Source: Ostreococcus lucimarinus (lineage: Eukaryota). Taken from it: a DNA stretch of 64,000 nucleotides. Of the stretch, positions 1 to 64,000 are shown in pieces; the first letter of the stretch is position 1, and every line of letters begins with the position of its first letter. The notes below the pieces were generated by a model. It had not been told where the DNA came from and did not search any database. It saw only the letters and a list, made by a program, of their open reading frames with translations. The translations under genes were made by a program, and so were the position numbers. Where the stretch lies: assembly GCA_000092065.1 (NCBI GenBank), contig CP000595.1; one strand, written 5' to 3'.

Positions 1-1649
1 GTGAGCGATCGAATGACGAAAACCATGTACGGCGGAAGATTGAACCGATAGGCCGTGGAAATCTTCGTCAAATCCAACACGAGCTCGGTGAAGTTGGCTC
101 GCACTTTCGGGTTACCCTCTTCGCCGTCCATGCACACTTCAAACGCGCGCCGGAACTCGTCGTCGGAGATGACTTTCCACGACCCCGGACCGCCTTGCGT
201 GTAATCCGCCTGGTTGCCGTTTTCATCTATCCACATCTGCGGTTCTTGAGGTAACATATCCATTATTCTCAAGTTATCGATCAACTCCCCCCACTGACTG
301 TTCAAAATGTTCAAAATACAATTCGCCATGGCCTCTTGCTGGTCGTCGTCGACGCGGCAAATGAGGCCAAAGTCGAGCAACGCGAGCTTACCGTCGTCGG
401 TGAACAACATGTTCCCTTCGTGCGGGTCAGCGTGCACGAGTCCGGTGCGAAACAACTGCGCGGAAGAACACTCCACTCCCATCTGCACCATGAGCTTTTG
501 CTCTTCCAAGCTGAGCGACTTCATCGGTCGACCTTGAATCCACTGTTGCGTGAGCACCTTCTTCGTCGTCATGTTCGCGTGGTGCCTCGGGACGAAGAGG
601 TAGTCCAAAAATCGCAAAGACTTTCTAAACTCATCCGCGTTGCGCGCCTCGATTGTGTAATCGAGCTCCTGAAAGATCCCGGCGCCTACTTGGTCGACAA
701 TCTTGTCCAAATCCTCCGAGCCGTTGAGCCCGGATTCCTCCACCCAACCGAACCCGAGGCGAATGATGTGCAAATCCAACGCGATCCTCCTCGCCATCCC
801 CGGTCGCTGCACCTTCACCGCCACCTTACTACCATCATGCAACCGTCCAGCGTACACTTGCCCGATGCTCGCCGCCGCGATGGGCTCCGGGCTCAATTCC
901 TTGTACAAACTATACGCCGGTCCCGGCTTGCTCGCGTCTCGCTCGCAAACCGCGCCGTCCCAACTCAACTCTCTCTTAATGATCGCGTGCGCCTCTTCCG
1001 TAGAAAACGGCCCGACTTGATCTTGCAACACCATTAAATTATCCGCCGCCTCCTCACCGATTATATCCGGTCTCGTGCTCAGCGTCTGCGCCATCTTTAT
1101 AAACACCGGTCCCAACCGCGCGATGCCGTCCCGCAGCTTCTTCCCTCGCGTTCGCCGCTCCAAAGGAATCCCCATCCGTTCCTCGTACTGCCACGTCGCG
1201 TACACCCTTCCGATCACCGACAACACCTCCGCCATGCGTCCCGCGAGTTCGGTCGGGCTCTTCGAAAAGTACGCTCCGATATCCAGCATCTTTCGCGTGA
1301 ACGAGTAGTCGCCGCGAAAGTCGAGCACGACGCGCTCCAGCTCGTCTCGCCCCTTCGCGCTCGTCGCCTCCACCGCCGCTCGCGCCTCGCGCTCGAGCGG
1401 TAACAGGGCATCGTTCGCGGCGTCTTCCGACTCCGCGCGCGGGTCCGCGATCGTCCGCGCGCGCGTTTTATCGCCGCGTTTCGTCGCGAACGACGGGCTC
1501 GAGGTTATCCTCTTCGGCGCGCGCGTTCGAGGCGCGCGCGCGCTGACGCGGACGTCTCGAGGGCGCGACGCGGGCGCGCGGGCGCGCGCGTGACGCGCGC
1601 CGGGCTGGGGCGGCGCGCGCGCGCGCGCCGGAGGGACGTGCGCGCGCAT
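1..1649 (-). CDS. ABC1/ADCK (UbiB-family) atypical protein kinase, partial; C-terminus runs off the window start. R/A/S/P-rich N-terminal presequence suggests organellar targeting
   Basis: Minus-strand translation reads ...RLGPVFIKMAQTLSTRPDIIGEEAADNLMVLQDQVGPFS...AASIGQVYAGRLHDGSKVAVKVQRPG...GLVHADPHEGNMLFTDDGKLALLDFG... These are the hallmark ABC1-domain motifs (GPxFIKxGQxLSTRPD; AASIGQVH.A.L.dG..VAVKVQ.P; HADPHPGN). It is absent from the ORF track because its stop lies outside the window; + ORF 336..1037 is its antisense. Start set at the Met encoded by 1647-1649, the first in-frame ATG downstream of the OGG1 gene; this start is uncertain. Confidence 0.8.
   Translation of the reverse strand, partial: MRAHVPPARARAPPQPGARHARARAPASRPRDVRVSARAPRTRAPKRITSSPSFATKRGDKTRARTIADPRAESEDAANDALLPLEREARAAVEATSAKGRDELERVVLDFRGDYSFTRKMLDIGAYFSKSPTELAGRMAEVLSVIGRVYATWQYEERMGIPLERRTRGKKLRDGIARLGPVFIKMAQTLSTRPDIIGEEAADNLMVLQDQVGPFSTEEAHAIIKRELSWDGAVCERDASKPGPAYSLYKELSPEPIAAASIGQVYAGRLHDGSKVAVKVQRPGMARRIALDLHIIRLGFGWVEESGLNGSEDLDKIVDQVGAGIFQELDYTIEARNADEFRKSLRFLDYLFVPRHHANMTTKKVLTQQWIQGRPMKSLSLEEQKLMVQMGVECSSAQLFRTGLVHADPHEGNMLFTDDGKLALLDFGLICRVDDDQQEAMANCILNILNSQWGELIDNLRIMDMLPQEPQMWIDENGNQADYTQGGPGSWKVISDDEFRRAFEVCMDGEEGNPKVRANFTELVLDLTKISTAYRFNLPPYMVFVIRSL
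1521..1645. repeat. Alternating (GC)n / CpG-dense tract in the 5' region of the ABC1K gene and 3' flank of OGG1
   Basis: Runs such as gcgcgcgcgcg, cgcgcgcgcgc and ggcgcgcgcgcgcgcgccg are directly visible; they encode the Arg/Ala-rich presequence in one frame. Confidence 0.6.
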
Positions 1650-1764
1650 CCGTCGCGGTCTGACGAAATGTGCAACGTCACGCGCGGTGCGAGGACGAAT
1701 TGGAGGCGAAATCGACGCGAGCGCCGACGGCGGGCGCGATCGATGCGATGCGACGATACAACGG

Positions 1765-3111
1765 CTAAGGATCGATCTTAAGTTTTTTTGGGGTGTCGAA
1801 GACGGCGTCTGATTCGGCGTCGACGCCGGCGGCGGCTTCGCGGGCGGTTTTGGAAGACGGCTTCGACGCGTTTGGTTTCGATTTCGGCGTCGAGCGAGGG
1901 GTGGCGACGCGCTTTGGCGTGCGGAGCTCTGCGGGCAGGGCGTCTCTGACGTGCTTGAGCTCGGCGATGAAGAGAGCGTTGTGGGCCCAGCCGCAGTAAG
2001 GGCCGAAAATTTCCTTCATCTTGACCTCGATCGAGCGCATGACGCGAGGGGTGACGGATTTGGCGTCGCGTAATTCTGGCATGTAGTGCTCGACGGCGAA
2101 TTGCCACACGTGCGTGTCCACTGGGATCGCCTCGTGCTTGTTCAGGGAGAACAAGCACACGCAAGCGGATACTTTGGGACCGATCCCCGGGAGCGTCATC
2201 AGCGCGGCGTGGGCGTCGACGTACGGCGTTTCGTCGCGAAGCGCGCGCAAGAATTCGTCTGGAGAAGAGCCGACGGCGTCGCCCGCCTCCCCCAAAGCCG
2301 CCGCGGAGCCGACGATGAATTTGGCGCGATAACCAAAACCCAACGCTCGTAATTCCTCCTCCGTCGCGCCGTCAAGAATCTGCGCAACGCTCGGAAACGC
2401 ATAAAATTTCTCCGCCTCGGCCGCCGCCGCGGTCTCTTCGCCGCCGTTCTCGTCTCCATCATCATCATCCTCTTCTAAATCCCGCGTCGTCACCGGCAAC
2501 GCGTCTCCGTAGTGTACACACATCTTATTCACCATCCCGTGTATCCTCGAGATGTGATTATTGCTCGAACAAATAAAACTAAACAAGCACTCGCTCGGAT
2601 CCTGCCTTAACATCCGAGCGCCGTCCACGTGCGCCGCGAGCGCTCGAAACCTCCCATCCTTCGCCGCAAACTCCTCGTACAGCCTCTCCAGCGACACGTC
2701 CGCGTTAAAATATTCCCTCATCACCCTTCGATCGTCCGTCGCGCTCTCCCATCGCGGTCGACAGTACACTTTATATTCCACCTCGCCTCGCTCGCCGTCG
2801 TCGACTTCCCGCACTCGCACCACGCGTCGTCCGACGACGCCGACGTACTCTCGTCCGTCCTCGCGACCTCGCGCGCGCCAACGGAAGCTCTGTCCCGTGG
2901 GCAGCGTGTGCTTCAGCCGAAGTTCGCGCGTCGCGAGTCCGAGCGGCGTCCAGGTCGCGTCGAGGCACTTCGCCACGTCGCCGCCGCCGTCGCCGTCGCG
3001 CGCGTCCATCGTCGTCGCGCGCTCGGTCGCGCGCGACGCCGCGCGGCGACGCGCGCTCGGTCGCGCGCGCGCGATCGACCGGGCGAGCGCGAGCGGCCGC
3101 GCGCGCATGCG
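1765..3111 (-). CDS. OGG1: 8-oxoguanine DNA glycosylase / AP lyase (OGG1)
   Basis: Translation contains [55 protein letters not shown] and [11 protein letters not shown], which are near-identical to conserved human OGG1 blocks ([64 protein letters not shown]). The ORF is open to 3240. An R/A-rich leader is likely a targeting peptide; in-frame Mets at 3111 and 3009 are candidate starts. Confidence 0.85.
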   Translation of the reverse strand, partial: [448 protein letters not shown]

Positions 3112-3506
3112 CGTCGGCGTGTGCGACGCACCGCGGTCGCGCGATGAATCGGCAACGGAATCAGCCCGTCGCGACGATCGCGCGCGCGCGTCGTCGTCGT
3201 CGCGCCGACGCGATTCGGAACCGACCGAGACCGCGAACACAAATTTTCGCGAGCCCGACCGCGCGCGCGCGCGCCGACGCGACGCGAGGGCGGTGTTAAC
3301 GCGCGCGCTTTCGCGAGCCTCGCGAAAAGATGGGAAAAACGCACGAAACGGCGCGCTCGAGACGACACACGGCGACGCGCGGTGCGCGACGACGACGAGA
3401 GACGATGCCGGTGGCGCAAATAAAGGTGCGCGCGCGTCGTCGAGCGCGCGTCGTCGAGTGCGCGCGCGTCGTCGTCGACTCGGTGGATTGAACGCGCGTC
3501 GTCTCT
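3112..3506. promoter_or_regulatory. Putative bidirectional promoter region between divergent OGG1 (-) and the small + gene; extremely GC-rich with gcgcgcgtcgtcgag direct repeats (3421-3480)
   Basis: Inferred only from divergent gene arrangement and visible repeats; no defined motif. Confidence 0.25.
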
Positions 3507-3872
3507 GTGCGCCTCGAGACTGACGATTCGTTTCTCGCGAAAATATCGCAGATGATTCACGCCGGACCGTGGGGCAAGAGCGGGTCGATCATTCACGTGA
3601 ACGTGGAACACGACGATTTTAAGTCGGACATCAAGCGCAGGGTGTCGAACGCGACGGGGATTCCGGTGCCGGAGTTGAAATTAATCATGGCTTCTCCCAC
3701 GCAGATCGCGGCGGGGAGCAAGAGATGTCCGGGGTTGGCGTACGGAAACTGCGGCGTCGTCGATAAGGTTGGCTTAGCCGTGGTGCAGGCAGAAAGCGGG
3801 GAGAACCCGTTCGTCCCGAAGTTGTCGCCGAACCGCGTGGACAATAAAGGGAACTGGACGAGCGTTGATTGA
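3507..3872 (+). CDS. Small hypothetical protein (121 aa) with a possible ubiquitin-like beta-grasp segment
   Basis: ORF has strong G/C third-position codon bias like neighbouring genes. The segment IIHVNVEHDDFKSDIKRRVSNATGIPVPELKLIMAS resembles Ubl domains. No family recognised. Confidence 0.35.
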   Translation: MRLETDDSFLAKISQMIHAGPWGKSGSIIHVNVEHDDFKSDIKRRVSNATGIPVPELKLIMASPTQIAAGSKRCPGLAYGNCGVVDKVGLAVVQAESGENPFVPKLSPNRVDNKGNWTSVD

Positions 3873-3934
3873 ACCGAGGCGTCTTATTCGAAAGTAGATT
3901 ACATCTCGTCCGTTTGCGTTCGTTCGTTCATCGT

Positions 3935-5284
3935 CTATTCGTGATCGTACTGGTAATCTTCAAAGTCATTGTACATCAGCTTCCCATCCACGTCGCAATG
4001 CACGGCGTCGAAGCAAAGCTTGCAGAAAAAGCTCGGGCTCTCCGCCGCGAGTTTGTCGCCGTACGTGACGTGAGAGCTATCGAACACGCCGCACACGGAG
4101 CATCCTCGTCTATACACGCGCCCTTCGCGAATGACTAAAGGAAACATTTCGTTCCGCGTTTCGTCGTCCGAATGCGGCATGCGCACGTCTCGAACGCGCC
4201 ATTTGTGCTCGCATTTGCCTTGATGCGTCATCACGTACGGGCGCCCAATCGTCAGCGGCACTTGGCTGAACTTCACCCCTTCCATGTCTCGCGCGGTGAA
4301 CCCCTTGCCCTCGTTGTTCATCTTAACCGGCGCTCCCGGCGCCATGAGCGCGTTTTTCTTTTGAAATTCTATGAGATGCTCGGAGTAATCAGTCGCGCCC
4401 GGCGTCCGCATGTCGTTGTAAAACACGCCTTCGATGAAGAGAAATCCATTCTTCGACGGCGGATGCCCCTCGCGCGCGGCTTGGACGTCTCTGAGGCAGT
4501 ATATCATATCCTTGAACGCCGCCAACGGCGTGGACCCGCGCACGATGACGTCCATCAGCAAGTATCCCTGTTTGACCGGGTGATACAGTTCGATCCAAAT
4601 CATCGCCTCCTCCCCCGTCGGCGTCGCCGCGGCGTCGTGGCGAACACCGCCAACCTCGCAATCAAACAGCTCGCGCGCCTTCCACATCACCTGCGTCACG
4701 TCCACTTCTTTTCGCAACAGCGCCCGTTTGTAATCTCTCGCCTCCAATTGCTTATGTTCCAACTCAACCTCCCGCATCGACGCCAACGGTGCCATGGCCG
4801 TCTGCTCGCTCAGATGCTTCGTCATCAACCGCGCTTTCTCCGCCTTCTGCGCCTCCTCCTGAAACGTCAACTGATGATTCTTCGCCCCCGTCCCTCGATG
4901 ATTCCGCGCGCGGCCCGCGTCCTCCTCCACCGACGGCACGCTCGGCATCAACGACTCGATCGCCCGCTCCAGCGTCACCGCGCGATGCGTTTCCATCTCG
5001 ATATCATCCTCCTCGATCGCCGTTCGACGCTTCCGTCCCTTTCCCGCCTTTTTCGTCCTCGCGCTCGCCTCGCGCGCCGCGCTCGACGCCTCCGCCGCGT
5101 CCCGCAACCGTTTCACCGCCCGATGCGCCTCCTCGCAGAACCGTTTCGCGTCCTTCGTCCGCTCGGCCGCTCGCCCGATCGTCAGTCTTCGCTCGCGTCG
5201 CCTCTCCGCGTCGCTCTCGCGCCCTCGCGCGTCCGCGAGCCGCGTCGAAAGATTCGAATTCGCCGTTCGGTCGTCGCACCTCAA
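3935..5284 (-). CDS. SNAPC3: snRNA-activating protein complex subunit 3 (SNAP50/SNAPC3, plant SRD2-like)
   Basis: C-terminal block YVMTHQGKCEHKWRVRDVRM matches the SNAP50 signature (YxxHxGdCEHxIvIrDiR). It is followed by an unusual zinc finger CSVCGVF...SFFCKLCF, as in human SNAPC3 (CHICCRHY...CYFCDTCF). Antisense + ORF 4172..5383 is an artefact. Confidence 0.6.
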   Translation of the reverse strand: MRCDDRTANSNLSTRLADARGRESDAERRRERRLTIGRAAERTKDAKRFCEEAHRAVKRLRDAAEASSAAREASARTKKAGKGRKRRTAIEEDDIEMETHRAVTLERAIESLMPSVPSVEEDAGRARNHRGTGAKNHQLTFQEEAQKAEKARLMTKHLSEQTAMAPLASMREVELEHKQLEARDYKRALLRKEVDVTQVMWKARELFDCEVGGVRHDAAATPTGEEAMIWIELYHPVKQGYLLMDVIVRGSTPLAAFKDMIYCLRDVQAAREGHPPSKNGFLFIEGVFYNDMRTPGATDYSEHLIEFQKKNALMAPGAPVKMNNEGKGFTARDMEGVKFSQVPLTIGRPYVMTHQGKCEHKWRVRDVRMPHSDDETRNEMFPLVIREGRVYRRGCSVCGVFDSSHVTYGDKLAAESPSFFCKLCFDAVHCDVDGKLMYNDFEDYQYDHE

Positions 5285-5532
5285 TCTCCTCTCCCGGCTT
5301 CGCGTGCGGCGCCTCGGGCGGGCAGTGCCGCGCCAGCCGCGCGCGCGACTCCGCGTGGTGTCGCAGCGCGTCGCTCGGGGTGACGATGGTCGTGTCCGCG
5401 ATCGCGCGCGACATCGAGCGCGTCGAGGCGTGACGATCGATGGTCGACGCGGCGCCGATCGTCACCTCGCGACGCGAACTCCCGTCGACGACGCGCGAGC
5501 GACGCGCGACGCGACGCGCGACGACGGCGCGG
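5285..5532. promoter_or_regulatory. Putative bidirectional promoter between SNAPC3 (-) and EMC3 (+)
   Basis: Divergent gene starts ~250 bp apart; inference only. Confidence 0.25.
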
Positions 5533-6315
5533 ATGGACGCGAGCGTCGTGCGCCTGGACGCGGCGATCCGCGCGTGGGTGCTGCTGCCGATCACGCTCGC
5601 GATGTTCCTCGTCGGCGCGCTGCGACACCACGCGATGCGACTGACGCGCGACGGCGGCGCGGCGGACGTCGTCGCGCTTCGCGAGGCGAACGTCGCGCGA
5701 CGCGCGGAGCGGTGCCGGCAGTTCGCGGGATACCTGCGACCGGGGGCGTTCGCGGCGAGGCGGACGTTTTACTGCGCGGCGGACGGCGGCGCGCTGCGAA
5801 AGAAGAGCGAAAAAGCGTCGCCGCACGCGGCGATGCTGAGCGATCCGACGGTGATGACGAAAATGATGACGAAGAATGCGATGATGATGGCGCCGAACAT
5901 GCTGACGGCGGCGTGGGTGAATTTTTTCTTCGCGGGATTCGTGGTGGGGCGGACGCCGTTTCCGCTGACGCAGCGGTTTCGGGGGATGCTGCAGCGAGGG
6001 GTGGCGCTGCAGAGCCTGGACGTGACGTACGTGTCGAGCTTGTCGTGGTATTTCTTGAATTTTTTTGGGTTGGGGGGGGTGTTTCAGTTGGTTTTGGGGG
6101 ATAACGAGTTGGACGACGCGGCGGCGATGCAAAACGCGTTCGCGAGCGGGCTCAACGCGGACAAGGCGTTCGCGCACGCGTTGGAGGGGTTGGAGGCGTT
6201 GAAACACGAGTACATGATGCACATCGCCGACGCGCGCGCGACGGCGATGCTGCGCGCGCTGAACGAGGGTAAGAGTCCGCGCGAGGCGAGACTGGCGGCG
6301 GCGGCGGCGCGATGA
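5533..6315 (+). CDS. EMC3: ER membrane protein complex subunit 3 (EMC3/TMEM111, DUF106/Get1-like insertase)
   Basis: MTKMMTKNAMMMAPNMLTAAWVNFFFAGFVVGRTPFPLTQRFRGMLQRGVALQSLDVTYVSSLSWYFLNFFGL is nearly collinear with the conserved EMC3 core (MKMMTKN..MMVPNM..GWINFFFSGFV..KVPFPLTQRFRGMLQRGI.L.SLDVSYVSSLSWYFLNLFGL). Start taken at Met 5533; the ORF track begins at a GTG. Confidence 0.85.
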   Translation: MDASVVRLDAAIRAWVLLPITLAMFLVGALRHHAMRLTRDGGAADVVALREANVARRAERCRQFAGYLRPGAFAARRTFYCAADGGALRKKSEKASPHAAMLSDPTVMTKMMTKNAMMMAPNMLTAAWVNFFFAGFVVGRTPFPLTQRFRGMLQRGVALQSLDVTYVSSLSWYFLNFFGLGGVFQLVLGDNELDDAAAMQNAFASGLNADKAFAHALEGLEALKHEYMMHIADARATAMLRALNEGKSPREARLAAAAAR

Positions 6316-6555
6316 AAATCCCAAAGGCTACACTCGCGTCTCCGACGCGCGCGCGCGGCGCGATCGCGAGTAATCGATGTAACTTAGTTTAACTCCATCC
6401 ATCGCGCGTCCGTCGATCGTTCGTTTGGAATCTGTCGCGTCGCGCTCCGCGTCCGCGCCTCGCGCCGTCGCTCGCGCCGCAGTCATCGACGCGCGGCGTC
6501 CGCGCGCGCGCGACGGTCGTCCGCCGTCGTCCGGCGACGCACCGTCGCGGCGTCG

Positions 6556-9270
6556 ATGTCCGACAACCCCGACGGCGCGTCCGACGACGAGAGCGCGCGC
6601 TGTCCGCACTTTTCTTACGCCAGAGCCAATCCATCGCTCGCGCAACAATCCGCGTCGACGAGCGCGAAAGACGCGTCCGTGACGCTCGTCGTCGCGCGAA
6701 ACGATCGCTGCGTCATCGCGTACGACGATGGGTGCGTGCTCGTCGCGAGCGCGCGAGACGCGCGACGGGTGATCTGGAGGACGCGAACGCGGCGCGCGGC
6801 GTCGGCGTTGGCGACGGACGGCGCGAGCGCGCACGTGCTCGTCGCCGACGCTCGAGGCGAGATCGCGGTGCACGAGCTGCCGATAGACGATGGAATGGAC
6901 GCGAGCGAACGCGCGGGCGGGGCGCGCGGGCTGGGGGACGGGTGCGAGGTGATGCGGACGACGCACGCGCGCGGCGTGACATGCGCGGCGCTCGAGCGCG
7001 ACTACGGCGCGCGCGGACGCGGAAGAGGCGGCGTGGCGTACGGAGACGATCGCGGTGGGGTGTACGTGCGCGTGAGCACGCTCTTGGGACATAAAACGTT
7101 GACGCTGAGCGCGGCCGGAGGGAGCGATCGCGGGGCGGCGCGCGCGATGGAATGGAGCTCGCGCGGCGTCTTGGCGTGGGCGTGCGACGAAGGCGTGAAG
7201 CTGTACGACGTGGGACGGGATGAAAAGGTGGCGCTCGTCGAGCGACCGCGAGGAAGTCCGGCGGCGGGGATGTACGCGCCGCACTTGACGTGGAACGAGA
7301 CGTCGGACATGGGGAAGACGTTGCTCGTGGGATGGGCGGATTGCGTCAAGGTTGTTAGGATTCAGAAGCAGGACGCGCCGGATTCGAGCGTCGCGGCGAA
7401 ACTTTTGCGAGATAAGCCGACTCGCGGCGCAACGCGCGAAATTACTCGGGCGGATTCGTTTGCGAATGGGGGCTCGAGCGAGGGAGATAACGCGTCGGCG
7501 AGCGAGGCGTCGTCGGCGAGAGTTTACGTCGCGCGCGTGACGTCGATGTTTCAGACGGAGTATTACGTCGCGGGCATTCAACCGTTCGGGGATTTATTGG
7601 CGATTTTAGGTTGGTCCACGGATGGCGATCGCAAAACCGGGGCGCATCCGGAGTTGCACCTCGTCACGCACGCGAATGTCACGCAAAATATCGACGTCAT
7701 CGCGACGCGAGACGATCCGACAACGCTCGGATGCAACGCGTACGGGTTGGCGTGCGCGCAACCTATGCTCGATAACGGGAGCTTTGATCGATGTAAACAC
7801 GTCGGCGATCATAGATGGTGGAAGATCGGACTCGAGCCACGATTTTACGTGTACTCTCCGAAAGATCTCATCGTGGCCAAGGCGACGGGCGCGAGAGAGT
7901 CCATCGATTGGTTGTCGAAACAGGAAGACTACGTCAAGCTGCTCGACGTGTGCGAGTTGGCGTCGCGATACGGCCACATCGATGGGAGTGTGCGGGATAT
8001 TGGACATAGTGTTTTGCAGCGCACGTTTGACGAGCGAGATTACGCGCAAACGGCAGCTTTGTGCTCGAAATTGTTGCGCAAAGACGCCGCCGCGTGGGAA
8101 ACGTGGATTGAAAAGTTCATGCTGGCTCGCAAGCTCGCGGAGTTACAGCCGTATATTCCCACGGATGACCCGACGCTGAGCGTGCACACGTACGAAGTGG
8201 TGTTGAACGCGTTTCTAGCGGAAGCAGAGCATCATTCGCGCTTTCTCGCCTCCGTCAAGGCGTGGCCGGCGCGTTTGTATTCGCCTCAGTTTCTCATACC
8301 CGTCGTTAAGAGCAAGCTCGCGTCGTTGAACACCAACGCGGGAAGCCCGTCGGTGGCGTCATCGGTGTCATCGGTGGTACTGAAAGAAGCGCTCGCGGAG
8401 CTGTATCTCAACGATGGTCAACGCGAACGGGCGTTGAACTTGTACCTGGACATCGGTCGGCCGTCTGTGTTGAGCTTCATCGCTCGTCACGACTTGCTCT
8501 CTTTCGTCGCTCGCAACAAGCTTTCTCTCTTGGCGCAACTCGATATTGACGCGGCGATGTCGCTTTTCGTGCAGAAGCGAGAAAGCTTGCCGCCGCGAGT
8601 CGTGATTCCCGAGCTTTTGGGTCAAGGCGGCTTCGGCGCTCGAGAGTTGACGCACGCGTACATGTCGGCTCTCTTCGACGAAGACCCGACGTGCTTCGAA
8701 GAGTTCCACGACAAACTGTACGAGTTACACCTGGAGTTCAACCCAAAGGCACTGATGAACTTTTTGAAGAAGAGCGCGTCGTATGACGTCGCGCGCGCGT
8801 GCGCCTTACTCACGGGCAACAAAGCGCTCATCTTCGAGCGCGTGTTTCTGCTCTCCAAACTTGGTTCGCACGAAGAAGCCGTGCGCGTGCTCGTGACGGA
8901 CGCCAAGGACCTATCGGGCGCCATAAAGCTTGCGAGTGAGCTGGACAACCCCGTCGAGCTCTGGAACGTCATCATCAAAGTCTCAACCGACTCGAAGGAT
9001 TTCATGGCGACGCTTCTCGCGCACGCCAAAAATCTCGCCGGCGACCCCAACGCCATCGCCCTCATCCACGCCCTGCGCGAAGGCGTCTCCATCGACAACC
9101 TCAAATCTCGCCTCGTCGATCTCATGGACGAAAACATCGCCCTCACGCGTTCGCTGCGAACGTCGTACGCATCTGAATCCAAGCGCGCTCGGGAATCGTA
9201 CGAGCGCAAAACCAAAGTCGAAACGCGCGCGCTCCGCCGCCATCAAATCCACGTCAGCCGCAAGCGATGA
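6556..9270 (+). CDS. VPS41: Vacuolar protein sorting 41 (HOPS subunit; WD40 + clathrin-heavy-chain repeat), no C-terminal RING
   Basis: Collinear blocks with human VPS41: LAWACDEGVKLYDV / IAWANNMGVKIFDI; TLLVGWADCVKVVRIQ / TLIIGWGTSVKVCSVK; FQTEYYVAGIQPFGDLLAILGW / FETEFYISGLAPLCDQLVVLSY; PRFYVYSPKDLIVAK / SLFYIVSPRDVVVAK; IDWLSKQEDY / IDWLLEKKKY; AAWETWIEKF...LQPYIP / ALWEYEVYKF...ISPYLP. The antisense Arg-rich ORF 6328..7581 is an artefact. Confidence 0.85.
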   Translation: MSDNPDGASDDESARCPHFSYARANPSLAQQSASTSAKDASVTLVVARNDRCVIAYDDGCVLVASARDARRVIWRTRTRRAASALATDGASAHVLVADARGEIAVHELPIDDGMDASERAGGARGLGDGCEVMRTTHARGVTCAALERDYGARGRGRGGVAYGDDRGGVYVRVSTLLGHKTLTLSAAGGSDRGAARAMEWSSRGVLAWACDEGVKLYDVGRDEKVALVERPRGSPAAGMYAPHLTWNETSDMGKTLLVGWADCVKVVRIQKQDAPDSSVAAKLLRDKPTRGATREITRADSFANGGSSEGDNASASEASSARVYVARVTSMFQTEYYVAGIQPFGDLLAILGWSTDGDRKTGAHPELHLVTHANVTQNIDVIATRDDPTTLGCNAYGLACAQPMLDNGSFDRCKHVGDHRWWKIGLEPRFYVYSPKDLIVAKATGARESIDWLSKQEDYVKLLDVCELASRYGHIDGSVRDIGHSVLQRTFDERDYAQTAALCSKLLRKDAAAWETWIEKFMLARKLAELQPYIPTDDPTLSVHTYEVVLNAFLAEAEHHSRFLASVKAWPARLYSPQFLIPVVKSKLASLNTNAGSPSVASSVSSVVLKEALAELYLNDGQRERALNLYLDIGRPSVLSFIARHDLLSFVARNKLSLLAQLDIDAAMSLFVQKRESLPPRVVIPELLGQGGFGARELTHAYMSALFDEDPTCFEEFHDKLYELHLEFNPKALMNFLKKSASYDVARACALLTGNKALIFERVFLLSKLGSHEEAVRVLVTDAKDLSGAIKLASELDNPVELWNVIIKVSTDSKDFMATLLAHAKNLAGDPNAIALIHALREGVSIDNLKSRLVDLMDENIALTRSLRTSYASESKRARESYERKTKVETRALRRHQIHVSRKR

Positions 9271-9746
9271 GCGCGCGCGTCGAGTCAAATCCATCGTTCG
9301 TGTCTTTCAATAGCCGTAGCCATAGTTTCTAGCCGTAGCGTGTAGATCGAATTCCGAATTCGAGAACGCGTCTCGCCGCGCGTCTCTCGGTCGCCTCTCG
9401 ACCTCCAGTCACGTCGCTTTCACCACTCGCCCGCGCGTCGCGCGCGCGTCACGCTCGCGCCGACCCGCGCGCGCGACGCACCGTCGAACTCCGCGCCCCT
9501 GGCCGCGTTCTCACGCGCGCGCACCCTCACCGCGCGCGAAAATCCGCCGTTCGTTCGAGTCCAATTCGCGCGGTCGAATCGAGTTTCAAAATGGTTGATA
9601 ACGGCGCGATAAAAACCATCGGCGACGTCGAGACGGTCGTCCTGAGCGCGCTGGAACTCATGGAAGATAAAGTCACGCGATCGTAGCGCGCGCTGGAGAA
9701 AAAACTGGAGGAATTAGAGCGGGAATGCGCGAGGAGACACGAGGAG

Positions 9747-10664
9747 TTGAAGCAGTTGTTGACGGGGAAGCGCGCGAACGACGCGACGGCGACGAAGAGC
9801 GCGAAGAGAACGTCGAGAGACGACGACGCGGTGGCGACGATAATATCGATGGATTTATCGCGACCGACGCCGGCGACGGCGGAGAAGCAGGCGACGCGTG
9901 AGGGGGTACGTGAGATGAACGCGCGCGCGCCGCAAAAGAAACTAAAGGCGAGCCCGTTGGCGACGGCGTCGATGAACGCGAGCCTGCAAAAGTCGGTGAA
10001 GAAGAAACCGTCCGCGGCGTCGCCGGAAAAATCGAAGCGGAGTAAGAATAGCGCGGATCTCTGCGCGCACATCACGGATTTGACCGCGGACGAACGGTTG
10101 CTCGTGGAGACGGGCAAGGGGCGGCGAGGCGAGCCCATGCCCACGCCTCTCGGCTGGGCGTATTGGACGGCGACGAGCCACGAGACGCTGCGCACGATCG
10201 GCAACAAAATTGGCCTCGAACCGTTGACGTTATACAGCATGAATCGTTGGCACCATAAGCTCAAGAATTACGACATCGATCAAGAGTTCACCGCGAACTC
10301 CAAGCTCAGTCTCCCGGTGCCGCCGTTTGAGGACTGGGAGACGGAGTACATCGCGGCCGACCGCACAAAGATTTTCACGCGCCTGCTCGACCGCATCGAC
10401 GAAGTCTGGCCCGAGGTTTTGAGAAACGCCGAACCTCTGCGTTCGCTGAAGAGGGAGCAGTTGAAAACGTACCCCGACTCGGGCACGTTGTATCGCCAGT
10501 TGCGCGAGACGTTGGACAACGCCGAAGCCGCCGCGAAAAAATTCAACGACGGCGACGAGACTCTCCGGGACGTCCAGCAGTGTCGAAAGCAGCTCGTAAC
10601 GCGTTGGCATCGCGACGGGTTCTTGCTCCCGGACGAGATCGCGTTCAAAGCCGACGACCAGTAG
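9747..10664 (+). CDS. Hypothetical protein (Lys-rich N-terminal region; no family recognised); 5' end uncertain
   Basis: Long ORF with genome-typical codon bias. Its track start is a TTG and the first in-frame ATG is ~100 nt downstream. A 31-codon ATG ORF (9591-9686) lies immediately upstream in another frame. Confidence 0.4.
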   Translation: MKQLLTGKRANDATATKSAKRTSRDDDAVATIISMDLSRPTPATAEKQATREGVREMNARAPQKKLKASPLATASMNASLQKSVKKKPSAASPEKSKRSKNSADLCAHITDLTADERLLVETGKGRRGEPMPTPLGWAYWTATSHETLRTIGNKIGLEPLTLYSMNRWHHKLKNYDIDQEFTANSKLSLPVPPFEDWETEYIAADRTKIFTRLLDRIDEVWPEVLRNAEPLRSLKREQLKTYPDSGTLYRQLRETLDNAEAAAKKFNDGDETLRDVQQCRKQLVTRWHRDGFLLPDEIAFKADDQ

Positions 10665-10743
10665 CCGGATGTAAACGCAACGAGCGAACGCGACGACGGT
10701 CGTCGCGCGACGCGACCCCCAACCGTCCCGCACACTCGGACGC

Positions 10744-12312
10744 ATGCTCGCCGCCGCCCTCCGCGCGTCGTCCCGCCGCGCGCGCGTCCCGTCAACGTCG
10801 ACGTCGACGTCGCTCGCGCGCGCGCTCTCGTCCGCGTCCGAGGCGTCGGACGCGAGAAAACCAAAGACGAATGCAGAAATCGCCGTGCTCGCCGTCGGTT
10901 TCGCCGGTCTCGCGCTCGGCGCGTACACCGCGGACGACGCCCTGCGCGCGCGCGGCGGCGAAGCGCGCGCGCGAGATCCCGCCGCGGACGCGTGCGCGCG
11001 GGACGACGCGAACGCGCGCGGGAGACGGTTGCGGCGGTGGGCGGAGACGCACGGCGCGACGTTCGCGAGGAGCGACGTTCGGGACGGCGGCGCGCGCGAG
11101 GGCGCGGGCGCGTTCCACAGGGAAAACGATGGCGAGAGCATCGCGCCGAGAGGATTGCGATTGCGAAAGCGCGAGAGGGCGCTGATGACGATACCGGACG
11201 CGGCGGTGGTGAACTGGAACACGGCGGCGGCGCACCCGACGCTCGGATCGACGTTCGAGTCGCTGTTGCGGCGAGGCGTCGTCGACGAAAGGTTGGCGGT
11301 GATGTGTTTCTTCATGATTGAGCGGAGACGCGGGGAGGAGAGCGCGTGGAAAGAGTACATAGACTCGTTGCCGCGCGCGTACGACGCGCCGCTGAGCTTT
11401 AGCGATGAAGAGTTGGAGAGGGAGTTGTCGGGGACGACGGTGTACGCGCCGGTGAAGGCGCAAAAGGCACACGTGAAGAAGATGTTTGAAGAGTGCGTGC
11501 GTCCGGCGATGCGAGAGTTGACGCAGGCGGATAACGCCGCGGGATCGTCGTTGCACATGCTGCCGGACGTGAGCGAGAAGGAGTTTGCGTGGGCGTTTCA
11601 GACGTTTTGGTCTCGCGCGCTGGCGATTCCGGTCGGCGCCGGCGGTTCTGTGACCGTCGATAGCGTGGTGCCGGGCGTGGACATGGTCAATCATGCGCCG
11701 CGCGCGCGTGCGAACGCGAGATGGGAACACGTGGAAGATTCATCGCGTCCGGATGGTGGTTACGTCGCGCTCGTGTCGGCGCCGCCGAATCGCACTATGA
11801 AAGATGGCGAAGAAATTTTCATCAATTACGGCGACAAGTCCAACGAGGAGCTGTTGTTCACCTACGGCTTCGCGTTGAAAGATAACGCCGTTGAAGAACG
11901 AATGGTATTCTTTCCGCCCTGGGCGGGCGACGCAGAGCATTCGGAAGACGTCACGCGCCGGATCGAACTCCTTCGTGCGAAGGGACTGCCGCAGCACGTC
12001 GTCTTGCCCACGACACCACCGAAGCGGGGCTTCAGAGACATGGATGCTACGGTCCAAGAAACGTTACGAATTTGGTGCGCAGACGTTAAAGATTTAGACT
12101 CTCGTCGCCGCGTCGACGACGCGACGCGACGAAAGATTCACAACGTCTTACGCGCGTCCATCGGCGCGCAATCGCACGCACTACGCGATGTCGAACGCGA
12201 GGTTGATCACTCCATCGCGAGCGCGAGAGAGATCGCGTGCGATGTCTACCGACGAGACATTCGCCGTTTGTACGACAATTACATCGAAGCCGCCGCGCGC
12301 TGGGAGTCGTGA
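10744..12312 (+). CDS. SET-domain protein of the Rubisco-LSMT / SETD3-SETD6-like class
   Basis: SET-domain blocks FWSRALAIP, VPGVDMVNH and EEIFINYGDKSNEELLFTYGF. The C-terminal region fits an RBCMT-like substrate-binding domain. N-terminal R/S/A-rich leader plus a hydrophobic stretch (IAVLAVGFAGLALGAY). Confidence 0.7.
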   Translation: MLAAALRASSRRARVPSTSTSTSLARALSSASEASDARKPKTNAEIAVLAVGFAGLALGAYTADDALRARGGEARARDPAADACARDDANARGRRLRRWAETHGATFARSDVRDGGAREGAGAFHRENDGESIAPRGLRLRKRERALMTIPDAAVVNWNTAAAHPTLGSTFESLLRRGVVDERLAVMCFFMIERRRGEESAWKEYIDSLPRAYDAPLSFSDEELERELSGTTVYAPVKAQKAHVKKMFEECVRPAMRELTQADNAAGSSLHMLPDVSEKEFAWAFQTFWSRALAIPVGAGGSVTVDSVVPGVDMVNHAPRARANARWEHVEDSSRPDGGYVALVSAPPNRTMKDGEEIFINYGDKSNEELLFTYGFALKDNAVEERMVFFPPWAGDAEHSEDVTRRIELLRAKGLPQHVVLPTTPPKRGFRDMDATVQETLRIWCADVKDLDSRRRVDDATRRKIHNVLRASIGAQSHALRDVEREVDHSIASAREIACDVYRRDIRRLYDNYIEAAARWES

Positions 12313-12636
12313 ACGTCAGCTAGCAACTTGTATTATATACATCGTCGAGCAATCGACGAGCGAGACTAAATTTGATCGTAAATTTTATCGCGGTGGTATT
12401 AAAATAACTCTACACTGGCGGATTACCCCTTTAAATACGTTATGATCCACGCACTAAATATACGATATAGTGCTAAAGTACCCTAGAATATGATAAATTA
12501 TAAAACCCTAGGAACAAAAACAGCCTGGCGAAAGCCCTGGCTGGCGACGCGACCGACGTCACTCGCGCGCGCACGCGTGCGGCGCGCGCCTCACTCGCAC
12601 GCGCATCGCACGCGACGCGACGCTCAGACGCCCACG
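12313..12636. promoter_or_regulatory. AT-rich intergenic island (3' end of SET gene / promoter and 5' leader of ALS)
   Basis: Sharp GC drop (e.g. ttgtattatatacatcg, taaattttatcg, tagaatatgataaattataaaaccc) between two + genes; TGTA-type elements present. Confidence 0.4.
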
Positions 12637-14670
12637 ATGCGACGCACCGCCGTCGCGAGCGCGCCCGCGCGCGCCCCCGCGTCGCGCGCGGCGCCGCGGA
12701 CACACGCCGCCAATCGCAGCGCCGCGTCGACGAAATTCGCGCGCGCGCGCCGCGCGCCGCGCGCGGTTCGCCAGCCCGACGCGTCGGAGTACGTCGATCC
12801 GTCGCAGTTCACCGAACTCGAGCTGTCCACGGCGCAGATGACGGCGTACGCGAGCAAACGACCGAGAGGGCAGTTCGCGTCGAGGTTCGCGGACGACGAG
12901 CCGCGCAAGGGGTCGGACATCCTGGTCGAGGCGCTCGAGCGCGAGGGCGTGGACTGCGTGTTCGCGTACCCGGGAGGGGCGTCGATGGAGATTCATCAAA
13001 GCCTGACGAAGAGCGCGACGGGGATACGGAACGTGCTGTGCCGACACGAACAAGGGGAGGTTTTCGCGGCGGAGGGATACGCGAAGGCGACGGGTAAGGT
13101 GGGCGTGTGCATCGCGACCAGCGGACCGGGGGCGACGAATTTGGTCACGGGGTTGGCAGATGCGCTGTTGGACTCGGTGCCGATGGTGGCGATCACGGGA
13201 CAGGTGCCGCGACCGATGATCGGGACGGACGCGTTTCAAGAGACGCCCATCGTGGAGATCACGAGACAGATCACGAAGCACAACTATTTGGTGATGAACG
13301 TCGAGGAAATTCCGCGAATCGTGCGCGAAGCGTTCTTTTTGGCCGCTTCAGGACGTCCGGGCCCGGTTTTGATCGATATTCCAAAGGATGTGCAGCAGCA
13401 GTTGGCGGTTCCGTATTGGGAGCCCAAGGTTTCGCTCAACGGTTACTTGAGCCGTCTGCCCGCGCCGCCGACGTCGCCGCAGCTCCAACAAGTTTTGGAT
13501 TTGATTAAGGACTCAAAGCGTCCGGTGGTGTACGCCGGCGGTGGATGCTTGGACGCCGACTTAGAGCTGGTTGAATTCTGCCGCGCGACGGGGATTCCCG
13601 TGACGAACACGCTCATGGGTCTCGGTACGTTCCCGCAGAGCGACGATTTGAGCCTGAGCATGCTTGGCATGCACGGTGCGGTGTATGCCAACTATGCGAT
13701 CGACAGCGCTGATTTGTTGCTCGCTTTTGGCGTGCGATTCGACGATCGTGTGACCGGTAAGTTGGCGGAATTCGCCAAGCGCGCCGCCATTGTGCACATC
13801 GACATTGATCCGGCGGAGCTCGGTAAGAACAAGAAGCCGTTCTGCTCCATCTTTAGCAACATCAAGCCCGCGTTGAAGACTTTGAACAAGTTGATCGCGC
13901 TCGAGAAGGATATGCCCGATTTCTCGGAGTGGCGCGCGGCTATTGACGTGCAGCGCAAAAAGTTCCCGTTTCCGATTCCCGAGCAAGTCGGCGACGTCAT
14001 CGCTCCGCAGGCGGCGATCGAGCTGTTGTGCAAGATGACCGAAGGTAAGGCGATCATCTCCACTGGTGTCGGTCAGCACCAAATGTGGGCGGCTCAGCAC
14101 TACAAGTTTGACGAGCCTCGCAACTGGCTCACGTCTGGTGGTTTGGGTTCGATGGGCTTCGGCTTGCCCGCCGCCATCGGCGCCGCCGCGGCGCGTCCTG
14201 GCGATCTGGTCGTCGACATCGACGGCGATGGCTCGTTCGTCATGAATATTCAAGAACTCGCGACCTTGCACGCGGAAAACTTGCCGGTGAAGTGCTTCAT
14301 CTTGAACAACCAGTACCTCGGCATGGTCGTGCAGTGGGAGGATCGATTTTACAAGGCGAATCGCGGTCACACGTACCTCGGCTCCCCGAATGACGATTTC
14401 CAAGTCTCCAAGGAAGAGGCGCACATTTTCCCCGATTTTGTCACCATCTCACAGGGCTTCCGCGTCCCCGCCGAACGCGTGATGCGCATGAGCGATCTCG
14501 AAGGCGCGATCAAGCGCATGATTGAAGCCGACGGTCCGTACTTGCTCGACGTCATGGTGCCGCACGTCGAGCACGTGTTGCCCATGGTCCCCGGCGGCGG
14601 TACGTTCGCCGACACCATCACCACGGGTGACGGGAGAAGCCCGGAAGAGAAGGACATGAAAACCTTGTAA
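12637..14670 (+). CDS. ALS: Acetolactate synthase (acetohydroxy-acid synthase) large catalytic subunit with plastid-type transit peptide
   Basis: [72 protein letters not shown] and [17 protein letters not shown] are canonical TPP-enzyme/ALS blocks, collinear over the full length. Start taken at Met 12637 ([14 protein letters not shown]..., Arg/Ala-rich presequence); the track ORF begins further upstream. Confidence 0.9.
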
Positions 14671-14804
14671 GATGTTTATGTTACGACGTATTAGCAACGG
14701 GCGCAAATATTTTAATGGATGGCTAAATTCTCAACAACAAAATTCTGAACAACGCGCGAAAACTTAACCAAAGAAGACAACTAAAGATTCATCAAACACA
14801 AACA

Positions 14805-16115
14805 TCAAGGAGCGGTTTCTTCTCCTCGCTCGATCACCTCCTCGTCGACCACCTTCCGCTTCGCCGCCTCGGCCGCCGCGTACCGACCCGTCATCCACGA
14901 CAGGACGCCGTTCCAGGCGATGCCGATGGCGTTCATCCACGGAATGGTCAAATGCTTCGGTACTACGGCAAAGTTGATCGCCTGCGCGGGCACCCACACC
15001 AACCAAAGCGCAGTCATCGTTTCCGGCCCAGTTTGTTTCCACTTGGCGAATATTTCGCTCGGAAGATCTAACAGACGCGTCCCGCCTTCGCTCACGACGC
15101 GAATGCCGAGAAACGTGGGCAGGTAGAGAAACGGCTGCACGAAGGCTTGGTCGATGGCGACGACGGCGCCCGTGGAGAGCGCCAAGCCGTATTTTGGCCG
15201 CCAAACATCATTCAACGGTTTCAACCAATGATTATACAAACGATATTGAAACGCCCCCACGTACGTTACGCCGAGGACGAAGAAGGACGCCACGCGATTC
15301 CAATCCAACTCAAAGAAACTCTTCTCCTCCAGCACCATCTGGACGAAAATATCCGAGCTCACGCACTTGGTGACGGACGAAAACATCGCCGTCGAGAACG
15401 GATGCCGCACCACCGTGCGCACGTACGCGGCAACGACGCGCGCCCAGTAATACTCGCGCACCTTTTCGTGCGTCAACGCCGCGAATCGACTCGCCCCCGC
15501 GTGTCGCAGCGACCCAAACGGATCGATGACGTCCCTCGCCTTCGCCTTCGCTCTCGCCTCCGCCGCATCGATCGCGCCTTGCCTCAACCACACCGGCTGA
15601 AACGGCCTCGCCAGCGTCTTCCCGAGCTGCGTCTTAAACTCCGGATGCGTCAACACGTCCAACCACGACCCTCCGGCGTGTCGCAGCGCCGCGCTCGGCG
15701 TCACCGGCGCCTCTCGCCGCCACCGCTTCAGCGTCGCCCACGCCCGTCGCGCCGCCCGTCCCGGCGCCCGAGGAAACCGCGTTCCTATCTTCGCGCCCGC
15801 CACGAACGCGCTCGCGATCTCGTCTCGCGCCTCGCGCTGTTTAAACACCTCGTACCACGTCGCGCCCGCGTGTCGAAGCGCGTCCACCCTCGACACCCCG
15901 CGCGGCGCCTCCTCCCGCGCCGTCCCGCCCTCTCGCGCGCGCGCCTGTCGTCGACACGCGCCGAGGGGTTTTTGCCGCGCGTACGACCGCGCGTGTCGCG
16001 CCACGGCGCCCGTCGCGCTCCCGCGGCGTCGCATTTCTCGTCGAATCGCGCGTCCCGTCGCGGCGACCCACATCGCCGCGCGTCGCGTCTCGGTCGCGCG
16101 CGCGTCGACGCTCAC
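14805..16115 (-). CDS. Mpv17/PMP22-family membrane protein with a long N-terminal extension carrying three LRHAG(A/G)(T/S)W repeats
   Basis: C-terminal half (HPFSTAMFSSV...WNRVASFFVLGVTYVGAFQY...WVPAQAINFAVVPKHLTIPWMNAIGIAWNGVLSWM) matches the Mpv17/PMP22 fold signature. N-terminal repeats ALRHAGATWYEV / ALRHAGGSWLDV / SLRHAGASRFAAL are visible in translation and DNA. Antisense + ORF 15147..16475 is an artefact. Confidence 0.7.
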   Translation of the reverse strand: MSVDARATETRRAAMWVAATGRAIRREMRRRGSATGAVARHARSYARQKPLGACRRQARAREGGTAREEAPRGVSRVDALRHAGATWYEVFKQREARDEIASAFVAGAKIGTRFPRAPGRAARRAWATLKRWRREAPVTPSAALRHAGGSWLDVLTHPEFKTQLGKTLARPFQPVWLRQGAIDAAEARAKAKARDVIDPFGSLRHAGASRFAALTHEKVREYYWARVVAAYVRTVVRHPFSTAMFSSVTKCVSSDIFVQMVLEEKSFFELDWNRVASFFVLGVTYVGAFQYRLYNHWLKPLNDVWRPKYGLALSTGAVVAIDQAFVQPFLYLPTFLGIRVVSEGGTRLLDLPSEIFAKWKQTGPETMTALWLVWVPAQAINFAVVPKHLTIPWMNAIGIAWNGVLSWMTGRYAAAEAAKRKVVDEEVIERGEETAP

Positions 16116-16241
16116 CGCGCGCGCGCGTCTCGCATCGTCGTCGCGCCTCGGTCGCGTCGGGATGTGCGCGCAACGATTCGTGGGTGTTACAGTGTAGTCG
16201 TACTTTGGAGGAGCGAGAAAATTCGAAAGACGCGCGCGGAC

Positions 16242-18338
16242 TCAAGCGGCGACGCACGTGCGACCGGTGAACCAATTCCTCTCCGTTTTGACCGCGCCGC
16301 TTATTTCGGACGCCACCGCGCCGCCTTCCGCCCAGCCGCCGGTTTTAGAGACTTGGAGCGCTTTGAAGCGTCCCATGTTCGCGCCTTCGACGCCGAAAGC
16401 CGCGGGGAGATTACCGGTGAAATCGGCGGCGCGAGTGGGCTCGCCGTGCGTTTTCAAGGAGTGACCGATCCATAACGATGTGTCGCCGGTTCGCCTGACG
16501 CGAAGGGTGAAGGTGACGTTGCGCCAAGCGTATCGTCCGTACGGCGATCCAGCGCTACCGAGCCACGAGTTGGCGTTCATCCACTGCCCGTTCGCGCTTC
16601 TGTAGCCAACTTGTGTTCTGAACCCCGCATTAGCGACGAGATCCGCCGCTTCGGGGCTACTGCTGTCTTCCACGACGATGGAAATATACACCGTTTTACC
16701 GTAGGCCGTGCAACAGCTACCGGCGCCATCCCCATTCACACGGTCGAAGGTGCAGTATCTGCCCGCCGAATATCTGTCGAGTTGACATCTATCGTCCATA
16801 GTGGCGCCTATCCAAGCCTCGTTCCAATCATTGGCGTCGTCCAATGCAGGGTGAAAGACATCCTCCGCGGCGGCGGTGCCGGTGACTCCATACCCGTGTC
16901 CAAAATAGATCATGGGGTAGCCATTTTCAAATACTGGTTGCGAGTACCTCGACAGCGCGTCCTCTGACGTGTCGAACTCATCAAAGTCACTCGGCTGCAC
17001 GTTCACCAGACGTTTCGAGCCCCCAGACCGAAATCCACTCGGGCACGCGGCGAGACACTCGCCATTGTGAAGGAATTTCCTGTTGGTACACTCAGTACAC
17101 TGACCGTTCAGACACTTGTTGCAGTTAGTTGGGCACTGCGTGCACCGTCGCGTCGTTGGAGTCGACCCACTACCGCCGTAACCCGGCGGACACGCGAGAG
17201 AACACGTGCCACCCAGATACCAAGAGCCTTCAGGGCACCAAAACTCGGGAATCGGGCACGAAGCAGCGCACCCACCGAAGACGTACGAAATGTCTTTCGC
17301 GTTGCGTTCGAGCGTCACGATTCTGTTCCAGAACGCGCCGAACTGTTGGGTATCGTGACATTTTCTTTCAAAAAGTGGAGCGCCGTTACCGCCGATTTCG
17401 TACAGCGCCTTTCCATTTTCACTCTTCACAACGAATCCAAACTCATAGTTGAGACCCCTCGTAGTGACTTCGAAGATGCCATCTGAAGTCGGGCAGACGA
17501 GTCCCAGCTTCGTAGAAACACATTTCAAGAAATTCACGGCGCCGTTGATCATCTCTTCACCTTCGTGAAGTTCAAAGAATCCGTGGTTCGGATCGTTATC
17601 GTGCATATTGTGGTGAACGACGTACGCGTGCGTCAGCGTCTCGTCGGGGCCAAAAATTTCGGGCCACTTGTTCCTGATTTTGGCGTCGATGCAGCTCGTG
17701 TGCAGCGTGAACCTCCGCTCCTCGCGTCTCTCGCGTCTGCTCGGCAATCTCGCGACCGAATAGTCCCACTTCCCGAGGCGACCGACCCCGGGCGAACGGT
17801 ACGCGCTCCGATTCACTGGATTCAACGCGGCGGTTTCCTCGCTCCGCGCGACGCGGCGCGGCGCGAGACGGTACGTCCCCAGAGACGTCGGCCCCGGCTC
17901 GACGACGTTTTCTCGCCCCAACGCCGCCGAGCTCGCGGACGCCGGATCTGCTTCCAACGCATCCGGGCAGTGATGTTGTATCGCCTCCACCACGCGCGTG
18001 TCCCCCGGCCCGCACGCCGGTTCCGTGAACACGCACTGCTGTTCCTCCGTCGTCTGAATCGCCGCGCAATCCATCGGCTCCGCCTCGAGCGCGCTCACGA
18101 GCGTCGGCGTGGCGTTCCGACACGCCTCCAGGCACGCCACGGGAACGTCCGTGAACGCCCCGAGCGCGGCGCGCCCCGTCGCGCCGTCGCCGCCGACCAG
18201 CGCGAGCGCCGCGACGCCGAACGCGACGCCAACACCCATCGCGAGCCACAGCTTCGACTTCGCGCCGCCGCGCGCGCGCGCGCCGTCGCCGTCGAGCAAC
18301 CGCGCGCGCTCGGCGTCGCGCATCGCGCCTCGATCCAT
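16242..18338 (-). CDS. Secreted / membrane-anchored cysteine-rich protein with furin-like (growth-factor-receptor-type) Cys repeats
   Basis: N-terminal hydrophobic anchor (LWLAMGVGVAFGVAALALVGG). Central CTQCPTNCNKCLNGQCTECTNRKFLHNGECLAACPSGF is a furin-like repeat. Good coding bias; function unknown. Confidence 0.55.
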   Translation of the reverse strand: MDRGAMRDAERARLLDGDGARARGGAKSKLWLAMGVGVAFGVAALALVGGDGATGRAALGAFTDVPVACLEACRNATPTLVSALEAEPMDCAAIQTTEEQQCVFTEPACGPGDTRVVEAIQHHCPDALEADPASASSAALGRENVVEPGPTSLGTYRLAPRRVARSEETAALNPVNRSAYRSPGVGRLGKWDYSVARLPSRRERREERRFTLHTSCIDAKIRNKWPEIFGPDETLTHAYVVHHNMHDNDPNHGFFELHEGEEMINGAVNFLKCVSTKLGLVCPTSDGIFEVTTRGLNYEFGFVVKSENGKALYEIGGNGAPLFERKCHDTQQFGAFWNRIVTLERNAKDISYVFGGCAASCPIPEFWCPEGSWYLGGTCSLACPPGYGGSGSTPTTRRCTQCPTNCNKCLNGQCTECTNRKFLHNGECLAACPSGFRSGGSKRLVNVQPSDFDEFDTSEDALSRYSQPVFENGYPMIYFGHGYGVTGTAAAEDVFHPALDDANDWNEAWIGATMDDRCQLDRYSAGRYCTFDRVNGDGAGSCCTAYGKTVYISIVVEDSSSPEAADLVANAGFRTQVGYRSANGQWMNANSWLGSAGSPYGRYAWRNVTFTLRVRRTGDTSLWIGHSLKTHGEPTRAADFTGNLPAAFGVEGANMGRFKALQVSKTGGWAEGGAVASEISGAVKTERNWFTGRTCVAA

Positions 18339-18411
18339 CGCGCGCGCGCTCGAACGCGCCGCGCGCGTCGCAGTCGCGTCGCCGCGCGCGCGAAGGATGG
18401 CACGATCGATC

Positions 18412-18535
18412 GACGCGCGTCGACCCTCGCGCCGTCGATCGATCGACGCGCGTCGACCCTCGCGCCGTCGATCGATCGCGCGCGTCGACCCTCGCGCCGT
18501 CGATCGACCGATCGATCGATCGACCGATCGACGAA
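18412..18535. repeat. Tandem array of a ~33-bp unit containing the palindrome gtcgacgcgcgtcgac (3 copies) plus a (gatcga/gaccga)n tail, in the divergent promoter upstream of the RBR gene
   Basis: Directly visible: gatcgatcgacgcgcgtcgaccctcgcgccgtc repeated three times at 18414-18512, then gatcgaccgatcgatcgatcgaccgatcgacg. Confidence 0.8.
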
Positions 18536-18615
18536 AAAGCGCGGGAAAAGGCGATTGCGAATCGACGCGACATTCGCGCGCTCCGGGACGCGGCGCGCGC
18601 GCGTCGACGACGGTG

Positions 18616-21600
18616 ATGTCGACGATCGATCCGACGGCGCGCCTGGACGCGCGCGGGACGCACGCGAGAGCGGATGAGGTGCGAGCGCTGGCGAAGGATT
18701 TGACCGAGACGGCGACGCGGACGCGAGGGGCGAGCGCGGACGCGGACGCGGACGCGGTGAATCGCGCGGCGAGGGCGTGCGGGACGTTCGCGGCGCTGGG
18801 ATTGGTGGACGCCGAGGACGTCGTGAGGGACGGGAAGAGAGGCGGGGCGGTGGACGCGGCGGCGCGCGGCGCGGGGGACGTGACGGCGATACTGGAGGAG
18901 CACGAGACGACGTTGGTGGCGGTGTTGGACGCGTTGCCCGAGTTTTTAAACGCGGCGGCGCGCGCGCTCGCGATGCGATTGCGCAGTCACGCGCCCGCGG
19001 GATCGTCGACGGTGGCGGAGGTGGAGCGTGTGTTGAAGATTCGCGAATTGCGCAGCGCGTTTGCGTTTAACAAGGTGATTGCGAAGAAGTTTCACGAGTT
19101 TATGCGCGTGCATTTCGACGCCGACTCCCCCGCGGGCGTGGCGGTGGCCAAGCTCGGGTGGGCGCTTTACGTGTGCGCCAAGTGCGAGTCTTTACCGACG
19201 TTTCCAGATTTGTACTCGTGCTACCACTTGCTCGTCGCCGTGGAGGCGTTTTTGTTAATCAACGCCCCGCGAGAGTCGTTGAGAACGTCGCTGAAGAATA
19301 TGGTGAGCATGACGGCCAAGGACGAGACGACGAAGCTTCCAGATCCGCTTGCCAGTCTCAGTTTGGCGTCGAAAGCCAAGAAGGATACCGTGCGCGCGAT
19401 GTCAGACGCCGTGCTCAAGGTGGTGAAAGCGTCGTTCCCGGAGGCTACGATGGATGCGTCGAAACACTTTGACGACGTCGCGCCGAGCGACATGTGCGCA
19501 CAAGGCGTCTTCGACGGCGAACGGGACGTGTCTGCATCCGTCGTCGAGCGTTACTCTCGCGTCGCGTCGGAAACGTTTGGCCGTCTCGCCGTTGACGAGA
19601 CGTTGTACTTGTACACGGAGATGACGAGCGCAGAGTCGCGAGGAAGGAAAATCATCGGCGATCTCGCCGATTGCAAGACGACAACGACGTACGGATCGAT
19701 GGCCACGCCCGCTCGTCGCAAGCGCGTGGCGCCTTTCTCGCCAATCAGACCGAAGAAAATTCCCATACACGGCGTCCCGCCGAGTCCGATGCACTCGTTG
19801 CGCGGGATCATGGCGAGCGGCGTTGGCGGCGTCGCCGCGACGCCGATTAGTCAAGCCATGGCGAGCGCATCGTGGTTACAAGACGTCGTGTGTGGCAGCT
19901 CAGATCTCGAGACGAAAACTGCAGAGTTACAACGCTTCGTTCCGGACAATCCCGAAATCGTGCAAGCGTTGAAGAAAAAAGTCACAAACTTTGGGCAAAG
20001 AATAGGACAAGCGATCCGCGAGGACGCGCTGGTGACGACTATGCGCACGGACATCAGTCCGCACAGCACGGTGATGGATGAGTTAGTCAAACAGCGAACA
20101 TCCGAGGTGTCGCACGTCTTCTTTTACTTTTTGAATCGCATTTTGAAGGACGAACTCGAGCGAATCGCCGGGGACAAGAAGGATGTCAACTTTACCACCT
20201 TGCTCGCGAGCGACCGCTTCACAAAGTCGTTGGTGACGTGCTGCATGGAAGTCGTCGTTTCCACGTACAAGACGTCCACGTTGGCGTTTCCGGCGACGAC
20301 ACACTTGATGGGAATTCACCCGTTCGATTTAGCGACCATCATCGAACCCTTTGTGCGCGCAGACATGAGCATGCCGCGCGAGATTCAGCGACACTTCAAC
20401 TCGCTCGAGGAAAAGACGCTCGAGCGCCTGGCGTGGTGCAAGGGATCGACGTTGTTTGAGTTTTTGAAAACGTTTCACGAGAGCGCGCGTGGCAGTGGTG
20501 GAGCGTCGACGGCATTGCCGGGACGAACGGCGCCTAGGTCACCGCAAGCGCCCAAACGCGTGAGCACACCCGTCTTGAACGTGGCGTCTGTGGCGGAGGT
20601 CGCGGCGATTGGCGGCACCGAGCGCGAAGGCTCGTCGGGCGATGACGCAGACCTCGTCATGGCGCAGTGTCAATCGCCAGTGCGACGCGCACCGACGAGC
20701 GCGTTTTCAGCGTTTTCGTCTCCTTTGCGTGGTGCGACGACGCCGCGTCGGCGGGTGTCTCGAGGCGAACCGTTGCCCGTGCGTTTCGCCGCCGTTCGAA
20801 ATCACACCGTCGAACAGCCGAGTGGGTGCGACGTGTGTGCGTTCAAGGCGCTCCGAATGTTCTTTGCCAAGGTTATGCATCTTGCGGCGAGACGTTTAGG
20901 GGACTTGGCGTCGAGATTAAACTTGTCAACGGACGTCACGCGCGACATTTACGCATTGATTGAACACGTCGTGTACGAACAGACTAATCTCGTGTACAAC
21001 AGGCACATCGATCAAATCATCTTGGTCTCGGTCTACGGTGTGTGCAAGGCGAGCGCTGGGATTTCCTCGAACTCGCTGCAGTTCAAGGATATCATATACC
21101 AATACTCCAAGCAGCCGCAATCGAGCGAAGAGATATTCTGGGCCGTGGTGTTGGAGCAAAACGACCCCGAGCTCGAAGTCGTCAATCGGGGCGACATCAT
21201 TTCCTTTTACAACAAGGTCTTCGTCGGGCGGGTTAAGGAGTTTTTGTTGACGCTCCGCGAGCGCCCTGCGCGAGATACGACCAATCTAGATACCGATGGT
21301 GGCGAGCAAGGAAATACCGTGAGCGTAGACGACGCGCTTCCGTTTGGGTTGTCGTCGCCTCGGCGGCGTTTACCCATCGACAACCAAAACATTTACGTGT
21401 CGCCAATGCGTCCCGAACGCGTTGCCAGCATGCTCCACGAAGGCGCACCGCCAACGCCACGCACGCGAAGCCTGTTTGCCACTATCGGTGAGAGCGTGTA
21501 CGCATATACATCACCGTCAAGTGACTTTGAAGCAATCAATCGCAAGCTACTGATGGACAAGCCGAAACCGCCGAAGGGACGCTTCGCCCCGAACGTCCCG

Positions 21601-21624
21601 AAATTCGGTGAACACGATCGTTGA
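18616..21624 (+). CDS. RBR: Retinoblastoma-related pocket protein (RB/RBR; A and B pocket domains + C-terminal region)
   Basis: A-box LVTCCMEVVVSTYKTSTLAFPATTHLMGIHPFDLATIIEPFVRADMSMPREIQRHFNSLEEKTLERLAW matches human RB LLACALEVVMATYS...[50 protein letters not shown]. B-box NRHIDQIILVSVYGVCK, IISFYNKVFVGRVKEFLL, NIYVSPM and TPRTRSLFATIGES match human HLDQIMMCSMYGICK, IIVFYNSVFMQRLKTNIL, NIYISPL, TPRSRILVSIGES. The track ORF opens at 18109 but the upstream part is the repeat-encoded R-rich leader; the first ATG is 18616. Confidence 0.85.
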   Translation: MSTIDPTARLDARGTHARADEVRALAKDLTETATRTRGASADADADAVNRAARACGTFAALGLVDAEDVVRDGKRGGAVDAAARGAGDVTAILEEHETTLVAVLDALPEFLNAAARALAMRLRSHAPAGSSTVAEVERVLKIRELRSAFAFNKVIAKKFHEFMRVHFDADSPAGVAVAKLGWALYVCAKCESLPTFPDLYSCYHLLVAVEAFLLINAPRESLRTSLKNMVSMTAKDETTKLPDPLASLSLASKAKKDTVRAMSDAVLKVVKASFPEATMDASKHFDDVAPSDMCAQGVFDGERDVSASVVERYSRVASETFGRLAVDETLYLYTEMTSAESRGRKIIGDLADCKTTTTYGSMATPARRKRVAPFSPIRPKKIPIHGVPPSPMHSLRGIMASGVGGVAATPISQAMASASWLQDVVCGSSDLETKTAELQRFVPDNPEIVQALKKKVTNFGQRIGQAIREDALVTTMRTDISPHSTVMDELVKQRTSEVSHVFFYFLNRILKDELERIAGDKKDVNFTTLLASDRFTKSLVTCCMEVVVSTYKTSTLAFPATTHLMGIHPFDLATIIEPFVRADMSMPREIQRHFNSLEEKTLERLAWCKGSTLFEFLKTFHESARGSGGASTALPGRTAPRSPQAPKRVSTPVLNVASVAEVAAIGGTEREGSSGDDADLVMAQCQSPVRRAPTSAFSAFSSPLRGATTPRRRVSRGEPLPVRFAAVRNHTVEQPSGCDVCAFKALRMFFAKVMHLAARRLGDLASRLNLSTDVTRDIYALIEHVVYEQTNLVYNRHIDQIILVSVYGVCKASAGISSNSLQFKDIIYQYSKQPQSSEEIFWAVVLEQNDPELEVVNRGDIISFYNKVFVGRVKEFLLTLRERPARDTTNLDTDGGEQGNTVSVDDALPFGLSSPRRRLPIDNQNIYVSPMRPERVASMLHEGAPPTPRTRSLFATIGESVYAYTSPSSDFEAINRKLLMDKPKPPKGRFAPNVPKFGEHDR

Positions 21625-21810
21625 GGTTTTGTCTCTTGAATCGGAGTTGTTTTAGAACTGTACAATACACGTCTTCCGTAAACACAATCGCCCTCGAGTC
21701 TTCGCTCTCGAGCGCTTCGTCTCGTCCTCGTGTGACTGTTCACGTTCCTCGGGCGAGGAGAAGTGTCACTCGCCACTTCACCGCGCGCGAGCAGACGCAG
21801 AACGAACACC

Positions 21811-22461
21811 ATGAAGCTTCAAAAAATCGCATTGACGACGTGCGCGACGCTCTTGATGGCCACGAGCGCTATCGGCGCCGAGATGCGTGGTACGACGGCT
21901 TCGAGCGCGCGGCGACTGCTGCAACAAGCAGAGACCAACGACGCCGACGCTGATTCTCAAGCGCGCATCGATCGCATCAATTGGCTCGGTCGCGCTGTGG
22001 TAGAAAATGGCGCGTTCCAGTTTTGGACCAAGAACGCCTCTGGGTACTACACCGCCGTCAACGACTACTATGTCAAATCTTTCGAGCTCGAATCCGACGC
22101 CGACGTCGTCGGCAAGACGGACGTCCAACTGATCGTGCTTGTCGCCGGCGATCGCACGATCGAGGACTTTGAAGACGCCAAACCCGATGAAACACTCGAC
22201 TCCATCGCTTCTGCGTACCGCGAACACGATATGATGGTACAGGAAACCGGAAAAGCGACTCGATTCAACGAGCGCGTGATCGCGGACGACCGCGTGTACG
22301 ACGTCGTCGCCATCAAAGCTCCATTCGAAGGCGGGACGGTCGGGATCGCTATCCCGCGCAACGCCGATGACGACATCAACGTCGTCGTCACGAGCGAATC
22401 CGACGACGACGAATCCGACGACGACGAATCCGACGACGACGAATCCGACGACGACGACTAG
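21811..22461 (+). CDS. Hypothetical secreted protein with signal peptide and C-terminal (ESDDD)4 acidic repeat
   Basis: MKLQKIALTTCATLLMATSAIGA is a classic signal peptide. The tail ESDDDESDDDESDDDESDDDD is encoded by 4 x gaatccgacgacgac (22393-22455). Confidence 0.5.
   Translation: MKLQKIALTTCATLLMATSAIGAEMRGTTASSARRLLQQAETNDADADSQARIDRINWLGRAVVENGAFQFWTKNASGYYTAVNDYYVKSFELESDADVVGKTDVQLIVLVAGDRTIEDFEDAKPDETLDSIASAYREHDMMVQETGKATRFNERVIADDRVYDVVAIKAPFEGGTVGIAIPRNADDDINVVVTSESDDDESDDDESDDDESDDDD
22393..22455. repeat. 15-bp coding microsatellite (gaatccgacgacgac)x4
   Basis: Directly visible. It translates as ESDDD in the gene frame and as PTTTN in the overlapping upstream extension of the next ORF. 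Confidence 0.85.
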
Positions 22462-22645
22462 TCCAGTCGCCGACCGACGCGCCAACCGTCGCGCCGGCTC
22501 GATCGCGCAAGACTCTCGATCGCGCTCGCCGCTCGAACGAATCGAATCGAATCACGACGAAATCAATCCGCGAGATCTCCGCACCGCGCCTCGCGGCGTC
22601 TTCGCTCGTCGTCGCGTCGCCGCGCCGCACACCGCCGCTCGCGTC

Positions 22646-23359
22646 ATGCTCGAAACCCTCGGCGTCGCGCTCGACGCCGACGCGCGCCACCCGGCGCGCG
22701 CGCTCGCCATCGTCGACCACCTGGACGCCCCCGGGACGTGGCTCTTCGCCTCGTTCGTCGCGTACGCGTGCGAACGAAGCCCGGTGGTGGTGCTCTGCGT
22801 GGAGCACCACCCGAGTGAAATCACCGCGCTGGCGCGTAAAATCGCGCGCGGCGCGCGAGATTCGGTGTCAAACGCCCTCTCGCGCGGCTCGTGCGCGTTC
22901 GTGGACGCGTTCACGACGGCGAGGACGACGACGGGGGACGGGTTGACGGGGACGCTGCGGGACGTTCGGGACGCGGCGGCGGCGACGACGCGCGCGGCGG
23001 GATCGGGACGCGTCTGCGTCTGCGTCGATGGGCTCGATGGGCTGGTTATGAGCGAATGCGCGGATGATGCGATGGAGTTGGAGCGGTTCTTGGACGCGGT
23101 CTCGCGCGAGGCGGGGGAGGAGGTTGATTTGGTGACGCTGTCGCACTGGGACGTCGGCGCGGTCGAGGCGTGGTTGGCGGAGAGCGCGGATTGTGAGATT
23201 CGCTTGGAGCCTTTGCGTACGGGGAGCGCGGAAGACGCGCAGGGAATGTGTCAGACGACGCATAGGAATAGCGCGTGGCGTGCGAAAGGGGCGGCGAGAC
23301 GCTCGAGGGCGGGATTCGCGTTGACGGAGCTCGGCGCCAAGTTGGAGCGTCGGCGTTGA
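22646..23359 (+). CDS. Elongator ELP5/ELP6-like protein (RecA-like fold), tentative
   Basis: LAIVDHLDAPGTWLFASFVAYACERSPVVVLCVEHH resembles the conserved N-terminal block of ELP6 (LLCD...GSFLVHHFLSFYLKANCKVCFVAL). DLVTLSHWDVGAVEAWL...EIRLEPLRTGSAEDAQG resembles the ELP6 C-terminal block (LVHDSGDAED...HLILRAEGLATGF). Weak, recall-based call. Start at Met 22646; the ORF track extends upstream over the repeat. Confidence 0.35.
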   Translation: MLETLGVALDADARHPARALAIVDHLDAPGTWLFASFVAYACERSPVVVLCVEHHPSEITALARKIARGARDSVSNALSRGSCAFVDAFTTARTTTGDGLTGTLRDVRDAAAATTRAAGSGRVCVCVDGLDGLVMSECADDAMELERFLDAVSREAGEEVDLVTLSHWDVGAVEAWLAESADCEIRLEPLRTGSAEDAQGMCQTTHRNSAWRAKGAARRSRAGFALTELGAKLERRR

Positions 23360-23410
23360 TGTCGTCGTAGTGTTGTAAAATACAAGCTGTAGGAATTCGT
23401 TTGCTAGTGA

Positions 23411-25576
23411 TTACGCTTCTTCTTCTGCAGCCTCGGGTTCGACGTTTTCGTCCGCAGCAGTCTTCGAGGGCGTCGCCTTGAGCACCGAGGGCGGCGCGTC
23501 GACGTCCATGGGATCGTCGTTCATCTCCAACTCTTGGAGCGGCGTCTCTTCTCGGGCATCCAACTCGACGGGTGCGGCGACGGTGGCCGGTTCTTCGACG
23601 ACCTGCGACGTCGTCGTCGTGGTCGTGGTCGCTTCGGCAGCGTCGTGTACTCTAGTGAAATCCGTGTTCAATTCGACGACGTCCTCGAGCTCGCTCACGT
23701 CGAGCGGCGCCTCTTCGACGACTCGCTCTTCTTCAATGGACCTCGCACCCTCCTCTTCCGCCTCGGCGGCGGCCTCCGCCGCGAGCTCGGCCGCTAATTC
23801 ACGCTCTACTTCCGCCACGGCTTCATCCGCTTCGCGCTCGGCCTGACGTTCCACTTCGTCGTCATCCAATTCTTCCGTGGCGACGACGACCTCCGCCTCG
23901 ATGACATCCTTACTAGCTTGCGCCTCGTCCTCCGCGATTTCTTCTGGCGAGCGGTTGGCGGCGATGACGTTGCTCATGATATTCGCCACCGTTGACGCGA
24001 CGAACGCTTCGTTCGCGGCTCGCTCTTCAGCCTCCTTGATAGCCTTTGGCTTGCGTCCGCGTTTCTTTTGCTTCTTTGCGCCGCCGCGAAGAGCGTCTTC
24101 GTCGACGTCTTCTTCGCGCATCAAAGGCACACCGCGACCAGGGGCAGGAGCAATGCTCGTCGACAGCGGATTGATGCCGTACCTCTCCGCCCACGACGCT
24201 GGTGGCGGCGGCGGCATCAAGCCGTAACGCACGCCGCGACGATCCAAAGGCGAGGGGTCGGGAAGACTGCCGCCGAGATCGCGCAGCGCCTCCGCCGGGC
24301 GAAGTCGCGACACGCGGAACGGTTGCGAAGGACCACCCGGGGTCTTACGCGGCCAAATCGGGTTTGCCGTGCGTCGTTCGATCTGCGTGACCGTGGGCAA
24401 GGAGTTGTGGACTCGTTGGTACACCTTGGTCTCTCCGCGCCAATACTCGAGTGGCTTGGATCGTTGACGCGTCGATCGTCGCACGCCACCCTCGGTTGCT
24501 TGTAAACCGGCCAAGGCGAGCGACTTGCGGCGCTCCATCTCGGCGCGAAGGCGCTTGTGCGGCACACCTGCGGTGGTGCGCTTGCGCGGCGCCGGTGGTT
24601 CGGGAAATCCGTCGTCGTCGTACGCCGCGACGTCGTCGTAGCCGAGATCCATATCCTCCTCGCCGTAAAAGTCCGCGAGCGGCGGTTCGTCGCGCTGCGA
24701 ATTGGCGAAGTGTGACACGCCCTGCATCTCTTCCGGCAACCCCTCGGGGTATTCGGCGTGCATCATCATCGCCAACGCCTCGGCCGCGTTCGGCGTACCC
24801 GCGCTCGACAGCCGTCCCGCCTTTGACTTGGACCCGTTCGGCGTCGCCGCCGCGTCGTGCAAAATGTGCGTCGACGGCCTGAACATCGGTCGCGGGCCGT
24901 CCATCGAACCGGTGTTCACCGTAAACGGATTCACATTCGACCCACCGCTGCCGCTACCGCTCCCCGCGCTCGCGTGCGAATCCTCTCCAATCTCCACGAT
25001 GCTCACGCCGTTCGGCGCCGAAAACGCCTCCCCGCCGCTCCCGTTCGACACGTCCATATCGCTCGAACTTTTCTGCTTCATGATCCCCGGAATGTTCACC
25101 CTGATCACGAACGGTCGCGCGCGCACCTCCCGCCCGGTTCCACGTCGCAACCGCAGCCGTTCCCGTCGACTCGCTCGCGGCGCGTACGCGCCCGCCGGCT
25201 TGCCTCCCGCCGCCGCCGCCGCCGCCGCCGCCGCGCGCGCCGCGCGCAACTGCGCCAACCGCGTCGTCGTGCCTACCGCGCCATCGCCCCGCGCGAGCGT
25301 TTTCGTCAGTCCTCGTTCCTCGCGCTCGTCCCGCCCCGTCGCGTCCGTCGCATCGTTCTCCGCACCATCCTTCGCGCGCGTCTCGCCTCGCGCCGTTTTT
25401 AAATCAACGGTCGGCGCCACCTCGCCCCGGTCATCCATCGTCTTGAACGACACCCGTCGCGGCCGCGACGCGCGTCGCGCGCGCGCGTCGTCGACGTCGG
25501 CGTCGAAACGCTTTTCGCGCGTTCCCGCGTCGTCGCCGCGGGCGTTCGCGTCGCGCGGCGCGAGCGGCGTCGACAT
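23411..25576 (-). CDS. CENP-C-motif kinetochore protein (CENP-C-like); acidic low-complexity C-terminal half, poly-Ala tract
   Basis: [25 protein letters not shown] (encoded at 24428..24484) matches the CENP-C motif (human [23 protein letters not shown]). No cupin domain was recognised. Antisense + ORF 24702..25826 is an artefact. Confidence 0.5.
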
Positions 25577-25890
25577 GAAGTCGGATCGTCGACCGACAGA
25601 CGGGTCGAATTCAAACGTCGCGCGACGTCGCGCGCGCGCGGTGGGAGGCGCGAGGGCGCGCGGGCGCGTCGGAGACGCGCGGCGTGGCGTCGCGGATCGA
25701 TGCGCGACGCGGGACGCGCGACGCGATGGGCGTCGAGGTGTGGGGGGCGACGACGCGACGCGCGGCGCGATGGGAGGGGAACCAACGGAATCGCGGAGGA
25801 CGAAGCGCTCGCGCCGAGGAGGTTGATTTGGATTAAAACTAAGGTGGCTAAGGGCGCGAAACGCGCGATGTGGGCGAGAAATAATGTATT

Positions 25891-28800
25891 TTATTCGCGC
25901 GCGGTCGAGGACGAAGCGCCGCCGAAGCCGAAAAATTTGCCCAGACGGGACGCCGAGGAGGCGGCTTCGGCGCGCTCGCGATCGGCTCGGCTGGGAGCGC
26001 GCGCGAACGCGCGAGGTCGGGCGACGCTTTCGTCGTCGACGACGGTCGTGGTGACCTTGCGGACTCGAGCGATGCGCTCGCGCTCGGGCTTTGGCGGCGG
26101 TGGCGAAGATGGGGTGAAAGCGCGTGGTTTGGCGATGGGCGCGTCGTCGTCGACGCGCCTCTTGGTCACCTTGCGAACGCGAGCGACGCGTTGGCGTTGC
26201 GCCTTCTCAATTTTGGGTTTGGTGAACGCCGGAGCGGACGGGTAGTCCTCATCGTCGATGTCATCGTCGAGTGCTTCGTCGGGGAAGCACTCGGCGCAGT
26301 AGACGTTGCCGTCTGGACCGGGCATGACGTCCTCCGGTTCCATCTCACGCGAGCAGTTCGGACACTCGAAGGGCGCCGGCGCCTTGGACGAAGCTTGTCT
26401 TGGCGCTTCGTCCATCTCAGGTTCTTCCTCGGGTACGCACCGCGGGCAGTAATCCTTCCCGCCTGGACCCGTGATGATATCGTTCAACGTACACGGTGCG
26501 TCGCAATTCGGACACGTGGGGATTGAGCGTTTTCGCTGTGGCGACCAACATTTCGGACAGAATTGCCCACCGTCGACCTTGATGACGTCTTCGGGCTCGC
26601 ACGGCGTCTCGCAGTTCGGGCACACGAACGGCTCCGGCGCGCAACGCGGGCAGTGTTTCTTGCCGTCGACGTCGCTGATCGCGACTTCTTCGGGCTCGCA
26701 CGGCGTCTCGCAGTTCGGGCACACGAACGGCTCCGGCGCGCAACGCGGGCAGTGTTTCTTGCCGTCGACGTCGCTGATCGCGACTTCTTCGGGCTCGCAC
26801 GGCGTCTCGCAGTTCGGGCACACGAACGGCTCCGGCGCGCAACGCGGGCAGTGTTTCTTGCCGTCGACGTCGCTGATCGCGACTTCTTCGGGCTCGCACG
26901 GCGTCTCGCAGTTCGGGCACACGAACGGCTCCGGCGCGCAACGCGGGCAGTGTTTCTTGCCGTCGACGTCGCTGATCGCGACTTCTTCGGGCTCGCACGG
27001 CGTCTCGCAGTTCGGGCACACGAACGGCTCCGGCGCGCAACGCGGGCAGTGTTTCTTGCCGTCGACGTCGCTGATCGCGACTTCTTCGGGCTCGCACGGC
27101 GTCTCGCAGTTCGGGCACACGAACGGCTCCGGCGCGCAACGCGGGCAGTGTTTCTTGCCGTCGACGTCGCTGATCGCGACTTCTTCGGGCTCGCACGGCG
27201 TCTCGCAGTTCGGGCACACGAACGGCTCCGGCGCGCAACGCGGGCAGTGTTTCTTGCCGTCGACGTCGCTGATCGCGACTTCTTCGGGCTCGCACGGCGT
27301 CTCGCAGTTCGGGCACACGAACGGCTCGTCTTCCGGTACATCCTCCCGCAAGCACTCGTTGCAATATTCCAAATCATCCGGACCGATGACGATTTTATTC
27401 GGCGGCTCTACGGTGATTCCGCAATTTGGACAGTTGACATCCTTTTTGCGAGGACAATTTGGCGCTTCATGATCCGTCATACCGCAGATGGAGCAGCGCG
27501 AATCCGGCATGACGAGGTTCTTGCGCGCCAACTCATCGCTCGGCTCTTCGAGCACCGCATGCACACTCGGCGACTCCGCGAGCGGTTTTCTCTCTTGTGC
27601 TTGTTTGAATTGTGCTTGAAGCGCTTCCGATGGCTTTACGGTTGGATTCGCGCGGAAGCAGAAATCGCCAAACGCGAGCATAAACTTCTTCGCGTCCAGC
27701 CGGCTCCCTTGGCAGCACAAGTACCCGTCAGGTTTTTCATCGATGGCGTGCACCCAGCCATGTCGAGCGCCGTGGTACACCCAATCAGGAGTCGACGTTG
27801 AGAAATCGCTGTAGGTTCGGAAGACCAATTCACCAAACTTGTTCAATGGACTCTCGGCACCGACGGCCCACATTGTTGCAGCCTTGAACTCCATCACTCC
27901 CATGCCATCCTTGTCGGTGAAAGCCTTGTACACAGTGCTCACAGCGCGGATGTCCTCGTCAGACGATTTGCCTTGCTTCTTCATAGCCGTCGCAAATCTC
28001 GCTTGTGCTTCGTATGCTTCGACGATATGATGCGCCTTAGGGCGAAGTATGCGTTCAATCAGCCAGCGCGTTGCGCGAGCGACGCCTCTATCTGTCAATG
28101 GCACGCGATGACCGTAGATGATCCAAGCCATGAAGACGAGGGAAGTGAGGAATTCATCCAGGTGCATTCCCCAAGCGTGCTTGATACGCAGCTCCAACCT
28201 CGGACCTTCGCTCGGACATAGCGATCCTTCAACTGAGCCAGTCTCTCGATCGAGTGTGAGACACTTGGCGAGAAGCTCGGGCGCCTTGACGGTATCGAAT
28301 ACCGATCGAACGACGGCTGAGAGCTGATTGTACTGCGAGTTCGGTAGTTTGTCCTCAATCTTGCAACTCGAGATGAGGTACATGAACTGACGGTAAGACA
28401 TGAGCAAGTGATCATCCGCACCGACGCGCGTTTCGTTGTCACTCGGACCAGACGGAATCGACGCGTATGTTTTGAACAAACCCTCCAAAAATGTCCAGTG
28501 ATTGCGAATCTCGCTCCAGACGTAATAGTTGCCATCTTCGGGCTCGAAAGAAGTCAGCACATGGTTCGGTTTGCTGATACCCTTGCGAGTAAGCGGAGCG
28601 GCATCTTGGATGAGCTCCTTACCATTGTTGCGGTAACGCAGAATCGTTCGTTCAAGAGGTTTTGAATTGCTGTCCGCAAGCATTCTGCGCAAGTCGAGCA
28701 CCGTCATTTCCGGATTTTCGTGAACAAGATTAGATTGGAGCACCGGTTGCGCCAACACTGGCCCTTCTTCAATATCCGGTCGAGCGTACATTCGTTCATC

Positions 28801-31800
28801 TTCATCGGGATCCCTTGCCTCTTCTGGGTCATCTTGAAGAATCAACCACGCTGTCGTCTTGGCCAAATTACCGCGGCGGTTCTCGAGCTGCACCTCCGCC
28901 TTCCATTGAAGATTCTCGAGCTTCACTGTGTTGTGAGTGTCGAGCAGCTTGCCTTTGTGCGAGATATCAAATTTACTTCCAGTGACAGCAGGAAGCTCGT
29001 CTTCACCTGCGAACTCGCCCCGATCGCGCATGTCTCGCAATTCTGTGGCGAGCTTGGTGTGAACGCTTGAGACTTCCTCCTTGAGACGAACGGGGACGTA
29101 CACGTTCCATCCTAAATCTCTCGATCGATCCGGGTCTTCTTCCTGAATGATGATGGTTTCTCTCGTACGGAAGTGTCGTTCTCGCTCTTGTTTAATTCGC
29201 GACACCTCTTCGTCGTCTTGCTGGATGACGACGTACAAGTTGCCGTGACGAGCGCAGCGCTCTCCGGGCTCGCATTCGCAGAGGCAACAGAAATCGTCGT
29301 AGACGTCGTCGAGGTCAAGGTGCCACGGCAACACGTCACCGTCTTCATCCTGCGCCTCTGCTTTCGCTTTTGCGAGACTTTCATCGTAAGCATCCCAATC
29401 AGGGTGAATATCACCAAAGTAACCCTGGAACCGAACAAAGTGCGTGCGTCCACTGACTTCGGATGTTTGGAAAAAGAGCTCCTCTTGGTCCAAGTCTGCC
29501 GCGTCGTTCACATCCGTTTGAAAGGCTCTTCGAACGTTGTCAGCTTGTTGAAGTACCTCATACTCAGCGAGTTGCTTCTCTTCGTCCTCCTTCTCTTTCT
29601 CTTGCGTAGCGTGCGACTTCGCACGGGCGAGAGTGGAGTCTCGAAGTAAAAAGCGTTCGACCGACGGGTTGTGAGCGCCTGAGACGCCGCGTAAATCTTT
29701 TTGAGCCTGTCTGTAAAACTTGCGATAGAAGTTGTATCTCTTTTGAATCATCTTATTCTCGATGAAGAGTTGCACTTGTCGATTCATGTCCCGATTGTCC
29801 ACCGCCGCGGCGCGAATCAGGCTTTGACGCACCGGGCGCGAGAGCATCTTGTAGAAAGATTTGGCTCTGTCGTCATGGGTACCCAGAATGGTCTCCACAG
29901 TCTTGTGTCGCCAGAGCGAGCGAATTCCTCGAGCGAATTCCATTCGCAGGTGCATGTCGAAATTACCACTGAAATACAATCCTTGATCACCTTCCGCGGA
30001 CTCAAGCTGAAGAATCGCGCCCGCACTGGGGTTGAGCAGCGAAAGTGTCGGTTTCCATTCGACCCACTTGCGTTCGCGTAGCCACTGCGATGAGCGGTGC
30101 TCACTCACGACAATACTGATGACACGAGCGATAAAATTCTTGTAGGCCCGTCGAAGGTGCCAGTCAGCTCTCTTGAACCATTCCGCGCTGCTATAGGCTT
30201 CGTAAAAAATCCCTGCGCAGAAAACAAAGACAGCCACCGCAATGGTTTGCCACACGGCATTTCTGGCGTTGTCCTTTGTCCTTTGGTTGATGATGTACGA
30301 CACCGGCGCTATTGAAATGACTGAAAGCATCAGTACGAGCACCATGGCGAGCAAATGTAAGCCAAGATACCGTTTTGCTTCGCTCGTTTTAAAAGGTCGC
30401 AAAATGACGGTCGCGAACGACACAGATATTACGAGTAGAGCGGTGAGCGCCTGCACGACACCGTTGCCATTTCTGAGCTCGTAGCCTAGAAGTTGAATCA
30501 AGCACAACGCCAATATTCGTGCCATCTCGTTCACACGATACCAAACGTAGTCATCTGTGAACTGGAACGTTGCAAATCCAATCAAATCTCGTTTCCACAG
30601 CTTTTCCCATCCTCCCATGGCGTACTTTATTACCCAATACATGATGGCAAAGAAACCGATCGGGTACAGAAGCAGGGCGATCAAGGCGAGCGGGAACAGC
30701 TGTTGCCATTTCGTGCTTCCAGTCGTCGATGAGAAATATCCGAATCGCAAGTTCGGCTGCGCACGAATGTACCCAAACTTGTCCGTCACTGAACGATGAA
30801 ATATGAAAAAGTCAAATGTCGCGATGATGACGGCGACATAAGTAATTTGAATGACGTTCAAAATACTTCGAAGCATTAAAACCCATCGCCTTTGACCGTT
30901 GCGAACCACCTCGACACTCGGCTGCGTTTTGATGTAAAATTTACCCCAAATGTAGGCGTACAGCTGTGCGATGCCGTACATCAGCGCAAGTCCAATCGCC
31001 GGCATGGCCATTAATGAGTTCCAGCGTGCCACAAAATCGTATTCAGTCAAACATTCGAGGCCGATGACTTCGGGGTTGAGCTGCAGTATGTAGCATAGCT
31101 GTAGCAGCAAAGTCAAGCCGGGATAATCGTTCCAGCCAAGATTGTATCTCCCAATAATCCCAACTTCTTGCAGAAACACAACGAGCGATAATATACGACA
31201 ATAGACGATGTATCGAAAGCTCTGCTCGTCGATGAGCCAGGGCATCAAAATCGCCGAAAGCATCACCAAGCCGACGCCCGCACCATACAGCGTGTGCCCC
31301 AAAGCAGATCCGCACTTCAAACACTGACCATTGAGACGGTAGTAGCCCGTAACACACGTCTCACACGCGTCGTGAACATATCCCTCTGCGCACTGCACGG
31401 CATCCGCACTCGATCCGCCCGCGGCGATGGCGTCCACTTGCGCCGAGCCAGCGATGCCTTTCACACCGGGACACGCCTTATGGGGGAAGCACTGTCGCAT
31501 GGAGATGGGTTGCTTGTACGAGCGCGTTTCAGGAGACACGACGTAGAAACCAGGCTGCGGATAAGGCACCGTGAGATTCGTCTCAGCACAATACGTCCAA
31601 CGTTCGGGCGCTCCGTAGGAGTCGCTGTACTCTGGGCAAGGAAAGCAATATCCCGGCACGCCGTACCAACCGATGTTGCAGAAACATTGGTCCCTTGACG
31701 TTGCGCCTTGAACAGAGGTACTCCCAGCGGGACATGAAATGCAAGTTTCAAGTCCCGGGGTGTCGGAATAATACCCATTGCTGCATCGGGTACAGAAGCC

Positions 31801-34800
31801 TCGTTGCACGGTTCCGCCAGCCATACCCACCGGGCAGGCACGACAGGTGTGCGAGTTGATGGCGTCGGTGACTTGACCAAGCGGACAAATCGTGCACGTG
31901 CCGTAAGTCTTTGCGTTTGACGCATCACCAACGGCGCTTGCTGACTCTGTTGTGTAACCTAGCGCACAACCAACATGAATATTCAATGTTGCCTCCGCAC
32001 TCACCAGGCTGCCGTCGTCGACTACGCGAATCGCGTACTTCTCTAAAGGATTCTGCCGAACCAACGTGGTCGACGGAAAGAATCCGTAGAGTAATGGCGG
32101 CGCCAAATAATAAAGCGTGATCGATGTCCCGTTGTTCAGCAGACCAACCTGATCGAGCGTTGCTGCCGTAATTTCGTCCACCGGTCGTCCAAATCTGTCG
32201 ATTGATTTGTACCATCGACCTCTCCTACGCGTCGCCCAATCGCTTTGTGTGACGATCGGTTTCCACGTCAAGAAAAGTCTAAAGTATGGACCAGCGTCGA
32301 CGTCGTAAGGCGAAAACGTAATCGGGGTCAAATCTGCATCTCCTAAGTCATCCGCCGCTCGGTCTCTATTCATCACCGCGTTCACCTCCATGTTTGCCAA
32401 AAATGGGGGGTCATTCACAGGTCTGATCGTCACGTTGACTGAGGCGGACGCCGCGAGAGTCGAGTCGTAACTGGACACGATAGAGAACTCAATACTGTCG
32501 GTCCCGGTGAAATTCGCGCTCGGCGTATAGTTGAAGTACTGAAAATTGAGATTTCCGTCATCAGTGTTGACAGAACAATTCCACCAATACTGCACCTCCA
32601 CGTCATTGCACAGCTTTGTCACGGTGCCATTCTGCACGCCCGCATTCGTTACGGTGTAAGTTAAAGTGCCGGCATACTCCGAAGCCATGATCGTTCGCCC
32701 GAATCGACCCGTCATTGTCGTATCTTCATCCACCCAATAGTGCGAGACTACGCCGACGGGCTTTCCGGTGGCGGATCCGACGGCTACGACGACGCTGGCC
32801 ACGTCGTACAAAGTCGTATCGGGCGTGTTATCCAAACTGTCATCCACACTGTAAATGAAATAATCATACCCAGTAAAATTAATGTCTGGTATATACTCGA
32901 ACGTCGACGAATAAGCGACGGGACCGGCCGGAAGCTCGAGGGTTCCGTGCGCCGGCTGTTGACGAATTGTCCACGTGAGTCTGTCGCCGTCGATATCAGT
33001 CGCCGTCATAGGGCGGCTCAACTTGCTGCCCGTCGCGGTCGCATCAACCTGCGTACGCATTGGAATAATATCAGCCGTTGACTCGTAGCTCAATATTTGC
33101 TCACCGCCCGCGGCGACTGGTGCGTCGTTGCGTTTCGCGATATCCACTCGCGCCTCCTTGATATCCGTCGTGCAGCTATTGTCGTACAACGCCAGCACGG
33201 CGGGACTACAATCGACTGTGCCATCGGTGTCGAGACCGAGCGCTTGTGCGACGGTATATTCAACCGTTCCGCGAAAGGTGAATACGTCTACGCCGTTTTC
33301 ATTCGGTTTGGGTTGATACGACACGACGCCGTATCCGGCGTTCATCTCGACTTGGAAAGTAGCCTCGACTGCTTTCCGAGGATCACAGACGGTGAATATG
33401 TTCGCCACAAACGGAATACCCGAGCGACTCGTGAACAAAGGGAGCTCTCGCTGCCAGAGAGGCCCATCTTCGTACGTGTAAAAGTTGACTACGTTTCCGG
33501 ACGAGTTGCTCGTCACCGCCAACTGCGTCGCGTACGTCACCGTAATCGATTCTAATGCTAGTATGTCCGTCGGTATGTGTCCTACTTGATCTGCGCCGAT
33601 GAACGTGGAGTCCGTCCCGAACGTTGCATTCGTGTTCACCGTGTTTTGCGCGTTCAGTAAATCAATCCATGCCGCTGGTGGCGGTGGTGGATACGCAGGC
33701 GACGGCGGCGGGCTGGGTGGCGGTGGGAACGGTGGCGGACTAAAGGGCGTGGGTGATGGTGGCGGCGGTGGTGATGGAATCCCCGAATCATTCTTTCTAT
33801 CCCACGACCAAGTCGACGCACAGAGCGATAACGAAAGTATGAAGAAGAAATACAGGCAGAAGATGATGACGTTGTCGCTGAAGATGTAACGCAAGCGCTT
33901 CAGTGCCTTCTTCTTTGACGTGTACTTGTGCGTCTCATGGTTGCCGCGAAGCTTCAGGTGCACGTGACACGTCTGTGCAACGTTGATTCCATCGCCTAAG
34001 CGCCAACCAGGATCGACGAGACATCCCAAATAGAACAAATCCACGCTGTCCGGATCCGGCTGATGTTTCAAGCGCCGACAAACCATTCGCTTCACCTTTT
34101 GGAAGTTGTCCGTCAACTTGCAAGTCAAGCTAATGGTCTGCATCTCGTTCACGTCATCGATGTTTCGCATGAAAAGTGAATCTCGCAACCGCACGATAGT
34201 GGGCAATCGGACCACCACGGTGCACGTCGGGTCTGGATGTCCTGAAATCGCCGCGATGATCGCGGCCGATAAGTACATGCCTAGGAAAAACAACAGCAAC
34301 CCCAGGAACACCAAAAACCCATCGTCTCTGCTCTCTACCGGACACTTCGTCGTATCCGCTGGCGCTATCACGCATTGTCCGGCGTTCAGCGACCCCGATG
34401 GACATTCAATGTAACTATACGGGCAACAGCCCGTCTTGTTCGTGTTCAACAACGCGTCCGGATAAGGATAACTCACCAAAGATTGCGACAGGCACGAGCA
34501 TGACTCTCCGGCGAACCCTAAATCGCACACACACGTGCCATCTCGCTCGGAGCAATAGCCGTTACCGTTGCAATCCACCGACGGCGAACACGAAAATTTG
34601 CACCGATTGTCCCCGACGCCCACCCATCCTCGATCGCACACGCAATCCTTCGCCGTGGCGTCCCACGTCCCGTGTCCATTACACGCGTCCCGACCGTTGT
34701 TCGTCGTGGTGTTGAACTGGCACAGACTACCCGTGAAGGCATCAGGGCAAATGCACTCCTTGCTCGTCGCCGCGCACACGCCGTTATTCTCGCACCCGCA

Positions 34801-35631
34801 CGTTGCGCACCCATCCCCAGTCATCGCCCCCACGCACGTCGGCGTCGGCGCACTGTACGTCCAATTATACGCACACGTTCTACACGGTCCGTTATACACG
34901 CTTCCGCTCATGCACGTCGACGACGCCGCGCACCATCCGCAGCCGTCCGCTTTCGCGCAGTGCTCCGCGTTCCCAATCGCCGCGCACCTCGGATCGCACG
35001 GTATCTCAATCTCATTCGTCACCGCGTTCACCACTCGCGGCGCGTTCATCACCGGCGGCAAATGCGACACGCACAGCGCGGCGTCGAGCAAGGAGTAGCA
35101 CGTCGGGTTGTGTCCGTCCACGTCGCGCGAGTCGCACCACCCGCACCCGACCTCCTGCACGCACTCCCCGAACACCGCCCGTCGCTGGCACCGCAGCGGG
35201 CTCACGATGCTCTCATCGCTCGCGTTCCACGCCGTGAGCGCGTCGTCGTGCGCCGCCTCGGTCGTTCGCACGCCGAGCGCGCGTCGCGCGTCGCGCGCGC
35301 GCGCGCCCCGAGCGCCCGCGGCTTCGCTTCCCGGCGCGCTCGCGCTCGAGCGCGGGCTCGGCGCGAGCGCGAACAGCGCGAGGGCGACGCGAACGAGCGT
35401 TCGCAATCGCGCGTCGCGCGCGCGATCGCCGACGCGCATGGCGCCGCGTTCTGCGGTCGACGCATCCGCGGTGCCGTTCAAATCGAGGGTGTTACGCCCT
35501 ATAAATATACGTGATACCTTAAAAACACACACACTACTAGGGTTTAACGCAGACCAAACGTTTATTTCAAACGCGGTCGAACGCGGTCGGCCGCGCGCGC
35601 GCGCGTCGCTCGCACAACTCCGCGCGCGCAT
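25891..35631 (-). CDS. Giant multidomain membrane protein (3,246-aa ORF; probable start Met at 35439): signal peptide, PSI and EGF-like repeats, TM, Pro-rich segment, cadherin-like region (PVNDPP), ephrin-receptor-like Cys repeats, multi-pass TM module, large cytoplasmic region, C-terminal zinc-ribbon array
   Basis: 9.7-kb stop-free frame. PSI-type C..C......CGWC blocks ([14 protein letters not shown]; [16 protein letters not shown]). EGF blocks ([25 protein letters not shown]). Cys repeats CTICPLGQ...[11 protein letters not shown]...[11 protein letters not shown]...[10 protein letters not shown]. Hydrophobic module [17 protein letters not shown] ... [16 protein letters not shown] ... Repeated [33 protein letters not shown] zinc ribbons. 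Domain calls are by motif recall. Internal introns cannot be excluded. Confidence 0.75.
26584..27328. repeat. Perfect tandem repeat, 99-bp unit x ~7.5 copies, inside the coding region of the 3,246-aa gene (encodes 33-aa CPNC...CPRC zinc-ribbon units); flanked by degenerate copies (~26280-27480)
   Basis: Unit gacttcttcgggctcgcacggcgtctcgcagttcgggcacacgaacggctccggcgcgcaacgcgggcagtgtttcttgccgtcgacgtcgctgatcgc recurs with 100% identity starting at 26683, 26782, 26881, 26980, 27079 and 27178. A 5'-variant copy lies at 26584 and a partial copy at 27277-27328. The + ORFs 26471..27472 and 26563..27801 are repeat artefacts. Confidence 0.95.
30100..31300 (-). other. Multi-pass transmembrane module of the 3,246-aa protein, paralogous to the TM module of the 7,684-aa neighbour
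   Basis: [36 protein letters not shown] and [16 protein letters not shown] (minus strand) align with LAVADLQILGLDCVSTWDYFTRFATTMFAPFVWVFVLG and LYPVGLFLAAFGWLYVH of the + strand giant protein. Confidence 0.6.
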
Positions 35632-35729
35632 CGCCGCGCCCCGAACGCGCGAGCGTCGCGCGACGCGGCGCGATCGGCGCGCGCGCGATGTCGACGCGGC
35701 GCGTCGACGCGCGCGCGACGACGACGACG

Positions 35730-35760
<31 letters not shown>

Positions 35761-35777
35761 AGGTGTTGGACGACGCG
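35440..35777. promoter_or_regulatory. Putative shared bidirectional promoter / 5' leaders of the divergent giant gene pair, containing a (GAC)n microsatellite (35715-35770)
   Basis: Probable signal-peptide start Mets are at 35439 (-) and 35778 (+). gacgacgacgacgacgacgacgacgacg is directly visible. Inference from gene arrangement. Confidence 0.35.
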
Positions 35778-38700
35778 ATGGCGACGGCGACGGCGCCGAC
35801 GCCGACGCGAAGCGCGCGAACGCCGAGCGCGTGGACGCGGACGGCGATGATCGCGATCGCGCTCTTCGCGGCGCTCGGCGGCGCGACGCCGGGCCGCGCG
35901 GCGTTCACGGCGGACGTGTGTTACGGCGCGTCGTGGGAGCCGACGGCGACGGCGACGAAGGCGTCCATAGGGAAAACCGTCAAACCGGTCACCGCGGTGC
36001 CGAAAGAGCACCCGCTGTTCGTGGACGCGTTCGCGAAGGCGTGCTTGGACGTGGGGAACGCGGCGGGGAACACGTCGGCGGCGACGACGGTGCGATTGCC
36101 GAAGCGGACGAACGCGGGGAACGAGACCTATTGGTCGAACGCGGCGGGGGCGTGCGCGACGTCGCCGACGGTGAGCGCGGGACAGTTGTTTTATAATCGA
36201 GCGGAGATGGGATCGACGTTGTCGTACGCGGATTCGAACACGGGACTGGAGAAGGATAAGACGGTTAGGATTGTGTTCGTGAACGACGACGGAAAGGGCG
36301 CGCACGTGGTGGTGTTGGCGGGCGCGAGGGCGGCGACGGGGTCGAGCTCTCCCGAGGTTGGGCTGATGATGGAGGGTGGTTCGTTGAAAAACTCGGCGAA
36401 CGTGGTGATAGAGGAACCTCGGGGATTGACGAACGTGGTGACGAGTGGAAGCGGATGCGACCCGTCGGTTTCGTCGGCGAGCGATTGCTACGAGTTGGAC
36501 ACGGATTTGGGTCTTGGCAAGTTTCGCTGGGGATCGGGATCGGATCAACGCGGTATCGTCATCGGCCACGTCGCCGATGTGAACTCAGAGTTTGCGATGA
36601 AGTTCACGCTGCTCGAACGCATCGATTCGGTGGAGATTGGGTCGTTTGACGACGCGACGTTTGCGATGTCGTGGGAGACGATTCCGACGGCGAGCGCGTT
36701 GAGAGGTTTCAAGATTCGCAGCGCAACTTGCACGAATCACTGCGCTTTGCACGCAACGTGCGCGTCGTGCGCCACGGATGACGCGTGCGGGTACTGCTCG
36801 GCGACGAAGACGTGCACGAAGATTGATGGTTCGTGCTCGAGCGGCTTCGACGTCATCGGCGAGTGCCTCGATACGTGCGGCGCGGCGTTGACGTGCGGCG
36901 AGTGCGCCGATCAGAGCGGATGTGGGTGGTGCCACACCACTGGTCGGTGTACCGCGGCGCAGCTCGACGGTAGTGCTCCGCAAGATGGTAATTGCTCCGC
37001 GTTTAGCGTGGGATCGAGCGCACAGTGCGCCACGTGTCCGGGCGCCGTCACCTCAACTATGTTGCCCGCTTACGTAGATGTCGACCGCGTCAGCGCGTTT
37101 TGCAACGGCAGGGGGACGTGTGATAACATCACGCGCACGTGTACGTGCTCGAGCGGTTACGGTGGAGACGGATGCGAGAAGATGTGCCCCGGCGGCGCGA
37201 GCAATCCGTGCTCGAGAAACGGTTTATGCGACTCGGCGTCGGGAAGTTGCTTCTGTAATCCTGGCTACGTCGGCTCGCGATGTAACGCCGCCACGATAGT
37301 CGGGACGTGCGAATGTGGCTCAGCGCACACATACTTGAAGTCGGACGGCACGCAGCAGCGCGTGTGCTCTGGTCGTCTCGATTCGAGCGGCTCGTGCGTG
37401 TGCCTCGAGGGATGGTCGGGTGTAAACTGCACCGTCGCGTGCGCCGGCACCTTGACCGTCGGCACCGAGGTGTGTGGTGGACACGGTACGTGCAATGTTG
37501 GAACCGGTCAGTGCGATTGTGAGCCGTGTTATTCGCGGGACGCCACTTCAGGGCTTTGCGTGCAAGACACTTGCTCAACGTGCGACTCTAGCAATGGAGT
37601 GTGTTCGTGCGTGAGCGGAAGTATGCAATGCGCCTGTCGGGGCGCCTTCGATGGGTACGCGTGCGATCAGTGCAAGTGTGGCGACCACGGTCGTTGCAAC
37701 GCACTCTCGGGCGAGTGCGAGTGCGACGCAGGATACGCTGGCGAGCTCTGTGAGCGACTCATTGAGCCGCAGCCGACGTGCGCCAACGGCGGCACCTGGA
37801 ACGCGGCCCTCAAGCGATGCGAGTGCGCGGGCGGATACACGGGCACTCTTTGCGATGCAGCGTGCACGACGAACCCGTGTAATGATCTTTGCAGTGGGCA
37901 TGGTACCGTGAACGTCGATGGGACCTCGTGTACGTGTTTCACTGGATTCTCGGGGAGCACTTGCAACACTTGCGCCACAGGCTACGGCCCGTATCCCAAG
38001 TGCGGCGCGACGCTTGCAAACGGAGAATGTACAGATAATATCGTAGCTTACACTGGGACCACAAACGTGACGATTTCGGGCAAACAGTGCCAGTCGTGGT
38101 CGTCCCAATCGCCGTTCGCGCACACGTACGCGTCGTCTTCGGGATCGACGAGCAATGAGTGTCGTAATCCGTCGTCTGACGCGCACCCGTGGTGCTACGT
38201 CGATCACACCGCCATCACCGGGTCGTACACCCGAGGCGAACCTCGATGGGAGTTTTGTTCAGTACCGACGTGTAAGTCGGCATACGTCAACCCACAGAAG
38301 ATTTGTGGCGTTTTCGGTGGTGAAACAGTCGTGACGTTTGACAAGGACTCCACCTCGGGAGCGCTCAACGCTGTCAGCCAACAGGCGCTGACGACGACGA
38401 ACGACGCAGTGGACAAGACGAACTGTGGCGCAATGAATCTGACTAATAACGATATCACCTTGCACGCGAACGCCGCGGCGCATGGAGACTTTGTCGCTCG
38501 GTTCGCCGAAGACTCCGGCACGGGTTATGCGAGACGCATCATCACGCACATCGGTCTCAAAGCATCCGTTTCGCCGGCGCACGATAGCGTCGAAGTGCAC
38601 GCCGATGGCACCGTGAAAGTCAACAGTGTTACCAAAACGAATGATCTGCCATACTCCGACGGCTCCACTGGTGTTTTGTGCGTGTCTGACTGGATGCCCG

Positions 38701-41700
38701 TGAGCTCGGGCTTGGCGAGCACGGAGCTTTTACAAATAACGATTTCAGAGACGACGGTGGCAAACATCACCAAGTTTACCGCTTGCACGGGATGCGCGGC
38801 GCAGCTCATCGTGGTCATAAGTGTCCCAAATAGTGTTACATCGACAGGCATATGCGCCACGGCGGGCTCGGCGACCAGCGTAAACTTCGACGAGAACGCA
38901 GAAGGAAGCGCGCCGTGGGGCGTCGGCGCGGCGCTCAACGCCGCTTGCGGGACCGACACGCACGACCCTGGTAGCGTCTCAACGGTGCAAGCGAAGTGGT
39001 GCGACCAGTGCCAGTATCTGGGTGAAGTGTACGATTCGTGCGTCGCTCAGATGGCGAACGAAGGGTTCAACTTTGCCCGCGCCGCCGTAATAGAGGGCTG
39101 TCGCATGGCGTTTGTGGCAATCTACGGATACGACCGCACGATTCCCTCATATCTCACGGCGACGGCGTCGACGGGCGCCACATTAGCGGACACCGTGTAC
39201 CCGTATAGAAGCTACACTCCGTCTGATGTGCAGTTTAAGTCACTCTCCGACAATCGCTTAGCTTTTGACGTGCTAGACGTCACGGAAACCTTGCCGGAAT
39301 ACATCGTCGGTACGACGAGAACGGATGGGTCGCGCACGCGAATGACTGGTTTGCCACGAGAGTTTACAGGCGAGACCGATACGACGCAAGTGTTCCCGTT
39401 CCCTAGAATTGAAGACTCGTGCAGAACCGCGAGTGATATAGGATCAACATCTGGGTATCGCGTGTACACTATGAATTACGCTTCGGCGACGGATGAAGCT
39501 CTGGAGATTACGATGTGCGGCTCCGCCACGGGAACCAACGTGGGCGTCTACACAAAAGACTTTGTAGACATCCCGTCGGCGGATTGGACGCACAATACTA
39601 CAAGTGCGAATGGGAATATCACTTTCACATTCACCCCGTGGATCGATGGCTTGGCCACGTATGAGGCTCGTTTCGAGTACTCTTTGGCGTCCACCAAGAA
39701 AAACGTGACGTTTGACGTCACTCGCACCTCTGCAAACGTCAACATTGGCTCGTTTGAATTCTACCCGCCGACGGCGTCGGATTCGTACGGCTCTGTTGGC
39801 TTTGAGTTTAGCGTTCCCAGTGCGGAAGCCGCCGCCACGGTTTCGTTCACAATGTCACCCACTGGCACTGGTGACTCAACGGCGGCGAACTCTGCGTTTA
39901 TCTCGCTTACCGCGGTTTTCATTCACGCGAAGAACTACGCGCAAGCGAGTTTGAATTACCCGCCATTCGGTGGGTTCAAGCAAGTCTCGTGCGCCAACTT
40001 CCAAGCGGCATCCTGTGGGTCGCTGAAGTTCACGGCGACGCAAAAGACATATTACATCGTCGTCTCTGGACAAAAATTCGTCTCGGGGGCGTACAGCATG
40101 CAAATAAAAAAGTTGAGCGCGGATTTGACAACCGTGTACACGGTGAGCAGCAACGCAGCGACGTCTTTGGTGAGGCCGTTGACGGGATTGGATGGCGCAG
40201 CCGATGGCACGTTGACGCCGTACAAGGTGGCAAAGTATGGCGATAATATTCGCGTCGTCGTGCGCGCGTCGCACGCAATAGATAGACCAAGAATCACGTT
40301 GGGCAATTACGCGGTTCCGAGCTCGAAGATTGTCTCTGCAGGTGCCGGCGCGGAGTATTCAGCGACGGTGACCGTCAGCGCTAGCATGGCGACTTCTGGA
40401 CACATCACGGTAAAGGTTGAGCAGGCGAGTACGCTCACCTCAGCATCGTATGGGTTTAAGACGTCCACTCATCCGTTGGGTTCTGACATCGCGCTCGTCG
40501 TGTTGGACAACACCGCGCCTACTGTCAGTCACGCCTGGGTCGTCAATCCATCCTACATGCTCGCGCCGTCGTCGGCGCCATCGTCCTGTACGAATCTTAC
40601 GACGTCCACGGGTAAGGATGTAAACGTTACGGCGGCAAAGTACGCAAAAGCGGGAGATTACATCGCCGTCATCTTTACGCCGTCGGAAAACGTCGCCACC
40701 ATCGGCGGTACCATCGGCGGTCAAGCTGCGACGAAATGGGTGCGAGCAACCGCGCCGCGCGACGTCACGCTCGCGATCGATGCTTATAAAATCACGATGT
40801 CCGCGGCCTACGTCGATGCCGCGTACGCGCTCGTCAATGACATCACACTCAGCGATGGAGTTTTACCGTTTTCCATTACGTTTACGGACGCCGTTGGCAA
40901 CGTCGGGACGACAATTAACTCGGCGATCAACTCCCTGACCGGTGTCACCGCGAGTTCACCTTTGGCCGATCGACTCAGCGCCGCTCGATTATTGTATGAT
41001 AAGTCACCACCGCGACCGGACTCATGGTCACTGAGGTACGCTAGTTCTTCGGAGATGACTGGGAACCAAGGTTCCAAGCCAGTGTATTATCACGGCTTTG
41101 ACAACGTGGCCTCGAGCGCCAAAGAGTATCGCATCGGTGACACGCTCGTATTAACTGGCACTTGGACCGAATATGTCTCTCGTCCGTACGGCGCGTACAT
41201 GCGCTCGAGCGCTTCAAGTGGCGTGCACGTTCCGCAATCAGCCATTACGATCACGGAGCAAGGCGGAAAACTCACCGGCAAGTTGGAGTGCATGGCGAAG
41301 GAGTTCCGTCCGCGAGCGCAAGAAGCCGTGAGCACCGCGCAAGGTTTCGGTGGAACCAGTTACGTGACATCGACATATCACAAATCATGGAAAGTGGAAG
41401 CGAACACGATCGATCCATGTGATATCGTCGGTAAAGGTGCGTTGGCGTGGAGCGCTCGCGCGGATTGCCAAGCGGAGCACTACGCCGGGAACTCGTTGTG
41501 GATTCCTCTCTGGTCTGCGTGGTGTCGTCACGGTTGGGGTACCTTGGGTTACGCCGTACTCGGAGGCGTCGACCCCGCTGGTAATTCGGCGACGGCGTTG
41601 CGCCAAGTGAGCAAATCTCCGAACAACGCCGACGCTACAGTTGTGATTGCCTCGTCCGCGGTGGCGGGCGACGCGATTATTCGCACGCCGATTCCCATCG

Positions 41701-44700
41701 CCGGGAAGATTGTGCCAAGCTGGATGAACTCAGTCCCTAGAGGTGACTGGACCGCAGACCCGAAGGTGATTGAAGTGTACATCGAGCCGCAAAACGTGAG
41801 ATGGAACGAGTATAGGCGCGTCGTCAAGGTTGGCGACATGCTGCAGATTCAATTCTACACTGACCAACCGGTGAAGGGCGTGCGCGCGCTCATCGGAGAC
41901 GATAAAGCCCTTCCGCCTGCGACACATTCCGAAGTCGCGAGCGCCATGAACGTCGAGCGACCGTGCTCAAGCGATCCGGACATGCAAACTTGGCTCGGCG
42001 CGCGCGGCTTGCTCGCGCTCGCCGCCGAAGAGTACAACGACGGATCGCAGTTTTCGAACGACGACGATTGGTTCGATTGGTTGGTTCAGACGTCTTACAA
42101 CTATCGCCAACCCGTGCCCAATGTGCCGAATTACCCCAACGCCGCTGTTACGTGCACTGGATTCTGGGTCCAACGCGGGTTACGACCCAACGGTAAGCGT
42201 TATTCGGTGCGCCGTTTGTGCCCGAATAGGTACTACTTGCGACGAAGCTCGTTCGCCGCTCAGGCGCCGCTTACGTGCTCGGATCCAAATGATCGAATCT
42301 ACAAAGCCACAGACGCGTACAACTATTGGGTGATCAACTTTAGATACGTCACATCGCATCAAGTCGTCAATGGCGACGGAGCGCTTCAAATCAAGTGGCA
42401 GTTGACCACGATGGACGACCGCGTGTTGCCGACGGGTGGCGGTTGGCAGACCTCTGCAGCCTTCTTCACCTCTGCGGACACCTCTGCGGATGTCAATCAT
42501 CTCAAACCAACGTCAACTGATGCCGTCGGCGCTGCGTTTGATCCCGCGATTAGCTGCGGGCGCAACGCGGATACCGCGTTCAATCAAGCCGGGTCGGCAG
42601 TCTGGGCCGTCCAAGATACGCTGGCGCCTTCGTGCGCGAGCTTTGTCACGGATGGTTCGTGCGCGAGCACGACTGTCGCCCGTGTCGCTAACAGTAGCGG
42701 TACGACGTTCCCCACCGTCACGAATCCGGCGACCAATGTCGCCGAGCACGTGGCCGTCGTTGGTGATTATATCACGCTCATCATCACTTTTGACGAGCAT
42801 ATTGCAGCTGGAGTGTACGTGACTTTGAACGACGGGGTTCTCACCGCTCGAGCGACGAAAGTTGACAAGTACTCGGCGACGTTCACCTTTGAGGTGACGC
42901 AGACGCTCGCGGCTCTGAATACGTTTTTGGAGTACAAAGTGTACAATCTGAAGGATATTCAGGAAGCGAACACGGCGACGGCGACGTTTACGACGAACGT
43001 CTTCAACGCTGAAAAGATTCGGTTGCAAAGCGCGAGCGAATTGACGGCGTTTTCGCTCACCAATGGCGCGTGCTCAACCACTAGTAACAACGTGAATAAT
43101 CAGTACGCCAAAAATGGGAATACAGTCAACGTCTCAGTGACGCTGCCGCTGCCACCGAGTAGCGCCAACACCGTGCTGACCATCCACGAATCCAAACTTG
43201 CGGGCGTCTACGTCACGCCGCCGACGCCCACATGCGTGGGTACACCGAATGCGTGCACGATAACCATGGCGCGTACGGTTGACAGTCTCTCAGCGGACTT
43301 CGTCGATGGTAGCGTCGTGTCTTGGTCACTGGTGGTTATCGGTACGACCAAGTGTGCGCACCACGCTTCAAGCTTGTGCATCACACGCTTCAAGCTCACG
43401 TCGTGTCGCCCGACGTTTGCGTCTGAAGTCGTCTTGGATTTTACGCCGCCGTCTCTGACTTCGGTGCGTTTGAGCGAGCCTGTCACCTCAGCCTCGCTCG
43501 TCAATGGCACTGGTCAAGTGAAAGTTGACGTCGTATCGAGCGAACAATTGTATACGCTGACGTACACATTGGATACGCGAGGCCCCCTGTGCACGTACGA
43601 CTTTGGCATGGTCTCCGCCCAGTCGATGACGTTGACGACGGATGGTACTCTCACGGGTACGCACACAAAAACCATCACCGCCACGTATAACTCCGCATCG
43701 CTTCATTGCGTGCTCGAAGTCATCTGTATCACGTTTGTCGGCGAAGATATGGCTGGACACAAGCTCACGAATCCGACGACGTGTCGAAGCTTTTCTCCGA
43801 CGGATTCCGAAGACTATCCAGGATGGTTCATGCTTCACAACGTCGGCACGGGCCCAAGTTCTGTCTCGCTCGCCCGACCTCTCGGGTTACACTGCATGGA
43901 TAGTTCCGTGGACACGCAGGCATGCGCTAACAGCGCAAGCGTGACTTCGACGACGCTCGAGTACGGGAATTATCTCGCTCTCGACGTGTCGTCGGGGTAC
44001 CCTATCGGCATTACTGACATTTCCGTGGACGGCCATTCCGTCTACGCGGCGACTGGCTTTGGCTCGTCTACGTTCCAAAATGATAACGCGTGGACGATCG
44101 ATTGCTCTGATTTGGTTCGCGACGACTTGTGCGTGCGCTTTGCCACGAGCGCGACGTGCCAGGCGTACTTATGCCCGACGTGCCAGTACGCCGGTATGTG
44201 TGACTTTTCGTGCGGCTACTGCGATAGCCGTCGAGCCTTCTCGAAAACTCACAAACTAACGCTGAAGACGACCGATTTCGGATTACCCGCGACCGATTTC
44301 ACTAACGAAGTCGTCACAGTTTCGTATCGAACGAATCCGGCGATTGCGCCGGCGGCGACGATGAACTCGACGGATACTCTTACGTACACGGCGCCCACGA
44401 CGAGTTCGTGTGCTGGTCGATGTGGAGGTACAGCGCCATCTGGCTGCGAATGCAACCCGACTTGCAAATCTCGGGGCACGTGCTGCGCTGATGCCGGCCA
44501 CTGTTGTACCGTCGGTTTGCCGTCCACAGGCGCTCTCAACGTCGACGGTGGATGTCTTCGACCAAACGCCGTGACGCTCAGCGTCACCAAAGAGTCTTGG
44601 GGGGTGGACACGAAAGGCGTGCGAAAATCTAACGTTAACCGATACTCCACGATTTACATTAAACTGACTGGAAACAAGCCGATTGACGTGCGACGTGTGC

Positions 44701-47700
44701 TCATCGGTGGCGTCCTTGTTCCAGATTCGGACGTCGCCATCGAGTACAACTCGCAGACGTCCGCGCGACAGTCTCTCAACGAAGCGCTCGTGGCGTACGG
44801 CAACGGCAATGATGCTCAGTTCACGTCGAAGAGTGCAGCGTTCGCGGGGAGTCTAGCGACCCTCCCAAGCGCTGCCTATTCGTGGGATGGCAATGAGTTT
44901 TCAATAGCGTTCCCGGACATTCCAAGTACGCTCGTCGCCACCATTCGCGTCAACGGCGCAAACCTGGTTCCGCAACCTGACGGCGCGTTGACGTATGAGG
45001 TAGTGTACCGCGAACGTTCGGGTGCGCCTTACTTTACGGACAACACCGAGCTCACCCTCACCGGAACTGGTCCGACGTGGTTGAATCCGCCGTCCATCTC
45101 AAGTGTCTCTTACGTTCTCTTGAACAGCAGCTCGACCTGCGACTTGTCCACTCCGGGCACACCGGTGACCGCGGCAGGCAACGGTTTGACAAAGATTGAA
45201 ATCGGTCATCAACTCCGAACCGTAGTGACGTTCAGTTCGCCGGTCGTCGTTCGCAAGTGGACCGTGGAAGGTGCGGAAACAAATTGCTACGGCACGTGTC
45301 ATCTCCACGGATTGTGCAAACTTGACCCGCACATTTTGCCGCCCGACGAACACGATGAAGCTGAATACATCACCACCTGGACGAGCTGCCGTACTTTCGA
45401 TGCCAAAGAAATGACCACACTCGAGAATCTTGAATGTGGTGTTCGCGAATTCATTCGCGCCGTCGACAGGTCAGGTAACCTCGTCATGGGTGAGCGATGG
45501 AACAACTTGTATTGCTTCACATTGCCGCCGGCGATTCCGAGTCAAGGTTTGATAAAAGTACGCGGTCTAACGTCTTGCTACCGAAGTACGACGACGAAAA
45601 AGTTTGGCCCAGGTTGTATCGCTACCATCCACATCGAAGCCGACGGCGAAATCATGGAGCCAACGGTGAAGTGGTGGAACACAGCGACCAACGCGTACGC
45701 AAACTTTCCTTCTGCGTGCGTCATGACGGCGACGGATCCGACGTCTCCAAGCTCGTTGGTTTGGACACTCACATGTGCGGGTACAGCCGCGGCGACATTC
45801 CCACCCAGTAACTCTTACACGTTACAGCTTGAAGTCAGCGACGTGCGAGCCACGGACGAGTCAACCTTTACGGGCACGGCGCGAGACACGGACGACGGAT
45901 ACCTAGGCTCAGACAAGGACCCGATCATCGTCGATAACCTCGCACCCACGCCGACTGCCACTGTCCCGCTTTCGTGTGCGTTAGTCATAGGAAGCCAATC
46001 TACGATAACCGTCACGTATGCGGTGGAACCATCATGGCGCCCGACTGTGAGCGCGTTTGGCGCGCAGGTTGGCGGCGTCATTGCGCAAACCGGCGCGTTG
46101 AGCGGATTTCACACCGTTTGGATTGCACCGATCACAGTCCCCTCCGACTGGTTAGGCGGTAGCCCGATGCCTTTCGTGATTACGAACGGCGAGGATGAGT
46201 ACGGCAACATCGACACGACGTCGCACGGGAACTACTTGTCCAATGACAACGTGCTCACTGGGGATGTGAATTGTTCAGTGAATGTCGATGCGCCGCGAGT
46301 CACGTCTGCGACGTGCGCTAGCCCGTCACCGAGGGTCGTCAAACCAGGCGGAAGTGTGACGGTTGATTTCTCCACCAATGTTGCAGTGACGATTCCGTCG
46401 GGTTGCGTCAAGATTTCCGGTGTCACGGTGACGCCCACGGATCTGGGAGGCTCGAAAAAGAGCTGGAGAGCCACGGCGACCATTCCGTCAGACCCCCCCG
46501 CTTGCGACGGCGAAGTCGCTCTCAGCATCTGTGCTGAAATCACCGATACCGGAAATAACACCGGCGTTGAAGTAGTAACGCAGTTTTTTGGCCCCGAAAG
46601 CGAAGCTTGTCTCATCGACGGCACAGCGCCGGTGCTACAGTTGATTGATTTCACCAGCGACAACACGTACGATTCAAAACTGGCCACCGTCGGTGACACT
46701 GTTCGACTGTACTTTGAAGCGAGCGAAATGATCACCGCGCCTACAATTACGCTATTCGCGACCGCAACGCCGTCTGCAACGGCGGTTGAAACATCGGGAC
46801 CGAGTCGTCGACGATTCCCATCGACGGTGCTTAATGCAGGAGGAACGCAGTACGCGACAATATGGACGGCTGAATACGTCGTCGACGGGACCACGCCGGT
46901 AGGCGCGCTCACATGGGATGCGACTGGATTCATGGATCGCGCGACGAATGATGGCACTAAAAGTGCGTGCGCGGATTGGAACCCGCCATCTTGTTCAATC
47001 GTGCACGCTGCGCAGACGACTGCGCAACGAGCTCTCGAACCAAGTATCAACTTTGTCGGCGACGTCGTTCAAACGTTCAACAACTTTTTGACGACGTCAC
47101 CGAGCGGTAACGTGTCCACACTGTTTTCGTGCTACGCCAACTCATCATCGACATCGCTGTCGGCGTTAAATCTGGCAATCTTGAAGACAGATTTGTCGCG
47201 GCACGATATCGTCGCTGGTGGGATATTCCAACATCATCTCATGACGGCTCAAGATTTGTGGTGGCAACGCGGTGGCGCGTGTGGCACCGCCAATGGTCTC
47301 ATGTGTCGGTCGACATGCGGACGGTGTAACGATGCCGCCGTCGTGGTACACCGCACGACAACCACGCTCACTGTTGCAAACGTCACCGCCGGTGGTACCG
47401 CCATTCCGGGAGACCAATGTCCAGGAGGTGTGGGTACGTGCATGTGCAACCCAACGCTCGGCGATCAATCCGAAGCCCGCTATATCGTGAGCACCTCGGC
47501 CCGCGATCTTGTCTCGAAACCAACCATCAGATTTAACGACACTAGCGGCACGGTGTATACCGTACCCGAGGCCAACATCGTGGCGGTGAGTCCTGTCATG
47601 TGGCCCACGCTCCCGACGGTGGATTGTCTGTCCGAATCGACGGTGCGCGACGGCGTCTGCGACCCATCCGCCACGTTGAACAATCGCGACGGATGCTGGG

Positions 47701-50700
47701 ACGGTGGCGATTGCTGCCAAGACACGTGCCGGCAAGTCTTTAGTGACGGCGCATATTGCCAGGCGCAAGATTGCCGGGATCACTCAATCTCACCAGTGAC
47801 AGGGCGACCGACATCTGGGTTCTGGAGCTCGTACAACGCCAAGGCGCTCGTCGCTCGGGAACTCTCTGTGGAGTGGAAGGTGACGTTTCCAGTAGATGAC
47901 ACTCTTCCGTTGATTGATGGCGTTCTCACCGGTACCGCGTGCTGCATGCAAGACAAGAGCGGCTTGGACGTGTTGCACGCAAATAAGGGTACATTCGTCG
48001 CGGGTGCGCCGTGCCTGGACGCTGTCTTGACTCGCGACACGAGCTGTTTGCTTCGCGCCGCGCTTACGGCGGACAACGGCGAATTCGTCGTCAAGGAAAA
48101 CCAGCCCGTATCGCTTACGCTCGAATTTGAAGGGAACCCTCGCGGGATGAATTGCACAATCGGCGGCGAATCGGTGACGATGACGCAGACACGCGCCGCG
48201 AGCTCTGGCGTCACCGCGCTGTGGTCAACCACACGGACTTCGGTGAATGCAGTCGACACCGCGATTGCGACGCGCATTGCGGCGTCTGAGGAGCAGAAGC
48301 GACGTCACGAACTTTTGCCCGAGGTTTTCGAATTAAATCTGTGGGCGAATTGTTCACGAGGCGTCACGATTCCGTTTGAGTGTTCCATTTCGGATTGCGG
48401 TGGCAACTTGTTTGAGATTACCGACGCCGTCGACCCGACTTCAGATGTGTGCTTTGACTACGTGCGCCCGGACGCGACCAGCATTGGGCAGACGAGTTCG
48501 AACACGTGCAGCAACGCATACGCCAAAGTTGGCGATACGCTGATACTCAACGTTACGATGGATGCGGACGTTTCCAATCCCACTGCGTACACCCTCGCTG
48601 GCGAAGCGTGCACGTTGAGAACTTTCGGTACGAATGCGTTTACGTGTGACGTCGTCGTGTCGTCGACGACGATTGAAGGACCCGCAAACTTCACGTTTGA
48701 CGGCATCAAAAGCTCTGTGCCCGCGTATCTCGACGCCGTCAACACGAGCTACACTGAACTGAAGACGTTATCTCCAGATGGCGTCGTCACGCTCGGTGGG
48801 GATCGCGTCATCATCGATCGGACTGCGCCGACTTTTGACTCTTTGGCGATGTACAGCCTCGAAGTCGCTAACAAGACGTGTCAGAAGCGGTGTACCGTTC
48901 GCGTCGCCATCGACGCCGCGGAAGAGTTGAGTAGCTGCACGGCAACTATCGGTGGCATCACTGCAAACATCACCGGCACGGGCTCCGAACGCGTGGCGGA
49001 GGCGTACATTGATGAGAACAGTGGTATAGCGGCGGGCGAGATTACCTTCTCCGTCATCTGCCTGGATCTCGCGTGCAACTCGGTGACGACATCGACGCTC
49101 GTTGGTGATACGGACGCCGTGATTTATTCTTTAGACCGGGACATTCCATTGGAAGTCTTGTTCTACAGCGATCGACCGGGGCACTTGGAAATTGGGAACG
49201 AAAACGACTGTCTCATGATGGAGATGAGGTTTCTTCTCGCCGTCGAACTGAAAGCCATCGTCATGGGCAATATTACGAACAACGCATTGAGTCTGTGGAA
49301 CATCACCACAACCGGTGGCGCCTTGGTAGTCCCGGGTACGACCCACACCTATTATCTCATCACTCACTGCATCACGGATGCGTGGGGTACGGAGGACTGG
49401 CCAGTCGTTCCTTGGAGTTTTACGTACGACGATGGATTGCAAGACGTTGTGTGGAACACGACTTTTACGTCTGACGTAAACTTTCCGCGAGTGGTCCGAC
49501 TCGATTTGGAAGACCCAGTCGCGACGTACGTCTACGCCTTCACCACTGGCGCTAATGATCCATCGGCTGGTCTCGGCGACGCGCTGTACTTGGATATCAT
49601 CGCCAGCGAAGCAGTTGTGGCGCCGACGGTGACGTTTGGCGGCGTAACGCTCAACGCCACCGATGTCTCGCAAGTGGGTACGTCTAGCGAGTGGCGCGCG
49701 GGTCCCTACATCGTGAAGAATTCGACGGATGACCCGAACATTCTGAAGGATATCAACGATTGTTTCTTATTCAGCGTGACGCTGAAGGACTTAGTCGATC
49801 ACACATCCATATTGTACTCGCAGCAAGTCAACGCCACGGGCTCGCTCAATTGCGTCACGCAACGCGTTGACATTGATCAAGATGCGCCCACCATCGTTTG
49901 GTTGCAAACTGAGTACGTCACCGCTACCACCGTAGACTTTACCTTTGCCGTAGACGAACTCTCCAACGTCAGCTACGTCGTCTTGCCGAGAGGTGCGGTG
50001 GAGCCGACGCCTTTGGAAGTTCAAGCAGGCACCGGAGCAGCGGGTACTGGCGCTGTGGCCAGCGGTGTTAAGGAATATCTTGGATCATCCACGCCTTCTC
50101 CGGGAGCTGGTGCGGGTGGCAAGGGCCAAGATGTGTTAAACATCACTGGTCTTCTCGCGGGTACGAACTACGACGTATGGTTCGTGCCTTTCGATCGATT
50201 CGGCAACTCCCAAACCGAGGCGCAAAGTCGATGGATACGAACCGTTGGGTTGGACATGCTCATCAACTCGCTTGCGACGCAAGAGGGCGGTTACACGGAT
50301 GTCATTCAGGTGAAGCTCACGCAAGTCCCGACCGCAGATGTTTCGGTGACGATCAGTGAACGCAGTGGTATCGGGAACGTCGTCCTCGTTGATCAGGCGC
50401 TGAGTCTTACGGATTACGTCTCCTCGGTGACGCTAGTCTTCACGCCCATCACGTGGAACGTAGCGCAAGAAGTCGGTGTCAAGGCGGTTGATGACATTTA
50501 TGTCGAAGATCAACACACAGAAGAGTTGAAGTTTGACGTACGATCGCTTGATGTACGCTATGACGCGCTCGTCGATCCAAACCGTACGGTCGTCATCGCA
50601 GATAACGACGAGTGTGGCGTCATCGTGTATGACCCCAACAATCGACCCTTGGAGCGCACTCTCTCGTGCAGCGCGAATGCAGTGATCGCTTTGTTGAACT

Positions 50701-53700
50701 ATTCCGTCGCTGAAGATACGACGGTATACGCAGATATCTACTTGCAAGCGGCGGTGCGAGGCGATGACGTGCGCGTGACGCTGACGAGCTCTGATTTGAC
50801 GCAAATTTCATCTCCAGCGTCCGTCACTCTGACGTTCAACGAAACCAACTACAATTTGGCGCAACGTGTCCCAATCATTCCGGTGTATTCGTGCGTCGCC
50901 GCGCTTGATCGCTACGTTCCGATCGCAGTGAGCGTAGAATCCGCGACGACGTGCGGCGATCTCGTCGTACCAGAAATTCCTGTGTACGTGACAGATTTGC
51001 AAAAGGTTGGATTAGCGTTTACCAAGGCGCAAATCACCGGCCCCCCCGGGAGCAACTACGAGTTTGACATGTATTTAACGTCTCAACCGACATCAGACGT
51101 TCAAGTGTCCTTAGCAACGCTACCAGACGCTTTCGGAGCCGACTTGTACGGCAGCGCGTCGTTCAATTGCGGTGCCCAAGGTCCTGTTTGGACGTTTAGT
51201 GCTGATGAGTGCTCGGTGCCGGTGACTTGCATCGTCACGCTCGTCGGCGACGACACCAAGTGCGGAGATGTGACGTTGCAAGTTGGCGCCAAAGTCACTT
51301 CCTTGGATTCAATGTACAACGGCATCTCGAGTTCGCCGCCGAATATGACCATCCTCGAAACCGCCAACGCCGCGGGATGGTACATTCGAAATGCTGACAA
51401 CACAGAATTCATCGTGACGCCGCCAGATGCGCCAAACGGCACGTTGCCGCTCGAACCGTGGAAGGTGAATGAACAGATTGAAACGGGTATTTACACCATC
51501 ACACCGACTACGGCGTTGTGCAAAACAGTGACCCTTCGACCGTATATTCCAGACACAGATTACGCTCGATACGCCACCATCTCTCCGAGACAGGTGACAC
51601 TTGAGGCTGGATTCTTTGGTCCGACGAAGTTCAAAGTCATCTTCCCGCGTAACTACAACGTGCCCGTGACGAACGACATCGTTCAAATTTGGCACGATGT
51701 GGTGTACGGCACTGATGATCCGGATTACCTCGCATTGAGCCCGAATCTCGGTGGTAGTGCCCTGCCGGTCGAAATCGTCGAGTACGACGTCGCCGGTTTA
51801 TTGCTCGGCAACGGCGCGGAGAACACTGTTCTCATCGATGAGCCGTGCTCGACAGATGTGACGACACAGGTCTCATCTTTGGGATTCACGCTGTCAAGTG
51901 CACCCTCTGCAACTGTCGTCGTTTCGCTCAGCGAAATGAATTACAACGCGACTCAACTCGCGATTCTGAAGGCGAATAAACACCTTGTGTTGGGGACAAC
52001 GTCGCTGAGTTTTACGCCCAACAATTGGAACATTCCGCAGCCGGTGATGGTCTCCGCCATCAGCTATGACAACCTGACGGAAGCCCGCACGGCATATGTA
52101 TGTGGAGATATGACTTCAGATGATGATGTGTATCAAGCACTGAATCAAACGTGCTACCCCGTGCATATTTGTGATTGCTCCGGTTCATGCGGTCTCATCT
52201 CGTTTGATGATCACGCGAATTGTACTTTCGCCGCTGACCAATTAAACAACACGGAGATAACGTTCCCGCCTAGTATGAAGCAACTTTCATCTTGTTGGAA
52301 CATCAGTGCCACCTGTGGCGGTATTCAGGTCGCGAGTTTAAGCGCTGCCGGTCACGATCCGGTCATGACGAACTTTACGACGCTGCCAGATTCTGAAGCG
52401 TACTCGGTGAGTTTGGACAAAGTACAACGGTTATTTTACACCACGCAGTGGTCTGTCATCGATAAACTCGAGCTACCGCTATCGCTAATCGATGGTGGTA
52501 TGCAAGGCTTGACGGACGCTTCTGGTACCTATTGCCTCGGTATCTCATCATCGAGCTTTGTCGTCAACAACACAGCCAATGGTGGCTTGTTTGTTGAAAA
52601 GGCCGCCCCGATGAGCGCCTTTGCGAATTCTTTCGAAATCCTCCCGGCAGCGGCGAATACATTTGATTCGGACGTGTACATCCTTGAGGTGAGAGTTCTT
52701 GCCGGTGCATCGCCGTTGACTGATTCGTATTCGCTCAATTGCACGGATGGAGGCAACTTCTCTGCACCAGGCGGATGTATCATCGGTCCCAGTCTTCGAG
52801 GGTATTTCAATAACGCAACGCAAGTCATGACGTTCACGAACACGGCATATCTCCCGGAAGCAGATTTGGCCAACGCAGCTGGTAGAAAATTACTTGGAAA
52901 GTACCCATACCCATCACAACGCCGTCGCCTGTTGCAGGCACCGGCTGCACCGGCTCCTGCATCGACTTCTCAATTTGTGTGGGCTGTGAACAACATAACG
53001 TTTTCGGACATCAGTCTAGATCCCACCGGTGCGACGCGAATGATGAACACTCGAGTGGTGGATCAGTTCGGGGCCATCGTCGAAGGACCAATTCTAAATA
53101 TCGATACCGAAGGTGTGAACGATCCACCGATTATCGATATCGACTTGCCGCTCATTTACACAGAGAAAGAGAGTCTGACGCTCAACGCACCGCTTCAAGC
53201 CTATGACGTTGACAATTATAATTGGACGCAGTGTGTCGTGAACATCACGGATATCGCAAACAACTTCATGGCTGGAGATACATTCTCGTATAACAAAACG
53301 GCAATCGTCGAATACTATCAGTATTGGAACACATCTTTGCCAGCCGGTTTCGTGGACATTGACGCCACGTTCACCGACTCTCAGCGTACAGTGACTTTCG
53401 CCGGCCTGGCGCCGCCGGCGGCGTACTTGCGTGCGATGCGAAACCTGGTGCTGTTGAATGCTGGACCGGCAATGACAGCGGATGATCGATACATCATGTT
53501 CTGCTGTCAAGATCCGGAAGCGCTCAACAACAAAGGGTGCGGTTTGCAACGTGTTGTGTTCCAACCCGTCAACGACCCCCCGCTAGCTGAGAACAAGATT
53601 GTGTATCTTGCTGATCCTCGCGTCGGAGGGTTAACCGGTGAAACTGTTCCAGGATCAGATCCTGATGGCGATACGTTCACGTTCAATATTTCATGCTTAC

Positions 53701-56700
53701 CGAACAAGGGTGACTTGACGTTCAACACCGCCACCGGACAGTTTGATTATGCCCCGTATCCAAACATGATCGGCGACGACAGATTCGTGTACTTTACGTG
53801 GGATGGATACACCGGTCCAAACGAACGCCCGTTGCAGTCGAAATACGCCACTGTAGAGATTCGCATCGGCAACGGCGAGACGAATCCCGTGGCGCAAGAT
53901 ATTAACGTCGATGTGTGGGAGAACTCTGCTGAGTATTTCACGTTCAGCGCCACCGATGCAGATTCCACCAACACGGAGATGACGAACGATATTCTTCGAT
54001 ATCAAATCTTTGAAGAACCGGAGCTGAATGTTGCGGGTATTCAGCTTGACACTCAGCAAATGAGTGGAGGGAAGCGATATTCCGAAAATGCAACGTTCCA
54101 GTACACGGCGTTCTCGAGTTCTGATCTCGTCAGGCGCGTGTCAGAGCGTATGGCGAACTACGGCACCAACTTCGATTTCAACACTCTTGCGCGAGAAAAT
54201 CATCCGGGATTCAACGTGACGTCCTTCAAATATGTCGCTATCGATTTATCTGGTCGCGTTTCCAACGTCGCAAACGCCTGGGTCTGGGTTCGACTCACCT
54301 CAGAGACGAATTCTCGACCGAGTGCCAACGCGATGACGTTCACCACGCCTGAATCTGTCGGCGTGGCGAGCAATTTCGACACGGCGGATTCCGAATCCCC
54401 GTTGCAACTGAGACACACGCTCCCATCGCTCGCGTTACAGCCGACGCTCGGCGTCGCTGCGCAAGTCGGTATCGCTGCCTCACCCTACGGCAAGGCGTTC
54501 ACATATGAACCGTTTCCATTCTATTACGGCGTTGATGTGTTCGAATACCTCGTCACCGATCCACACGGGTCTACTTCTGATCTCACCACTATCACCGTCA
54601 CGGTCTCGCAAGTCGATCAGCCGCCACAAGGCGCATGCGGAGTGAACTCTACTCTTAAGTCCTCAGCCGATCCGACGTACGATCTCAAAGGACGAACGGC
54701 GGAACTGAGCGTGCTCATGGGTTATCAAATTATCCGCGCCAAGACGATGCGATATTTGATCAATCCCGAGCGAAGAGACTTGGAGTTTTACAATTACTTG
54801 CCCTTTATCAATGATTTGTCCAAGTTTGACAGCGTCATCGATCATCAAAATATATTTTTGTCATGTGGGTCGACTTCAGCTTTGACAACGGCTGCTATTT
54901 ATCACGACCAAGTGACCGCGGTGGCGCTCTTGGCGTACGATGTCGACCAAGCTGTGAACGACACAATACGGTACGTACTAAGTGAACTGCCGACTATAGC
55001 GTCGTCAGATGCAGCACGAGGTACAGCTGGGTACGCTGGTACTCTTTATCGATACGTCGCCCCGAATGGCACATATTACAACTCCACCGGGACGACAGTG
55101 TACTCTTACACATCAGATTCCGTCACCGGACTCACGCCGCTCGCCGCTGGTGATACCATCGGTGACGCCGCGAATGGGGCTGTAATGCTGCTTTTCAAGC
55201 CTCGAGAATACATCCACGGACCAATCACGTTCAAATGGCATGCGGTAGATACAACGACGTCGGCGCGAGGCGACGACGTCGCGATGACAATCAGTGCCAT
55301 GTGCAGAGGAGGTGAAAGCGTCAACGCTGACCATGGAGAAACGTGCGATTTGTGCCCAGTTGGTTCATTCAACTCGGCGAACATAGCCGATCAACAAAGC
55401 TGCGTGCAGTGCCCGGCGGGGAGTTACACCTCCGCCACGGGCTCGACTATTTGCGTGCCATGTCCCGCGGATACGTACGCGAGCACCGCCGGATCGCAAG
55501 TCTGTACACCATGCCCAGCGAACACGCGTTCACCATCAGGAAGCGACGACGTTTCAGATTGCCTGTGCGATATCGGTTTTGTCGTTTCGAACAGCCCGCA
55601 GTGCCATCCTTGCGCGCTCGATCGCGTCAAATGTACCGAACTCGGTCAGTACACACCTCTTCCGTACGATGGATTTTGGCAAGATAGCACAAATGGAAAA
55701 CGAAACCTCACCTGTATCCCGGGCTTGGCTTGTCAAGAGAAGTTTGATAAGGACGAAGTACGCACTGGTGCATGTGCGCAACCTCGGTTCTACGCCAATA
55801 ATGTGACAAATTCTCCCGCGTACGTCGGAGATGGTTGCTCAAAGTGTGCGAAAGATCACTATCGTTACGCGTCCTTCTGCGAAGCGTGTGACCCAGTGCA
55901 AGAAGTAAGAATCTTCTTCGTGATACTGGCGTACTGCGTTGCGCTTTACGCCATGTTCGAACTCGCAACACACCCAGCTATTCCTTCTTTGACGATTTTG
56001 CTGTCATTCACGCAAATCACTGCTCAAATGCAGTACTTTGAAATTCCGTGGCCGAAAGCGCTCGCGCGTTGGATGCAAGTCGCGTCGCTCGCCGTGGCAG
56101 ACTTACAAATCCTTGGTTTAGATTGCGTTTCGACCTGGGACTACTTCACGCGATTCGCGACGACCATGTTCGCACCTTTTGTTTGGGTGTTCGTCCTCGG
56201 CATCGCCATCATTTTACGCTGCTGGAGAGAGATTGCGAATCAAGCTTATGCGAACGTGCAGCGACGGCGACTGATTGAGCGTCGAAGACTGCTCCACGAA
56301 TTTGACGTCGACGCCAAAAAATGGACTGATCTCGCCATCGCTCGCGATGGGTTACCGTTTGATCGCCCCGATTTGAAGGGCAAAGGAGACGACTACAACG
56401 CACTTGAGCTGCATCTGTACGGCAATACTAAAAACGAAGGGTTGCGAAAAAGAGTCTTCAAAGAGGGCGTCGAAGAGTTACGCAAGGCGGATTTGCGGGC
56501 GAAAAGCTCGCAAGAACAGTCCAAGACTGAGCGAAAGCTGAGGCAAACCAAGGATGAAATAGAAGAGCTCGAAAAGCAAAAGGCTGTGAGCGCCAGAATC
56601 ATCCGGGATAACGTCAACCGCGCCATTCCTTCGCTCGTCATCGTCATGTGGTGGGGTTACATGCTCTTGAGCCGCACCGCGATCGAGTACTTTGAATGCA

Positions 56701-58742
56701 AAGATAACACTGAGTCGGTGTTATTGGTGGCGGATCCACAGATAAGATGCAATTTTGATAAGCACTTGCAGTGGAAGCCTGTTGCGTTGATTGGTTTCAT
56801 TCTCTATCCGGTTGGTTTGTTCCTTGCCGCATTTGGCTGGCTTTACGTCCATCGATCAAGCTCAAAGACGCGACCGCGCGTGCACGTCTTGGCCACGAGA
56901 GCGTCTCAGATTGAGAAGGCTCGCGCCGATCAGGTTGAACAATTCAATGCACGTTACGGTATGATGTACAACTGCCTTCGTCCACAATTTTATCTATGGA
57001 TATGTGTTGACCTAGGCAAAAAGTTTTCCATCGTTGGCGTCAAGGTTTTGTTCCCGAACGACATTTTGTTGCAATCATTCGTCTCGATGGTTGTCTTCGT
57101 AACTTTCGGGATCATGAGCACGAGGAATCCTTACGTGAGTGTGAACTTGAACGTAGCGGAAATGCTTGCGACATTCATGAACTCAATCACGCTCATCGCA
57201 GGGTTCTACTTCCAGCTTGGTATCATGGATGACGTGTCTACGCAGATCGCCACGTACGTTATCATCAGTGGTTTGGCTGGCACGACGATTGTCTTGACCG
57301 TCATCGTCGTCGTCGAGTTTTTCCCATGGATGAAGCGCTTGTTTTTCTTGCTCAAGTACAACACGCAAACCGATATTTACAAACCAGATAAAATCGGCAC
57401 GCACGAAAGTGGACCGCAAGGAACTTCGTGCTACATTTTTGCTTCAGATTCAGCGTTCAGATACTGGTGCTGGCGCACAGTTCGTCATCCAGTTTTTGAC
57501 CGTCTCATCACAGCCACCGTGATGATGAGCGTCGGTTGTCTCATTTCGGAGTCTGTCTTATACGACGAAACTTTCACGTCATCTGCGTACGTGCGCATCG
57601 TGTGGTTCAATTCGTTCATGAACGGTATCTTTGTTTTGGAAGCTGCCGTGAAAATCATTGCCATGGGTTTCATCCTTGGCGATGGCGCGTACCTGCGCGA
57701 TACTTTCAACTGCATCGACTTTTTAGTCATCATGTTGCAGTTCATTCTCTTCGCAGTGAACATCACGACGAATGTCACCGGTGCGAGAAGTGCGAGATTT
57801 GTCAAATTCGCGCGCGTGGCGAAGGTCAGAGTCATTCGCGTCTTCCGAAGATTCCTGCAGTTTAACGCCGTCCGCGGCGAGAAATTCCGTCTGATGCTAC
57901 TTGAGGCGAAGGCGGAGGACACGCCCGCGCTCAGCGAGAGCATCGAGCGACTTCGCGTGGTTTTTGAACCACGCAGTGCCGAGACGATGGAATACAACTT
58001 GCGGGTGCTACAGCCCGATGTTTTGCGCGTCGCCCAAGGACTGATTGACGAGCTTTACCAAGAAAAGTTTGATCCTGAATTGGTCGCCGTGTACGAATCT
58101 CAAACCGACGCCGTGCATCAGATGGTGCAGAAGCAATATCACGACATCGTGTACGAATGGCTCGCTTTCGTGGCAGAACCTGGGCAAAAGCGCGCATTTT
58201 TGGCCACGCTGAAGAACATCCGAGACGTCGCCCTGGATCTCGGTCCTGAGGGCATCGCCAAAGAAATGCTTCGTCAAAAGTACGACATCGCCGCCATTCT
58301 CAACACGGCGTTGTACAAGGTTCCAGCCGATGTCAAGACGGACACGCGAGCGTATAAACGAAAGATTGCGAAAGACGCCAAGTCATTCACCAGCACAAAG
58401 GCAACCATCAGCAAACAATTCAACGCCTTCCAGGCTTCCATGCAAAGTGACGACCGCGTCGAAGATGCACTCAACCAGTTGCCGCTGCACTCGGTGGAGG
58501 AAGACAGCGCTCTCGCCAAACGGCGCGCCGAGAACGCGAGCGTGCGCATTCGTAACCGCTCGCTCAATGCGAGTGCAAAAGAGAAAATCATCCAAGATGA
58601 TCTTCAACAGAAAACCTCAGGCGCGGGCGAGCTCCTCGCAGCGGCGTCTAGCGTCGTCGCTGAAGACGACGTCGCTCCCGCCGCGCCGGCACCGGTGAAA
58701 TCGTCCGGATTGTTGGCGCGTTTCCGAAAGAAAAAGACGTGA
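35778..58742 (+). CDS. Giant multidomain membrane protein (7,684-aa ORF; probable start Met 35778): signal peptide, PSI, EGF/tenascin-like repeats, Kringle, very long beta-rich extracellular region with cadherin-like PVNDPP repeats, ephrin-receptor-like Cys repeats, multi-pass TM module, coiled coil, C-terminal voltage-sensor domain (S1-S4) and ~290-aa tail
   Basis: 23-kb stop-free frame. Signal peptide MATATAPTPTRSARTPSAWTRTAMIAIALFAALGGATPG. PSI (GECLDTCGAALTCGECADQSGCGWCHTTGRC). EGF-like (CSSGYGGDGCEKMCPGG...CFCNPGYVGSRC; multiple). Kringle (GKQCQSW...ECRNPSSDAHPWCYV). PVNDPPLAEN / VNDPPIIDID. CDLCPVGSFNS...CVQCPAGSYTS...CVPCPADTYAS...CTPCPANTRS. VSD (see separate feature). Confidence 0.8.
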   Translation: MATATAPTPTRSARTPSAWTRTAMIAIALFAALGGATPGRAAFTADVCYGASWEPTATATKASIGKTVKPVTAVPKEHPLFVDAFAKACLDVGNAAGNTSAATTVRLPKRTNAGNETYWSNAAGACATSPTVSAGQLFYNRAEMGSTLSYADSNTGLEKDKTVRIVFVNDDGKGAHVVVLAGARAATGSSSPEVGLMMEGGSLKNSANVVIEEPRGLTNVVTSGSGCDPSVSSASDCYELDTDLGLGKFRWGSGSDQRGIVIGHVADVNSEFAMKFTLLERIDSVEIGSFDDATFAMSWETIPTASALRGFKIRSATCTNHCALHATCASCATDDACGYCSATKTCTKIDGSCSSGFDVIGECLDTCGAALTCGECADQSGCGWCHTTGRCTAAQLDGSAPQDGNCSAFSVGSSAQCATCPGAVTSTMLPAYVDVDRVSAFCNGRGTCDNITRTCTCSSGYGGDGCEKMCPGGASNPCSRNGLCDSASGSCFCNPGYVGSRCNAATIVGTCECGSAHTYLKSDGTQQRVCSGRLDSSGSCVCLEGWSGVNCTVACAGTLTVGTEVCGGHGTCNVGTGQCDCEPCYSRDATSGLCVQDTCSTCDSSNGVCSCVSGSMQCACRGAFDGYACDQCKCGDHGRCNALSGECECDAGYAGELCERLIEPQPTCANGGTWNAALKRCECAGGYTGTLCDAACTTNPCNDLCSGHGTVNVDGTSCTCFTGFSGSTCNTCATGYGPYPKCGATLANGECTDNIVAYTGTTNVTISGKQCQSWSSQSPFAHTYASSSGSTSNECRNPSSDAHPWCYVDHTAITGSYTRGEPRWEFCSVPTCKSAYVNPQKICGVFGGETVVTFDKDSTSGALNAVSQQALTTTNDAVDKTNCGAMNLTNNDITLHANAAAHGDFVARFAEDSGTGYARRIITHIGLKASVSPAHDSVEVHADGTVKVNSVTKTNDLPYSDGSTGVLCVSDWMPVSSGLASTELLQITISETTVANITKFTACTGCAAQLIVVISVPNSVTSTGICATAGSATSVNFDENAEGSAPWGVGAALNAACGTDTHDPGSVSTVQAKWCDQCQYLGEVYDSCVAQMANEGFNFARAAVIEGCRMAFVAIYGYDRTIPSYLTATASTGATLADTVYPYRSYTPSDVQFKSLSDNRLAFDVLDVTETLPEYIVGTTRTDGSRTRMTGLPREFTGETDTTQVFPFPRIEDSCRTASDIGSTSGYRVYTMNYASATDEALEITMCGSATGTNVGVYTKDFVDIPSADWTHNTTSANGNITFTFTPWIDGLATYEARFEYSLASTKKNVTFDVTRTSANVNIGSFEFYPPTASDSYGSVGFEFSVPSAEAAATVSFTMSPTGTGDSTAANSAFISLTAVFIHAKNYAQASLNYPPFGGFKQVSCANFQAASCGSLKFTATQKTYYIVVSGQKFVSGAYSMQIKKLSADLTTVYTVSSNAATSLVRPLTGLDGAADGTLTPYKVAKYGDNIRVVVRASHAIDRPRITLGNYAVPSSKIVSAGAGAEYSATVTVSASMATSGHITVKVEQASTLTSASYGFKTSTHPLGSDIALVVLDNTAPTVSHAWVVNPSYMLAPSSAPSSCTNLTTSTGKDVNVTAAKYAKAGDYIAVIFTPSENVATIGGTIGGQAATKWVRATAPRDVTLAIDAYKITMSAAYVDAAYALVNDITLSDGVLPFSITFTDAVGNVGTTINSAINSLTGVTASSPLADRLSAARLLYDKSPPRPDSWSLRYASSSEMTGNQGSKPVYYHGFDNVASSAKEYRIGDTLVLTGTWTEYVSRPYGAYMRSSASSGVHVPQSAITITEQGGKLTGKLECMAKEFRPRAQEAVSTAQGFGGTSYVTSTYHKSWKVEANTIDPCDIVGKGALAWSARADCQAEHYAGNSLWIPLWSAWCRHGWGTLGYAVLGGVDPAGNSATALRQVSKSPNNADATVVIASSAVAGDAIIRTPIPIAGKIVPSWMNSVPRGDWTADPKVIEVYIEPQNVRWNEYRRVVKVGDMLQIQFYTDQPVKGVRALIGDDKALPPATHSEVASAMNVERPCSSDPDMQTWLGARGLLALAAEEYNDGSQFSNDDDWFDWLVQTSYNYRQPVPNVPNYPNAAVTCTGFWVQRGLRPNGKRYSVRRLCPNRYYLRRSSFAAQAPLTCSDPNDRIYKATDAYNYWVINFRYVTSHQVVNGDGALQIKWQLTTMDDRVLPTGGGWQTSAAFFTSADTSADVNHLKPTSTDAVGAAFDPAISCGRNADTAFNQAGSAVWAVQDTLAPSCASFVTDGSCASTTVARVANSSGTTFPTVTNPATNVAEHVAVVGDYITLIITFDEHIAAGVYVTLNDGVLTARATKVDKYSATFTFEVTQTLAALNTFLEYKVYNLKDIQEANTATATFTTNVFNAEKIRLQSASELTAFSLTNGACSTTSNNVNNQYAKNGNTVNVSVTLPLPPSSANTVLTIHESKLAGVYVTPPTPTCVGTPNACTITMARTVDSLSADFVDGSVVSWSLVVIGTTKCAHHASSLCITRFKLTSCRPTFASEVVLDFTPPSLTSVRLSEPVTSASLVNGTGQVKVDVVSSEQLYTLTYTLDTRGPLCTYDFGMVSAQSMTLTTDGTLTGTHTKTITATYNSASLHCVLEVICITFVGEDMAGHKLTNPTTCRSFSPTDSEDYPGWFMLHNVGTGPSSVSLARPLGLHCMDSSVDTQACANSASVTSTTLEYGNYLALDVSSGYPIGITDISVDGHSVYAATGFGSSTFQNDNAWTIDCSDLVRDDLCVRFATSATCQAYLCPTCQYAGMCDFSCGYCDSRRAFSKTHKLTLKTTDFGLPATDFTNEVVTVSYRTNPAIAPAATMNSTDTLTYTAPTTSSCAGRCGGTAPSGCECNPTCKSRGTCCADAGHCCTVGLPSTGALNVDGGCLRPNAVTLSVTKESWGVDTKGVRKSNVNRYSTIYIKLTGNKPIDVRRVLIGGVLVPDSDVAIEYNSQTSARQSLNEALVAYGNGNDAQFTSKSAAFAGSLATLPSAAYSWDGNEFSIAFPDIPSTLVATIRVNGANLVPQPDGALTYEVVYRERSGAPYFTDNTELTLTGTGPTWLNPPSISSVSYVLLNSSSTCDLSTPGTPVTAAGNGLTKIEIGHQLRTVVTFSSPVVVRKWTVEGAETNCYGTCHLHGLCKLDPHILPPDEHDEAEYITTWTSCRTFDAKEMTTLENLECGVREFIRAVDRSGNLVMGERWNNLYCFTLPPAIPSQGLIKVRGLTSCYRSTTTKKFGPGCIATIHIEADGEIMEPTVKWWNTATNAYANFPSACVMTATDPTSPSSLVWTLTCAGTAAATFPPSNSYTLQLEVSDVRATDESTFTGTARDTDDGYLGSDKDPIIVDNLAPTPTATVPLSCALVIGSQSTITVTYAVEPSWRPTVSAFGAQVGGVIAQTGALSGFHTVWIAPITVPSDWLGGSPMPFVITNGEDEYGNIDTTSHGNYLSNDNVLTGDVNCSVNVDAPRVTSATCASPSPRVVKPGGSVTVDFSTNVAVTIPSGCVKISGVTVTPTDLGGSKKSWRATATIPSDPPACDGEVALSICAEITDTGNNTGVEVVTQFFGPESEACLIDGTAPVLQLIDFTSDNTYDSKLATVGDTVRLYFEASEMITAPTITLFATATPSATAVETSGPSRRRFPSTVLNAGGTQYATIWTAEYVVDGTTPVGALTWDATGFMDRATNDGTKSACADWNPPSCSIVHAAQTTAQRALEPSINFVGDVVQTFNNFLTTSPSGNVSTLFSCYANSSSTSLSALNLAILKTDLSRHDIVAGGIFQHHLMTAQDLWWQRGGACGTANGLMCRSTCGRCNDAAVVVHRTTTTLTVANVTAGGTAIPGDQCPGGVGTCMCNPTLGDQSEARYIVSTSARDLVSKPTIRFNDTSGTVYTVPEANIVAVSPVMWPTLPTVDCLSESTVRDGVCDPSATLNNRDGCWDGGDCCQDTCRQVFSDGAYCQAQDCRDHSISPVTGRPTSGFWSSYNAKALVARELSVEWKVTFPVDDTLPLIDGVLTGTACCMQDKSGLDVLHANKGTFVAGAPCLDAVLTRDTSCLLRAALTADNGEFVVKENQPVSLTLEFEGNPRGMNCTIGGESVTMTQTRAASSGVTALWSTTRTSVNAVDTAIATRIAASEEQKRRHELLPEVFELNLWANCSRGVTIPFECSISDCGGNLFEITDAVDPTSDVCFDYVRPDATSIGQTSSNTCSNAYAKVGDTLILNVTMDADVSNPTAYTLAGEACTLRTFGTNAFTCDVVVSSTTIEGPANFTFDGIKSSVPAYLDAVNTSYTELKTLSPDGVVTLGGDRVIIDRTAPTFDSLAMYSLEVANKTCQKRCTVRVAIDAAEELSSCTATIGGITANITGTGSERVAEAYIDENSGIAAGEITFSVICLDLACNSVTTSTLVGDTDAVIYSLDRDIPLEVLFYSDRPGHLEIGNENDCLMMEMRFLLAVELKAIVMGNITNNALSLWNITTTGGALVVPGTTHTYYLITHCITDAWGTEDWPVVPWSFTYDDGLQDVVWNTTFTSDVNFPRVVRLDLEDPVATYVYAFTTGANDPSAGLGDALYLDIIASEAVVAPTVTFGGVTLNATDVSQVGTSSEWRAGPYIVKNSTDDPNILKDINDCFLFSVTLKDLVDHTSILYSQQVNATGSLNCVTQRVDIDQDAPTIVWLQTEYVTATTVDFTFAVDELSNVSYVVLPRGAVEPTPLEVQAGTGAAGTGAVASGVKEYLGSSTPSPGAGAGGKGQDVLNITGLLAGTNYDVWFVPFDRFGNSQTEAQSRWIRTVGLDMLINSLATQEGGYTDVIQVKLTQVPTADVSVTISERSGIGNVVLVDQALSLTDYVSSVTLVFTPITWNVAQEVGVKAVDDIYVEDQHTEELKFDVRSLDVRYDALVDPNRTVVIADNDECGVIVYDPNNRPLERTLSCSANAVIALLNYSVAEDTTVYADIYLQAAVRGDDVRVTLTSSDLTQISSPASVTLTFNETNYNLAQRVPIIPVYSCVAALDRYVPIAVSVESATTCGDLVVPEIPVYVTDLQKVGLAFTKAQITGPPGSNYEFDMYLTSQPTSDVQVSLATLPDAFGADLYGSASFNCGAQGPVWTFSADECSVPVTCIVTLVGDDTKCGDVTLQVGAKVTSLDSMYNGISSSPPNMTILETANAAGWYIRNADNTEFIVTPPDAPNGTLPLEPWKVNEQIETGIYTITPTTALCKTVTLRPYIPDTDYARYATISPRQVTLEAGFFGPTKFKVIFPRNYNVPVTNDIVQIWHDVVYGTDDPDYLALSPNLGGSALPVEIVEYDVAGLLLGNGAENTVLIDEPCSTDVTTQVSSLGFTLSSAPSATVVVSLSEMNYNATQLAILKANKHLVLGTTSLSFTPNNWNIPQPVMVSAISYDNLTEARTAYVCGDMTSDDDVYQALNQTCYPVHICDCSGSCGLISFDDHANCTFAADQLNNTEITFPPSMKQLSSCWNISATCGGIQVASLSAAGHDPVMTNFTTLPDSEAYSVSLDKVQRLFYTTQWSVIDKLELPLSLIDGGMQGLTDASGTYCLGISSSSFVVNNTANGGLFVEKAAPMSAFANSFEILPAAANTFDSDVYILEVRVLAGASPLTDSYSLNCTDGGNFSAPGGCIIGPSLRGYFNNATQVMTFTNTAYLPEADLANAAGRKLLGKYPYPSQRRRLLQAPAAPAPASTSQFVWAVNNITFSDISLDPTGATRMMNTRVVDQFGAIVEGPILNIDTEGVNDPPIIDIDLPLIYTEKESLTLNAPLQAYDVDNYNWTQCVVNITDIANNFMAGDTFSYNKTAIVEYYQYWNTSLPAGFVDIDATFTDSQRTVTFAGLAPPAAYLRAMRNLVLLNAGPAMTADDRYIMFCCQDPEALNNKGCGLQRVVFQPVNDPPLAENKIVYLADPRVGGLTGETVPGSDPDGDTFTFNISCLPNKGDLTFNTATGQFDYAPYPNMIGDDRFVYFTWDGYTGPNERPLQSKYATVEIRIGNGETNPVAQDINVDVWENSAEYFTFSATDADSTNTEMTNDILRYQIFEEPELNVAGIQLDTQQMSGGKRYSENATFQYTAFSSSDLVRRVSERMANYGTNFDFNTLARENHPGFNVTSFKYVAIDLSGRVSNVANAWVWVRLTSETNSRPSANAMTFTTPESVGVASNFDTADSESPLQLRHTLPSLALQPTLGVAAQVGIAASPYGKAFTYEPFPFYYGVDVFEYLVTDPHGSTSDLTTITVTVSQVDQPPQGACGVNSTLKSSADPTYDLKGRTAELSVLMGYQIIRAKTMRYLINPERRDLEFYNYLPFINDLSKFDSVIDHQNIFLSCGSTSALTTAAIYHDQVTAVALLAYDVDQAVNDTIRYVLSELPTIASSDAARGTAGYAGTLYRYVAPNGTYYNSTGTTVYSYTSDSVTGLTPLAAGDTIGDAANGAVMLLFKPREYIHGPITFKWHAVDTTTSARGDDVAMTISAMCRGGESVNADHGETCDLCPVGSFNSANIADQQSCVQCPAGSYTSATGSTICVPCPADTYASTAGSQVCTPCPANTRSPSGSDDVSDCLCDIGFVVSNSPQCHPCALDRVKCTELGQYTPLPYDGFWQDSTNGKRNLTCIPGLACQEKFDKDEVRTGACAQPRFYANNVTNSPAYVGDGCSKCAKDHYRYASFCEACDPVQEVRIFFVILAYCVALYAMFELATHPAIPSLTILLSFTQITAQMQYFEIPWPKALARWMQVASLAVADLQILGLDCVSTWDYFTRFATTMFAPFVWVFVLGIAIILRCWREIANQAYANVQRRRLIERRRLLHEFDVDAKKWTDLAIARDGLPFDRPDLKGKGDDYNALELHLYGNTKNEGLRKRVFKEGVEELRKADLRAKSSQEQSKTERKLRQTKDEIEELEKQKAVSARIIRDNVNRAIPSLVIVMWWGYMLLSRTAIEYFECKDNTESVLLVADPQIRCNFDKHLQWKPVALIGFILYPVGLFLAAFGWLYVHRSSSKTRPRVHVLATRASQIEKARADQVEQFNARYGMMYNCLRPQFYLWICVDLGKKFSIVGVKVLFPNDILLQSFVSMVVFVTFGIMSTRNPYVSVNLNVAEMLATFMNSITLIAGFYFQLGIMDDVSTQIATYVIISGLAGTTIVLTVIVVVEFFPWMKRLFFLLKYNTQTDIYKPDKIGTHESGPQGTSCYIFASDSAFRYWCWRTVRHPVFDRLITATVMMSVGCLISESVLYDETFTSSAYVRIVWFNSFMNGIFVLEAAVKIIAMGFILGDGAYLRDTFNCIDFLVIMLQFILFAVNITTNVTGARSARFVKFARVAKVRVIRVFRRFLQFNAVRGEKFRLMLLEAKAEDTPALSESIERLRVVFEPRSAETMEYNLRVLQPDVLRVAQGLIDELYQEKFDPELVAVYESQTDAVHQMVQKQYHDIVYEWLAFVAEPGQKRAFLATLKNIRDVALDLGPEGIAKEMLRQKYDIAAILNTALYKVPADVKTDTRAYKRKIAKDAKSFTSTKATISKQFNAFQASMQSDDRVEDALNQLPLHSVEEDSALAKRRAENASVRIRNRSLNASAKEKIIQDDLQQKTSGAGELLAAASSVVAEDDVAPAAPAPVKSSGLLARFRKKKT
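38025..38275 (+). other. Kringle domain within the 7,684-aa protein
   Basis: GECTDNIVAYTGTTNVTISGKQCQSWSSQSPFAHTY...SNECRNPSSDAHPWCYVDH...EFCSVPTC fits the kringle pattern: C..YRG-like / CQ.W / (F/Y)CRNP / PWC(Y/F) / C...C. Confidence 0.65.
55900..57300 (+). other. Multi-pass TM module of the 7,684-aa protein (shared with the 3,246-aa paralogue) with an intervening charged coiled-coil loop
   Basis: Hydrophobic segments RIFFVILAYCVALYAMF, ASLAVADLQILGLDCVSTWDYF, MFAPFVWVFVLGIAIIL, IPSLVIVMWWGYMLL, VALIGFILYPVGLFLAAFGWLYV, etc. Loop EELRKADLRAKSSQEQSKTERKLRQTKDEIEELEKQKA. Confidence 0.6.
57456..57860 (+). other. Voltage-sensor domain (VIC-superfamily S1-S4) at the C-terminus of the 7,684-aa protein; no S5-pore-S6 follows
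   Basis: HPVFDRLITATVMMSVGCLISE (S1); IVWFNSFMNGIFVLEAAVKIIAMGFILGDGAYLRDTFNCIDFLVIMLQFILFAV (S2-S3); RSARFVKFARVAKVRVIRVFRRF (S4, R/K every third residue). Compare Nav/Cav repeat-I: [31 protein letters not shown]... and S4 ALRTFRVLRALKTIS. The sequence after S4 (FLQFNAVRGEKFRLMLLEAKAEDTPALSE...) is hydrophilic to the stop. Confidence 0.7.
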
Positions 58743-58902
58743 TCGTCATCAAACAAAGTTCAATTATTAATTTACCCCACTAGCGGCGCTTGGGATCACG
58801 ACATTAGCGCCTTGATCCTTGTTATAACGCACCACAGTTATACCGCGCCGACGCGCCGCACACGCCGCCTCGCTCGACGCACCCGATGGCGTGAATCCCG
58901 GA

Positions 58903-61900
58903 ATGTCGCCCCCCACGCTCGACGCCGCGCTTCGTCGCAACGCACGCGAGCGCCCGAGCGCCATCGCGTGCGTCCTCGTCCCGAACGCGCGCGAGAAGAA
59001 CCGAAAGTGCTTCTTCACTTGGGACGAGTTACACGGCGTCGTCGACGCCCTCGCGCGCGTCTTGCGCGCCGACCGCCATCCGCGCGTTCTGAGCTTTTGT
59101 CGCGACGGCGTCGAGGCGTTCGTGGCGCTGCACGCGTGCGCGCGGGCGCGGAAGAGTTTGGTGAACGTGGACGCGGCGACGCCGGCGAGCAGGATTCGGG
59201 ACGTCGCGCGGGACGCGAACGCGACGACGTGTCTGTGCGCGAACGACGGCGATGAAGACTCGGTAAAATCGGTGTTAGGAGAAGACGGTGTCGCGGTGCG
59301 CGTGTGGGAGGTGATTAATGCGGGCGCGGAGGCGATCGAGGCGGAAGAGGACGAGACGCGAGAGGACGACGAAATTTGGATTGCGTACACGAGCGGGACG
59401 ACGGGAAAATGCAAGGGCGCCGCGGCGACGCATCGACGCGCGATGGCGTACGCACGGGCGAAGTGTGAGGTGGAAGAGATCGACGCGTGCTCGCGGGTGT
59501 GCTTGGCGTCGAACGCGACGTTCGATTTGTGGCACGGCGACGCGTGCGCGGCGGCGGCGGCGGGCGCCGCCGTCGTCGTCGCGTCTCGCGCGACTTTTCA
59601 ACACGATTTCGCGAGAGTGTTGCGAGAGGGCGAAGTCACGCACGTGTGTTGCACGCCGACGATGTTCTCGCTGGCGCGACTTCCGCGTGGGATCGTGGAC
59701 GCACCGAAGTTGCGATGCGTATCGCTGGCGGGGGAGCGCATGCGCGAGAGCACAATCGCACTATGGGCCGACGACGTGGCGTTGTACAACGTGTACGGTG
59801 CCACGGAAACGACTGTGGTGCAAACGTACGCAAGAATGCGCAATGCAGAAGACGAAAGCACGAATCGGGCGGGGAAAGCGTACGAAGGATTTGCCAGCGT
59901 GTTCGTCGTGGATGAAATGCGCGAAGGCGAATTGGCGGTGCAATCCTTCGCGCAGAGACGCGGCGTCGAAGGCGAAGTTGCCATCGGCGGTATTTGCGTC
60001 GCAGACGGGTATTTGAACGACCCCGAACGCACGGCACGTGCGTTCGTTCACTCACCATTCGGTACCGTCTATCTCACGGGCGATCGCGGGTACATCGATG
60101 ACGCAGGCGATTTGTATTTGCGCGGTAGACTCGATCGCCAAGTCAAGATTCGCGGTCATCGCGTCGAGTTGGATGAAATCGAAGCCGCGCTTCGTTCGTG
60201 CCCCGCACTATGCGACGACGCCGTCGTGTTCTACGATGCCAATGAGGGAGTGCTGACTTCCCACGCACGAGCAGCTTCGCCGACGTTCGACGCGTCGAGC
60301 GATGCAGATTTATACGCGTTCGCGCTCGAACGCGTCGTCGAGCTACGATTGCCGCGACACATGGTGCCTCGTCGACACGTCTTCATCGAGCACGCGCGAT
60401 GGCCTTTGACTTCGAGTGGAAAAACGAATCGTCAGATACTGCTTCAATGGTTTGCGAGCGGCGAGACGAAGGCGTTTCGACCTAAGCGTGAGAAACCGCA
60501 AGCGGGATTGGAAACAGTCGTCGCGAACGCTTGGGCTGTCGCGCTGGGGCACGGCGACGCGAGCGATATCGGCGCCCTCGACGCGTTCGATGCGCTCGGT
60601 GGAACCTCACTCAACGTTCTCGCAGTTTCAAAAGCGCTGGCGAGCGACGACGGAATCGTGCGCTCGCGCGATACCGCGCGTGGCGAAATTGTGCGCGAAG
60701 CGCGAATTGGTTTACGCGACGGCGAAGCTGCGGCGCTGCTCAACGACGGCGAAGAACCCGCGGCGTGCGCGTTCGACGTCATCGACGGCCCGTTCGCACC
60801 GTGCGAAATATTCGCGAGACCCGTGCTTCGCGATTACGTTGATTATTTGCGAGCGCAAGGTATAGACGCCGACGTGAACGCTCCCGCGTCCACCGCCGTC
60901 GAGCCACAGCGAGATACATCTGCGAATCGTCGCATGCTCGCGGCGTGCGGTCGCGGCGTCGCCCCCGTCGTTCGCGCTTTGCTCGCGACCGGCGTCGAAG
61001 CATCGGGCGAGCACCTTCGAGCCGCCGCCGCGAGCCTCGCCGACGAAGCCGTGGACGTAGTGCAAACTTTACTCGCCGCCGGTGCGGATGCAAGTTCATC
61101 ATCCGCCACAGCCGGTACGCTCGCGACGCACGTCGCCGCCGCTCGCGGGAACTCTGAAATGTTAGAAATGTTGCTCGCCGCCGGCGCTCCAGCGGGAGCG
61201 AAGGACGCGGATAAGCAAACGATTTGTCACTTAGCAGTGCGGAGCGGGGATGTGAGTACCGTGCGCGTCGCGGCAAACGCGTGTAAACACTTGAAGACAC
61301 GCAAAGGTGGCTTGGAGTCGTGGGATCGTTGGAAGCGCACGCCCGCAGCGTGGGCGCTCGTCGCGGGATCGAGTGAAATTTTAGCCGAGTTGCGAGATGC
61401 CGGGGCGAATTTAACATCGCTTGAAACTGACGTCTCCAACGCCTGGGTGCACGGTTCGCTGAGCGCAAAGAGCGAGGTGCAGTTGGCGCATCGCCCGGTT
61501 CGCAAGCGAGGTGCCGCGGCGGAGGTGTTGAGCGCGCTCGCGGCTAGATTGGACGCCGCAAACGTCGAGAGCGAACGTATTGAAGCGGCGACGGCGATTC
61601 GCGAGCTCGTGTGCGCAAACGCAGAGAATCGAGAAAAGGCGCGAACGATCGGTTTGGTGCCAAAACTGTGCGAACTCGCGCGCGATCGTCACTGCGTTGA
61701 AGCCATCGGCGCGTTGAGAAATTTAGCCACCAACACGAGCGCGGCAGGGGCGGCTGGCGACGCCGGAGCTATGGAAATCCTCGGTGATGTCATTCGCGCT
61801 CGTGCTAAATTAAAAGACAGCGAGCTGAGTGCTGACGATAGGCGAGTAGTGTACGCTGCGGCGAGCGCGATGCGCGCGTTGGCGGTGAAGCACGACGCGA

Positions 61901-61977
61901 ATGCCGCGCGATTGCGCGCGTCGAGAGACGTCGCGGACGTCGTCAGTCGATTGTGCGAAGGCATGCGATTAGAGTAG
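58903..61977 (+). CDS. NRPS-like single-module protein: adenylation (AMP-binding) domain + peptidyl-carrier (thiolation) domain fused to ankyrin repeats and armadillo-like repeats
   Basis: Adenylation core motifs: YTSGTTGKCKG (A3), NVYGATETT (A5), GEVAIGGICVADGYLN (A6), YLTGDRG (A7), GRLDRQVKIRGHRVELDEIE (A8), PLTSSGKTNR (A10). Carrier motif DAFDALGGTSLNVLAVS (LGGxS). Ankyrin-type repeats (ATHVAAARGNSEMLEMLLAAGA; TICHLAVRSGDVSTV; TPAAWALVAGSSEILAELRDAGANL). ARM-like C-terminus (IRELVCANAENREKARTIGLVPKLCELA...AIGALRNLA). Start at ATG 58903; the track start is a GTG. Confidence 0.8.
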   Translation: MSPPTLDAALRRNARERPSAIACVLVPNAREKNRKCFFTWDELHGVVDALARVLRADRHPRVLSFCRDGVEAFVALHACARARKSLVNVDAATPASRIRDVARDANATTCLCANDGDEDSVKSVLGEDGVAVRVWEVINAGAEAIEAEEDETREDDEIWIAYTSGTTGKCKGAAATHRRAMAYARAKCEVEEIDACSRVCLASNATFDLWHGDACAAAAAGAAVVVASRATFQHDFARVLREGEVTHVCCTPTMFSLARLPRGIVDAPKLRCVSLAGERMRESTIALWADDVALYNVYGATETTVVQTYARMRNAEDESTNRAGKAYEGFASVFVVDEMREGELAVQSFAQRRGVEGEVAIGGICVADGYLNDPERTARAFVHSPFGTVYLTGDRGYIDDAGDLYLRGRLDRQVKIRGHRVELDEIEAALRSCPALCDDAVVFYDANEGVLTSHARAASPTFDASSDADLYAFALERVVELRLPRHMVPRRHVFIEHARWPLTSSGKTNRQILLQWFASGETKAFRPKREKPQAGLETVVANAWAVALGHGDASDIGALDAFDALGGTSLNVLAVSKALASDDGIVRSRDTARGEIVREARIGLRDGEAAALLNDGEEPAACAFDVIDGPFAPCEIFARPVLRDYVDYLRAQGIDADVNAPASTAVEPQRDTSANRRMLAACGRGVAPVVRALLATGVEASGEHLRAAAASLADEAVDVVQTLLAAGADASSSSATAGTLATHVAAARGNSEMLEMLLAAGAPAGAKDADKQTICHLAVRSGDVSTVRVAANACKHLKTRKGGLESWDRWKRTPAAWALVAGSSEILAELRDAGANLTSLETDVSNAWVHGSLSAKSEVQLAHRPVRKRGAAAEVLSALAARLDAANVESERIEAATAIRELVCANAENREKARTIGLVPKLCELARDRHCVEAIGALRNLATNTSAAGAAGDAGAMEILGDVIRARAKLKDSELSADDRRVVYAAASAMRALAVKHDANAARLRASRDVADVVSRLCEGMRLE

Positions 61978-62014
61978 ATATATGTAGCGAAACTATAGCG
62001 TCTATTGAAACAAT

Positions 62015-64000
62015 TTAGCAAATTTGCGCACGCGTTTGAAGCAAGACGATGCGATCGCCCACGACGGCGCCTTCGATGTCTTGCGGCGAGCCTCGATAGC
62101 TCTCCACCGACTTGGCGATGTCGGAGATTCGTCTAATCATCGCTTCGCGCGCGAGGGAGTTCCACACGATAGACGACGCGGTGTAGTCCACCACGCGTTC
62201 TTCCGTAGGCTCGGCGGTGATGCTGTCGTAGAGACCAGCGCCGGCGAAATTTTCCAAGTCTTCACCGTTCGAGTCGCTTCTCGCGATGACGGTACCGCCG
62301 GATGGCGCAAAGTGCCCGCAGAGCTTACTCGGAAGCGAACGAAGCGTGACCTCACCCGTTGTCTTGCTCACCGTAAATCCGAGCGCACTACCAGCGTCGT
62401 TACCGACCAAAGTTTCCCCGAGACCGACGCAAATCTCACCAAAGATTTCATCCGCGTCGCCGGTGACAGGGTTGGCGGTGTGCACCACGAAGGCGAATTC
62501 GGCGTCCACGAGTTCCATGAGAAGCACGGCGACGTTGAGATCCTTGTCGTCGATGCCGCAGGATTTACGCGACAACCACGCACGCTCTGTCCATTTTGAC
62601 GCCCATACACCGCAAACGGCGTCCCAGAGTCGCGGGAGGTCGACGGATGGTGAAAGCTTCGCCGCCGCTTCGTCGAGCGCGGATTCCAAACCTTGCGGGC
62701 ACACGAGACGGGTGGCGATGATTTCTCGCGCATCCGCGAGCGCCGCACGGCGGTCTTCGGCGGTAGTCGCTGTCTCAATGGCGGCAACGGCTGCTTCGAG
62801 CGCAGTACGAGTGTCGACGTCTTCCTCGAGGGCGCGTTCAAAGGTGCCAAATGGAAGCGCGTACGATCCTGGCACGTCGACGTTCGCAATGTTCATTGCG
62901 GCGAGTTCCTTGGCCATTTCCGAAAGACTGTTGCTCTTGCCGCCGACAATATCGCTGCTGTACGCGTCAGGAGTAATCAGCCACGCGTCAGAGGGCTTGT
63001 AAGGGGCGATAGACACCTTGGTCGTCGCCTTGGCGCTCGCCGTCGTCGTCGCGTCGGAGACGTTGGCTTTATCAATCTGCACATCTTCACCCGCGATAGA
63101 GAATCGCACGTTTTCACCCGCCATCTCTAGGACTTTGTTCCAAAGTACGTCATCTGCGACGCTCGCGAGAAGCACGTTCGTGTTTCTCGCTCGAATGGCG
63201 ATGTGACTGAGCAGATCGACCGGCGCCTTGGTGACGACGGCCTTGACGCCCGCGGGAATGTCTTCCAACCCACCGAGCGTTTCGGTGAAGCAAACCATGG
63301 GAGTGGACGAAAAATCTTCGCCTTGAATCTCACTGAGCGTTTGAACTTTCGCCATCCCGGCGTACGTCTCGAGGCTGGCGTCGCCGACGCTGACAATTTG
63401 CCAAGGCGAGCGACCCGCGGCGGCTCGAACCGCCGGACGAAGCGTCGAAATCAATTGCGAGACGACAAACAGGCTGTGTGAGCGCACGTTTTCTTCCCCA
63501 AAGTTGATCAAGTACTTGGGATCAGCCTTGGTGGACTTAGACGCGATGATATCTGCAGCGTTTTGCGTAGCGCGGCACAAAAAGTCCATATCGCTCTCCA
63601 TGGCGAGAGCGCAGAAATCGAGCGCGGCGTCCATGGTCTTCGACCAGTCCGCGCCCCAGCGTTCGCCGTGACCGTCACCCATGGCGACTTGGAGAAATTT
63701 TAAGCCCTCGCCGATGCGCGTGGACTCGTTCGTCAGCGCGACGTTCGTCAAAGAAAGCTCGAGAAGCGAAAGCAAATCATCCGAGGACATTGCGCCGTAA
63801 TCGACGGCTTCCACCTTGGTTCTGAAAAACTTTTCCAACGTCGCGTCGAGCATGACGACGTCTCGGTTCGGGCTGTCGTGTTGCCAAACTCCGAGAAGCT
63901 TCTTACGAACTTCGATAATTTTCCCCGGCACCCACCACGCGTCGCGGTTTTGCAGCAAATCGTCCACCTCCCACGCCAAGTCGCCGGGCAAACCGTTTCT
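62015..64000 (-). CDS. GWD: Alpha-glucan / phosphoglucan water dikinase (GWD/PWD family), partial; N-terminus lies beyond the window end
   Basis: Phosphohistidine-domain block GVKAVVTKAPVDLLSHIAIRARNTNVLLAS (plant GWD: AVLTPDMPDVLSHVSVRARN.KV.FAT). PEP/ATP-grasp-type nucleotide-binding region GGKSNSLSEMAKEL ... NVAVLLMELVDAEFAFVVHTANPVTGDADEIFGEICVGLGETLVGN. The in-frame ORF is open to the window edge. Confidence 0.8.
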   Translation of the reverse strand, partial: RNGLPGDLAWEVDDLLQNRDAWWVPGKIIEVRKKLLGVWQHDSPNRDVVMLDATLEKFFRTKVEAVDYGAMSSDDLLSLLELSLTNVALTNESTRIGEGLKFLQVAMGDGHGERWGADWSKTMDAALDFCALAMESDMDFLCRATQNAADIIASKSTKADPKYLINFGEENVRSHSLFVVSQLISTLRPAVRAAAGRSPWQIVSVGDASLETYAGMAKVQTLSEIQGEDFSSTPMVCFTETLGGLEDIPAGVKAVVTKAPVDLLSHIAIRARNTNVLLASVADDVLWNKVLEMAGENVRFSIAGEDVQIDKANVSDATTTASAKATTKVSIAPYKPSDAWLITPDAYSSDIVGGKSNSLSEMAKELAAMNIANVDVPGSYALPFGTFERALEEDVDTRTALEAAVAAIETATTAEDRRAALADAREIIATRLVCPQGLESALDEAAAKLSPSVDLPRLWDAVCGVWASKWTERAWLSRKSCGIDDKDLNVAVLLMELVDAEFAFVVHTANPVTGDADEIFGEICVGLGETLVGNDAGSALGFTVSKTTGEVTLRSLPSKLCGHFAPSGGTVIARSDSNGEDLENFAGAGLYDSITAEPTEERVVDYTASSIVWNSLAREAMIRRISDIAKSVESYRGSPQDIEGAVVGDRIVLLQTRAQIC

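Follow-up and report, generated by a model that had tools for sequence, protein, structure and literature searches.

The catalogued CENP-C of Ostreococcus lucimarinus carries an extended green-lineage motif block and no cupin domain

The window analysed here, a 64,000-nucleotide stretch of contig CP000595.1 in the Ostreococcus lucimarinus assembly GCA_000092065.1, contains a complete single-exon open reading frame (ORF) on the minus strand whose product is orthologous to the inner-kinetochore protein CENP-C (Table 1). Residues 47–721 of the translation are 100% identical to Ostreococcus_lucimarinus_OLUC004298_CenpC (675 aa; Dataset EV1, van Hooff et al. 2017), and the published CenpC.fa file has no other O. 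lucimarinus entry. The gene was therefore already catalogued as CenpC in that kinetochore survey, the O. tauri genome had earlier been noted to have CENP-C as one of its kinetochore genes, and nothing is new in naming it. Orthologues were found in Ostreococcus, Bathycoccus and Micromonas, with 59–70% identity to the ORF across Ostreococcus clades and 29–36% identity in Bathycoccus and Micromonas. The synteny with a giant upstream gene is conserved.

Table 1. Coordinates of the CENP-C gene and of its sequence and predicted structural features in the window.
Feature	Residues (aa)	Position (nt)	Strand	Basis
Complete single-exon ORF, CENP-C orthologue	721 aa + stop	23411..25576	-	ORF listing
RRVSF, KNL1-type RVxF PP1-docking consensus (candidate)	40-44	25445..25459	-	Upstream of M47
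Ala-rich helix (predicted), 26 residues including Ala9	104-129	25190..25267	-	Conservation; predicted helix 106-122
Conserved N-terminal block, 21 residues	144-164	25085..25147	-	Near-invariant in mamiellophytes
Extended green-lineage CENP-C block	337-435	24272..24568	-	91.5-bit profile match and alignment
Core CENP-C motif, 21 residues	366-386	24419..24481	-	Matches PDB CENP-C/Mif2 motif chains
Basic AT-hook-like patch, 14 residues	501-514	24035..24076	-	Sequence; orthologue cores
C-terminal helical region (predicted)	511-541, 544-564, 572-619	23720..24046	-	AlphaFold2
Acidic disordered C-terminal tail	620-721	23414..23719	-	pLDDT <50; poor conservation

No other block of the protein is as well conserved as the core CENP-C motif, which conforms to the CENP-C signature of about 23 aa, an Arg-rich half followed by P-L-[EQD]-[YWF]-W-R-x-E. 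A first-pass annotation of the sequence had recognised the motif correctly but placed it a few bases off, at nt 24428-24484. In phmmer and profile searches the ORF matched 4x23, 7bxt, 6qld and 7on1, down to E=1e-6. The best of these matches (4x23, 7bxt and 6qld) are CENP-C/Mif2 motif peptides on CENP-A nucleosomes, and CENP-C/Mif2 motif chains were the only significant PDB matches. Compared with the 4x23 CENP-C motif peptide, 17 of 24 residues are the same, the spacing of the arginines is identical and PLEYWRGE is common to both. Across 14 mamiellophyte sequences from three genera, no variation is seen at 12 of the 17 positions that open the motif (aa 366-382), namely R366, S368, R370, R372, P375, L376, E377, Y378, W379, R380, G381 and E382. 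Loss of the motif from orthologues, which the first-pass annotation had named as evidence that would count against its reading, was thus not seen in Ostreococcus, Bathycoccus or Micromonas. On its other named condition, a cupin-bearing CENP-C elsewhere in the genome, the published ortholog set speaks indirectly, with a single CenpC for O. lucimarinus.

The motif lies within a longer conserved block consisting of an 18-residue basic helix (aa 338-355; AlphaFold2 block-mean pLDDT about 76-83), the motif itself, and two conserved segments of 19 and 16 residues. A profile built from nine non-mamiellophyte green-lineage CENP-C C-termini aligned to aa 339-415 (77 residues) with a score of 91.5 bits (E=4e-26), and of the window's 833 six-frame fragments only the ORF was matched. 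The flanks typical of the green lineage are present, namely RKSLAG upstream of the motif and Y.RVH.SLPT and P.WP downstream, and the extended block is common to the ORF and the green-lineage CENP-Cs with which it was compared. In a search with a profile of the core block, all functionally named matches were annotated as 'centromere protein C' or 'CENP-C' and most matches were unnamed or 'hypothetical protein'; all were short proteins or fragments of at most 200 aa, in which the architecture of full-length relatives is not visible. A search with the motif region as a single 99-aa sequence returned one protein and was uninformative.

The protein does not pass directly from the motif into acidic, low-complexity sequence, as had been proposed from the sequence alone. 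The conserved extension runs to about aa 435 and is followed by a Pro/Gly-rich stretch, a basic patch, predicted helices and only then the acidic disordered tail. The core of the basic patch is KKRGRKPK in O. lucimarinus, with RGRK-P shifted relative to the canonical RGRP of AT-hooks; canonical cores are found in a second Ostreococcus clade (KRGRP or RRGRP) and in Bathycoccus (KKKRGRPRK). The predicted helices lie at the position of the animal and fungal cupin domain. Block-mean pLDDT is 77-91 over most of aa 511-610, with a dip to 44-64 at aa 551-570. The first helix (aa 511-541) is conserved and has a pLDDT of 85-91, and those within aa 544-619 are acidic. Within the helical region the residue N536 never varies, and A539 and N541 hardly do.

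Several lines of evidence rule out a cupin domain. A Pfam scan of the ORF gave zero matches at E<=10, to cupin and SANTA domains alike; as a positive control, PF11699 was detected in human CENP-C at 1.2e-30. The AlphaFold2 model (14-sequence alignment) has no beta-barrel and no strand after aa 450, the C-terminus being predicted as helices and disorder only. Residues 521-721 are 22% Glu with a net charge of -50, an acidic composition that also speaks against a cupin. A profile search of PDB gave no cupin support, and full-length Mif2 (7on1_C) was matched at the motif only. A Foldseek search against PDB returned nothing with E<0.8, although with a model mean pLDDT of 49 this fold search is weak when taken alone. 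The experimentally studied Arabidopsis CENP-C likewise has zero Pfam matches, and plant CENP-C C-termini resemble those of animals and fungi at the motif only (Talbert et al. 2004). CENP-C of the plant lineage normally has no cupin (Mif2-homology) region, so the protein need not be regarded as the 'highly derived CENP-C' that had been suggested. The first-pass annotation was right to read the ORF as a candidate centromere protein that has a CENP-C motif but lacks a cupin: the motif is conserved, Pfam is blank and the protein is a published CenpC. The novelty that it implied was overstated; identity to a catalogued CenpC, together with a cupin absence that is usual in plants, makes the finding correct but ordinary.

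The N-terminal half contains a triplet-encoded alanine run, as had been noted, which consists of nine rather than ten alanines (aa 115-123, nt 25208-25234) and is encoded by (GCG)n rather than (GCC)n; TRF reports a CCG repeat of 12.3 copies at 25207-25243. The predicted Ala-rich helix around it is conserved at the protein level across Ostreococcus and recognisable in Bathycoccus. The conserved block that follows (aa 144-164) includes a predicted strand at aa 156-160 and could be a partner-binding strand. By eye this block resembles the G[ST]GR...F.[ILV] blocks of Chlamydomonas, Coccomyxa and Chlorella CenpC. The corresponding HMM had the ORF as its top match in the window, but at E=0.11 the match is not significant and homology to the chlorophyte G[ST]GR..F blocks was not accepted. 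Homology to the land-plant N-terminal block (RRPGL.RKR..FSLKP...EFF) was also rejected, as its HMM gave no match. For a Mis12-binding region, the ORF had no sequence match to CENP-C/Mif2 N-terminal PDB chains, and the land-plant N-terminal profile was blank.

The reference gene model starts at M47 (codon 25436-25438), downstream of an in-frame RRVSF. The presence of this sequence just upstream of the annotated CENP-C start is possibly a new observation. A literature search combining CENP-C, RVxF and PP1 returned only KNL1-related papers. RRVSF matches the pattern [RK]-x(0,1)-[VI]-{P}-[FW] and is a conserved site in a disordered context (pLDDT <50). All mamiellophyte orthologues whose N-terminus is complete have it, in all three genera sampled (Ostreococcus, Bathycoccus and Micromonas); in O. 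tauri it lies in-frame upstream of the annotated start, and in a third Ostreococcus clade it is encoded in a separate exon 1. In the CenpC file of the 90-species set it is found in Bathycoccus and Micromonas only, and six related RRVSF variants are absent from that file, while the KNL1 ortholog file contains 38 occurrences of RRVSF. Only 0.18% of shuffles of the ORF protein contain [RK][RK]V[ST]F. The Bathycoccus CENP-C has, in addition, a SILK-like IKSALKS about 29 residues upstream of its RRVSF.

Taken together, the ORF is very probably the single-copy inner-kinetochore CENP-C of O. lucimarinus built on the green-lineage plan, with copy number taken from the published ortholog set. That plan is a long disordered protein in which the extended CENP-C block alone is strongly conserved and which has no cupin. 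Two other readings of the sequence were weighed against it. Because the window has a GC content of 59% and many long spurious ORFs on both strands, and because much of the protein is of low complexity, the motif could in principle be a chance match in a non-coding or GC-rich ORF; this is hardly credible for an ORF with a GC3 of 76%, conserved synteny, orthologues with an invariant motif block and a profile match of E=4e-26, and conservation already refutes it. The protein could also be a KNL2/M18BP1-like factor that loads CENH3 and uses a CENPC-type motif, rather than a structural kinetochore protein, an alternative raised by the first-pass annotation. In five algal genomes examined for it, KNL2 was retrieved from none (Zuo 2022), which leaves the loading role formally unassigned there and equally counts against the KNL2 reading. 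We consider a KNL2-like identity very unlikely and reject it on further grounds as well. SANTA (PF09133) is absent from the ORF at E<=10, and the same Pfam scan found it in Amborella KNL2 (ATRI023348) at 1.3e-23. The spacing of the CENPC-k consensus KRSRSGRV/LLVSPLEFW (Zuo 2022) differs from that of the ORF motif, with four residues between the last Arg and the Pro of PLE[FY]W compared to two in the ORF, where the Trp is followed by RGE. The RKSLAG, VH.SLPT and P.WP flanks are common to the ORF and green CENP-C but not KNL2. Finally, a plant KNL2 scores 24.8 bits against the green CENP-C profile and the ORF 91.5 bits, which indicates a typical green-lineage CENP-C.

A further reading extends the identification as CENP-C rather than excluding it. 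The protein may carry lineage-specific additions, in which RRVSF docks PP1 at the inner kinetochore, in the way that KNL1 does at the outer kinetochore, and the helices of the C-terminus serve in the cupin's place as an oligomerisation or partner-binding module. The position of RRVSF in a disordered N-terminus, its presence in all complete mamiellophyte N-termini, its rarity among shuffles, its being typical of KNL1 and the Bathycoccus SILK-like element are in keeping with such a role, as are the confident prediction of helices aa 511-541 and 572-619 and the conservation of the first. However, O. lucimarinus KNL1 keeps its own GRRVSF, which leaves no obvious need for another PP1 dock; RRxS is also a generic target of basophilic kinases of the Aurora or PKA type, and phosphoregulation alone could explain its conservation; and no paper tying CENP-C to an RVxF motif was retrieved. 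We therefore put this reading forward tentatively, as possible but short of probable. Should it hold, mamiellophyte CENP-C might be an unusual variant with an Aurora-regulatable PP1 site at its true N-terminus and a helical C-terminal module in place of the cupin, and the O. lucimarinus and O. tauri annotations would, with the same reservation, hide the docking site because the start was set at the next Met. The smallest known eukaryotes, whose kinetochores have not been described by EM, would in that case bring PP1 straight to the inner kinetochore, and if RRVSF binds PP1 this would represent a lineage-specific rewiring of kinetochore phosphatase recruitment.

As a green-lineage CENP-C, the protein would engage centromeric nucleosomes in the manner known from other organisms, from which we infer nucleosome binding, DNA binding and Mis12 recruitment. 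The Arg-rich half of the motif (RRSTRQR) would anchor on the H2A/H2B acidic patch and the PLEYW half would pack on the hydrophobic C-terminal tail of the centromeric histone. The basic flanks, comprising a 12-residue stretch upstream and the WPRK stretch and AT-hook-like patch downstream, may make sequence-independent DNA contacts. In Arabidopsis, the CENPC motif and flanking basic DNA-binding regions target CENP-C to centromeres (Yalagapati 2025), and yeast Mif2 combines the motif, RK clusters and an AT hook in a single domain that binds DNA and histones (Xiao 2017). Recruitment of the outer kinetochore would fall to the N-terminal half, by way of the Mis12 complex. The published O. lucimarinus set contains CenpA (tail ...RGPIYGVAAY), Mis12, Nnf1, Dsn1, Nsl1, Ndc80, Nuf2, Spc24, Spc25 and Knl1, and the CenpS file is the sole CCAN file with an entry for this species. 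With CCAN entries limited to CenpS, CENP-C may be O. lucimarinus's sole recognisable connection between CENH3 chromatin and KMN, and it is an obvious tagging or ChIP handle for mapping the still-uncharacterised Ostreococcus centromeres.

The protein shares the CENP-C motif with animal and fungal CENP-C/Mif2/Cnp3 but, unlike animal and fungal CENP-C, it has neither a C-terminal cupin domain for dimerisation (PF11699) nor a second 'central' motif, and regions that would bind the CCAN are not recognisable in it. In plant alpha-KNL2 a related nucleosome-targeting motif is similarly flanked by basic DNA-binding regions, but that protein is defined by an N-terminal SANTA domain that the ORF lacks, and its motif subtype and flanks differ. 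Like the SILK/RVSF module at the KNL1 N-terminus, the ORF has an identical RRVSF in a disordered N-terminus, to which Bathycoccus adds a SALK; unlike in KNL1, the RRVSF is on an inner-kinetochore protein, O. lucimarinus has no clear SILK-like element, and there is no other similarity to KNL1. Among the CENP-Cs of the 90-species set, the N-terminal RRVSF is confined to Mamiellophyceae. The ORF has no detectable counterpart of the land-plant N-terminal conserved block. In common with land-plant and chlorophyte CENP-C (Arabidopsis At1g15660, maize CENPC and the CenpC of Chlamydomonas, Coccomyxa and Chlorella), it combines the lack of a cupin with the extended block ([RK]RKSLAG..G..G.RRSTR.R.[KR] through P.WP) in an otherwise disordered, fast-evolving protein. 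Land-plant and Chlamydomonas CENP-Cs have the block close to or at their C-terminus, whereas the ORF continues for about 290 more residues, which include the AT-hook-like patch, located downstream of the motif like the AT hook of yeast Mif2, the conserved helices and the acidic tail.

The uninterrupted ORF has a GC3 content of 76%; the GC content of the window as a whole is 59%. Its residues 47-721 are identical to the 675-residue Ostreococcus_lucimarinus_OLUC004298_CenpC, the only O. lucimarinus entry in CenpC.fa (Dataset EV1, van Hooff et al. 2017, PMC5579357), where it stands alongside Bathycoccus and Micromonas entries; the gene had therefore already been catalogued as a CENP-C orthologue. 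CENP-C is also among the recognisable kinetochore genes of the O. tauri genome in a 2012 review (PMC3603444). A homologue search recovered orthologues from several Ostreococcus clades including O. tauri (59-70% identity), sequences corresponding to the CenpC entries published for Bathycoccus and Micromonas (29-36% identity), and a maple protein whose similarity is confined to the motif. Most matches to a core-block profile were unnamed, and all functionally named ones were "centromere protein C" or "CENP-C". The ORF product is a centromere protein, CENP-C. The first-pass observation holds, with minor corrections, and its reading as a candidate centromere protein was right in substance. Because the identity of the gene is already known, the finding is of low interest, and follow-up is worthwhile only for the corrected N-terminus, in which RRVSF is conserved, and for the helical C-terminal module.

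Features of the CENP-C locus and its neighbours
Feature	Residues	Nucleotides	Strand	Remarks
CENP-C ORF	1-721	23411..25576	minus	uninterrupted, ATG start
N-terminal extension	1-46	25439-25576	minus	longer ORF, conserved N-terminus
RRVSF	40-44	25445-25459	minus	within extension
Core CENP-C motif	366-386	24419-24481	minus	
Basic AT-hook-like patch	501-514	24035-24076	minus	degenerate AT-hook
Conserved helix	511-541			pLDDT 85-91
Acidic helices	up to 619			AlphaFold2
Acidic tail	after 619			last; poorly conserved
Upstream neighbour ORF	3246 aa	25891-35631	minus	Big_9, cadherin-like, ephrin-receptor-like domains
Tandem repeat in neighbour ORF		26584-27327		7.5 copies of 99 bp, 99% matches
15-bp tandem repeat		22390-22457		4.5 copies, 98% matches

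The motif peptide quoted in the first-pass annotation is present in the ORF, slightly displaced from the position assigned to it (24428-24484). A phmmer search of all PDB chains with the whole protein returned, as its sole meaningful matches, nucleosome-bound CENP-C motif peptides (4x23, 7bxt/7by0) and a yeast Mif2 peptide (6qld). A profile from the orthologue alignment sharpened the motif-peptide matches to E=1e-6 and added full-length Mif2 (7on1), aligned at its motif only. The ORF and the 4x23 peptide agree at 17 of 24 residues, with the same arginine spacing and an identical KPLEYWRGE. An HMM was built from nine green-lineage CenpC C-terminal regions, leaving out Mamiellophyceae (Arabidopsis, Aquilegia, rice, Amborella, Selaginella, Physcomitrella, Chlamydomonas, Coccomyxa, and Chlorella). 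This profile matched aa 339-415 of the ORF, 77 residues, at 91.5 bits (E=4e-26); of the 833 six-frame fragments from the window, no other matched. The motif is more than a chance match.

The protein had initially been read as either a highly derived CENP-C or a KNL2-like protein using a CENPC-type motif. KNL2 is defined by a SANTA domain, carries a CENPC-k motif with the consensus KRSRSGRV/LLVSPLEFW, and was retrieved from none of five algal genomes (Zuo 2022, PMC9210943). Unlike plant KNL2, which has both elements, the ORF has no SANTA domain (Pfam, E<=10) and its motif is of the CENP-C type in spacing and flanks. The green-lineage profile scored a plant KNL2 at 24.8 bits and human CENP-C at 25.1 bits, against 91.5 bits for the ORF. 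We rejected the KNL2 reading. Separately, the CenpC.fa entry Amborella_trichopoda_ATRI023348 combines an N-terminal SANTA domain (1.3e-23) with a motif of the CENPC-k type (SRSGRIIVRPLAYWCNERIVYG); despite its listing as CenpC, this protein is KNL2, not CENP-C.

The absence of a cupin domain, noted at the outset, was borne out. No Pfam family matched the ORF at E<=10, while the same library returned PF11699 for the human CENP-C C-terminus (1.2e-30) and SANTA for Amborella KNL2 (1.3e-23). AlphaFold2 (14-sequence alignment) predicted a chain that is disordered for the most part (mean pLDDT 49). Its confidently predicted helices span aa 338-355, 511-541, and 572-619, strands are absent beyond aa 450, and Foldseek found no PDB match to the model with E<0.8. 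The experimentally studied Arabidopsis CENP-C likewise has zero families in this library. The emphasis of the first-pass annotation was off: for its lineage the protein is not highly derived, and it is not KNL2-like. In plants, the conserved CENP-C block is the last ~80 residues including the motif (Talbert et al.); it shares with the window protein RKSLAG upstream and Y.RVH.SLPT[VI] and P.WP downstream. Cupin absence is not peculiar to picoalgae: in the plant lineage it is the usual state, and Talbert et al. (2004) found the C-termini of plant CENP-C to be similar to those of animals and fungi at the motif alone. C-terminal fragments of plant CENP-C bear a precomputed annotation, PF28563.1, which is carried by no mamiellophyte sequence and was not returned when one marked protein (P0026) was scanned against our local Pfam copy. 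The plant block seems to have a Pfam family of its own, one that does not reach the picoalgal proteins.

The first in-frame ATG, at 25576, lies 46 codons before the reference-model start (M47); the stop of the neighbouring gene (25891) is ~315 nt further upstream. RRVSF is the pentapeptide that docks PP1 on KNL1. It occurs, with an M[AS]T[PA]L..PRD.NA N-terminus, in all mamiellophyte orthologues with a complete N-terminus. Bathycoccus and Micromonas also carry RRVSF. In O. tauri, RRRVSFKT is in frame directly upstream of the annotated start, and in a third Ostreococcus clade RRVSF lies in its own first exon, followed by an intron. The start Met of both reference models, OLUC004298 and P0006 (O. 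tauri), falls right after the conserved RRVSFKT. The pattern [RK][RK]V[ST]F arose in just 0.18% of protein shuffles. In the published set of 90 species, Knl1.fa has 38 occurrences of RRVSF, and CenpC.fa has it only in Bathycoccus and Micromonas, both Mamiellophyceae; six related variants were absent from CenpC.fa. KNL1 of O. lucimarinus still carries a GRRVSF. Our literature search found no paper connecting CENP-C to an RVxF motif, and the N-terminal RRVSF may be a new observation. It could serve as a PP1 dock or be no more than a basophilic-kinase site.

The following segment, aa 45-103 (25268-25444), up to the Ala-rich helix, is open in frame and poorly conserved in O. lucimarinus. Its counterpart (~2050-2180 in L001; ~1900-2000 in L002/L003) contains, in O. 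tauri, an annotated intron interrupted by in-frame stops and, in the third clade, an intron with (TG)n. Either loss of an intron or an in-frame intron that has gone unrecognised could account for this. The triplet-encoded alanine run described earlier exists as Ala9 (aa 115-123) rather than Ala10; its codons form a GCG/CCG repeat, also called by TRF at 25207-25243.

The giant neighbouring gene likewise precedes CENP-C in O. tauri and in one further Ostreococcus clade, so that the gene order is conserved. The 99-bp repeat, near the giant protein's C-terminus, encodes 33-aa CxxC...CxxC units. The 15-bp repeat lies where two long plus-strand ORFs without Pfam matches overlap (21763-22461 and 22367-23359), and its translation is a DDDES repeat in one ORF and an NPTTT repeat in the other.

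By analogy with homologues, the motif would clamp the CENH3 nucleosome, its arginines engaging the acidic patch and PLEYW packing against the hydrophobic CENH3 tail (O. lucimarinus CenpA ends in ...RGPIYGVAAY). The basic flanks and AT-hook-like patch would contact DNA, and the disordered N-terminal half would recruit the Mis12 complex. The orthologue-alignment profile gave no PDB match for a Mis12-binding element, a land-plant N-terminal CENP-C profile did not match the ORF, and the similarity of a 17-residue N-terminal segment to blocks in other chlorophyte CenpCs was non-significant (E=0.11). The published set contains O. lucimarinus Mis12, Nnf1, Dsn1, Nsl1, Ndc80, Nuf2, Spc24, Spc25, and Knl1. 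Among its CCAN files the species appears in CenpS only, so CENP-C may be the sole known bridge.

The description of the sequence after the motif as only acidic and low-complexity was too simple. The conserved block extends to ~aa 435 and gives way to a Pro/Gly-rich stretch with conserved islands; the basic patch and helices then precede the acidic tail. In a second Ostreococcus clade and in Bathycoccus the patch has the canonical AT-hook form (KRGRP, RRGRP or KKKRGRPRK; RGRP core). Yeast Mif2 combines its motif, basic clusters, and an AT-hook downstream of the motif within a DNA- and histone-binding domain (Xiao 2017, PMC5710141), and is paralleled by the motif, basic clusters, and downstream AT-hook-like element of the ORF. 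The basic regions around the motif also parallel Arabidopsis CENP-C, in which basic DNA-binding regions beside the motif are required for centromere targeting (Yalagapati 2025, PMC11879092).

Follow-up and report, generated by a model that had tools for sequence, protein, structure and literature searches.

Two giant open reading frames (ORFs) lie head to head in the 64,000-nucleotide stretch of Ostreococcus lucimarinus DNA analysed here (the window). The questions that they raise are whether both are real genes, whether the proteins are related to each other and to anything known, and what such a pair might do.

Open reading frames and gene models

ORF calling and translation reproduced the coordinates and lengths given in an earlier note on this DNA. 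The maximal ORFs, both intact, span 25891-35631 on the minus strand (gene A; 3,246 codons) and 35688-58742 on the plus strand (gene B; 7,684 codons), and their starts are separated by 56 bp. Counted from the likely start codons (Met65 of A at 35439 and Met31 of B at 35778), the gap is 338 bp, in agreement with the spacing of about 340 bp in that note. The intergenic region is GC-rich and contains degenerate repeats. The resulting gene models are as follows.

25891..35439, minus strand: gene A, CRMP-like with a zinc-ribbon tail (CDS from Met65, 3,182 aa)
35440..35777, no strand assigned: candidate shared divergent promoter / 5'-UTR region (the 338 bp between the likely start codons)
35778..58742, plus strand: gene B, CRMP-like with a voltage-sensor tail (CDS from Met31, 7,654 aa)

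It is extremely improbable that these ORFs are artefacts in which several genes, or exons and introns, are read through, even though an exact protein look-up, made for B from each of three start codons, retrieved no annotated match. Uninterrupted runs of 3,246 and 7,684 codons in local DNA of 50-65% GC exclude a chance origin, as does the 23-kb stop-free stretch of B in particular. Gene A from Met65 is exactly XP_001421774.1 / ABP00068.1 of Ostreococcus lucimarinus CCE9901, and this NCBI gene model, a single exon, is identical to the uninterrupted ORF. The B orthologue in a species 65% identical (L014) is open across at least 3,927 codons, and eight environmental contigs, ~99% identical to B, have 0 indels and 0 stops over 3,918 codons. 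This evidence supports the single-exon structure claimed previously for both genes. Comparison of B with the L014 orthologue (dN 0.19-0.34, dS 1.5-2.4) indicated purifying selection in all seven regions tested (B aa 3770-7684, the part that L014 covers), and extracellular and cytosolic modules alternate in step with the transmembrane (TM) helices.

The nine-helix membrane core

Nine helices were found in each protein by hydropathy, and for the B core also in an AF2 model (pLDDT 73-90 over the helices). A coiled cytosolic loop of ~150 aa is inserted after TM3 in B.

30187..31356, minus strand: 9-TM CRMP-type core of A, aa 1426-1815 (profile, hhalign and phmmer matches)
55833..57344, plus strand: 9-TM CRMP-type core of B, aa 6716-7219 (profile, hhalign, AF2)

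The core is predicted to be N-out / C-in from the kinds of module on each side. This topology is coherent: the disulfide-rich modules all fall outside; both tails fall inside, as do the loop, the zinc ribbons and the pre-S1 segment.

The TM modules of A and B had been called recognisably homologous. Compared directly they give a weak signal, with 13.5% identity between the cores, two collinear BLASTP segments at E ~1e-3 and an hhalign probability of 70%; their homology became firm with an independent family profile, built from 12 algal and protist cores and without A-type or B sequences. This profile scored 176 bits on A and 165 on B, and also matched PbCRMP1 (119), TgCRMPA (115), PbCRMP2 (72), TgCRMPB (38) and PbCRMP4 (24.5), using the CRMP core sequences of PMC9815656 S2 Table; the best of 400 shuffled controls reached 5.3 bits. 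The matches run end to end on A 1426-1812, B 6719-7218, PbCRMP1, TgCRMPA and PbCRMP2, and cover the second half of the core only in TgCRMPB and PbCRMP4. By hhalign, the probability was 99.7% for the family against the CRMPs (E 4e-25), and 100% and 99.8% for A and B, respectively, against the algal family.

The Cys motif DUF7630 (PF24633) lies directly before TM1 in TgCRMPA (64.6 bits), PbCRMP1 (63.9 bits) and the family member P0080 (30 bits). A and B have no Pfam match to it, yet a CxxCxxxxYRxxxxCxxC segment aligns in the same columns.

By sequence, then, A and B are two highly divergent members of one family of giant, predicted type-I-like membrane proteins, and their core is evidently homologous to the conserved core of the alveolate CRMPs. 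A profile made from apicomplexan CRMP cores alone matched neither A nor B, so the link is transitive, through algal intermediates; identity between the A or B core and the apicomplexan cores is 10-18%. The family was detected by an exhaustive search of 1.84 billion proteins, whereas word-indexed searches returned fragments and never the giant proteins. In that set, phmmer with the A core matched proteins of Nephroselmis and Cymbomonas and did not match B. Placement of A and B in CRMPA and CRMPB clades was set aside, since a neighbour-joining tree at 10-20% identity is unreliable.

Relation to PF06011

Three family members exceed the gathering cut-off of PF06011, the fungal Pkd2/Flc TRP-like family of putative Ca2+ channels (P0089, 45.8 bits; P0087, 30.9; P0083, 30.2). 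Against this PF06011-positive group, hhalign probabilities were 98.5% for A-type sequences, 97.2% for B-type sequences and 98.0% for the CRMPs. The A and B cores gave no direct match to PF06011 at E up to 10, so that here too the link is transitive, through intermediate sequences. The profile evidence thus places the A/B core as a distant relative of the PF06011-matching proteins, at the superfamily level only. Neither a fold search nor a sequence search of the PDB returned a channel relative of the core, and Pfam found no ML-like (TRP_N) domain in A or B. In Schizosaccharomyces pombe Pkd2, the membrane domain is modelled by Pfam as TRP-like and the reconstituted protein is Ca2+-permeable upon stretch (PMC9727806, PMC6727746).

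Ectodomains and tails

The remaining features of gene A, all on the minus strand, are listed from its N-terminus.

35335-35439: signal peptide
34492..35193: ectodomain part 1, two PSI-like plus EGF modules, aa 147-380 (Pfam EGF_Teneurin)
33811..34311: TM-loop-TM insertion, with TM aa 441-463, loop aa 469-563 and TM aa 588-607 (hydropathy)
33667-33777: Pro-rich stalk before the cadherin-like modules
31312..33135: ectodomain part 2, cadherin-like/Big_9 modules aa ~833-1078 and ephrin-receptor-like Cys repeats aa 1221-1440 (Pfam)
26287..30186: cytosolic tail, aa 1816-3115 (translation)
26287-27495: CCHC knuckle plus 12 CPxC...CPxC zinc ribbons at the end of the tail (translation)
26584-27327: zinc-ribbon tandem array of a 99-bp unit in 7.5 copies, 99% identical (TRF)

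Those of gene B, all on the plus strand, are as follows.

36729..38273: N-terminal modules, PSI x2 aa 348-452, EGF array aa 472-772 and Kringle aa 781-862 (Pfam)
38274..53111: 'dark' ectodomain, ~4,900 aa
44406-44510: Somatomedin-B-like Cys motif within the dark ectodomain
47655-47729: LNR-like Cys motif within the dark ectodomain
53112..55889: cadherin-like/Big_9 modules aa ~5809-6315 and ephrin-receptor-like Cys repeats aa 6538-6734 (Pfam)
57306..57863: conserved cytosolic linker aa 7207-7273 and S1-S4 voltage-sensor domain aa 7267-7392 (Pfam, PDB sequence matches)
57780-57863: S4 of the voltage sensor
57864..58739: cytosolic helical tail, aa 7393-7684 (translation)

Both genes have the opening of signal peptide, PSI and EGF modules that the earlier note described, although PSI exceeds the Pfam cut-off in B only (27.4 bits); in A it falls slightly under (19.8 bits against 23.1). 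EGF_Teneurin is matched in both and EGF_TEN in B, and the PSI/EGF regions of A and B match each other by BLASTP at E 3e-14. A Kringle (PF00051, 56.2 bits against a cut-off of 34.3) is present in B, and Pfam found none in A. The cadherin-like repeats noted for both proteins were recovered as Pfam Big_9 and Cadherin_4 (44 and 35.6 bits in A). Likewise recovered were the ephrin-receptor-like Cys repeats just before the TM module, as Ephrin_rec_like (37.4 bits in A and 35.9-45 bits in B), which stop at the first TM helix in both; across this part, A 888-1557 matches B 6247-6842 by BLASTP at E 9e-17.

Between its N-terminal and cadherin-like modules, the dark ectodomain of B gave zero Pfam matches when scanned in 1,000-aa pieces, and internal repetition was scarce by BLAST. 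It contains numerous 'DxTAP' module boundaries, and purifying selection acts on the portion comparable with L014 (aa 3770-5980). In A, the ectodomain is interrupted by two TM helices enclosing a loop of ~95 aa, and this entire insertion is conserved and collinear in an A orthologue only 37% identical. A ubiquitin-like fold for the loop (UCH_UBL1, E 0.0035; AF2 pLDDT 49.5) is only suggestive.

The contrast previously drawn between a zinc-ribbon tail in A and a voltage-sensor tail in B was borne out, and the two tails are unrelated to each other in translation. Among cluster members, the copy number of the 99-bp zinc-ribbon unit ranges from 0 to 8. No Pfam family was found in the rest of the A tail, nor in the cytosolic helical tail of B, which has 64% identity with its orthologue.

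The voltage sensor of B

Pfam Ion_trans matched B over profile positions 1-112 of 241 (47.2 bits), that is, over the voltage-sensor half only. The best PDB sequence matches were sensors I and III of Cav2.3, Cav2.2 and Cav2.1 (E 5e-34 to 7e-29), with the pre-S1 segment included. S4 reads R-SA-R-FV-K-FA-R-VA-K, S2 IFVLEAAVK and S3 FNCIDF. An S5-P-S6 pore module is absent: the Pfam match ends at position 112 and no hydrophobic segment follows S4. B thus carries a complete predicted S1-S4 sensor of Cav type, poreless, behind the core and a linker. Proton conduction of the Hv1 kind was considered for this sensor and rejected, because its S1 lacks an Asp at mid-helix and the domain resembles those of Cav channels.

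Conservation and history of the pair

The divergent A/B arrangement is kept in L001, L002 and L003, and its conservation reaches as far as a relative with an A orthologue of only 37% identity. RB lies downstream of A, with synteny retained in relatives, and the neighbouring genes are ordinary housekeeping genes. The Ostreococcus genome is compact, and many of its genes are to be expected in head-to-head pairs with little DNA between them; the arrangement in one genome therefore proves little, and its conservation alone carries weight. In a scan of metagenomes, all relatives recovered were at least 64% identical. In population polymorphism of B, nonsynonymous and synonymous changes per site were about equal (small counts).

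An inverted duplication followed by C-terminal module swapping had been put forward as the simplest history. As a recent event this does not hold. The paralogy is, judged from these sequences, ancient, because the cores are 13.5% identical, the search with the A core does not reach B, and the pairing extends to the relative with the 37% identical A orthologue. An old tandem or inverted duplication may nonetheless have given rise to the pair.

A proposed mechanism and its alternatives

All that is said here of the function of A and B we infer from sequence. Moderately probable, in our judgement, is that they are expressed together and form a heteromeric, voltage-modulated sensor of contact, which might be a channel. 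The shared promoter region would co-express A and B. The two proteins would join by way of their cores to form a heteromeric sensor in the plasma membrane, in the manner of Toxoplasma CRMPA and CRMPB, which heterodimerise via their TM cores (PMC9815656). The huge adhesive ectodomains would sense contact or tension, the source of which might be a second cell, a mating partner, a virus or a particle, and the core would pass on a cytosolic signal, most plausibly Ca2+ entry by a Pkd2/Flc-like path or else a conformational signal. Coupling of the B voltage sensor through the conserved linker would make the output depend on membrane potential, and the zinc-ribbon tail of A may recruit cytosolic partners. 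Regulated exocytosis, the outcome in alveolates, is one possible response downstream; a mating or a defence reaction is another. To our knowledge no extrusomes have been described in Ostreococcus, so the alveolate function is not simply transferable.

Whether A and B act together at all is the point at which the first alternative departs. They may be independent giant adhesion or surface proteins that form no complex, their adjacency a chance leftover of ancient local duplication, a reading that we consider somewhat unlikely. The low identity of the cores, the unrelated tails and the housekeeping neighbours are all in keeping with it. General synteny is also kept in relatives (RB downstream of A, for example), so that conserved adjacency of A and B may be passive. 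What speaks for a joint function instead is that the divergent pair has been kept across the distance to the 37% identical A orthologue, and that in the characterised members of the family two divergent paralogues function only as a heterodimer (PMC9815656).

The other alternatives concern the core and the sensor. In the most specific form of the channel idea, B, alone or with A, would be a contact- or tension-sensing cation channel in which the CRMP/Pkd2-Flc-like core conducts and the C-terminal Cav-derived sensor gates; we regard this as unlikely. It also seems doubtful, to the same degree, that the core is a GPCR-like or other non-conducting transducer whose sensor modulates a conformational signal and not ion flux. 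That possibility draws on the classing of TgCRMPA and PfCRMP1 as GPCR-like by PANTHER (PMC9670195), on the lack of a direct PF06011 match in A and B, and on the PDB fold and sequence searches that returned no channel relative. Quite improbable is that the B sensor does not sense voltage and is the remnant of a Cav-channel fragment acquired by capture. The sensor is indeed the least conserved region of B between species (57% identity), neither a pore nor a known effector follows it, and its AF2 model has a pLDDT of ~40, though from an alignment of three sequences only. Against this, the five regularly spaced S4 charges, the Phe-x-x-Glu and Lys of S2 and the Asp of S3 are all kept in the orthologue P0113 amid variable residues, dN in the sensor is far below a saturated dS, and the linker from core to sensor is ~76% invariant.

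Significance

CRMPs, essential invasion factors of Toxoplasma and Plasmodium, have so far been described only in malaria and Toxoplasma parasites and in ciliates, and A and B appear to be their algal relatives. Green-algal relatives in Ostreococcus, Nephroselmis and Cymbomonas would make the CRMP family older and broader, and Ostreococcus would offer a free-living system with a compact genome in which to study it. The profile link between the CRMP core and PF06011 leads to the testable idea that CRMPs may conduct Ca2+; the CRMP papers PMC9670195 and PMC9815656 make no mention of channels. If the channel reading is true, the CRMPs that trigger rhoptry and mucocyst discharge would, by homology, be ion channels of ancient, pre-alveolate origin, and B would represent a new class of voltage-sensor-coupled effector. 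A poreless Cav-type sensor fused behind a CRMP-type core should be of direct interest to channel biophysicists. The retention of the divergent pair across relatives hints that such an arrangement marks, at the genome level, a receptor in which two paralogues are both required.

Comparison with known systems

The earlier note likened the two proteins to polycystin-1/REJ proteins and adhesion GPCRs. The likeness extends to the general plan, in which a huge modular ectodomain leads through a multi-pass region to a signalling tail, and no further: REJ, GAIN/GPS, PLAT, PKD-channel and 7TM (7TM_2) domains were not found in A or B by Pfam, and the core belongs to the nine-helix CRMP family.

The alveolate CRMPs (Plasmodium CRMP1-4, Toxoplasma CRMPA and CRMPB, Tetrahymena CRMP1/2) are the closer counterparts. 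Like A and B, they are very large and carry a signal peptide as well as EGF/ephrin-receptor-like Cys repeats, followed by the homologous multi-pass nine-helix core and a cytosolic C-terminus (PMC9670195, PMC9815656). Two divergent paralogues occur together in both systems, and a Kringle is common to CRMPA, CRMP1 and gene B. CRMPs are treated as belonging to a secretion machinery specific to alveolates (PMC9670195, PMC9815656), whereas the host of A and B is a free-living green alga. A and B differ further in their far larger ectodomains, with cadherin-like/Big_9 modules and, in B, ~4,900 aa without a known family. No MAR domain was seen in A or B; B adds the voltage sensor, and A adds the zinc-ribbon array and the TM-loop-TM insertion.

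The fungal PF06011 proteins (S. pombe Pkd2, Saccharomyces cerevisiae Flc1-3, Aspergillus nidulans TrpR) resemble A and B in having a signal peptide, an extracellular domain, a multi-pass core and, as part of the shared plan, a coiled-coil tail in the cytosol. At the profile level the relationship lies in the C-terminal half of the core, and Pkd2 is a plasma-membrane, stretch-activated, Ca2+-permeable protein (PMC9727806). In contrast to A and B, the fungal proteins are 700-800 aa long and have neither a Cys-repeat ectodomain nor a voltage sensor, while A and B have no ML-like (TRP_N) domain and no direct PF06011 match.

A voltage sensor that drives a non-channel module has a precedent in SLC9C1 (PMC6052114; reviewed in PMC13095418). 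Ci-VSP/TPTE, Hv1, TMEM266 and SLC9C1 share with B an S1-S4 domain with regularly spaced S4 charges, an intact charge-transfer centre and no S5-P-S6, and in SLC9C1, as in B, another multi-pass membrane module precedes the sensor. A poreless Cav-type sensor behind a CRMP-type core is absent from the voltage-sensor protein classes of the 2024 review (PMC13095418). The B sensor differs from those of VSP and Hv1 in being nearest to Cav2 repeats I and III, pre-S1 included, and its partner, in distinction from those of the known sensor-coupled proteins, is a CRMP-type core with an adhesive ectodomain of 6,600 aa.

Gene models and genomic setting

Two giant ORFs on opposite strands, of the sizes claimed in the earlier note, were recovered from the window. 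Their coordinates and two smaller features of gene A are as follows:

25891-35631, (-) strand: gene A maximal ORF, 3,246 codons, with a zinc-ribbon tail
35688-58742, (+) strand: gene B maximal ORF, 7,684 codons, with a voltage-sensor tail
33811-34311 (aa 441-607), (-) strand: TM-loop-TM insertion of gene A, hydrophobic helices at aa 441-463 and 588-607
26584-27327: tandem zinc-ribbon array of gene A

By exact look-up, the gene A protein from Met65 matched the 3,182-aa O. lucimarinus CCE9901 "predicted protein" XP_001421774.1/ABP00068.1 residue for residue, so the annotated model of A is the uninterrupted ORF. The gene B protein, tried with three candidate start codons, had no exact match. A plausible signal peptide follows Met65 in A and Met31 in B, and these start codons lie 338 bp apart, in agreement with the spacing of about 340 bp noted previously. 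Degenerate GC-rich repeats, including (CGA)n, run through the spacer into the 5' part of the B maximal ORF (35645-35810) and would encode a ten-Arg run upstream of Met31, the probable B start. GC content was 0.50-0.57 within the giant genes (28000-34000 and 38000-58000) versus 0.60-0.68 in flanking genes, and it dropped steadily from 5' to 3' along gene B.

The flanking genes are of ordinary kinds (OGG1, SNAPC3, Vps41, acetolactate synthase and RB, the last downstream of A) and further include an acyl-CoA-synthetase-like and a glucan-water-dikinase-like gene. A 698-aa ORF adjoining RB (16245-18338, (-) strand) carries a Furin-like cysteine-rich repeat (PF15913, 34.5 bits) and represents a separate, further Cys-repeat protein close to the pair.

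Shared membrane core

Compared pairwise, the nine-helix membrane cores of A and B resemble each other only weakly: BLASTP gave two collinear segments (E ~1e-3), and 13.5% of residues are identical across the profile columns. When the A module was searched exhaustively with phmmer against 1.84 billion representative proteins, only 28 matches came back, among them proteins of Nephroselmis pyriformis and Cymbomonas tetramitiformis, both prasinophytes; most share the A/B layout of cadherin-like modules, then ephrin-receptor-like repeats, then the membrane module. An independent family profile was built from 12 of these matches, with A-type sequences and B excluded. This profile spanned both cores end to end (A 1426-1812, 176 bits; B 6719-7218, 165 bits), far above 400 shuffled controls (≤5.3 bits), and the homology of the TM modules proposed earlier was therefore correct.

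A relationship to the cysteine repeat modular proteins (CRMPs) of Apicomplexa and ciliates was suggested by the joint presence of a Kringle domain, EGF/ephrin-like cysteine repeats and a multi-pass core. Using TM-core sequences of TgCRMPA, TgCRMPB and PbCRMP1-4 (PMC9815656, S2 Table), the independent algal profile matched nearly the whole core of PbCRMP1 (119 bits), TgCRMPA (115 bits) and PbCRMP2 (72 bits), and only the second half in TgCRMPB (38 bits) and PbCRMP4 (24.5 bits). Comparison of the family with the CRMPs using hhalign gave 99.7% (E 4e-25). In the reverse test, a CRMP-only profile scored 50-65 bits against many of the algal proteins and missed A and B, which are thus divergent members linked via intermediates. 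Judged by sequence, the A and B cores belong to the CRMP family. Motifs shared in the multiple alignment were Q...WP...N.E...EC, YP.G, GF.Y..Y....YWE....RK, Q...PY and F.C...DG..YL..P...C, both cysteines of the last being lost in A.

In three family members retrieved by the A core, the second half of the core scored above the PF06011 gathering cut-off. PF06011 is the "TRP-like" family of fungal Pkd2/Flc/TrpR proteins; stretching of the membrane makes fission-yeast Pkd2 Ca2+-permeable (PMC9727806). Direct Pfam comparison of A and B with PF06011 gave no match; with hhalign, the PF06011-positive group was matched by A-type (98.5%), B-type (97.2%) and apicomplexan CRMP (98.0%) sequences. A relative of the A/B core from an MMETSP transcript (P0077) has a canonical EF-hand pair in its cytosolic tail (aa 767-828, 63 bits), a further hint of a family tie to Ca2+ signalling. 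In Toxoplasma, the "TRP"-labelled gene TGGT1_247000 is among the candidate partners tagged in a CRMPB background (PMC9815656, S2 Table).

Ectodomains and C-terminal tails

Pfam identified EGF_Teneurin, Big_9/Cadherin_4 and Ephrin_rec_like domains in both proteins, and PSI above the cut-off in B and slightly under it in A. The B Kringle (38028-38273; PF00051, 56 bits) was found when its segment was scanned alone and went unreported, at E up to 0.01, when a 3,900-aa piece was scanned whole; clear domains can be hidden in whole-protein scans of giant proteins. Approximately 4,900 aa of the B ectodomain matched no Pfam family and showed nearly no internal repetition by BLAST. This stretch contains a Somatomedin-B-like Cys motif (44406-44510; 18.5 bits, below cut-off), an LNR/Notch-like cysteine motif (47655-47729) and many "DxTAP" motifs that resemble Ig-like module boundaries. 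The A insertion would interrupt the ectodomain with a small domain on the cytosolic side; its loop (~95 aa, ending ...HVHLKLRG) is suggestive of ubiquitin in sequence (Pfam E 0.0035), with a low-confidence AF2 model (pLDDT 49.5).

Gene A ends in a CCHC knuckle and 12 CPxC...CPxC zinc ribbons, 7.5 of which form the tandem array (99-bp unit, 99% identity). Near-identical environmental versions of gene A had 0, 1, 7 or 8 core units, a range that is uncertain given possible collapse of the array in short-read assemblies; protein lengths in this cluster were 3,015, 3,048 and 3,182 aa.

The C-terminal Ion_trans match of B spans S1-S4 alone (positions 1-112 of the 241 in the profile), and as nothing hydrophobic follows S4, the sensor has no pore behind it. 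Residues 7267-7392 matched S1-S4 of domains I and III of Cav2.3, Cav2.2 and Cav2.1 (E 5e-34 to 7e-29), and the similarity takes in the cytosolic pre-S1 segment. The S4 charges (R, R, K, R, K, one at every third position), the S2 Phe-x-x-Glu and Lys, and the S3 Asp are all kept by the orthologue from a second Ostreococcus species despite only 57% domain identity, and the voltage sensor is intact in sequence. The 66-residue linker from the last core helix to S1 was ~76% invariant among four sequences, exceeding the sensor, which suggests functional coupling of core and sensor. The fusion is topologically coherent, since nine helices and an outside N-terminus end the core in the cytosol, where the sensor must begin.

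Conservation and origin of the pair

The B orthologue of a 65%-identical species was open throughout all 11.8 kb available. Between the two species, dN was 0.19-0.34 and dS was saturated (1.5-2.4) for each tested region, the unannotated ectodomain among them. In eight environmental contigs (~99% identical), B had no indels or stops over 3,918 codons, with 4-12 synonymous and 10-18 nonsynonymous differences per contig.

The divergent layout, with RB downstream of A, was found in three related loci, in which A was 97% (L002, core fragment), 75% (L001, core fragment) and 37% (L003, over 1,871 aligned positions) identical to that of the window. L003 is a high-GC relative; its A orthologue still has the TM-loop-TM insertion, and EGF and Kringle domains occur in the divergently transcribed neighbour. 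This B orthologue is called as several separate genes, probably because of frameshift errors in long reads. GC content across L003 (1-27071) was 67-75%, above the range known from published Mamiellales genomes.

The earlier note had explained the pair by an inverted duplication followed by C-terminal swapping. As a recent event this was unsupported: the distance between the A and B cores is about that separating them from apicomplexan CRMPs, the exhaustive search with the A core matched other algae and missed B, and the pairing predates the 37%-identity divergence. By these comparisons the paralogy of A and B is ancient, and the pair may have arisen by an old local duplication.

Proposed mechanism and comparison with known systems

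The demonstrated part of the model consists of core family membership, the order of the domains, an intact sensor and a conserved gene pairing. The shared spacer would drive co-expression of A and B, which would associate via their cores. The adhesive ectodomains may sense contact or tension, which the core would transduce, possibly as a Pkd2/Flc-like Ca2+ conduit, with voltage dependence set by the B sensor and partners recruited by the A zinc ribbons.

In alveolates, exocytosis of rhoptries and mucocysts is triggered by CRMPs (PMC9670195), which have been presented as common to ciliates and apicomplexans, supporting an alveolate-specific secretion machinery (PMC9670195, PMC9815656); neither paper mentions channels or TRP. 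A 2024 review of voltage-sensor proteins names channels, VSP, Hv1, SLC9C1 and TMEM266 (PMC13095418), and no paper among the top-ranked literature matches joined CRMPs with Ostreococcus, Micromonas or green algae. On these grounds, the green-algal members of the CRMP family described here, one with a fused voltage sensor and the other with a tail of zinc ribbons, are considered a novel form of an established type of receptor. Their likeness to the CRMPs of Apicomplexa and ciliates lies in the Kringle (in B), the EGF/ephrin-like cysteine repeats and the multi-pass core; TgCRMPA and TgCRMPB assemble via their cores (PMC9815656), as is proposed for A and B.

Follow-up and report, generated by a model that had tools for sequence, protein, structure and literature searches.

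Tandem units that encode putative zinc fingers and do not differ from one another by a single nucleotide raise the question of whether such a series is a real feature of its gene and, if so, of what it may do for the protein. A series of this kind is found in the window examined here, a 64,000-nt stretch of the Ostreococcus lucimarinus contig CP000595.1, where it lies in frame toward the 3' end of an ORF of 3246 codons on the minus strand, the coding strand of the array. The reading favored here, with a moderate degree of confidence, is that it represents a genuine coding minisatellite of LIM-like Cys4 fingers in the tail of a giant receptor-like protein, the copy number of which would be tuned by slippage or recombination, with the number of fingers determining the valency for docking.

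Tandem Repeats Finder locates the array at 26584-27327, with a period of 99, 7.5 copies, and a score of 1481, which makes it by far the largest tandem repeat of the window (the next best scores 204). In a direct periodicity test, position k equals position k+99 without exception from 26588 to 27228, and the mismatch-free array extends over 26588-27327 (740 bp, 7.47 copies, 0 mismatches), as expected from the seven to eight identical 99-bp copies of the original prediction. Perfect periodicity over 740 bp cannot be attributed to chance. The array consists of seven full units (26635-27327) and a partial unit of 47 nt (26588-26634), which corresponds to the 5' half of the diverged finger that comes next. 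Each 99-bp unit corresponds to 33 codons and encodes one finger with the pattern CxxC-x19-CxxC. Other long ORFs that cover the array in different frames (such as 26563-27801, plus strand, or 26417-27364, minus strand) were rejected as by-products of a unit free of stop codons. Coding minisatellites consist of highly identical units of roughly 10-100 bp arranged head to tail, whose length is a multiple of three within an expressed ORF, and their copy number varies among individuals or strains. At this locus, the 99-bp units exhibit no mismatches, the O. mediterraneus ortholog provides evidence of expression, and the strains hold 7, 8, or 1 copies, the single copy being distinguished by a marker SNP.

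This variation has been observed in several sources. The allele in the window contains 7 full units, and allele L003, found on an independent 454-kb contig, contains 8, all of them identical to the unit of the window, with array flanks that diverge from those of the window by 0-0.3%. Allele L004 holds 1 unit, which carries a distinguishing A/G SNP. Altogether, assemblies of clade A exhibit 0, 1, 2, 3, 7, or 8 full units, with the limitation that the alleles with 0-3 units derive from short-read assemblies, which can collapse perfect repeats, so that the low counts are partly unreliable. Clades 2-4 vary as well, and numbers of 4-8, 3-8, and 10-11 fingers are found in other clades. The JGI metagenome contigs that span the array hold 1, 2, 3, and 3 units, and four of the eight JGI contigs end within it, three of these exactly at nt 47 of the unit, the branch point of the repeat. 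The array is therefore a real, fast-evolving coding minisatellite with natural copy-number variation, and both the hypervariability and the assembly hazard originally ascribed to it are supported. As contigs assembled from short reads are interrupted or collapsed at the array, complete proteins are obtained mainly from short alleles, and databases are skewed toward low numbers of fingers.

The perfect block is flanked by degenerate fingers on both sides, as had been anticipated, with one upstream and three downstream (all on the minus strand). The upstream finger (finger 1, 27352-27432) is old and orthologous in clades 1-4. The first of those downstream, the 'KCW' finger (26548-26622), is orthologous in clades 1-3, and it can be considered the chimeric end of the array, given that it shares an identical 5' half with the repeat unit. 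It is followed by an old diverged finger of 26 residues (26437-26514), by the last finger (26287-26364), orthologous in clades 1-4, and by two basic C-terminal repeats (...DD...A.PRAF, 26005-26196, minus strand) that contain the sequence RVARVRKVT and are present in three copies in some other clades. Directly upstream of the finger array, a CCHC zinc knuckle (Cx2Cx4Hx4C, 27454-27495, minus strand), absent from the original prediction, is kept in six of six clades. It yields a weak zf-CCHC match in an ortholog, and the UniRef name of the O. mediterraneus ortholog is 'CCHC-type domain-containing protein'.

Three other Ostreococcus clades harbor independent arrays at the same site. The first and the last finger have orthologs in the different clades, and the middle units, 93-100% identical in DNA, have been amplified separately in each clade, in agreement with the proposal of an old core subjected to recent expansion or concerted evolution. 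The arrays of the other clades show unit subtypes in varying order and synonymous differences between units, and in clade 3 the amino-acid differences concentrate at two loop codons. In the O. mediterraneus-like clades there are only 3 fingers, with no variation, which indicates that many fingers are not essential. The ortholog of O. mediterraneus is expressed, since a protein from its transcriptome (UniRef A0A7S0PR14) contains the tail.

The search for the 33-residue unit in other genomes, suggested in the original prediction, was carried out exhaustively with a unit profile against 1.84 billion representatives, and it returned 31 matches at E<=1e-3, the best 8 of which all belong to this Ostreococcus gene family. 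According to these matches, the finger occurs almost only in this family. Homology searches with the transmembrane (TM) and cytoplasmic region retrieved no relative, and a 7-sequence alignment of the same region retrieved one fragment only. Both missed the known orthologs, presumably because the word index was saturated by TM-rich queries, so that the family of the giant protein has been found only in Ostreococcus by a search of poor recall. The search for viral homologues brought up none that encodes a relative, and the literature yielded no paper on the giant gene or on coding minisatellites of Ostreococcus.

Regarding the nature of the finger, four Cys residues (C6, C9, C29, and C32) are invariant in all 31 distinct units from six clades, as is the Pro of CPxC, and 15-21 residues separate the paired CPxC knuckles. 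The amplified unit carries five Cys, the fifth of which varies among the distinct units. An AlphaFold (AF2) model predicts two β-hairpins and a short helix per unit (pLDDT ~70, pTM 0.29). Two CxxC knuckles, four conserved Cys, and modeled hairpins define a generic Cys4 finger or zinc ribbon, as originally predicted, and this label can be refined. Whole-profile matches in a PDB sequence search are limited to finger 2 of the LIM domains of MLP/CRP; the archaeal chains named 'Zn-ribbon RNA-binding protein involved in translation' match only the 9-residue CPNCG knuckle, and C2H2 chains only the 10-residue 'PF.CP.CG' knuckle. The best Foldseek matches of the tail model are LMO2, LIM4-5 of PINCH1, and CRP, with weak structural scores. 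By its sequence profile, the unit most resembles finger 2 (CCCC) of LIM domains and can be labeled a LIM-finger-2-like Cys4 finger, in which the four Cys would be putative zinc ligands, and zinc binding is inferred from this pattern.

The unit is not a canonical LIM domain, which joins a first finger Cx2Cx16-23Hx2C to a second finger Cx2Cx16-21Cx2-3(C/H/D) through a spacer of exactly 2 residues. Each unit has a single CCCC finger with no His ligand, and successive fingers are separated by 6 residues in the window, with shorter spacers in clades 2 and 3 (4 residues) and in clade 4 (3 residues). The Pfam LIM profile (PF00412) aligns to the tail only at positions 27-55 of 58 and scores 19.8 bits with the tail of the window, under the gathering threshold of 22.9 bits; the 40.4 bits of the tail of ortholog P0002 are reached only as the sum of six half-domain stretches. 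The named ribbon families of Pfam (Zn_ribbon_8, DZR, and TFIIB-type) were also discarded, all of them remaining under threshold with a single unit (E 0.04-7), as was a PRDM9-type C2H2 array (Cx2-4Cx12Hx3-5H with a TGEKP-like linker), the units having no His ligands.

The ORF that holds the array (25891-35631, minus strand, 3246 codons from the first ATG) has orthologs in six Ostreococcus clusters with 60-97% identity. Translation probably begins at M65 (35439), with a signal-peptide-like stretch after it. Exact look-ups returned no record of the giant protein or of the 721-aa ORF downstream; neighboring ORFs are 100% identical to the proteins XP_001421626.1 and XP_001421625.1 of O. lucimarinus CCE9901. 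The N-terminal part comprises a PSI/EGF-like Cys-rich ectodomain, TM1, a ubiquitin-like loop, TM2, and a Pro-rich stretch, followed by a cadherin-like/Big_9 and Ephrin_rec_like ectodomain, a multi-pass TM block, a conserved region of ~900 aa, and the zinc-finger tail. The protein looks like an adhesion receptor. A PDB sequence search with residues 1440-2710 gave no match. The TM block (30187-31305, minus strand), which stands between the ectodomain and the C-terminal 1430 residues bearing the array, contains hydrophobic segments, 8 of them strong and 2 weak, according to the hydropathy of the aligned orthologs; its AlphaFold model (pLDDT 41) is too poor for a fold search or a helix count. The last 1430 residues are rich in charged, coiled-coil-like sequence and contain 2 N-glycosylation sequons, versus 15 in the two ectodomains. 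This scarcity of sequons and the CCHC knuckle are hints of a cytosolic tail, and a cytosolic location is no more than likely because the number of TM helices may be 8-10, odd or even.

In the mechanism proposed, each 99-bp unit would give rise to one small, independently folding Cys4 finger, built as LIM finger 2 from two CxxC knuckles on β-hairpins and then a short helix, and the fingers would be arranged like beads along the C-terminal tail of the giant multi-pass membrane protein. Given that the units share the same DNA sequence and that their length is a multiple of three, replication slippage or unequal recombination could add or remove whole fingers with the frame intact. Crossovers within units would regenerate intact fingers and keep the units homogeneous, and copy number would change much faster than point substitutions accumulate. 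A stable core would consist of the conserved outer fingers together with the CCHC knuckle and the basic repeats of the C-terminus, with the middle of the array as a tunable zone. By analogy with tandem LIM scaffolds, the number of fingers may determine the valency or the reach of a surface on which cytosolic partners dock, and the tail may act, as was envisaged in the original prediction, as a polyvalent platform that recruits them.

Several other explanations have to be weighed against this one. The fingers might fold and the extra copies be idle, with the array as a slippage-prone stretch of a flexible tail whose length drifts neutrally. This is possible, if somewhat doubtful. The presence of 0 to 8 copies on nearly identical haplotypes of a single species (with low counts coming from short-read assemblies) and a pTM suggestive of no fixed arrangement between fingers are consistent with drift, and the three invariable fingers of the O. 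mediterraneus-like clades fit it equally well. On the other hand, amplification recurs at the same site in four clades and in every case involves complete in-frame fingers with all four Cys, and the clustering of the unit differences of clade 3 at two loop codons also argues against idle copies. The exact count of 7 copies in the window could be an error of assembly, perfect 99-bp repeats being known to defeat assemblers, as the interrupted metagenome contigs illustrate. This is quite unlikely, as the 8 identical units of an independent contig demonstrate that long arrays exist; in an array of only 740 bp, the error could amount to ~1 unit either way, the array itself being real.

Two further alternatives concern the tail as a whole. 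It could bind nucleic acid instead of proteins, the CCHC knuckle, the Cys4 ribbons, and the Arg/Lys-rich repeats tethering RNA at the membrane. The conservation in all clades of a knuckle of retroviral type, the partial matches to archaeal RNA-binding ribbons, and the basic C-terminal repeats would agree with this function, but those matches do not extend beyond the short knuckle, whole-unit matches are restricted to LIM fingers, and the finger region has a strongly acidic composition (22.6% D+E), which is unfavorable for nucleic acid and makes the proposal unlikely. The remaining alternative, an extracellular tail in which the units are disulfide-bonded Cys-rich modules and not zinc fingers, is compatible with either parity of the TM helices and with the existence of other extracellular Cys-rich repeats in the protein (EGF and Ephrin_rec_like). 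It is nevertheless very unlikely, since the paired CPxC knuckles and the Cx2Cx4Hx4C knuckle are classic patterns of zinc ligands, the amplified unit has an odd number of Cys, and the charged C-terminal region is nearly devoid of sequons.

The minisatellite provides Ostreococcus population genomics with a fast-mutating strain marker that lies within a coding gene and can be sized by PCR. Its unit defines a putative, narrowly distributed single-finger LIM-like zinc module, for which Pfam has no family. If the number of fingers is functional, arrays in the tails of membrane receptors would evolve through the minisatellite mechanism that operates in nuclear C2H2 arrays. A bolder version of the docking model, which we consider improbable, is that of a selected valency dial, in which the gain and loss of fingers would retune the coupling of the giant surface receptor or channel-like protein to cytoskeletal or signaling partners and generate heritable diversity from cell to cell. 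Such diversity would be relevant to resistance against viruses, recognition between cells, or adaptation to niches, and the array would be the membrane-receptor counterpart of the PRDM9 minisatellite, built from a single-finger LIM-like module not described before and so far encountered in Ostreococcus only.

Coding minisatellites that vary in copy number are already a known phenomenon. In fungal adhesins of the FLO1/ALS type, in-frame intragenic repeats recombine and change the length of the protein, originating variation at the population level. These adhesins and the giant protein are both large proteins of the surface or adhesion-like type whose length is altered in this manner, although the repeats of the former are extracellular Ser/Thr-rich stalks and those of the latter are folded fingers in a probably cytosolic tail. 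With generic zinc ribbons, the unit shares two CPxC-type knuckles ~19 residues apart and the predicted hairpins, and it differs in that none of the corresponding Pfam families reaches its threshold. Its pattern F-x-C-x2-C-...-D-G-x-x-Y-C-x2-C is common to LIM domains (finger 2 of CRP/MLP, and the tandem-LIM proteins PINCH, LMO, and FHL), tandem-LIM structures head the Foldseek list, and a docking scaffold of zinc modules is the functional analogy. Contrary to them, the units are single fingers that lack a CCHC first finger, and the spacer is 6 (3-4 in other clades) instead of a fixed 2. A LIM-like protein with Ostreococcus homologues, Stc1, has been reported (PMC2875855), but it is a different, small protein and not the product of the giant gene.

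The zinc-finger arrays of PRDM9 are also coding minisatellites, with a polymorphic number and order of fingers, rapid turnover, and difficult assembly (PMC3890296, PMC5408865). As in PRDM9 and other C2H2 arrays, one unit of the Ostreococcus gene corresponds to one finger, in frame and with near-identical DNA, number and order are polymorphic, turnover between species is fast, and assembly from short reads is difficult. In contrast, the fingers are LIM-like Cys4 modules located in a membrane-protein tail and not C2H2 fingers in a nuclear factor, and the units of O. lucimarinus, being 100% identical, show no variation at 'contact residues', with loop-codon variants found only in clade 3.

The strongest tandem repeat of the window by a wide margin is a period-99 array, located by Tandem Repeats Finder at 26584-27327 (7.5 copies, score 1481; the runner-up scores 204). 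A base-by-base test revealed that w[k]=w[k+99] holds at every base from 26588 to 27228, and therefore the perfect array spans 26588-27327, that is, 740 bp or 7.47 copies with zero mismatches. It lies within a single ORF of 3246 codons encoded on the minus strand (25891-35631), and contains seven full units (26635-27327, minus strand), each of which encodes the same 33 residues with a CxxC-x19-CxxC pattern. The terminal 47 nt of the array make up the opening half of the finger that follows (the KCW finger, 26548-26622), which diverges afterwards into 15 residues of its own. The array coordinates, the unit sequence with its Cys pattern, and the degenerate flanking copies (finger 1, at 27352-27432, on one side, and the KCW finger plus two diverged fingers on the other) had all been correctly described in the original prediction. 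Long ORFs in other frames over the array were rejected as by-products of a unit without stop codons. Two other, smaller tandem repeats, both near-perfect, are found at 18403-18511 (33 bp x 3.3, 96% identity), close to the 5' end of the Rb-like ORF, and at 22390-22457 (15 bp x 4.5, 98% identity).

Around the array gene lie ORFs for Vps41, for acetolactate synthase, for a member of the retinoblastoma family and for an AMP-binding/ankyrin protein. The ORF for acetolactate synthase and an adjoining 522-aa ORF are 100% identical, across the full database entries, to XP_001421626.1 and XP_001421625.1 of O. lucimarinus CCE9901, and the window is part of a eukaryotic genome that is compact and intron-poor. 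Translation of the array gene likely starts at M65 (35439) and not at the first ATG (35631), which adds 64 N-terminal residues, because a signal-peptide-like stretch follows M65, as in the orthologs. The protein opens with a Cys-rich PSI/EGF-like region, followed by a TM helix, a loop of ~120 aa with a weak ubiquitin-like match, another TM helix, a region rich in proline, the cadherin-like (Big_9/Cadherin_4) and Ephrin_rec_like modules, 8-10 hydrophobic helices in one block (hydropathy marks 8 as strong and 2 as weak; AlphaFold model with pLDDT 41), a conserved region of ~900 aa with no family match, and the zinc-finger tail. Between the first two TM helices, residues 472-561 (33949-34218, minus strand) form a conserved, ubiquitin-like-looking domain of ~90 aa, whose sole match is a weak one to Pfam UCH_UBL1 (E 0.086). 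Head-to-head with the array gene, with ~56 bp between ORF starts, lies a 7684-aa ORF (35688-58742, plus strand). It is distantly paralogous to the array gene in the ectodomain and the first TM helices, the alignment covering the EGF/Teneurin-like, cadherin-like/Big_9 and Ephrin_rec_like regions and those helices. It holds an Ion_trans domain near its C-terminus, and so looks like a giant adhesion-like protein joined to an ion-channel module.

The tail begins at residue 2695 with a CCHC knuckle (Cx2Cx4Hx4C), and continues with finger 1 (an 11-residue stretch leading to CNEC), the seven identical fingers, the KCW finger and two further diverged fingers (the last at 26287-26364), an acidic stretch, and two basic repeats (26005-26196, minus strand; a 12-residue stretch followed by A.PRAF). 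The basic repeat, R.RVARVR.VT..DD..IARP.(A/G)F, also varies in copy number, with two copies in the window and three or two in clade-4 members (P0004 vs P0058). An alignment of 31 distinct units, drawn from six Ostreococcus clades, has C6, P7, C9, C29 and C32 as its sole invariant residues, with N8 nearly so; the fifth Cys present in the amplified unit lacks conservation. This pattern reads as the signature of a predicted four-ligand zinc site. No zinc-ribbon family of Pfam scored above threshold for a single unit. Pfam LIM aligns to the unit always at profile positions 27-55 of 58, which correspond to the second finger of LIM; the score of the window tail (19.8 bits) falls under the cut-off of 22.9 bits, and an ortholog with 11 diverse fingers (P0002) reaches 40.4 bits across six stretches. 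Among PDB sequences, nothing matched the unit profile over its full length except the second finger of muscle LIM protein and of CRP-family proteins; with C2H2 proteins and archaeal ribbons, the match is confined to the 9-10-residue PF.CPNCG knuckle. The unit would thus work like a single LIM-type Cys4 finger. Membership of the LIM domain was rejected on account of one finger instead of two, no His ligand, and an inter-finger spacer of 6 residues vs 2 (4 in clades 2 and 3, and 3 in clade 4), as was membership of PRDM9-type C2H2 arrays, whose ligands the units lack.

The number of full units varies in nature. In the 90%-identity cluster nearest to the window, P0016 has none, P0001 and many others one, P0012 two, the window seven and P0011 eight. 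The 8-unit allele resides on a 453,766-bp JGI contig (L003; JGI 3300046167, contig Ga0494228_00130), with units identical among themselves and to that of the window. Its divergence from the window around the array is 0-0.24% upstream (29000-26584) and 0.3% downstream, and therefore the 7-vs-8 change arose on a nearly identical haplotype, copy number outpacing point substitution. In a 1-unit allele (L004), the sole full unit has a nonsynonymous A/G SNP that replaces Thr with Ala; this lets an assembler resolve the allele and makes a collapsed long array unlikely. As a separate observation, divergence between the L003 haplotype and the window is 0-0.4% along nearly the whole length, and 3-15.6% over the TM block (compared at 29000-32000; 86% amino-acid identity over residues 1500-1950), where it is no closer to another sampled clade (75% or less). 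The haplotype is thus a mosaic, and its membrane domain may stem from a deep allele or from introgression.

Eight JGI metagenome contigs were recovered with a unit-specific 41-mer. Four run right across the array and have 1, 2, 3 and 3 units; the other four terminate inside it, three of them after precisely 47 nt of a unit. At this point the sequences of the full unit and the KCW finger part ways, which makes it a branch point of the de Bruijn graph. Short-read assemblers thus break or collapse at the array, so low unit counts are minimum values, and short alleles are over-represented among complete database proteins. Both the hypervariability and the assembly hazard originally proposed are borne out, with 0, 1, 2, 3, 7 and 8 full units in clade A and variation in other clades.

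In three of these, units amplified separately occupy the position that the array has in the window, flanked by finger 1 on one side and by the KCW or last finger on the other. Two 29-aa units, 99% identical in DNA, occur in clade 2, whose alleles have 10 or 11 fingers; clade 3 combines GPED, EPKD and DPED subtypes in differing orders (4-8 fingers), with amino-acid differences at two loop codons; in clade 4, two finger types make up a higher-order repeat (3-8 fingers). In the O. mediterraneus-like clades 5 and 6, the finger number is three without variation. In clades 2-4, DNA identity between units is 93-100%, with differences at synonymous and nonsynonymous sites; thanks to the synonymous markers, these arrays can be assembled and their variation is credible. 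Outer fingers are orthologous across clades and middle ones alike within a clade, which is the pattern of concerted evolution or recurrent local amplification and agrees with the proposed old core and recent expansion. Since the first 47 nt of the KCW finger exactly match the unit, exchanges happen within fingers and still restore intact ones. Three clade-2 proteins (P0038, P0121, P0124), from several assemblies including one 1.24-Mb contig, have tails frameshifted at differing points right after the amplified units, reflecting either long-read indel errors in a GC-rich repeat or genuine disrupted alleles.

An exhaustive HMMER search of 1.84 billion representative proteins with the unit profile gave 31 hits at E<=1e-3, of which the best eight are full-length proteins or fragments of the Ostreococcus array-gene family and the others a scatter of short proteins, each bearing two or three ribbons of similar type. 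A whole-protein search yielded six ortholog clusters (60-97% identity), one holding an O. mediterraneus transcriptome protein named 'CCHC-type domain-containing protein' in UniRef. No relative turned up among viruses. An Ostreococcus-only distribution is not established, because two further word-index searches with TM-rich queries (no hit and one fragment) missed even orthologs present in the database, and so are no evidence of absence.

The array is an in-frame minisatellite in which one unit is one Cys4 finger, and whole fingers are gained and lost naturally. Replication slippage and unequal exchange are the established basis of minisatellite change; here, the identical 99-bp units would slip during replication or recombine unequally, between sister chromatids or at meiosis, which would drive copy change and also keep the units homogeneous. 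The putative zinc-binding fingers probably lie in the cytosol, given the CCHC knuckle, the Cys4 sites and the few N-glycosylation sequons in the last 1430 residues (2, vs 15 in the ectodomains). By analogy with tandem LIM scaffolds, they may form a multivalent docking surface, whose valency or reach would be set by finger number.

The expansion may instead be neutral and merely tolerated, as the coexistence of 0-8-unit alleles and the clades that manage with just three fingers would allow, a reading that we hold possible but less likely. An RNA-binding tail, suggested by the CCHC knuckle and the basic repeats, is improbable, since acidic residues make up 22.6% of the finger region, and RNA-binding ribbon proteins match over the knuckle alone. 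An extracellular disulfide-bonded module is unlikely, opposed by ligand patterns and composition. That the array exists only through misassembly is excluded, and there is just a slim chance that the exact count of seven in the window was mis-resolved.

A literature search found nothing on the array gene or on Ostreococcus coding minisatellites. The observation of the array is well founded and now covers natural populations. Coding minisatellites are a familiar phenomenon, and the module, host protein and lineage are new; nothing overturns expectation. The closest structural relative of the unit is LIM finger 2, although the LIM domain has a two-finger architecture and these units are single fingers. 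The closest evolutionary analogue is PRDM9, a zinc-finger coding minisatellite (PMC3890296) that is likewise hard to assemble (PMC5408865), but whose C2H2 ligands are absent from the Ostreococcus units.

Follow-up and report, generated by a model that had tools for sequence, protein, structure and literature searches.

How modules of an animal type came to open a giant protein of a green picoalga, and what such a protein might do at the cell surface, are the questions raised by a locus of Ostreococcus lucimarinus. The window analysed here comprises 64,000 nucleotides of contig CP000595.1 (assembly GCA_000092065.1). An initial annotation, made from the sequence alone, recognized PSI, laminin/tenascin-type EGF and Kringle modules at the N-terminus of a protein of unusual length (hereafter, the giant) and judged the surrounding genome to be picoalgal, an impression borne out by the glucan-water dikinase, RB, ALS and Vps41 genes of green-algal appearance found in the window. 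The membrane core and the C-terminal voltage sensor of the same protein had escaped that annotation.

A continuous giant ORF and its cysteine-rich head

No stop codon interrupts the 23 kb of the ORF (Table 1), which encodes, from the N-terminus onwards, a probable signal peptide, an N-terminal domain, two PSI domains, eight EGF-like repeats, a Kringle, about 5,000 residues without Pfam matches, cadherin-like/Big_9 domains, ephrin-receptor-like repeats, a nine-transmembrane (9-TM) core, the S1-S4 segments of a voltage sensor and a tail. Translation probably begins at Met31 or Met54 (nt 35778 or 35847); alignments of orthologues to the giant begin at residues 70-72. The N-terminal domain matches no Pfam family even at E<=1 and is probably beta-rich, and an AlphaFold2 model of it together with the PSI region, built on a five-sequence alignment, was unusable (pLDDT 43.9).

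Table 1. Features of the giant gene, the divergent paralogue and the region between them (positions within the window).
Feature	Residues or length	Position	Strand	Basis
Paralogue ORF	3,246 aa	25891..35631	-	BLASTP, Pfam
Paralogue, CRMP-type core	aa 1449-1810	30202-31287	-	homology to giant core
Paralogue, PSI/EGF opening	aa ~148-420	34372-35190	-	BLASTP to giant
Divergent intergenic region, AT-rich dip	~400 bp	35443..35846	.	between probable true starts of both genes
Giant ORF, uninterrupted	7,684 aa	35688..58742	+	ORF listing
Probable signal peptide (MIAIALFAALGGATPGRA then AF)		35847..35903	+	read off translation, no predictor
Unclassified N-terminal domain	~270 aa	35904..36722	+	kept in P0002, partly in P0008
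PSI domain 1	aa 348-393	36729..36866	+	Pfam PSI, Cys map
PSI domain 2, with CGWC motif	aa 397-450	36876..37037	+	best Pfam PSI stretch
Eight EGF-like repeats, teneurin/tenascin type	aa 472-762	37101..37973	+	Pfam, Cys spacing
Kringle (C1 to C6)	aa 781-862	38028..38273	+	Pfam PF00051, phmmer
Extracellular stretch, no Pfam match	aa 863-5956, ~5,090 aa	38274..53555	+	Pfam scans
Cadherin_4/Big_9 Ig-like domains	aa 5957-6040 and 6208-6304	53556..54599	+	Pfam
Cys-rich membrane-proximal region, ephrin-receptor-like and TNFR-like repeats	aa ~6540-6735	55305..55892	+	Pfam
CRMP-type 9-TM core, ~190-aa cytosolic loop after TM3	aa 6742-7225	55911..57362	+	hhalign, hydropathy, AlphaFold2
Voltage-sensor domain S1-S4, pore-less	aa 7267-7389	57486..57854	+	Pfam Ion_trans, phmmer
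Cytosolic tail, hydrophilic	aa 7390-7684	57855..58739	+	hydropathy

So exceptional a size might suggest an assembly or annotation chimera of a secreted Cys-rich protein, a multipass protein and a truncated channel, the more so as gene callers break the giant into fragments in metagenomes and as neither its exact 7,684-aa product nor that of the neighbouring paralogue has an entry in a collection of 15 billion proteins (exact look-up). Besides the open frame itself, the conservation of frame and order within the ORF makes such an origin barely credible. Over at least 3,800 residues from the N-terminus, as well as across the junction between the core and the voltage sensor, neither frame nor order changes among independent contigs, which derive from several samples and species. 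Orthologous ORFs (54-62% identity) are collinear with the giant over aa 70-3600 and stay open up to the end of each locus, whereas metagenome fragments that are 99-100% identical cover the head (P0001) and the core, voltage sensor and tail (P0207-P0210). In addition, a relative of 6,608 aa with 28% identity (P0061) is collinear with the giant from aa 1424 to the voltage sensor; its contig (20.6 kb) barely exceeds the gene and the N-terminus is cut off, so that the missing head is uninformative.

The cassette at nt 36729-38273 (+) consists of two PSI domains, eight teneurin/tenascin-type EGF repeats and one Kringle, at the coordinates initially proposed for these modules. The profile search, named beforehand as the test that could refute the Kringle and PSI assignments, yielded for the Kringle 55.8 bits (PF00051, E 5.9e-15) with the isolated segment and 52.0 bits for a 400-aa piece, against a cut-off of 34.3, and the PSI family (PF01437) scored 27.4 bits in two stretches, likewise with isolated segments, above its gathering threshold of 23.1. 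In a scan of a 1,500-aa piece both families go unreported, which is a filter effect. The EGF array is built of eight CxC...G..G..C units and matches EGF_Teneurin (54 bits in 7 stretches) and EGF_2 (29 bits) when isolated segments are compared with Pfam. Of the original laminin/tenascin designation, only the teneurin/tenascin part is thus retained: laminin-type EGF (PF00053) reached 20.2 bits, under the Pfam cut-off of 21, and this label is not established. Among PDB sequences, the best phmmer matches of the PSI segment are the PSI domains of plexin-C1 and plexin-A4, although weak (E 0.1-0.18), whereas the Kringle matches plasminogen K1-K5 with all six cysteines in register, as well as the kringles of HGF, apo(a), prothrombin, ROR1 and ROR2.

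The Kringle cysteines (C781, C801, C825, C836, C857 and C862) occupy the canonical plasminogen positions around a CRNP...PWC core and are kept in all four orthologues, which are 64-68% identical to this domain and share its insertion of ~9 residues between C4 and C5. Compared with plasminogen K4, the lysine-binding site reads S55, D57, Y35, R71, W62, Y64, W72 and F74, that is, with the aromatic trough complete and each charged pair half present, and it is only partly canonical by the numbering of plasminogen kringles (D55/D57, K35/R71, W62, F/Y64, W72). All cysteines of PSI domain 1 are likewise conserved in the orthologues. Across aa 340-880, 73 of the 74 cysteines are found in four marine-metagenome orthologues residing on independent contigs (54-68% identity), and the PSI, EGF and Kringle modules are therefore not a product of chance. 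As regards the proposed check of the disulfide pattern, the positions of the cysteines are thus conserved, and the conservation of both these cysteines and the Kringle insertion argues for purifying selection on the head.

As judged from its distribution among homologues, the cassette predates this genus. A protein from the MMETSP collection with 33% identity (P0002) displays the N-terminal domain, two PSI domains, EGF repeats and a Kringle scoring 84.9 bits, and a second homologue (P0008) has the N-terminal domain, two PSI domains and EGF repeats; the PSI domains of these two proteins score 32.7 and 31.1 bits, respectively. A recent horizontal transfer of the cassette, or of the Kringle, from an animal or a choanoflagellate might nonetheless be suspected, given that the best named matches of the EGF region are choanoflagellate ‘fibrillin’-like proteins (31-33% identity) and that the Kringle is ~45% identical to those of plasminogen and HGF. 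We consider such a transfer very improbable. Not only is the whole cassette shared with the MMETSP protein and the 54-68%-identical orthologues, but its GC3 (0.74) equals that of the neighbouring housekeeping genes (0.69-0.78) and apicomplexan CRMPA proteins possess a Kringle as well. Furthermore, because the Kringle is about equidistant (~36-48% pairwise identity) from plasminogen, HGF, CRMPA and MMETSP kringles, at a length of ~80 residues that cannot resolve its placement, there is no sign of a recent animal donor.

The membrane core and its kinship with CRMP proteins

The stretch that follows the head is rich in Thr, Ala, Val and Ser and, because self-BLAST of the giant produced one weak repeat pair only, it is not a simple repeat array. 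Closer to the membrane, Pfam profiles identify Cadherin_4 (38.3 bits), Big_9 (28.9 and 32.0 bits), Ephrin_rec_like (46.6 bits) and TNFR_ELAPOR1 (30 bits), so that cadherin-like and ephrin-receptor-like repeats are indeed combined with the head in the same protein, as had been noticed at the outset. The end of the membrane-proximal Cys-rich region, from ~aa 6708, corresponds to the pre-TM Cys module of the conserved CRMP core: this module (aa ~6708-6741) falls within the hhalign match to CRMPA, which spans query columns 19-514 of a profile starting at aa 6690.

Profile comparisons show that the 9-TM core of the giant is homologous to those of apicomplexan CRMPA and CRMPB. With the CRMP sequences taken from the S2 Table of PMC9815656, hhalign aligned the algal family with TgCRMPA/PbCRMP1/PbCRMP2 at 99.3% probability (E 1.3e-20, 397 columns, template 15-461 of 489) and with TgCRMPB at 96.8% (E 3e-10), compared to 1.8% in the reversed control. 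Motifs common to both sets of cores are visible in the alignment, and the AlphaFold2 model of the giant core displays nine long helices (pLDDT 60-85). The TgCRMPA core matches only core-bearing relatives; no match was obtained to any of the 128 voltage-gated channels included in that set. When the giant and TgCRMPA are compared directly as a pair, their similarity is not significant, the link being made through profiles and intermediate sequences, and a Foldseek search of PDB with the model of the TM core and voltage sensor yielded nothing at E<=0.001. Matches of the TM-region profile to the ATP synthase b-subunit among PDB sequences were confined to the loop and rejected as spurious.

CRMPA proteins carry a Kringle, EGF modules, ephrin-receptor-like repeats and nine TM segments, form a heterodimer with CRMPB and are required for rhoptry secretion, whereas the CRMPs of Tetrahymena are required for mucocyst discharge (PMC9815656; PMC9670195). 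The N-terminus of TgCRMPa is extracellular and its C-terminus cytosolic, and a MAR domain has been predicted in TgCRMPa and PfCRMP1 (PMC9670195); no such domain came up in the giant. The giant possesses the family features Ephrin_rec_like and EGF along with the Kringle of the CRMPA clade. Hence, the presence of animal-type modules in an alga, which the initial annotation had singled out as odd, is real, but the oddity is largely explained by the membership of the protein in a CRMP-like receptor family, since the combination of Kringle, EGF, ephrin-receptor-like repeats and nine TM segments is documented in Apicomplexa (PMC9815656; PMC9670195). Neither a Kringle nor a CGWC motif is found in the other CRMP-core relatives retrieved, and the PSI-EGF-Kringle head is therefore lineage-specific and may serve a different purpose. 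We found nothing relevant in the literature on Kringles in prasinophytes, on CRMPs in connection with voltage or on GCC2/GCC3 in algae.

A pore-less voltage sensor and a divergent paralogue

Behind the core, the giant matches Ion_trans (PF00520; 52.9 bits versus a cut-off of 25) over profile positions 1-112 of 241 only. Five gating charges of S4 are in register (R7367, R7370, K7373, R7376 and K7379), the F..E motif of S2 and the Asp of S3 align with those of Cav2.3, and phmmer matches to VSD-I and VSD-III of this channel score ~50 bits each (total E 3e-33). A pore module (S5-P-loop-S6) is lacking, with no hydrophobic segment past S4 in either the giant (maximum KD19 0.92) or P0061, which shares the fusion of core and sensor; the ORF next to the giant encodes an AMP-binding/ankyrin protein.

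This membrane part bears on the possibility that the giant serves above all as a structural protein of adhesion or of the surface coat, acting in cell-cell, cell-particle or gamete recognition, with a head that binds a partner and a membrane part that anchors it without signalling. Binding is the classic task of Kringle, PSI and EGF modules (Patthy 1984, cited in PMC9815656), and an extracellular part of ~6,700 residues that combines Ig-like/cadherin-like modules with a stalk rich in Thr, Ser and Val would suit such a role. However, one TM helix would be enough for an anchor, yet both the 9-TM core and an intact sensor persist at identities as low as 28%, the latter with its in-register charges and with S2 Phe/Glu and S3 Asp residues matching those of Cav sensors. 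We thus regard a purely adhesive function as unlikely.

The adjacent gene on the opposite strand encodes a paralogue in which a PSI/EGF opening, cadherin-like/Big_9 domains, ephrin-receptor-like repeats, a CRMP-type core and a long cytosolic tail follow one another, without a Kringle or a voltage sensor. In BLASTP comparisons with the giant, the opening matches the PSI/EGF region with E-values of 1e-14 to 9e-18, and the ephrin-like region with the first TM segments gives 5e-20. The earlier claim of a shared PSI/EGF opening accordingly holds as regards homology to the giant and an EGF_2 match (22.6 bits versus 22.1), whereas the PSI score (19.7 bits) remains below the Pfam threshold of 23.1. 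The head-to-head arrangement of the two genes is retained in related species, at metagenomic loci L012-L015, L017 and L018, where orthologue alignments start at aa 79 of the paralogue and aa 70 of the giant. The GC content drops to 0.46 at nt 35460-35579 in the intergenic region, which is a candidate shared promoter.

A proposed receptor and its relation to known systems

Considering all of the above, the region under study likely encodes the head, distal to the membrane, of a giant CRMP-type receptor that crosses the cell-surface membrane several times. The N-terminus of this receptor would face the outside and the C-terminus the cytosol, and with nine TM segments, S1 of the sensor would be oriented in the canonical manner. 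The PSI-EGF-Kringle head, predicted to be rich in disulfides, might represent the ligand- or contact-binding end, with binding relayed through the 9-TM core to the cytosol, and by analogy with the CRMPs of Toxoplasma and Tetrahymena, the output could lie in exocytosis, fusion or another regulated event at the membrane. Through the fused voltage sensor, this output could become dependent on, or report to, the membrane potential. A role of the giant as a contact or ligand sensor is one that we infer. The core possibly forms a heterodimer with the neighbouring paralogue, considering their adjacency, the conserved pairing and the precedent of Toxoplasma CRMPA/CRMPB. Extrusive organelles are not known from picoalgae of this type, and the exocytosis analogy may therefore fail in these organisms.

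A bolder proposition, and an improbable one, is that the 9-TM core, which may pair with the paralogue in a heterodimer, constitutes a conductance or transducer gated jointly by contact at the head and by membrane potential. If this were the case, CRMP-type receptors would be electrically coupled devices, picoalgae would possess a contact- and voltage-sensing surface system, for instance, for the recognition of gametes, viruses or grazers, and a first mechanistic lead would be at hand on signalling by those CRMPs on which invasion by Toxoplasma and Plasmodium depends. The picoalga Ostreococcus tauri is amenable to genetic manipulation, gene targeting included.

Regardless of the mechanism, CRMP-core homologues in free-living green algae extend the family, along with the Kringle/EGF/ephrin-like ectodomain, well beyond alveolates, outside of which homologues had previously been noted in Dictyostelium only, and make the family older than parasitism. 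The conserved fusion to a pore-less Cav-type sensor offers a ‘Rosetta-stone’ hint that CRMP signalling is tied to ion flux or membrane potential. That ‘animal’ modules occur in an alga also ceases to be a paradox, as the giant combines old mobile extracellular modules with a protist receptor chassis that is likewise old.

The PSI, EGF and Kringle module types are those of the extracellular parts of plexins, teneurins/tenascins, ROR1/2 and adhesion GPCRs, but the membrane part of the giant belongs to another family, and Pfam scans, including those of 400-aa pieces, detected no Sema, IPT, YD-repeat, FN3, kinase, GAIN/GPS or family-B 7TM domains. An affiliation with adhesion GPCRs was rejected, given that neither GAIN/GPS nor family-B 7TM was found in any 400-aa piece. 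In having S1-S4 without an S5-P-S6 pore, followed by a cytosolic tail, the giant resembles the proton channel Hv1, Ci-VSP/TPTE and TMEM266/HVRP1. Unlike in these proteins, its sensor is nearest to the repeat sensors of Cav2/Cav3/Nav: all 49 PDB matches at E<=1e-3 are Cav, Nav or CatSper chains, with no Hv1 or VSP among them, and S4 lacks RxWRxxR, the S4 signature of Hv1. Moreover, the sensor is located behind a 9-TM core and a 6,700-aa ectodomain rather than being joined to just a phosphatase or coiled coil.

Green-algal hypothetical proteins from [Myrmecia] bisecta (KAK9818094.1) and Cymbomonas tetramitiformis (KAK3279970.1) share the ephrin-receptor-like repeats and 9-TM core with the giant (23-29% identity) but have no detectable Kringle motif, CGWC motif or voltage sensor. 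Both are annotated only as hypothetical ‘ephrin receptor-like / EGF-like domain-containing’ proteins.

The closest parallel is with the CRMPA clade, although the hosts are alveolates in one case and a free-living green alga in the other. New with respect to described CRMPs are the pair of PSI domains, accompanied by an unclassified N-terminal domain, the giant size (7,684 aa, with a ~5,000-aa unmatched stalk and an ectodomain far larger than in any of them) and the fusion to a C-terminal voltage sensor, which PMC9815656 and PMC9670195 do not describe for CRMPs. Nevertheless, the giant shares with TgCRMPA (TGGT1_261080) and Plasmodium CRMP1/CRMP2 an N-terminal Kringle, EGF-like and ephrin-receptor-like (GCC2/GCC3) modules, a pre-TM Cys module and a homologous 9-TM core. 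Just as CRMPA has a Kringle-less partner paralogue, CRMPB, this green-algal CRMP homologue with a Kringle head adjoins the gene of a Kringle-less putative partner.

The PSI-EGF-Kringle head and its conservation

The initial annotation had placed Kringle and PSI modules at 36700-38300, and both are borne out at the positions claimed. The first 1,500 codons of the uninterrupted giant ORF visibly encode the Cys-rich stretch that it described, and Pfam scans of isolated segments returned Kringle at 55.8 bits (cut-off 34.3, E 5.9e-15) and PSI at 27.4 bits (cut-off 23.1) over two stretches. The EGF repeats proved to be of the tenascin/teneurin type (EGF_Teneurin, 54 bits, seven stretches; EGF_2, 29 bits), whereas the laminin type, also proposed, fell below its cut-off when 400-aa pieces were scanned (EGF_laminin, 20.2 versus 21 bits). 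Neither Kringle nor PSI was reported by hmmscan for the 1,500-aa Cys-rich piece (35688-40187, plus strand), but Kringle was regained at 52 bits in the 400-aa pieces, so that a negative whole-protein scan would mislead. In phmmer searches against the PDB, the Kringle aligned to all five plasminogen kringles, HGF, apolipoprotein(a), prothrombin and ROR1/2, with six out of six cysteines and the CRNP...PWC core in register and a 9-residue insertion between C4 and C5. The sole PDB matches of the PSI segment were the PSI domains of plexin-C1 and plexin-A4, both weak (E 0.1-0.18), and the N-terminal domain preceding the PSI pair matched no Pfam family even at E<=1.

Features of the giant protein and its divergent paralogue (aa, residues of the giant; nt, window positions)
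Feature	aa	nt	Strand	Basis or remark
Giant ORF		35688..58742	+	7,684 aa, uninterrupted
N-terminal domain, ~270 aa		35904-36722	+	conserved in P0002 aa 20-290
PSI-1	348-393		+	Pfam, Cys positions
PSI-2	397-450		+	Pfam, Cys positions
EGF array, eight CxC...G..G..C units	472-762		+	Cys spacing
Kringle	C781 to C862	38028-38273	+	Cys positions
Cadherin_4/Big_9	5957-6040		+	Pfam
Big_9	6208-6304		+	Pfam
Ephrin_rec_like and TNFR-like repeat	6548-6615		+	Pfam, Ephrin_rec_like 46.6 bits
Ion_trans, S1-S4 voltage sensor	7267-7389	57486-57854	+	Pfam, 52.9 bits
Paralogue ORF		25891..35631	-	3,246 aa, divergent

Queried with the N-terminal alignment, metagenomes yielded 19 loci, of which eight, from marine JGI metagenomes, are 99% identical, six about 62-68% and one 54-56%. 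By tblastn, the ORFs of the orthologues align collinearly over giant aa 70-3600 and are open up to the end of each locus, and their Kringle is 64-68% identical to that of the giant. In all four orthologues compared, 73 of the 74 cysteines of aa 340-880 are identical and the Kringle insertion is kept. By these comparisons, the head is beyond chance and under selection. The cassette is also an old, conserved unit, because the more distant MMETSP homologue P0002 (33% identity) has the identical order of N-domain, two PSI (32.7 bits), EGF array and Kringle (84.9 bits), and the N-domain, EGF repeats and two PSI (31.1 bits) recur in a further homologue, P0008. A recent foreign origin of the head is disfavoured, since its GC3 of 0.74 is the same as in neighbouring housekeeping genes (0.69-0.78). 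At 0.62-0.64, GC3 is lower in the bodies of the two giant genes (38400-58700 and 25900-34000) than in their own N-terminal heads (0.74) and in the neighbours, which accounts for the low-GC blocks of the composition profile.

A CRMP-type core fused to a voltage sensor

Overlapping 400-aa pieces yielded zero Pfam families from aa ~900 to 5,950; beyond this stretch, the predicted cadherin-like and ephrin-receptor-like repeats are indeed present. Transmembrane segments are clustered at aa 6742 to 7360, with none before aa 6742 (hydropathy). The matches of aa 6700-7449 in an exhaustive HMMER search fell into two classes, namely, four-repeat channels, aligned to the sensor only, and a smaller set matching the multipass region. 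The latter includes the 6,608-aa protein P0061 and green-algal proteins of [Myrmecia] bisecta and Cymbomonas tetramitiformis, annotated merely as 'EGF-like' or 'ephrin receptor-like domain-containing'. In profile-profile comparison with core sequences of the apicomplexan cysteine repeat modular proteins (CRMPs; S2 Table of PMC9815656), the algal family matched TgCRMPA, PbCRMP1 and PbCRMP2 with 99.3% probability (E 1.3e-20) over 397 aligned columns, that is, nearly the entire core including the Cys module preceding the TMs, and TgCRMPB with 96.8% (E 3e-10); the reversed control gave 1.8%. Within a mixed set, the TgCRMPA core matched core-bearing relatives only and 0 of 128 channel sequences. 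An AlphaFold2 model of the core region contains nine long helices (pLDDT 60-85), with the sensor after them poorly supported; Foldseek found no match for it in the PDB, in agreement with the published absence of solved CRMP structures. These results show that the giant is a CRMP-family multipass protein and the head its distal ectodomain.

The Ion_trans match covers only profile positions 1-112 of 241 and corresponds to a complete, pore-less Cav-type S1-S4 voltage sensor. Its PDB matches include sensors I and III of Cav2.3, each with about 50 bits (total E 3e-33), but no Hv1 or VSP chain. The S2 F..E motif, the S2-S3 linker and the S3 Asp are conserved with Cav2.3, and the S4 basic residues are in register (R7367, R7370, K7373, R7376 and K7379). 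Downstream of S4 there is no hydrophobic stretch and, hence, no pore module. The sensor is fused behind the 9-TM core at the C-terminal end, as it is in P0061, a metagenomic homologue of 6,608 aa (28% identical). From giant aa 1424 onwards, up to and including the sensor, the two proteins are collinear; the contig of P0061 is truncated 5' and, hence, uninformative on a head.

The divergent paralogue

The paralogue shares the CRMP-type core of the giant and is without Kringle and sensor. Its PSI/EGF opening, noted in the initial annotation, is homologous to that of the giant (E 1e-14 to 9e-18), whereas its PSI stays below the Pfam cut-off (19.7 bits). The ephrin-like region and first TMs also align (E 5e-20), and Pfam matches to Big_9/Cadherin_4 and Ephrin_rec_like were obtained. 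The head-to-head order is kept in six contigs of related species, with ~400 bp around an AT-rich dip separating the probable true starts.

Between the PSI/EGF opening and the remaining ectodomain, aa 441-606 of the paralogue (about 33814-34309, minus strand) comprise two extra hydrophobic segments flanking a ~130-aa loop, ubiquitin-like by eye; the stretch matches no Pfam family and is retained as coding sequence in orthologues. In the cytosolic tail (26584-27327, minus strand), a 99-bp unit is repeated in tandem 7.5 times almost perfectly (99%); it encodes a 33-residue zinc-ribbon-like CPxC...CPxC sequence with weak DUF7686, DZR and LIM matches. The identity of orthologous tails to these repeats is just about 33-41%, suggestive of homogenization within species. 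Elsewhere in the window, another extracellular protein may be encoded by a 698-aa Cys-rich ORF (16242-18338, minus strand) that lies about 17 kb upstream of the pair and has a Furin-like_2 repeat match (34.5 bits), and a 1,028-aa ORF (58891-61977, plus strand) encodes an AMP-binding (adenylating) enzyme domain together with ankyrin repeats at the C-terminus.

Relation to the apicomplexan CRMPs

The giant would be oriented N-out, C-in, since S1 takes its canonical orientation with nine TMs before it and the topology of TgCRMPa has been established experimentally (PMC9670195). The head might then bind a ligand or contact partner, the signal could be relayed through the core, possibly in a heterodimer, and membrane potential would modulate the output; the analogy to alveolate regulated exocytosis is the weakest step of this proposal. 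Our literature search retrieved no reports of CRMP-type proteins in green algae, of PSI domains on a CRMP, of a CRMP of this size or of a CRMP-voltage-sensor fusion, and what the sensor fusion may tell about CRMP signalling is the main point of interest. The combination of Kringle, EGF, ephrin-like modules and nine TMs is itself not new, being known in Apicomplexa, and the surprise of animal-type modules in an alga is thereby mostly accounted for: in CRMPA, a Kringle is combined with modules of the EGF-like and ephrin-receptor-like types and with nine TMs, and the Kringle-less CRMPB is its partner in Toxoplasma (PMC9815656; PMC9670195). The giant and its paralogue resemble this pair, a Kringle bearer with a Kringle-less partner.
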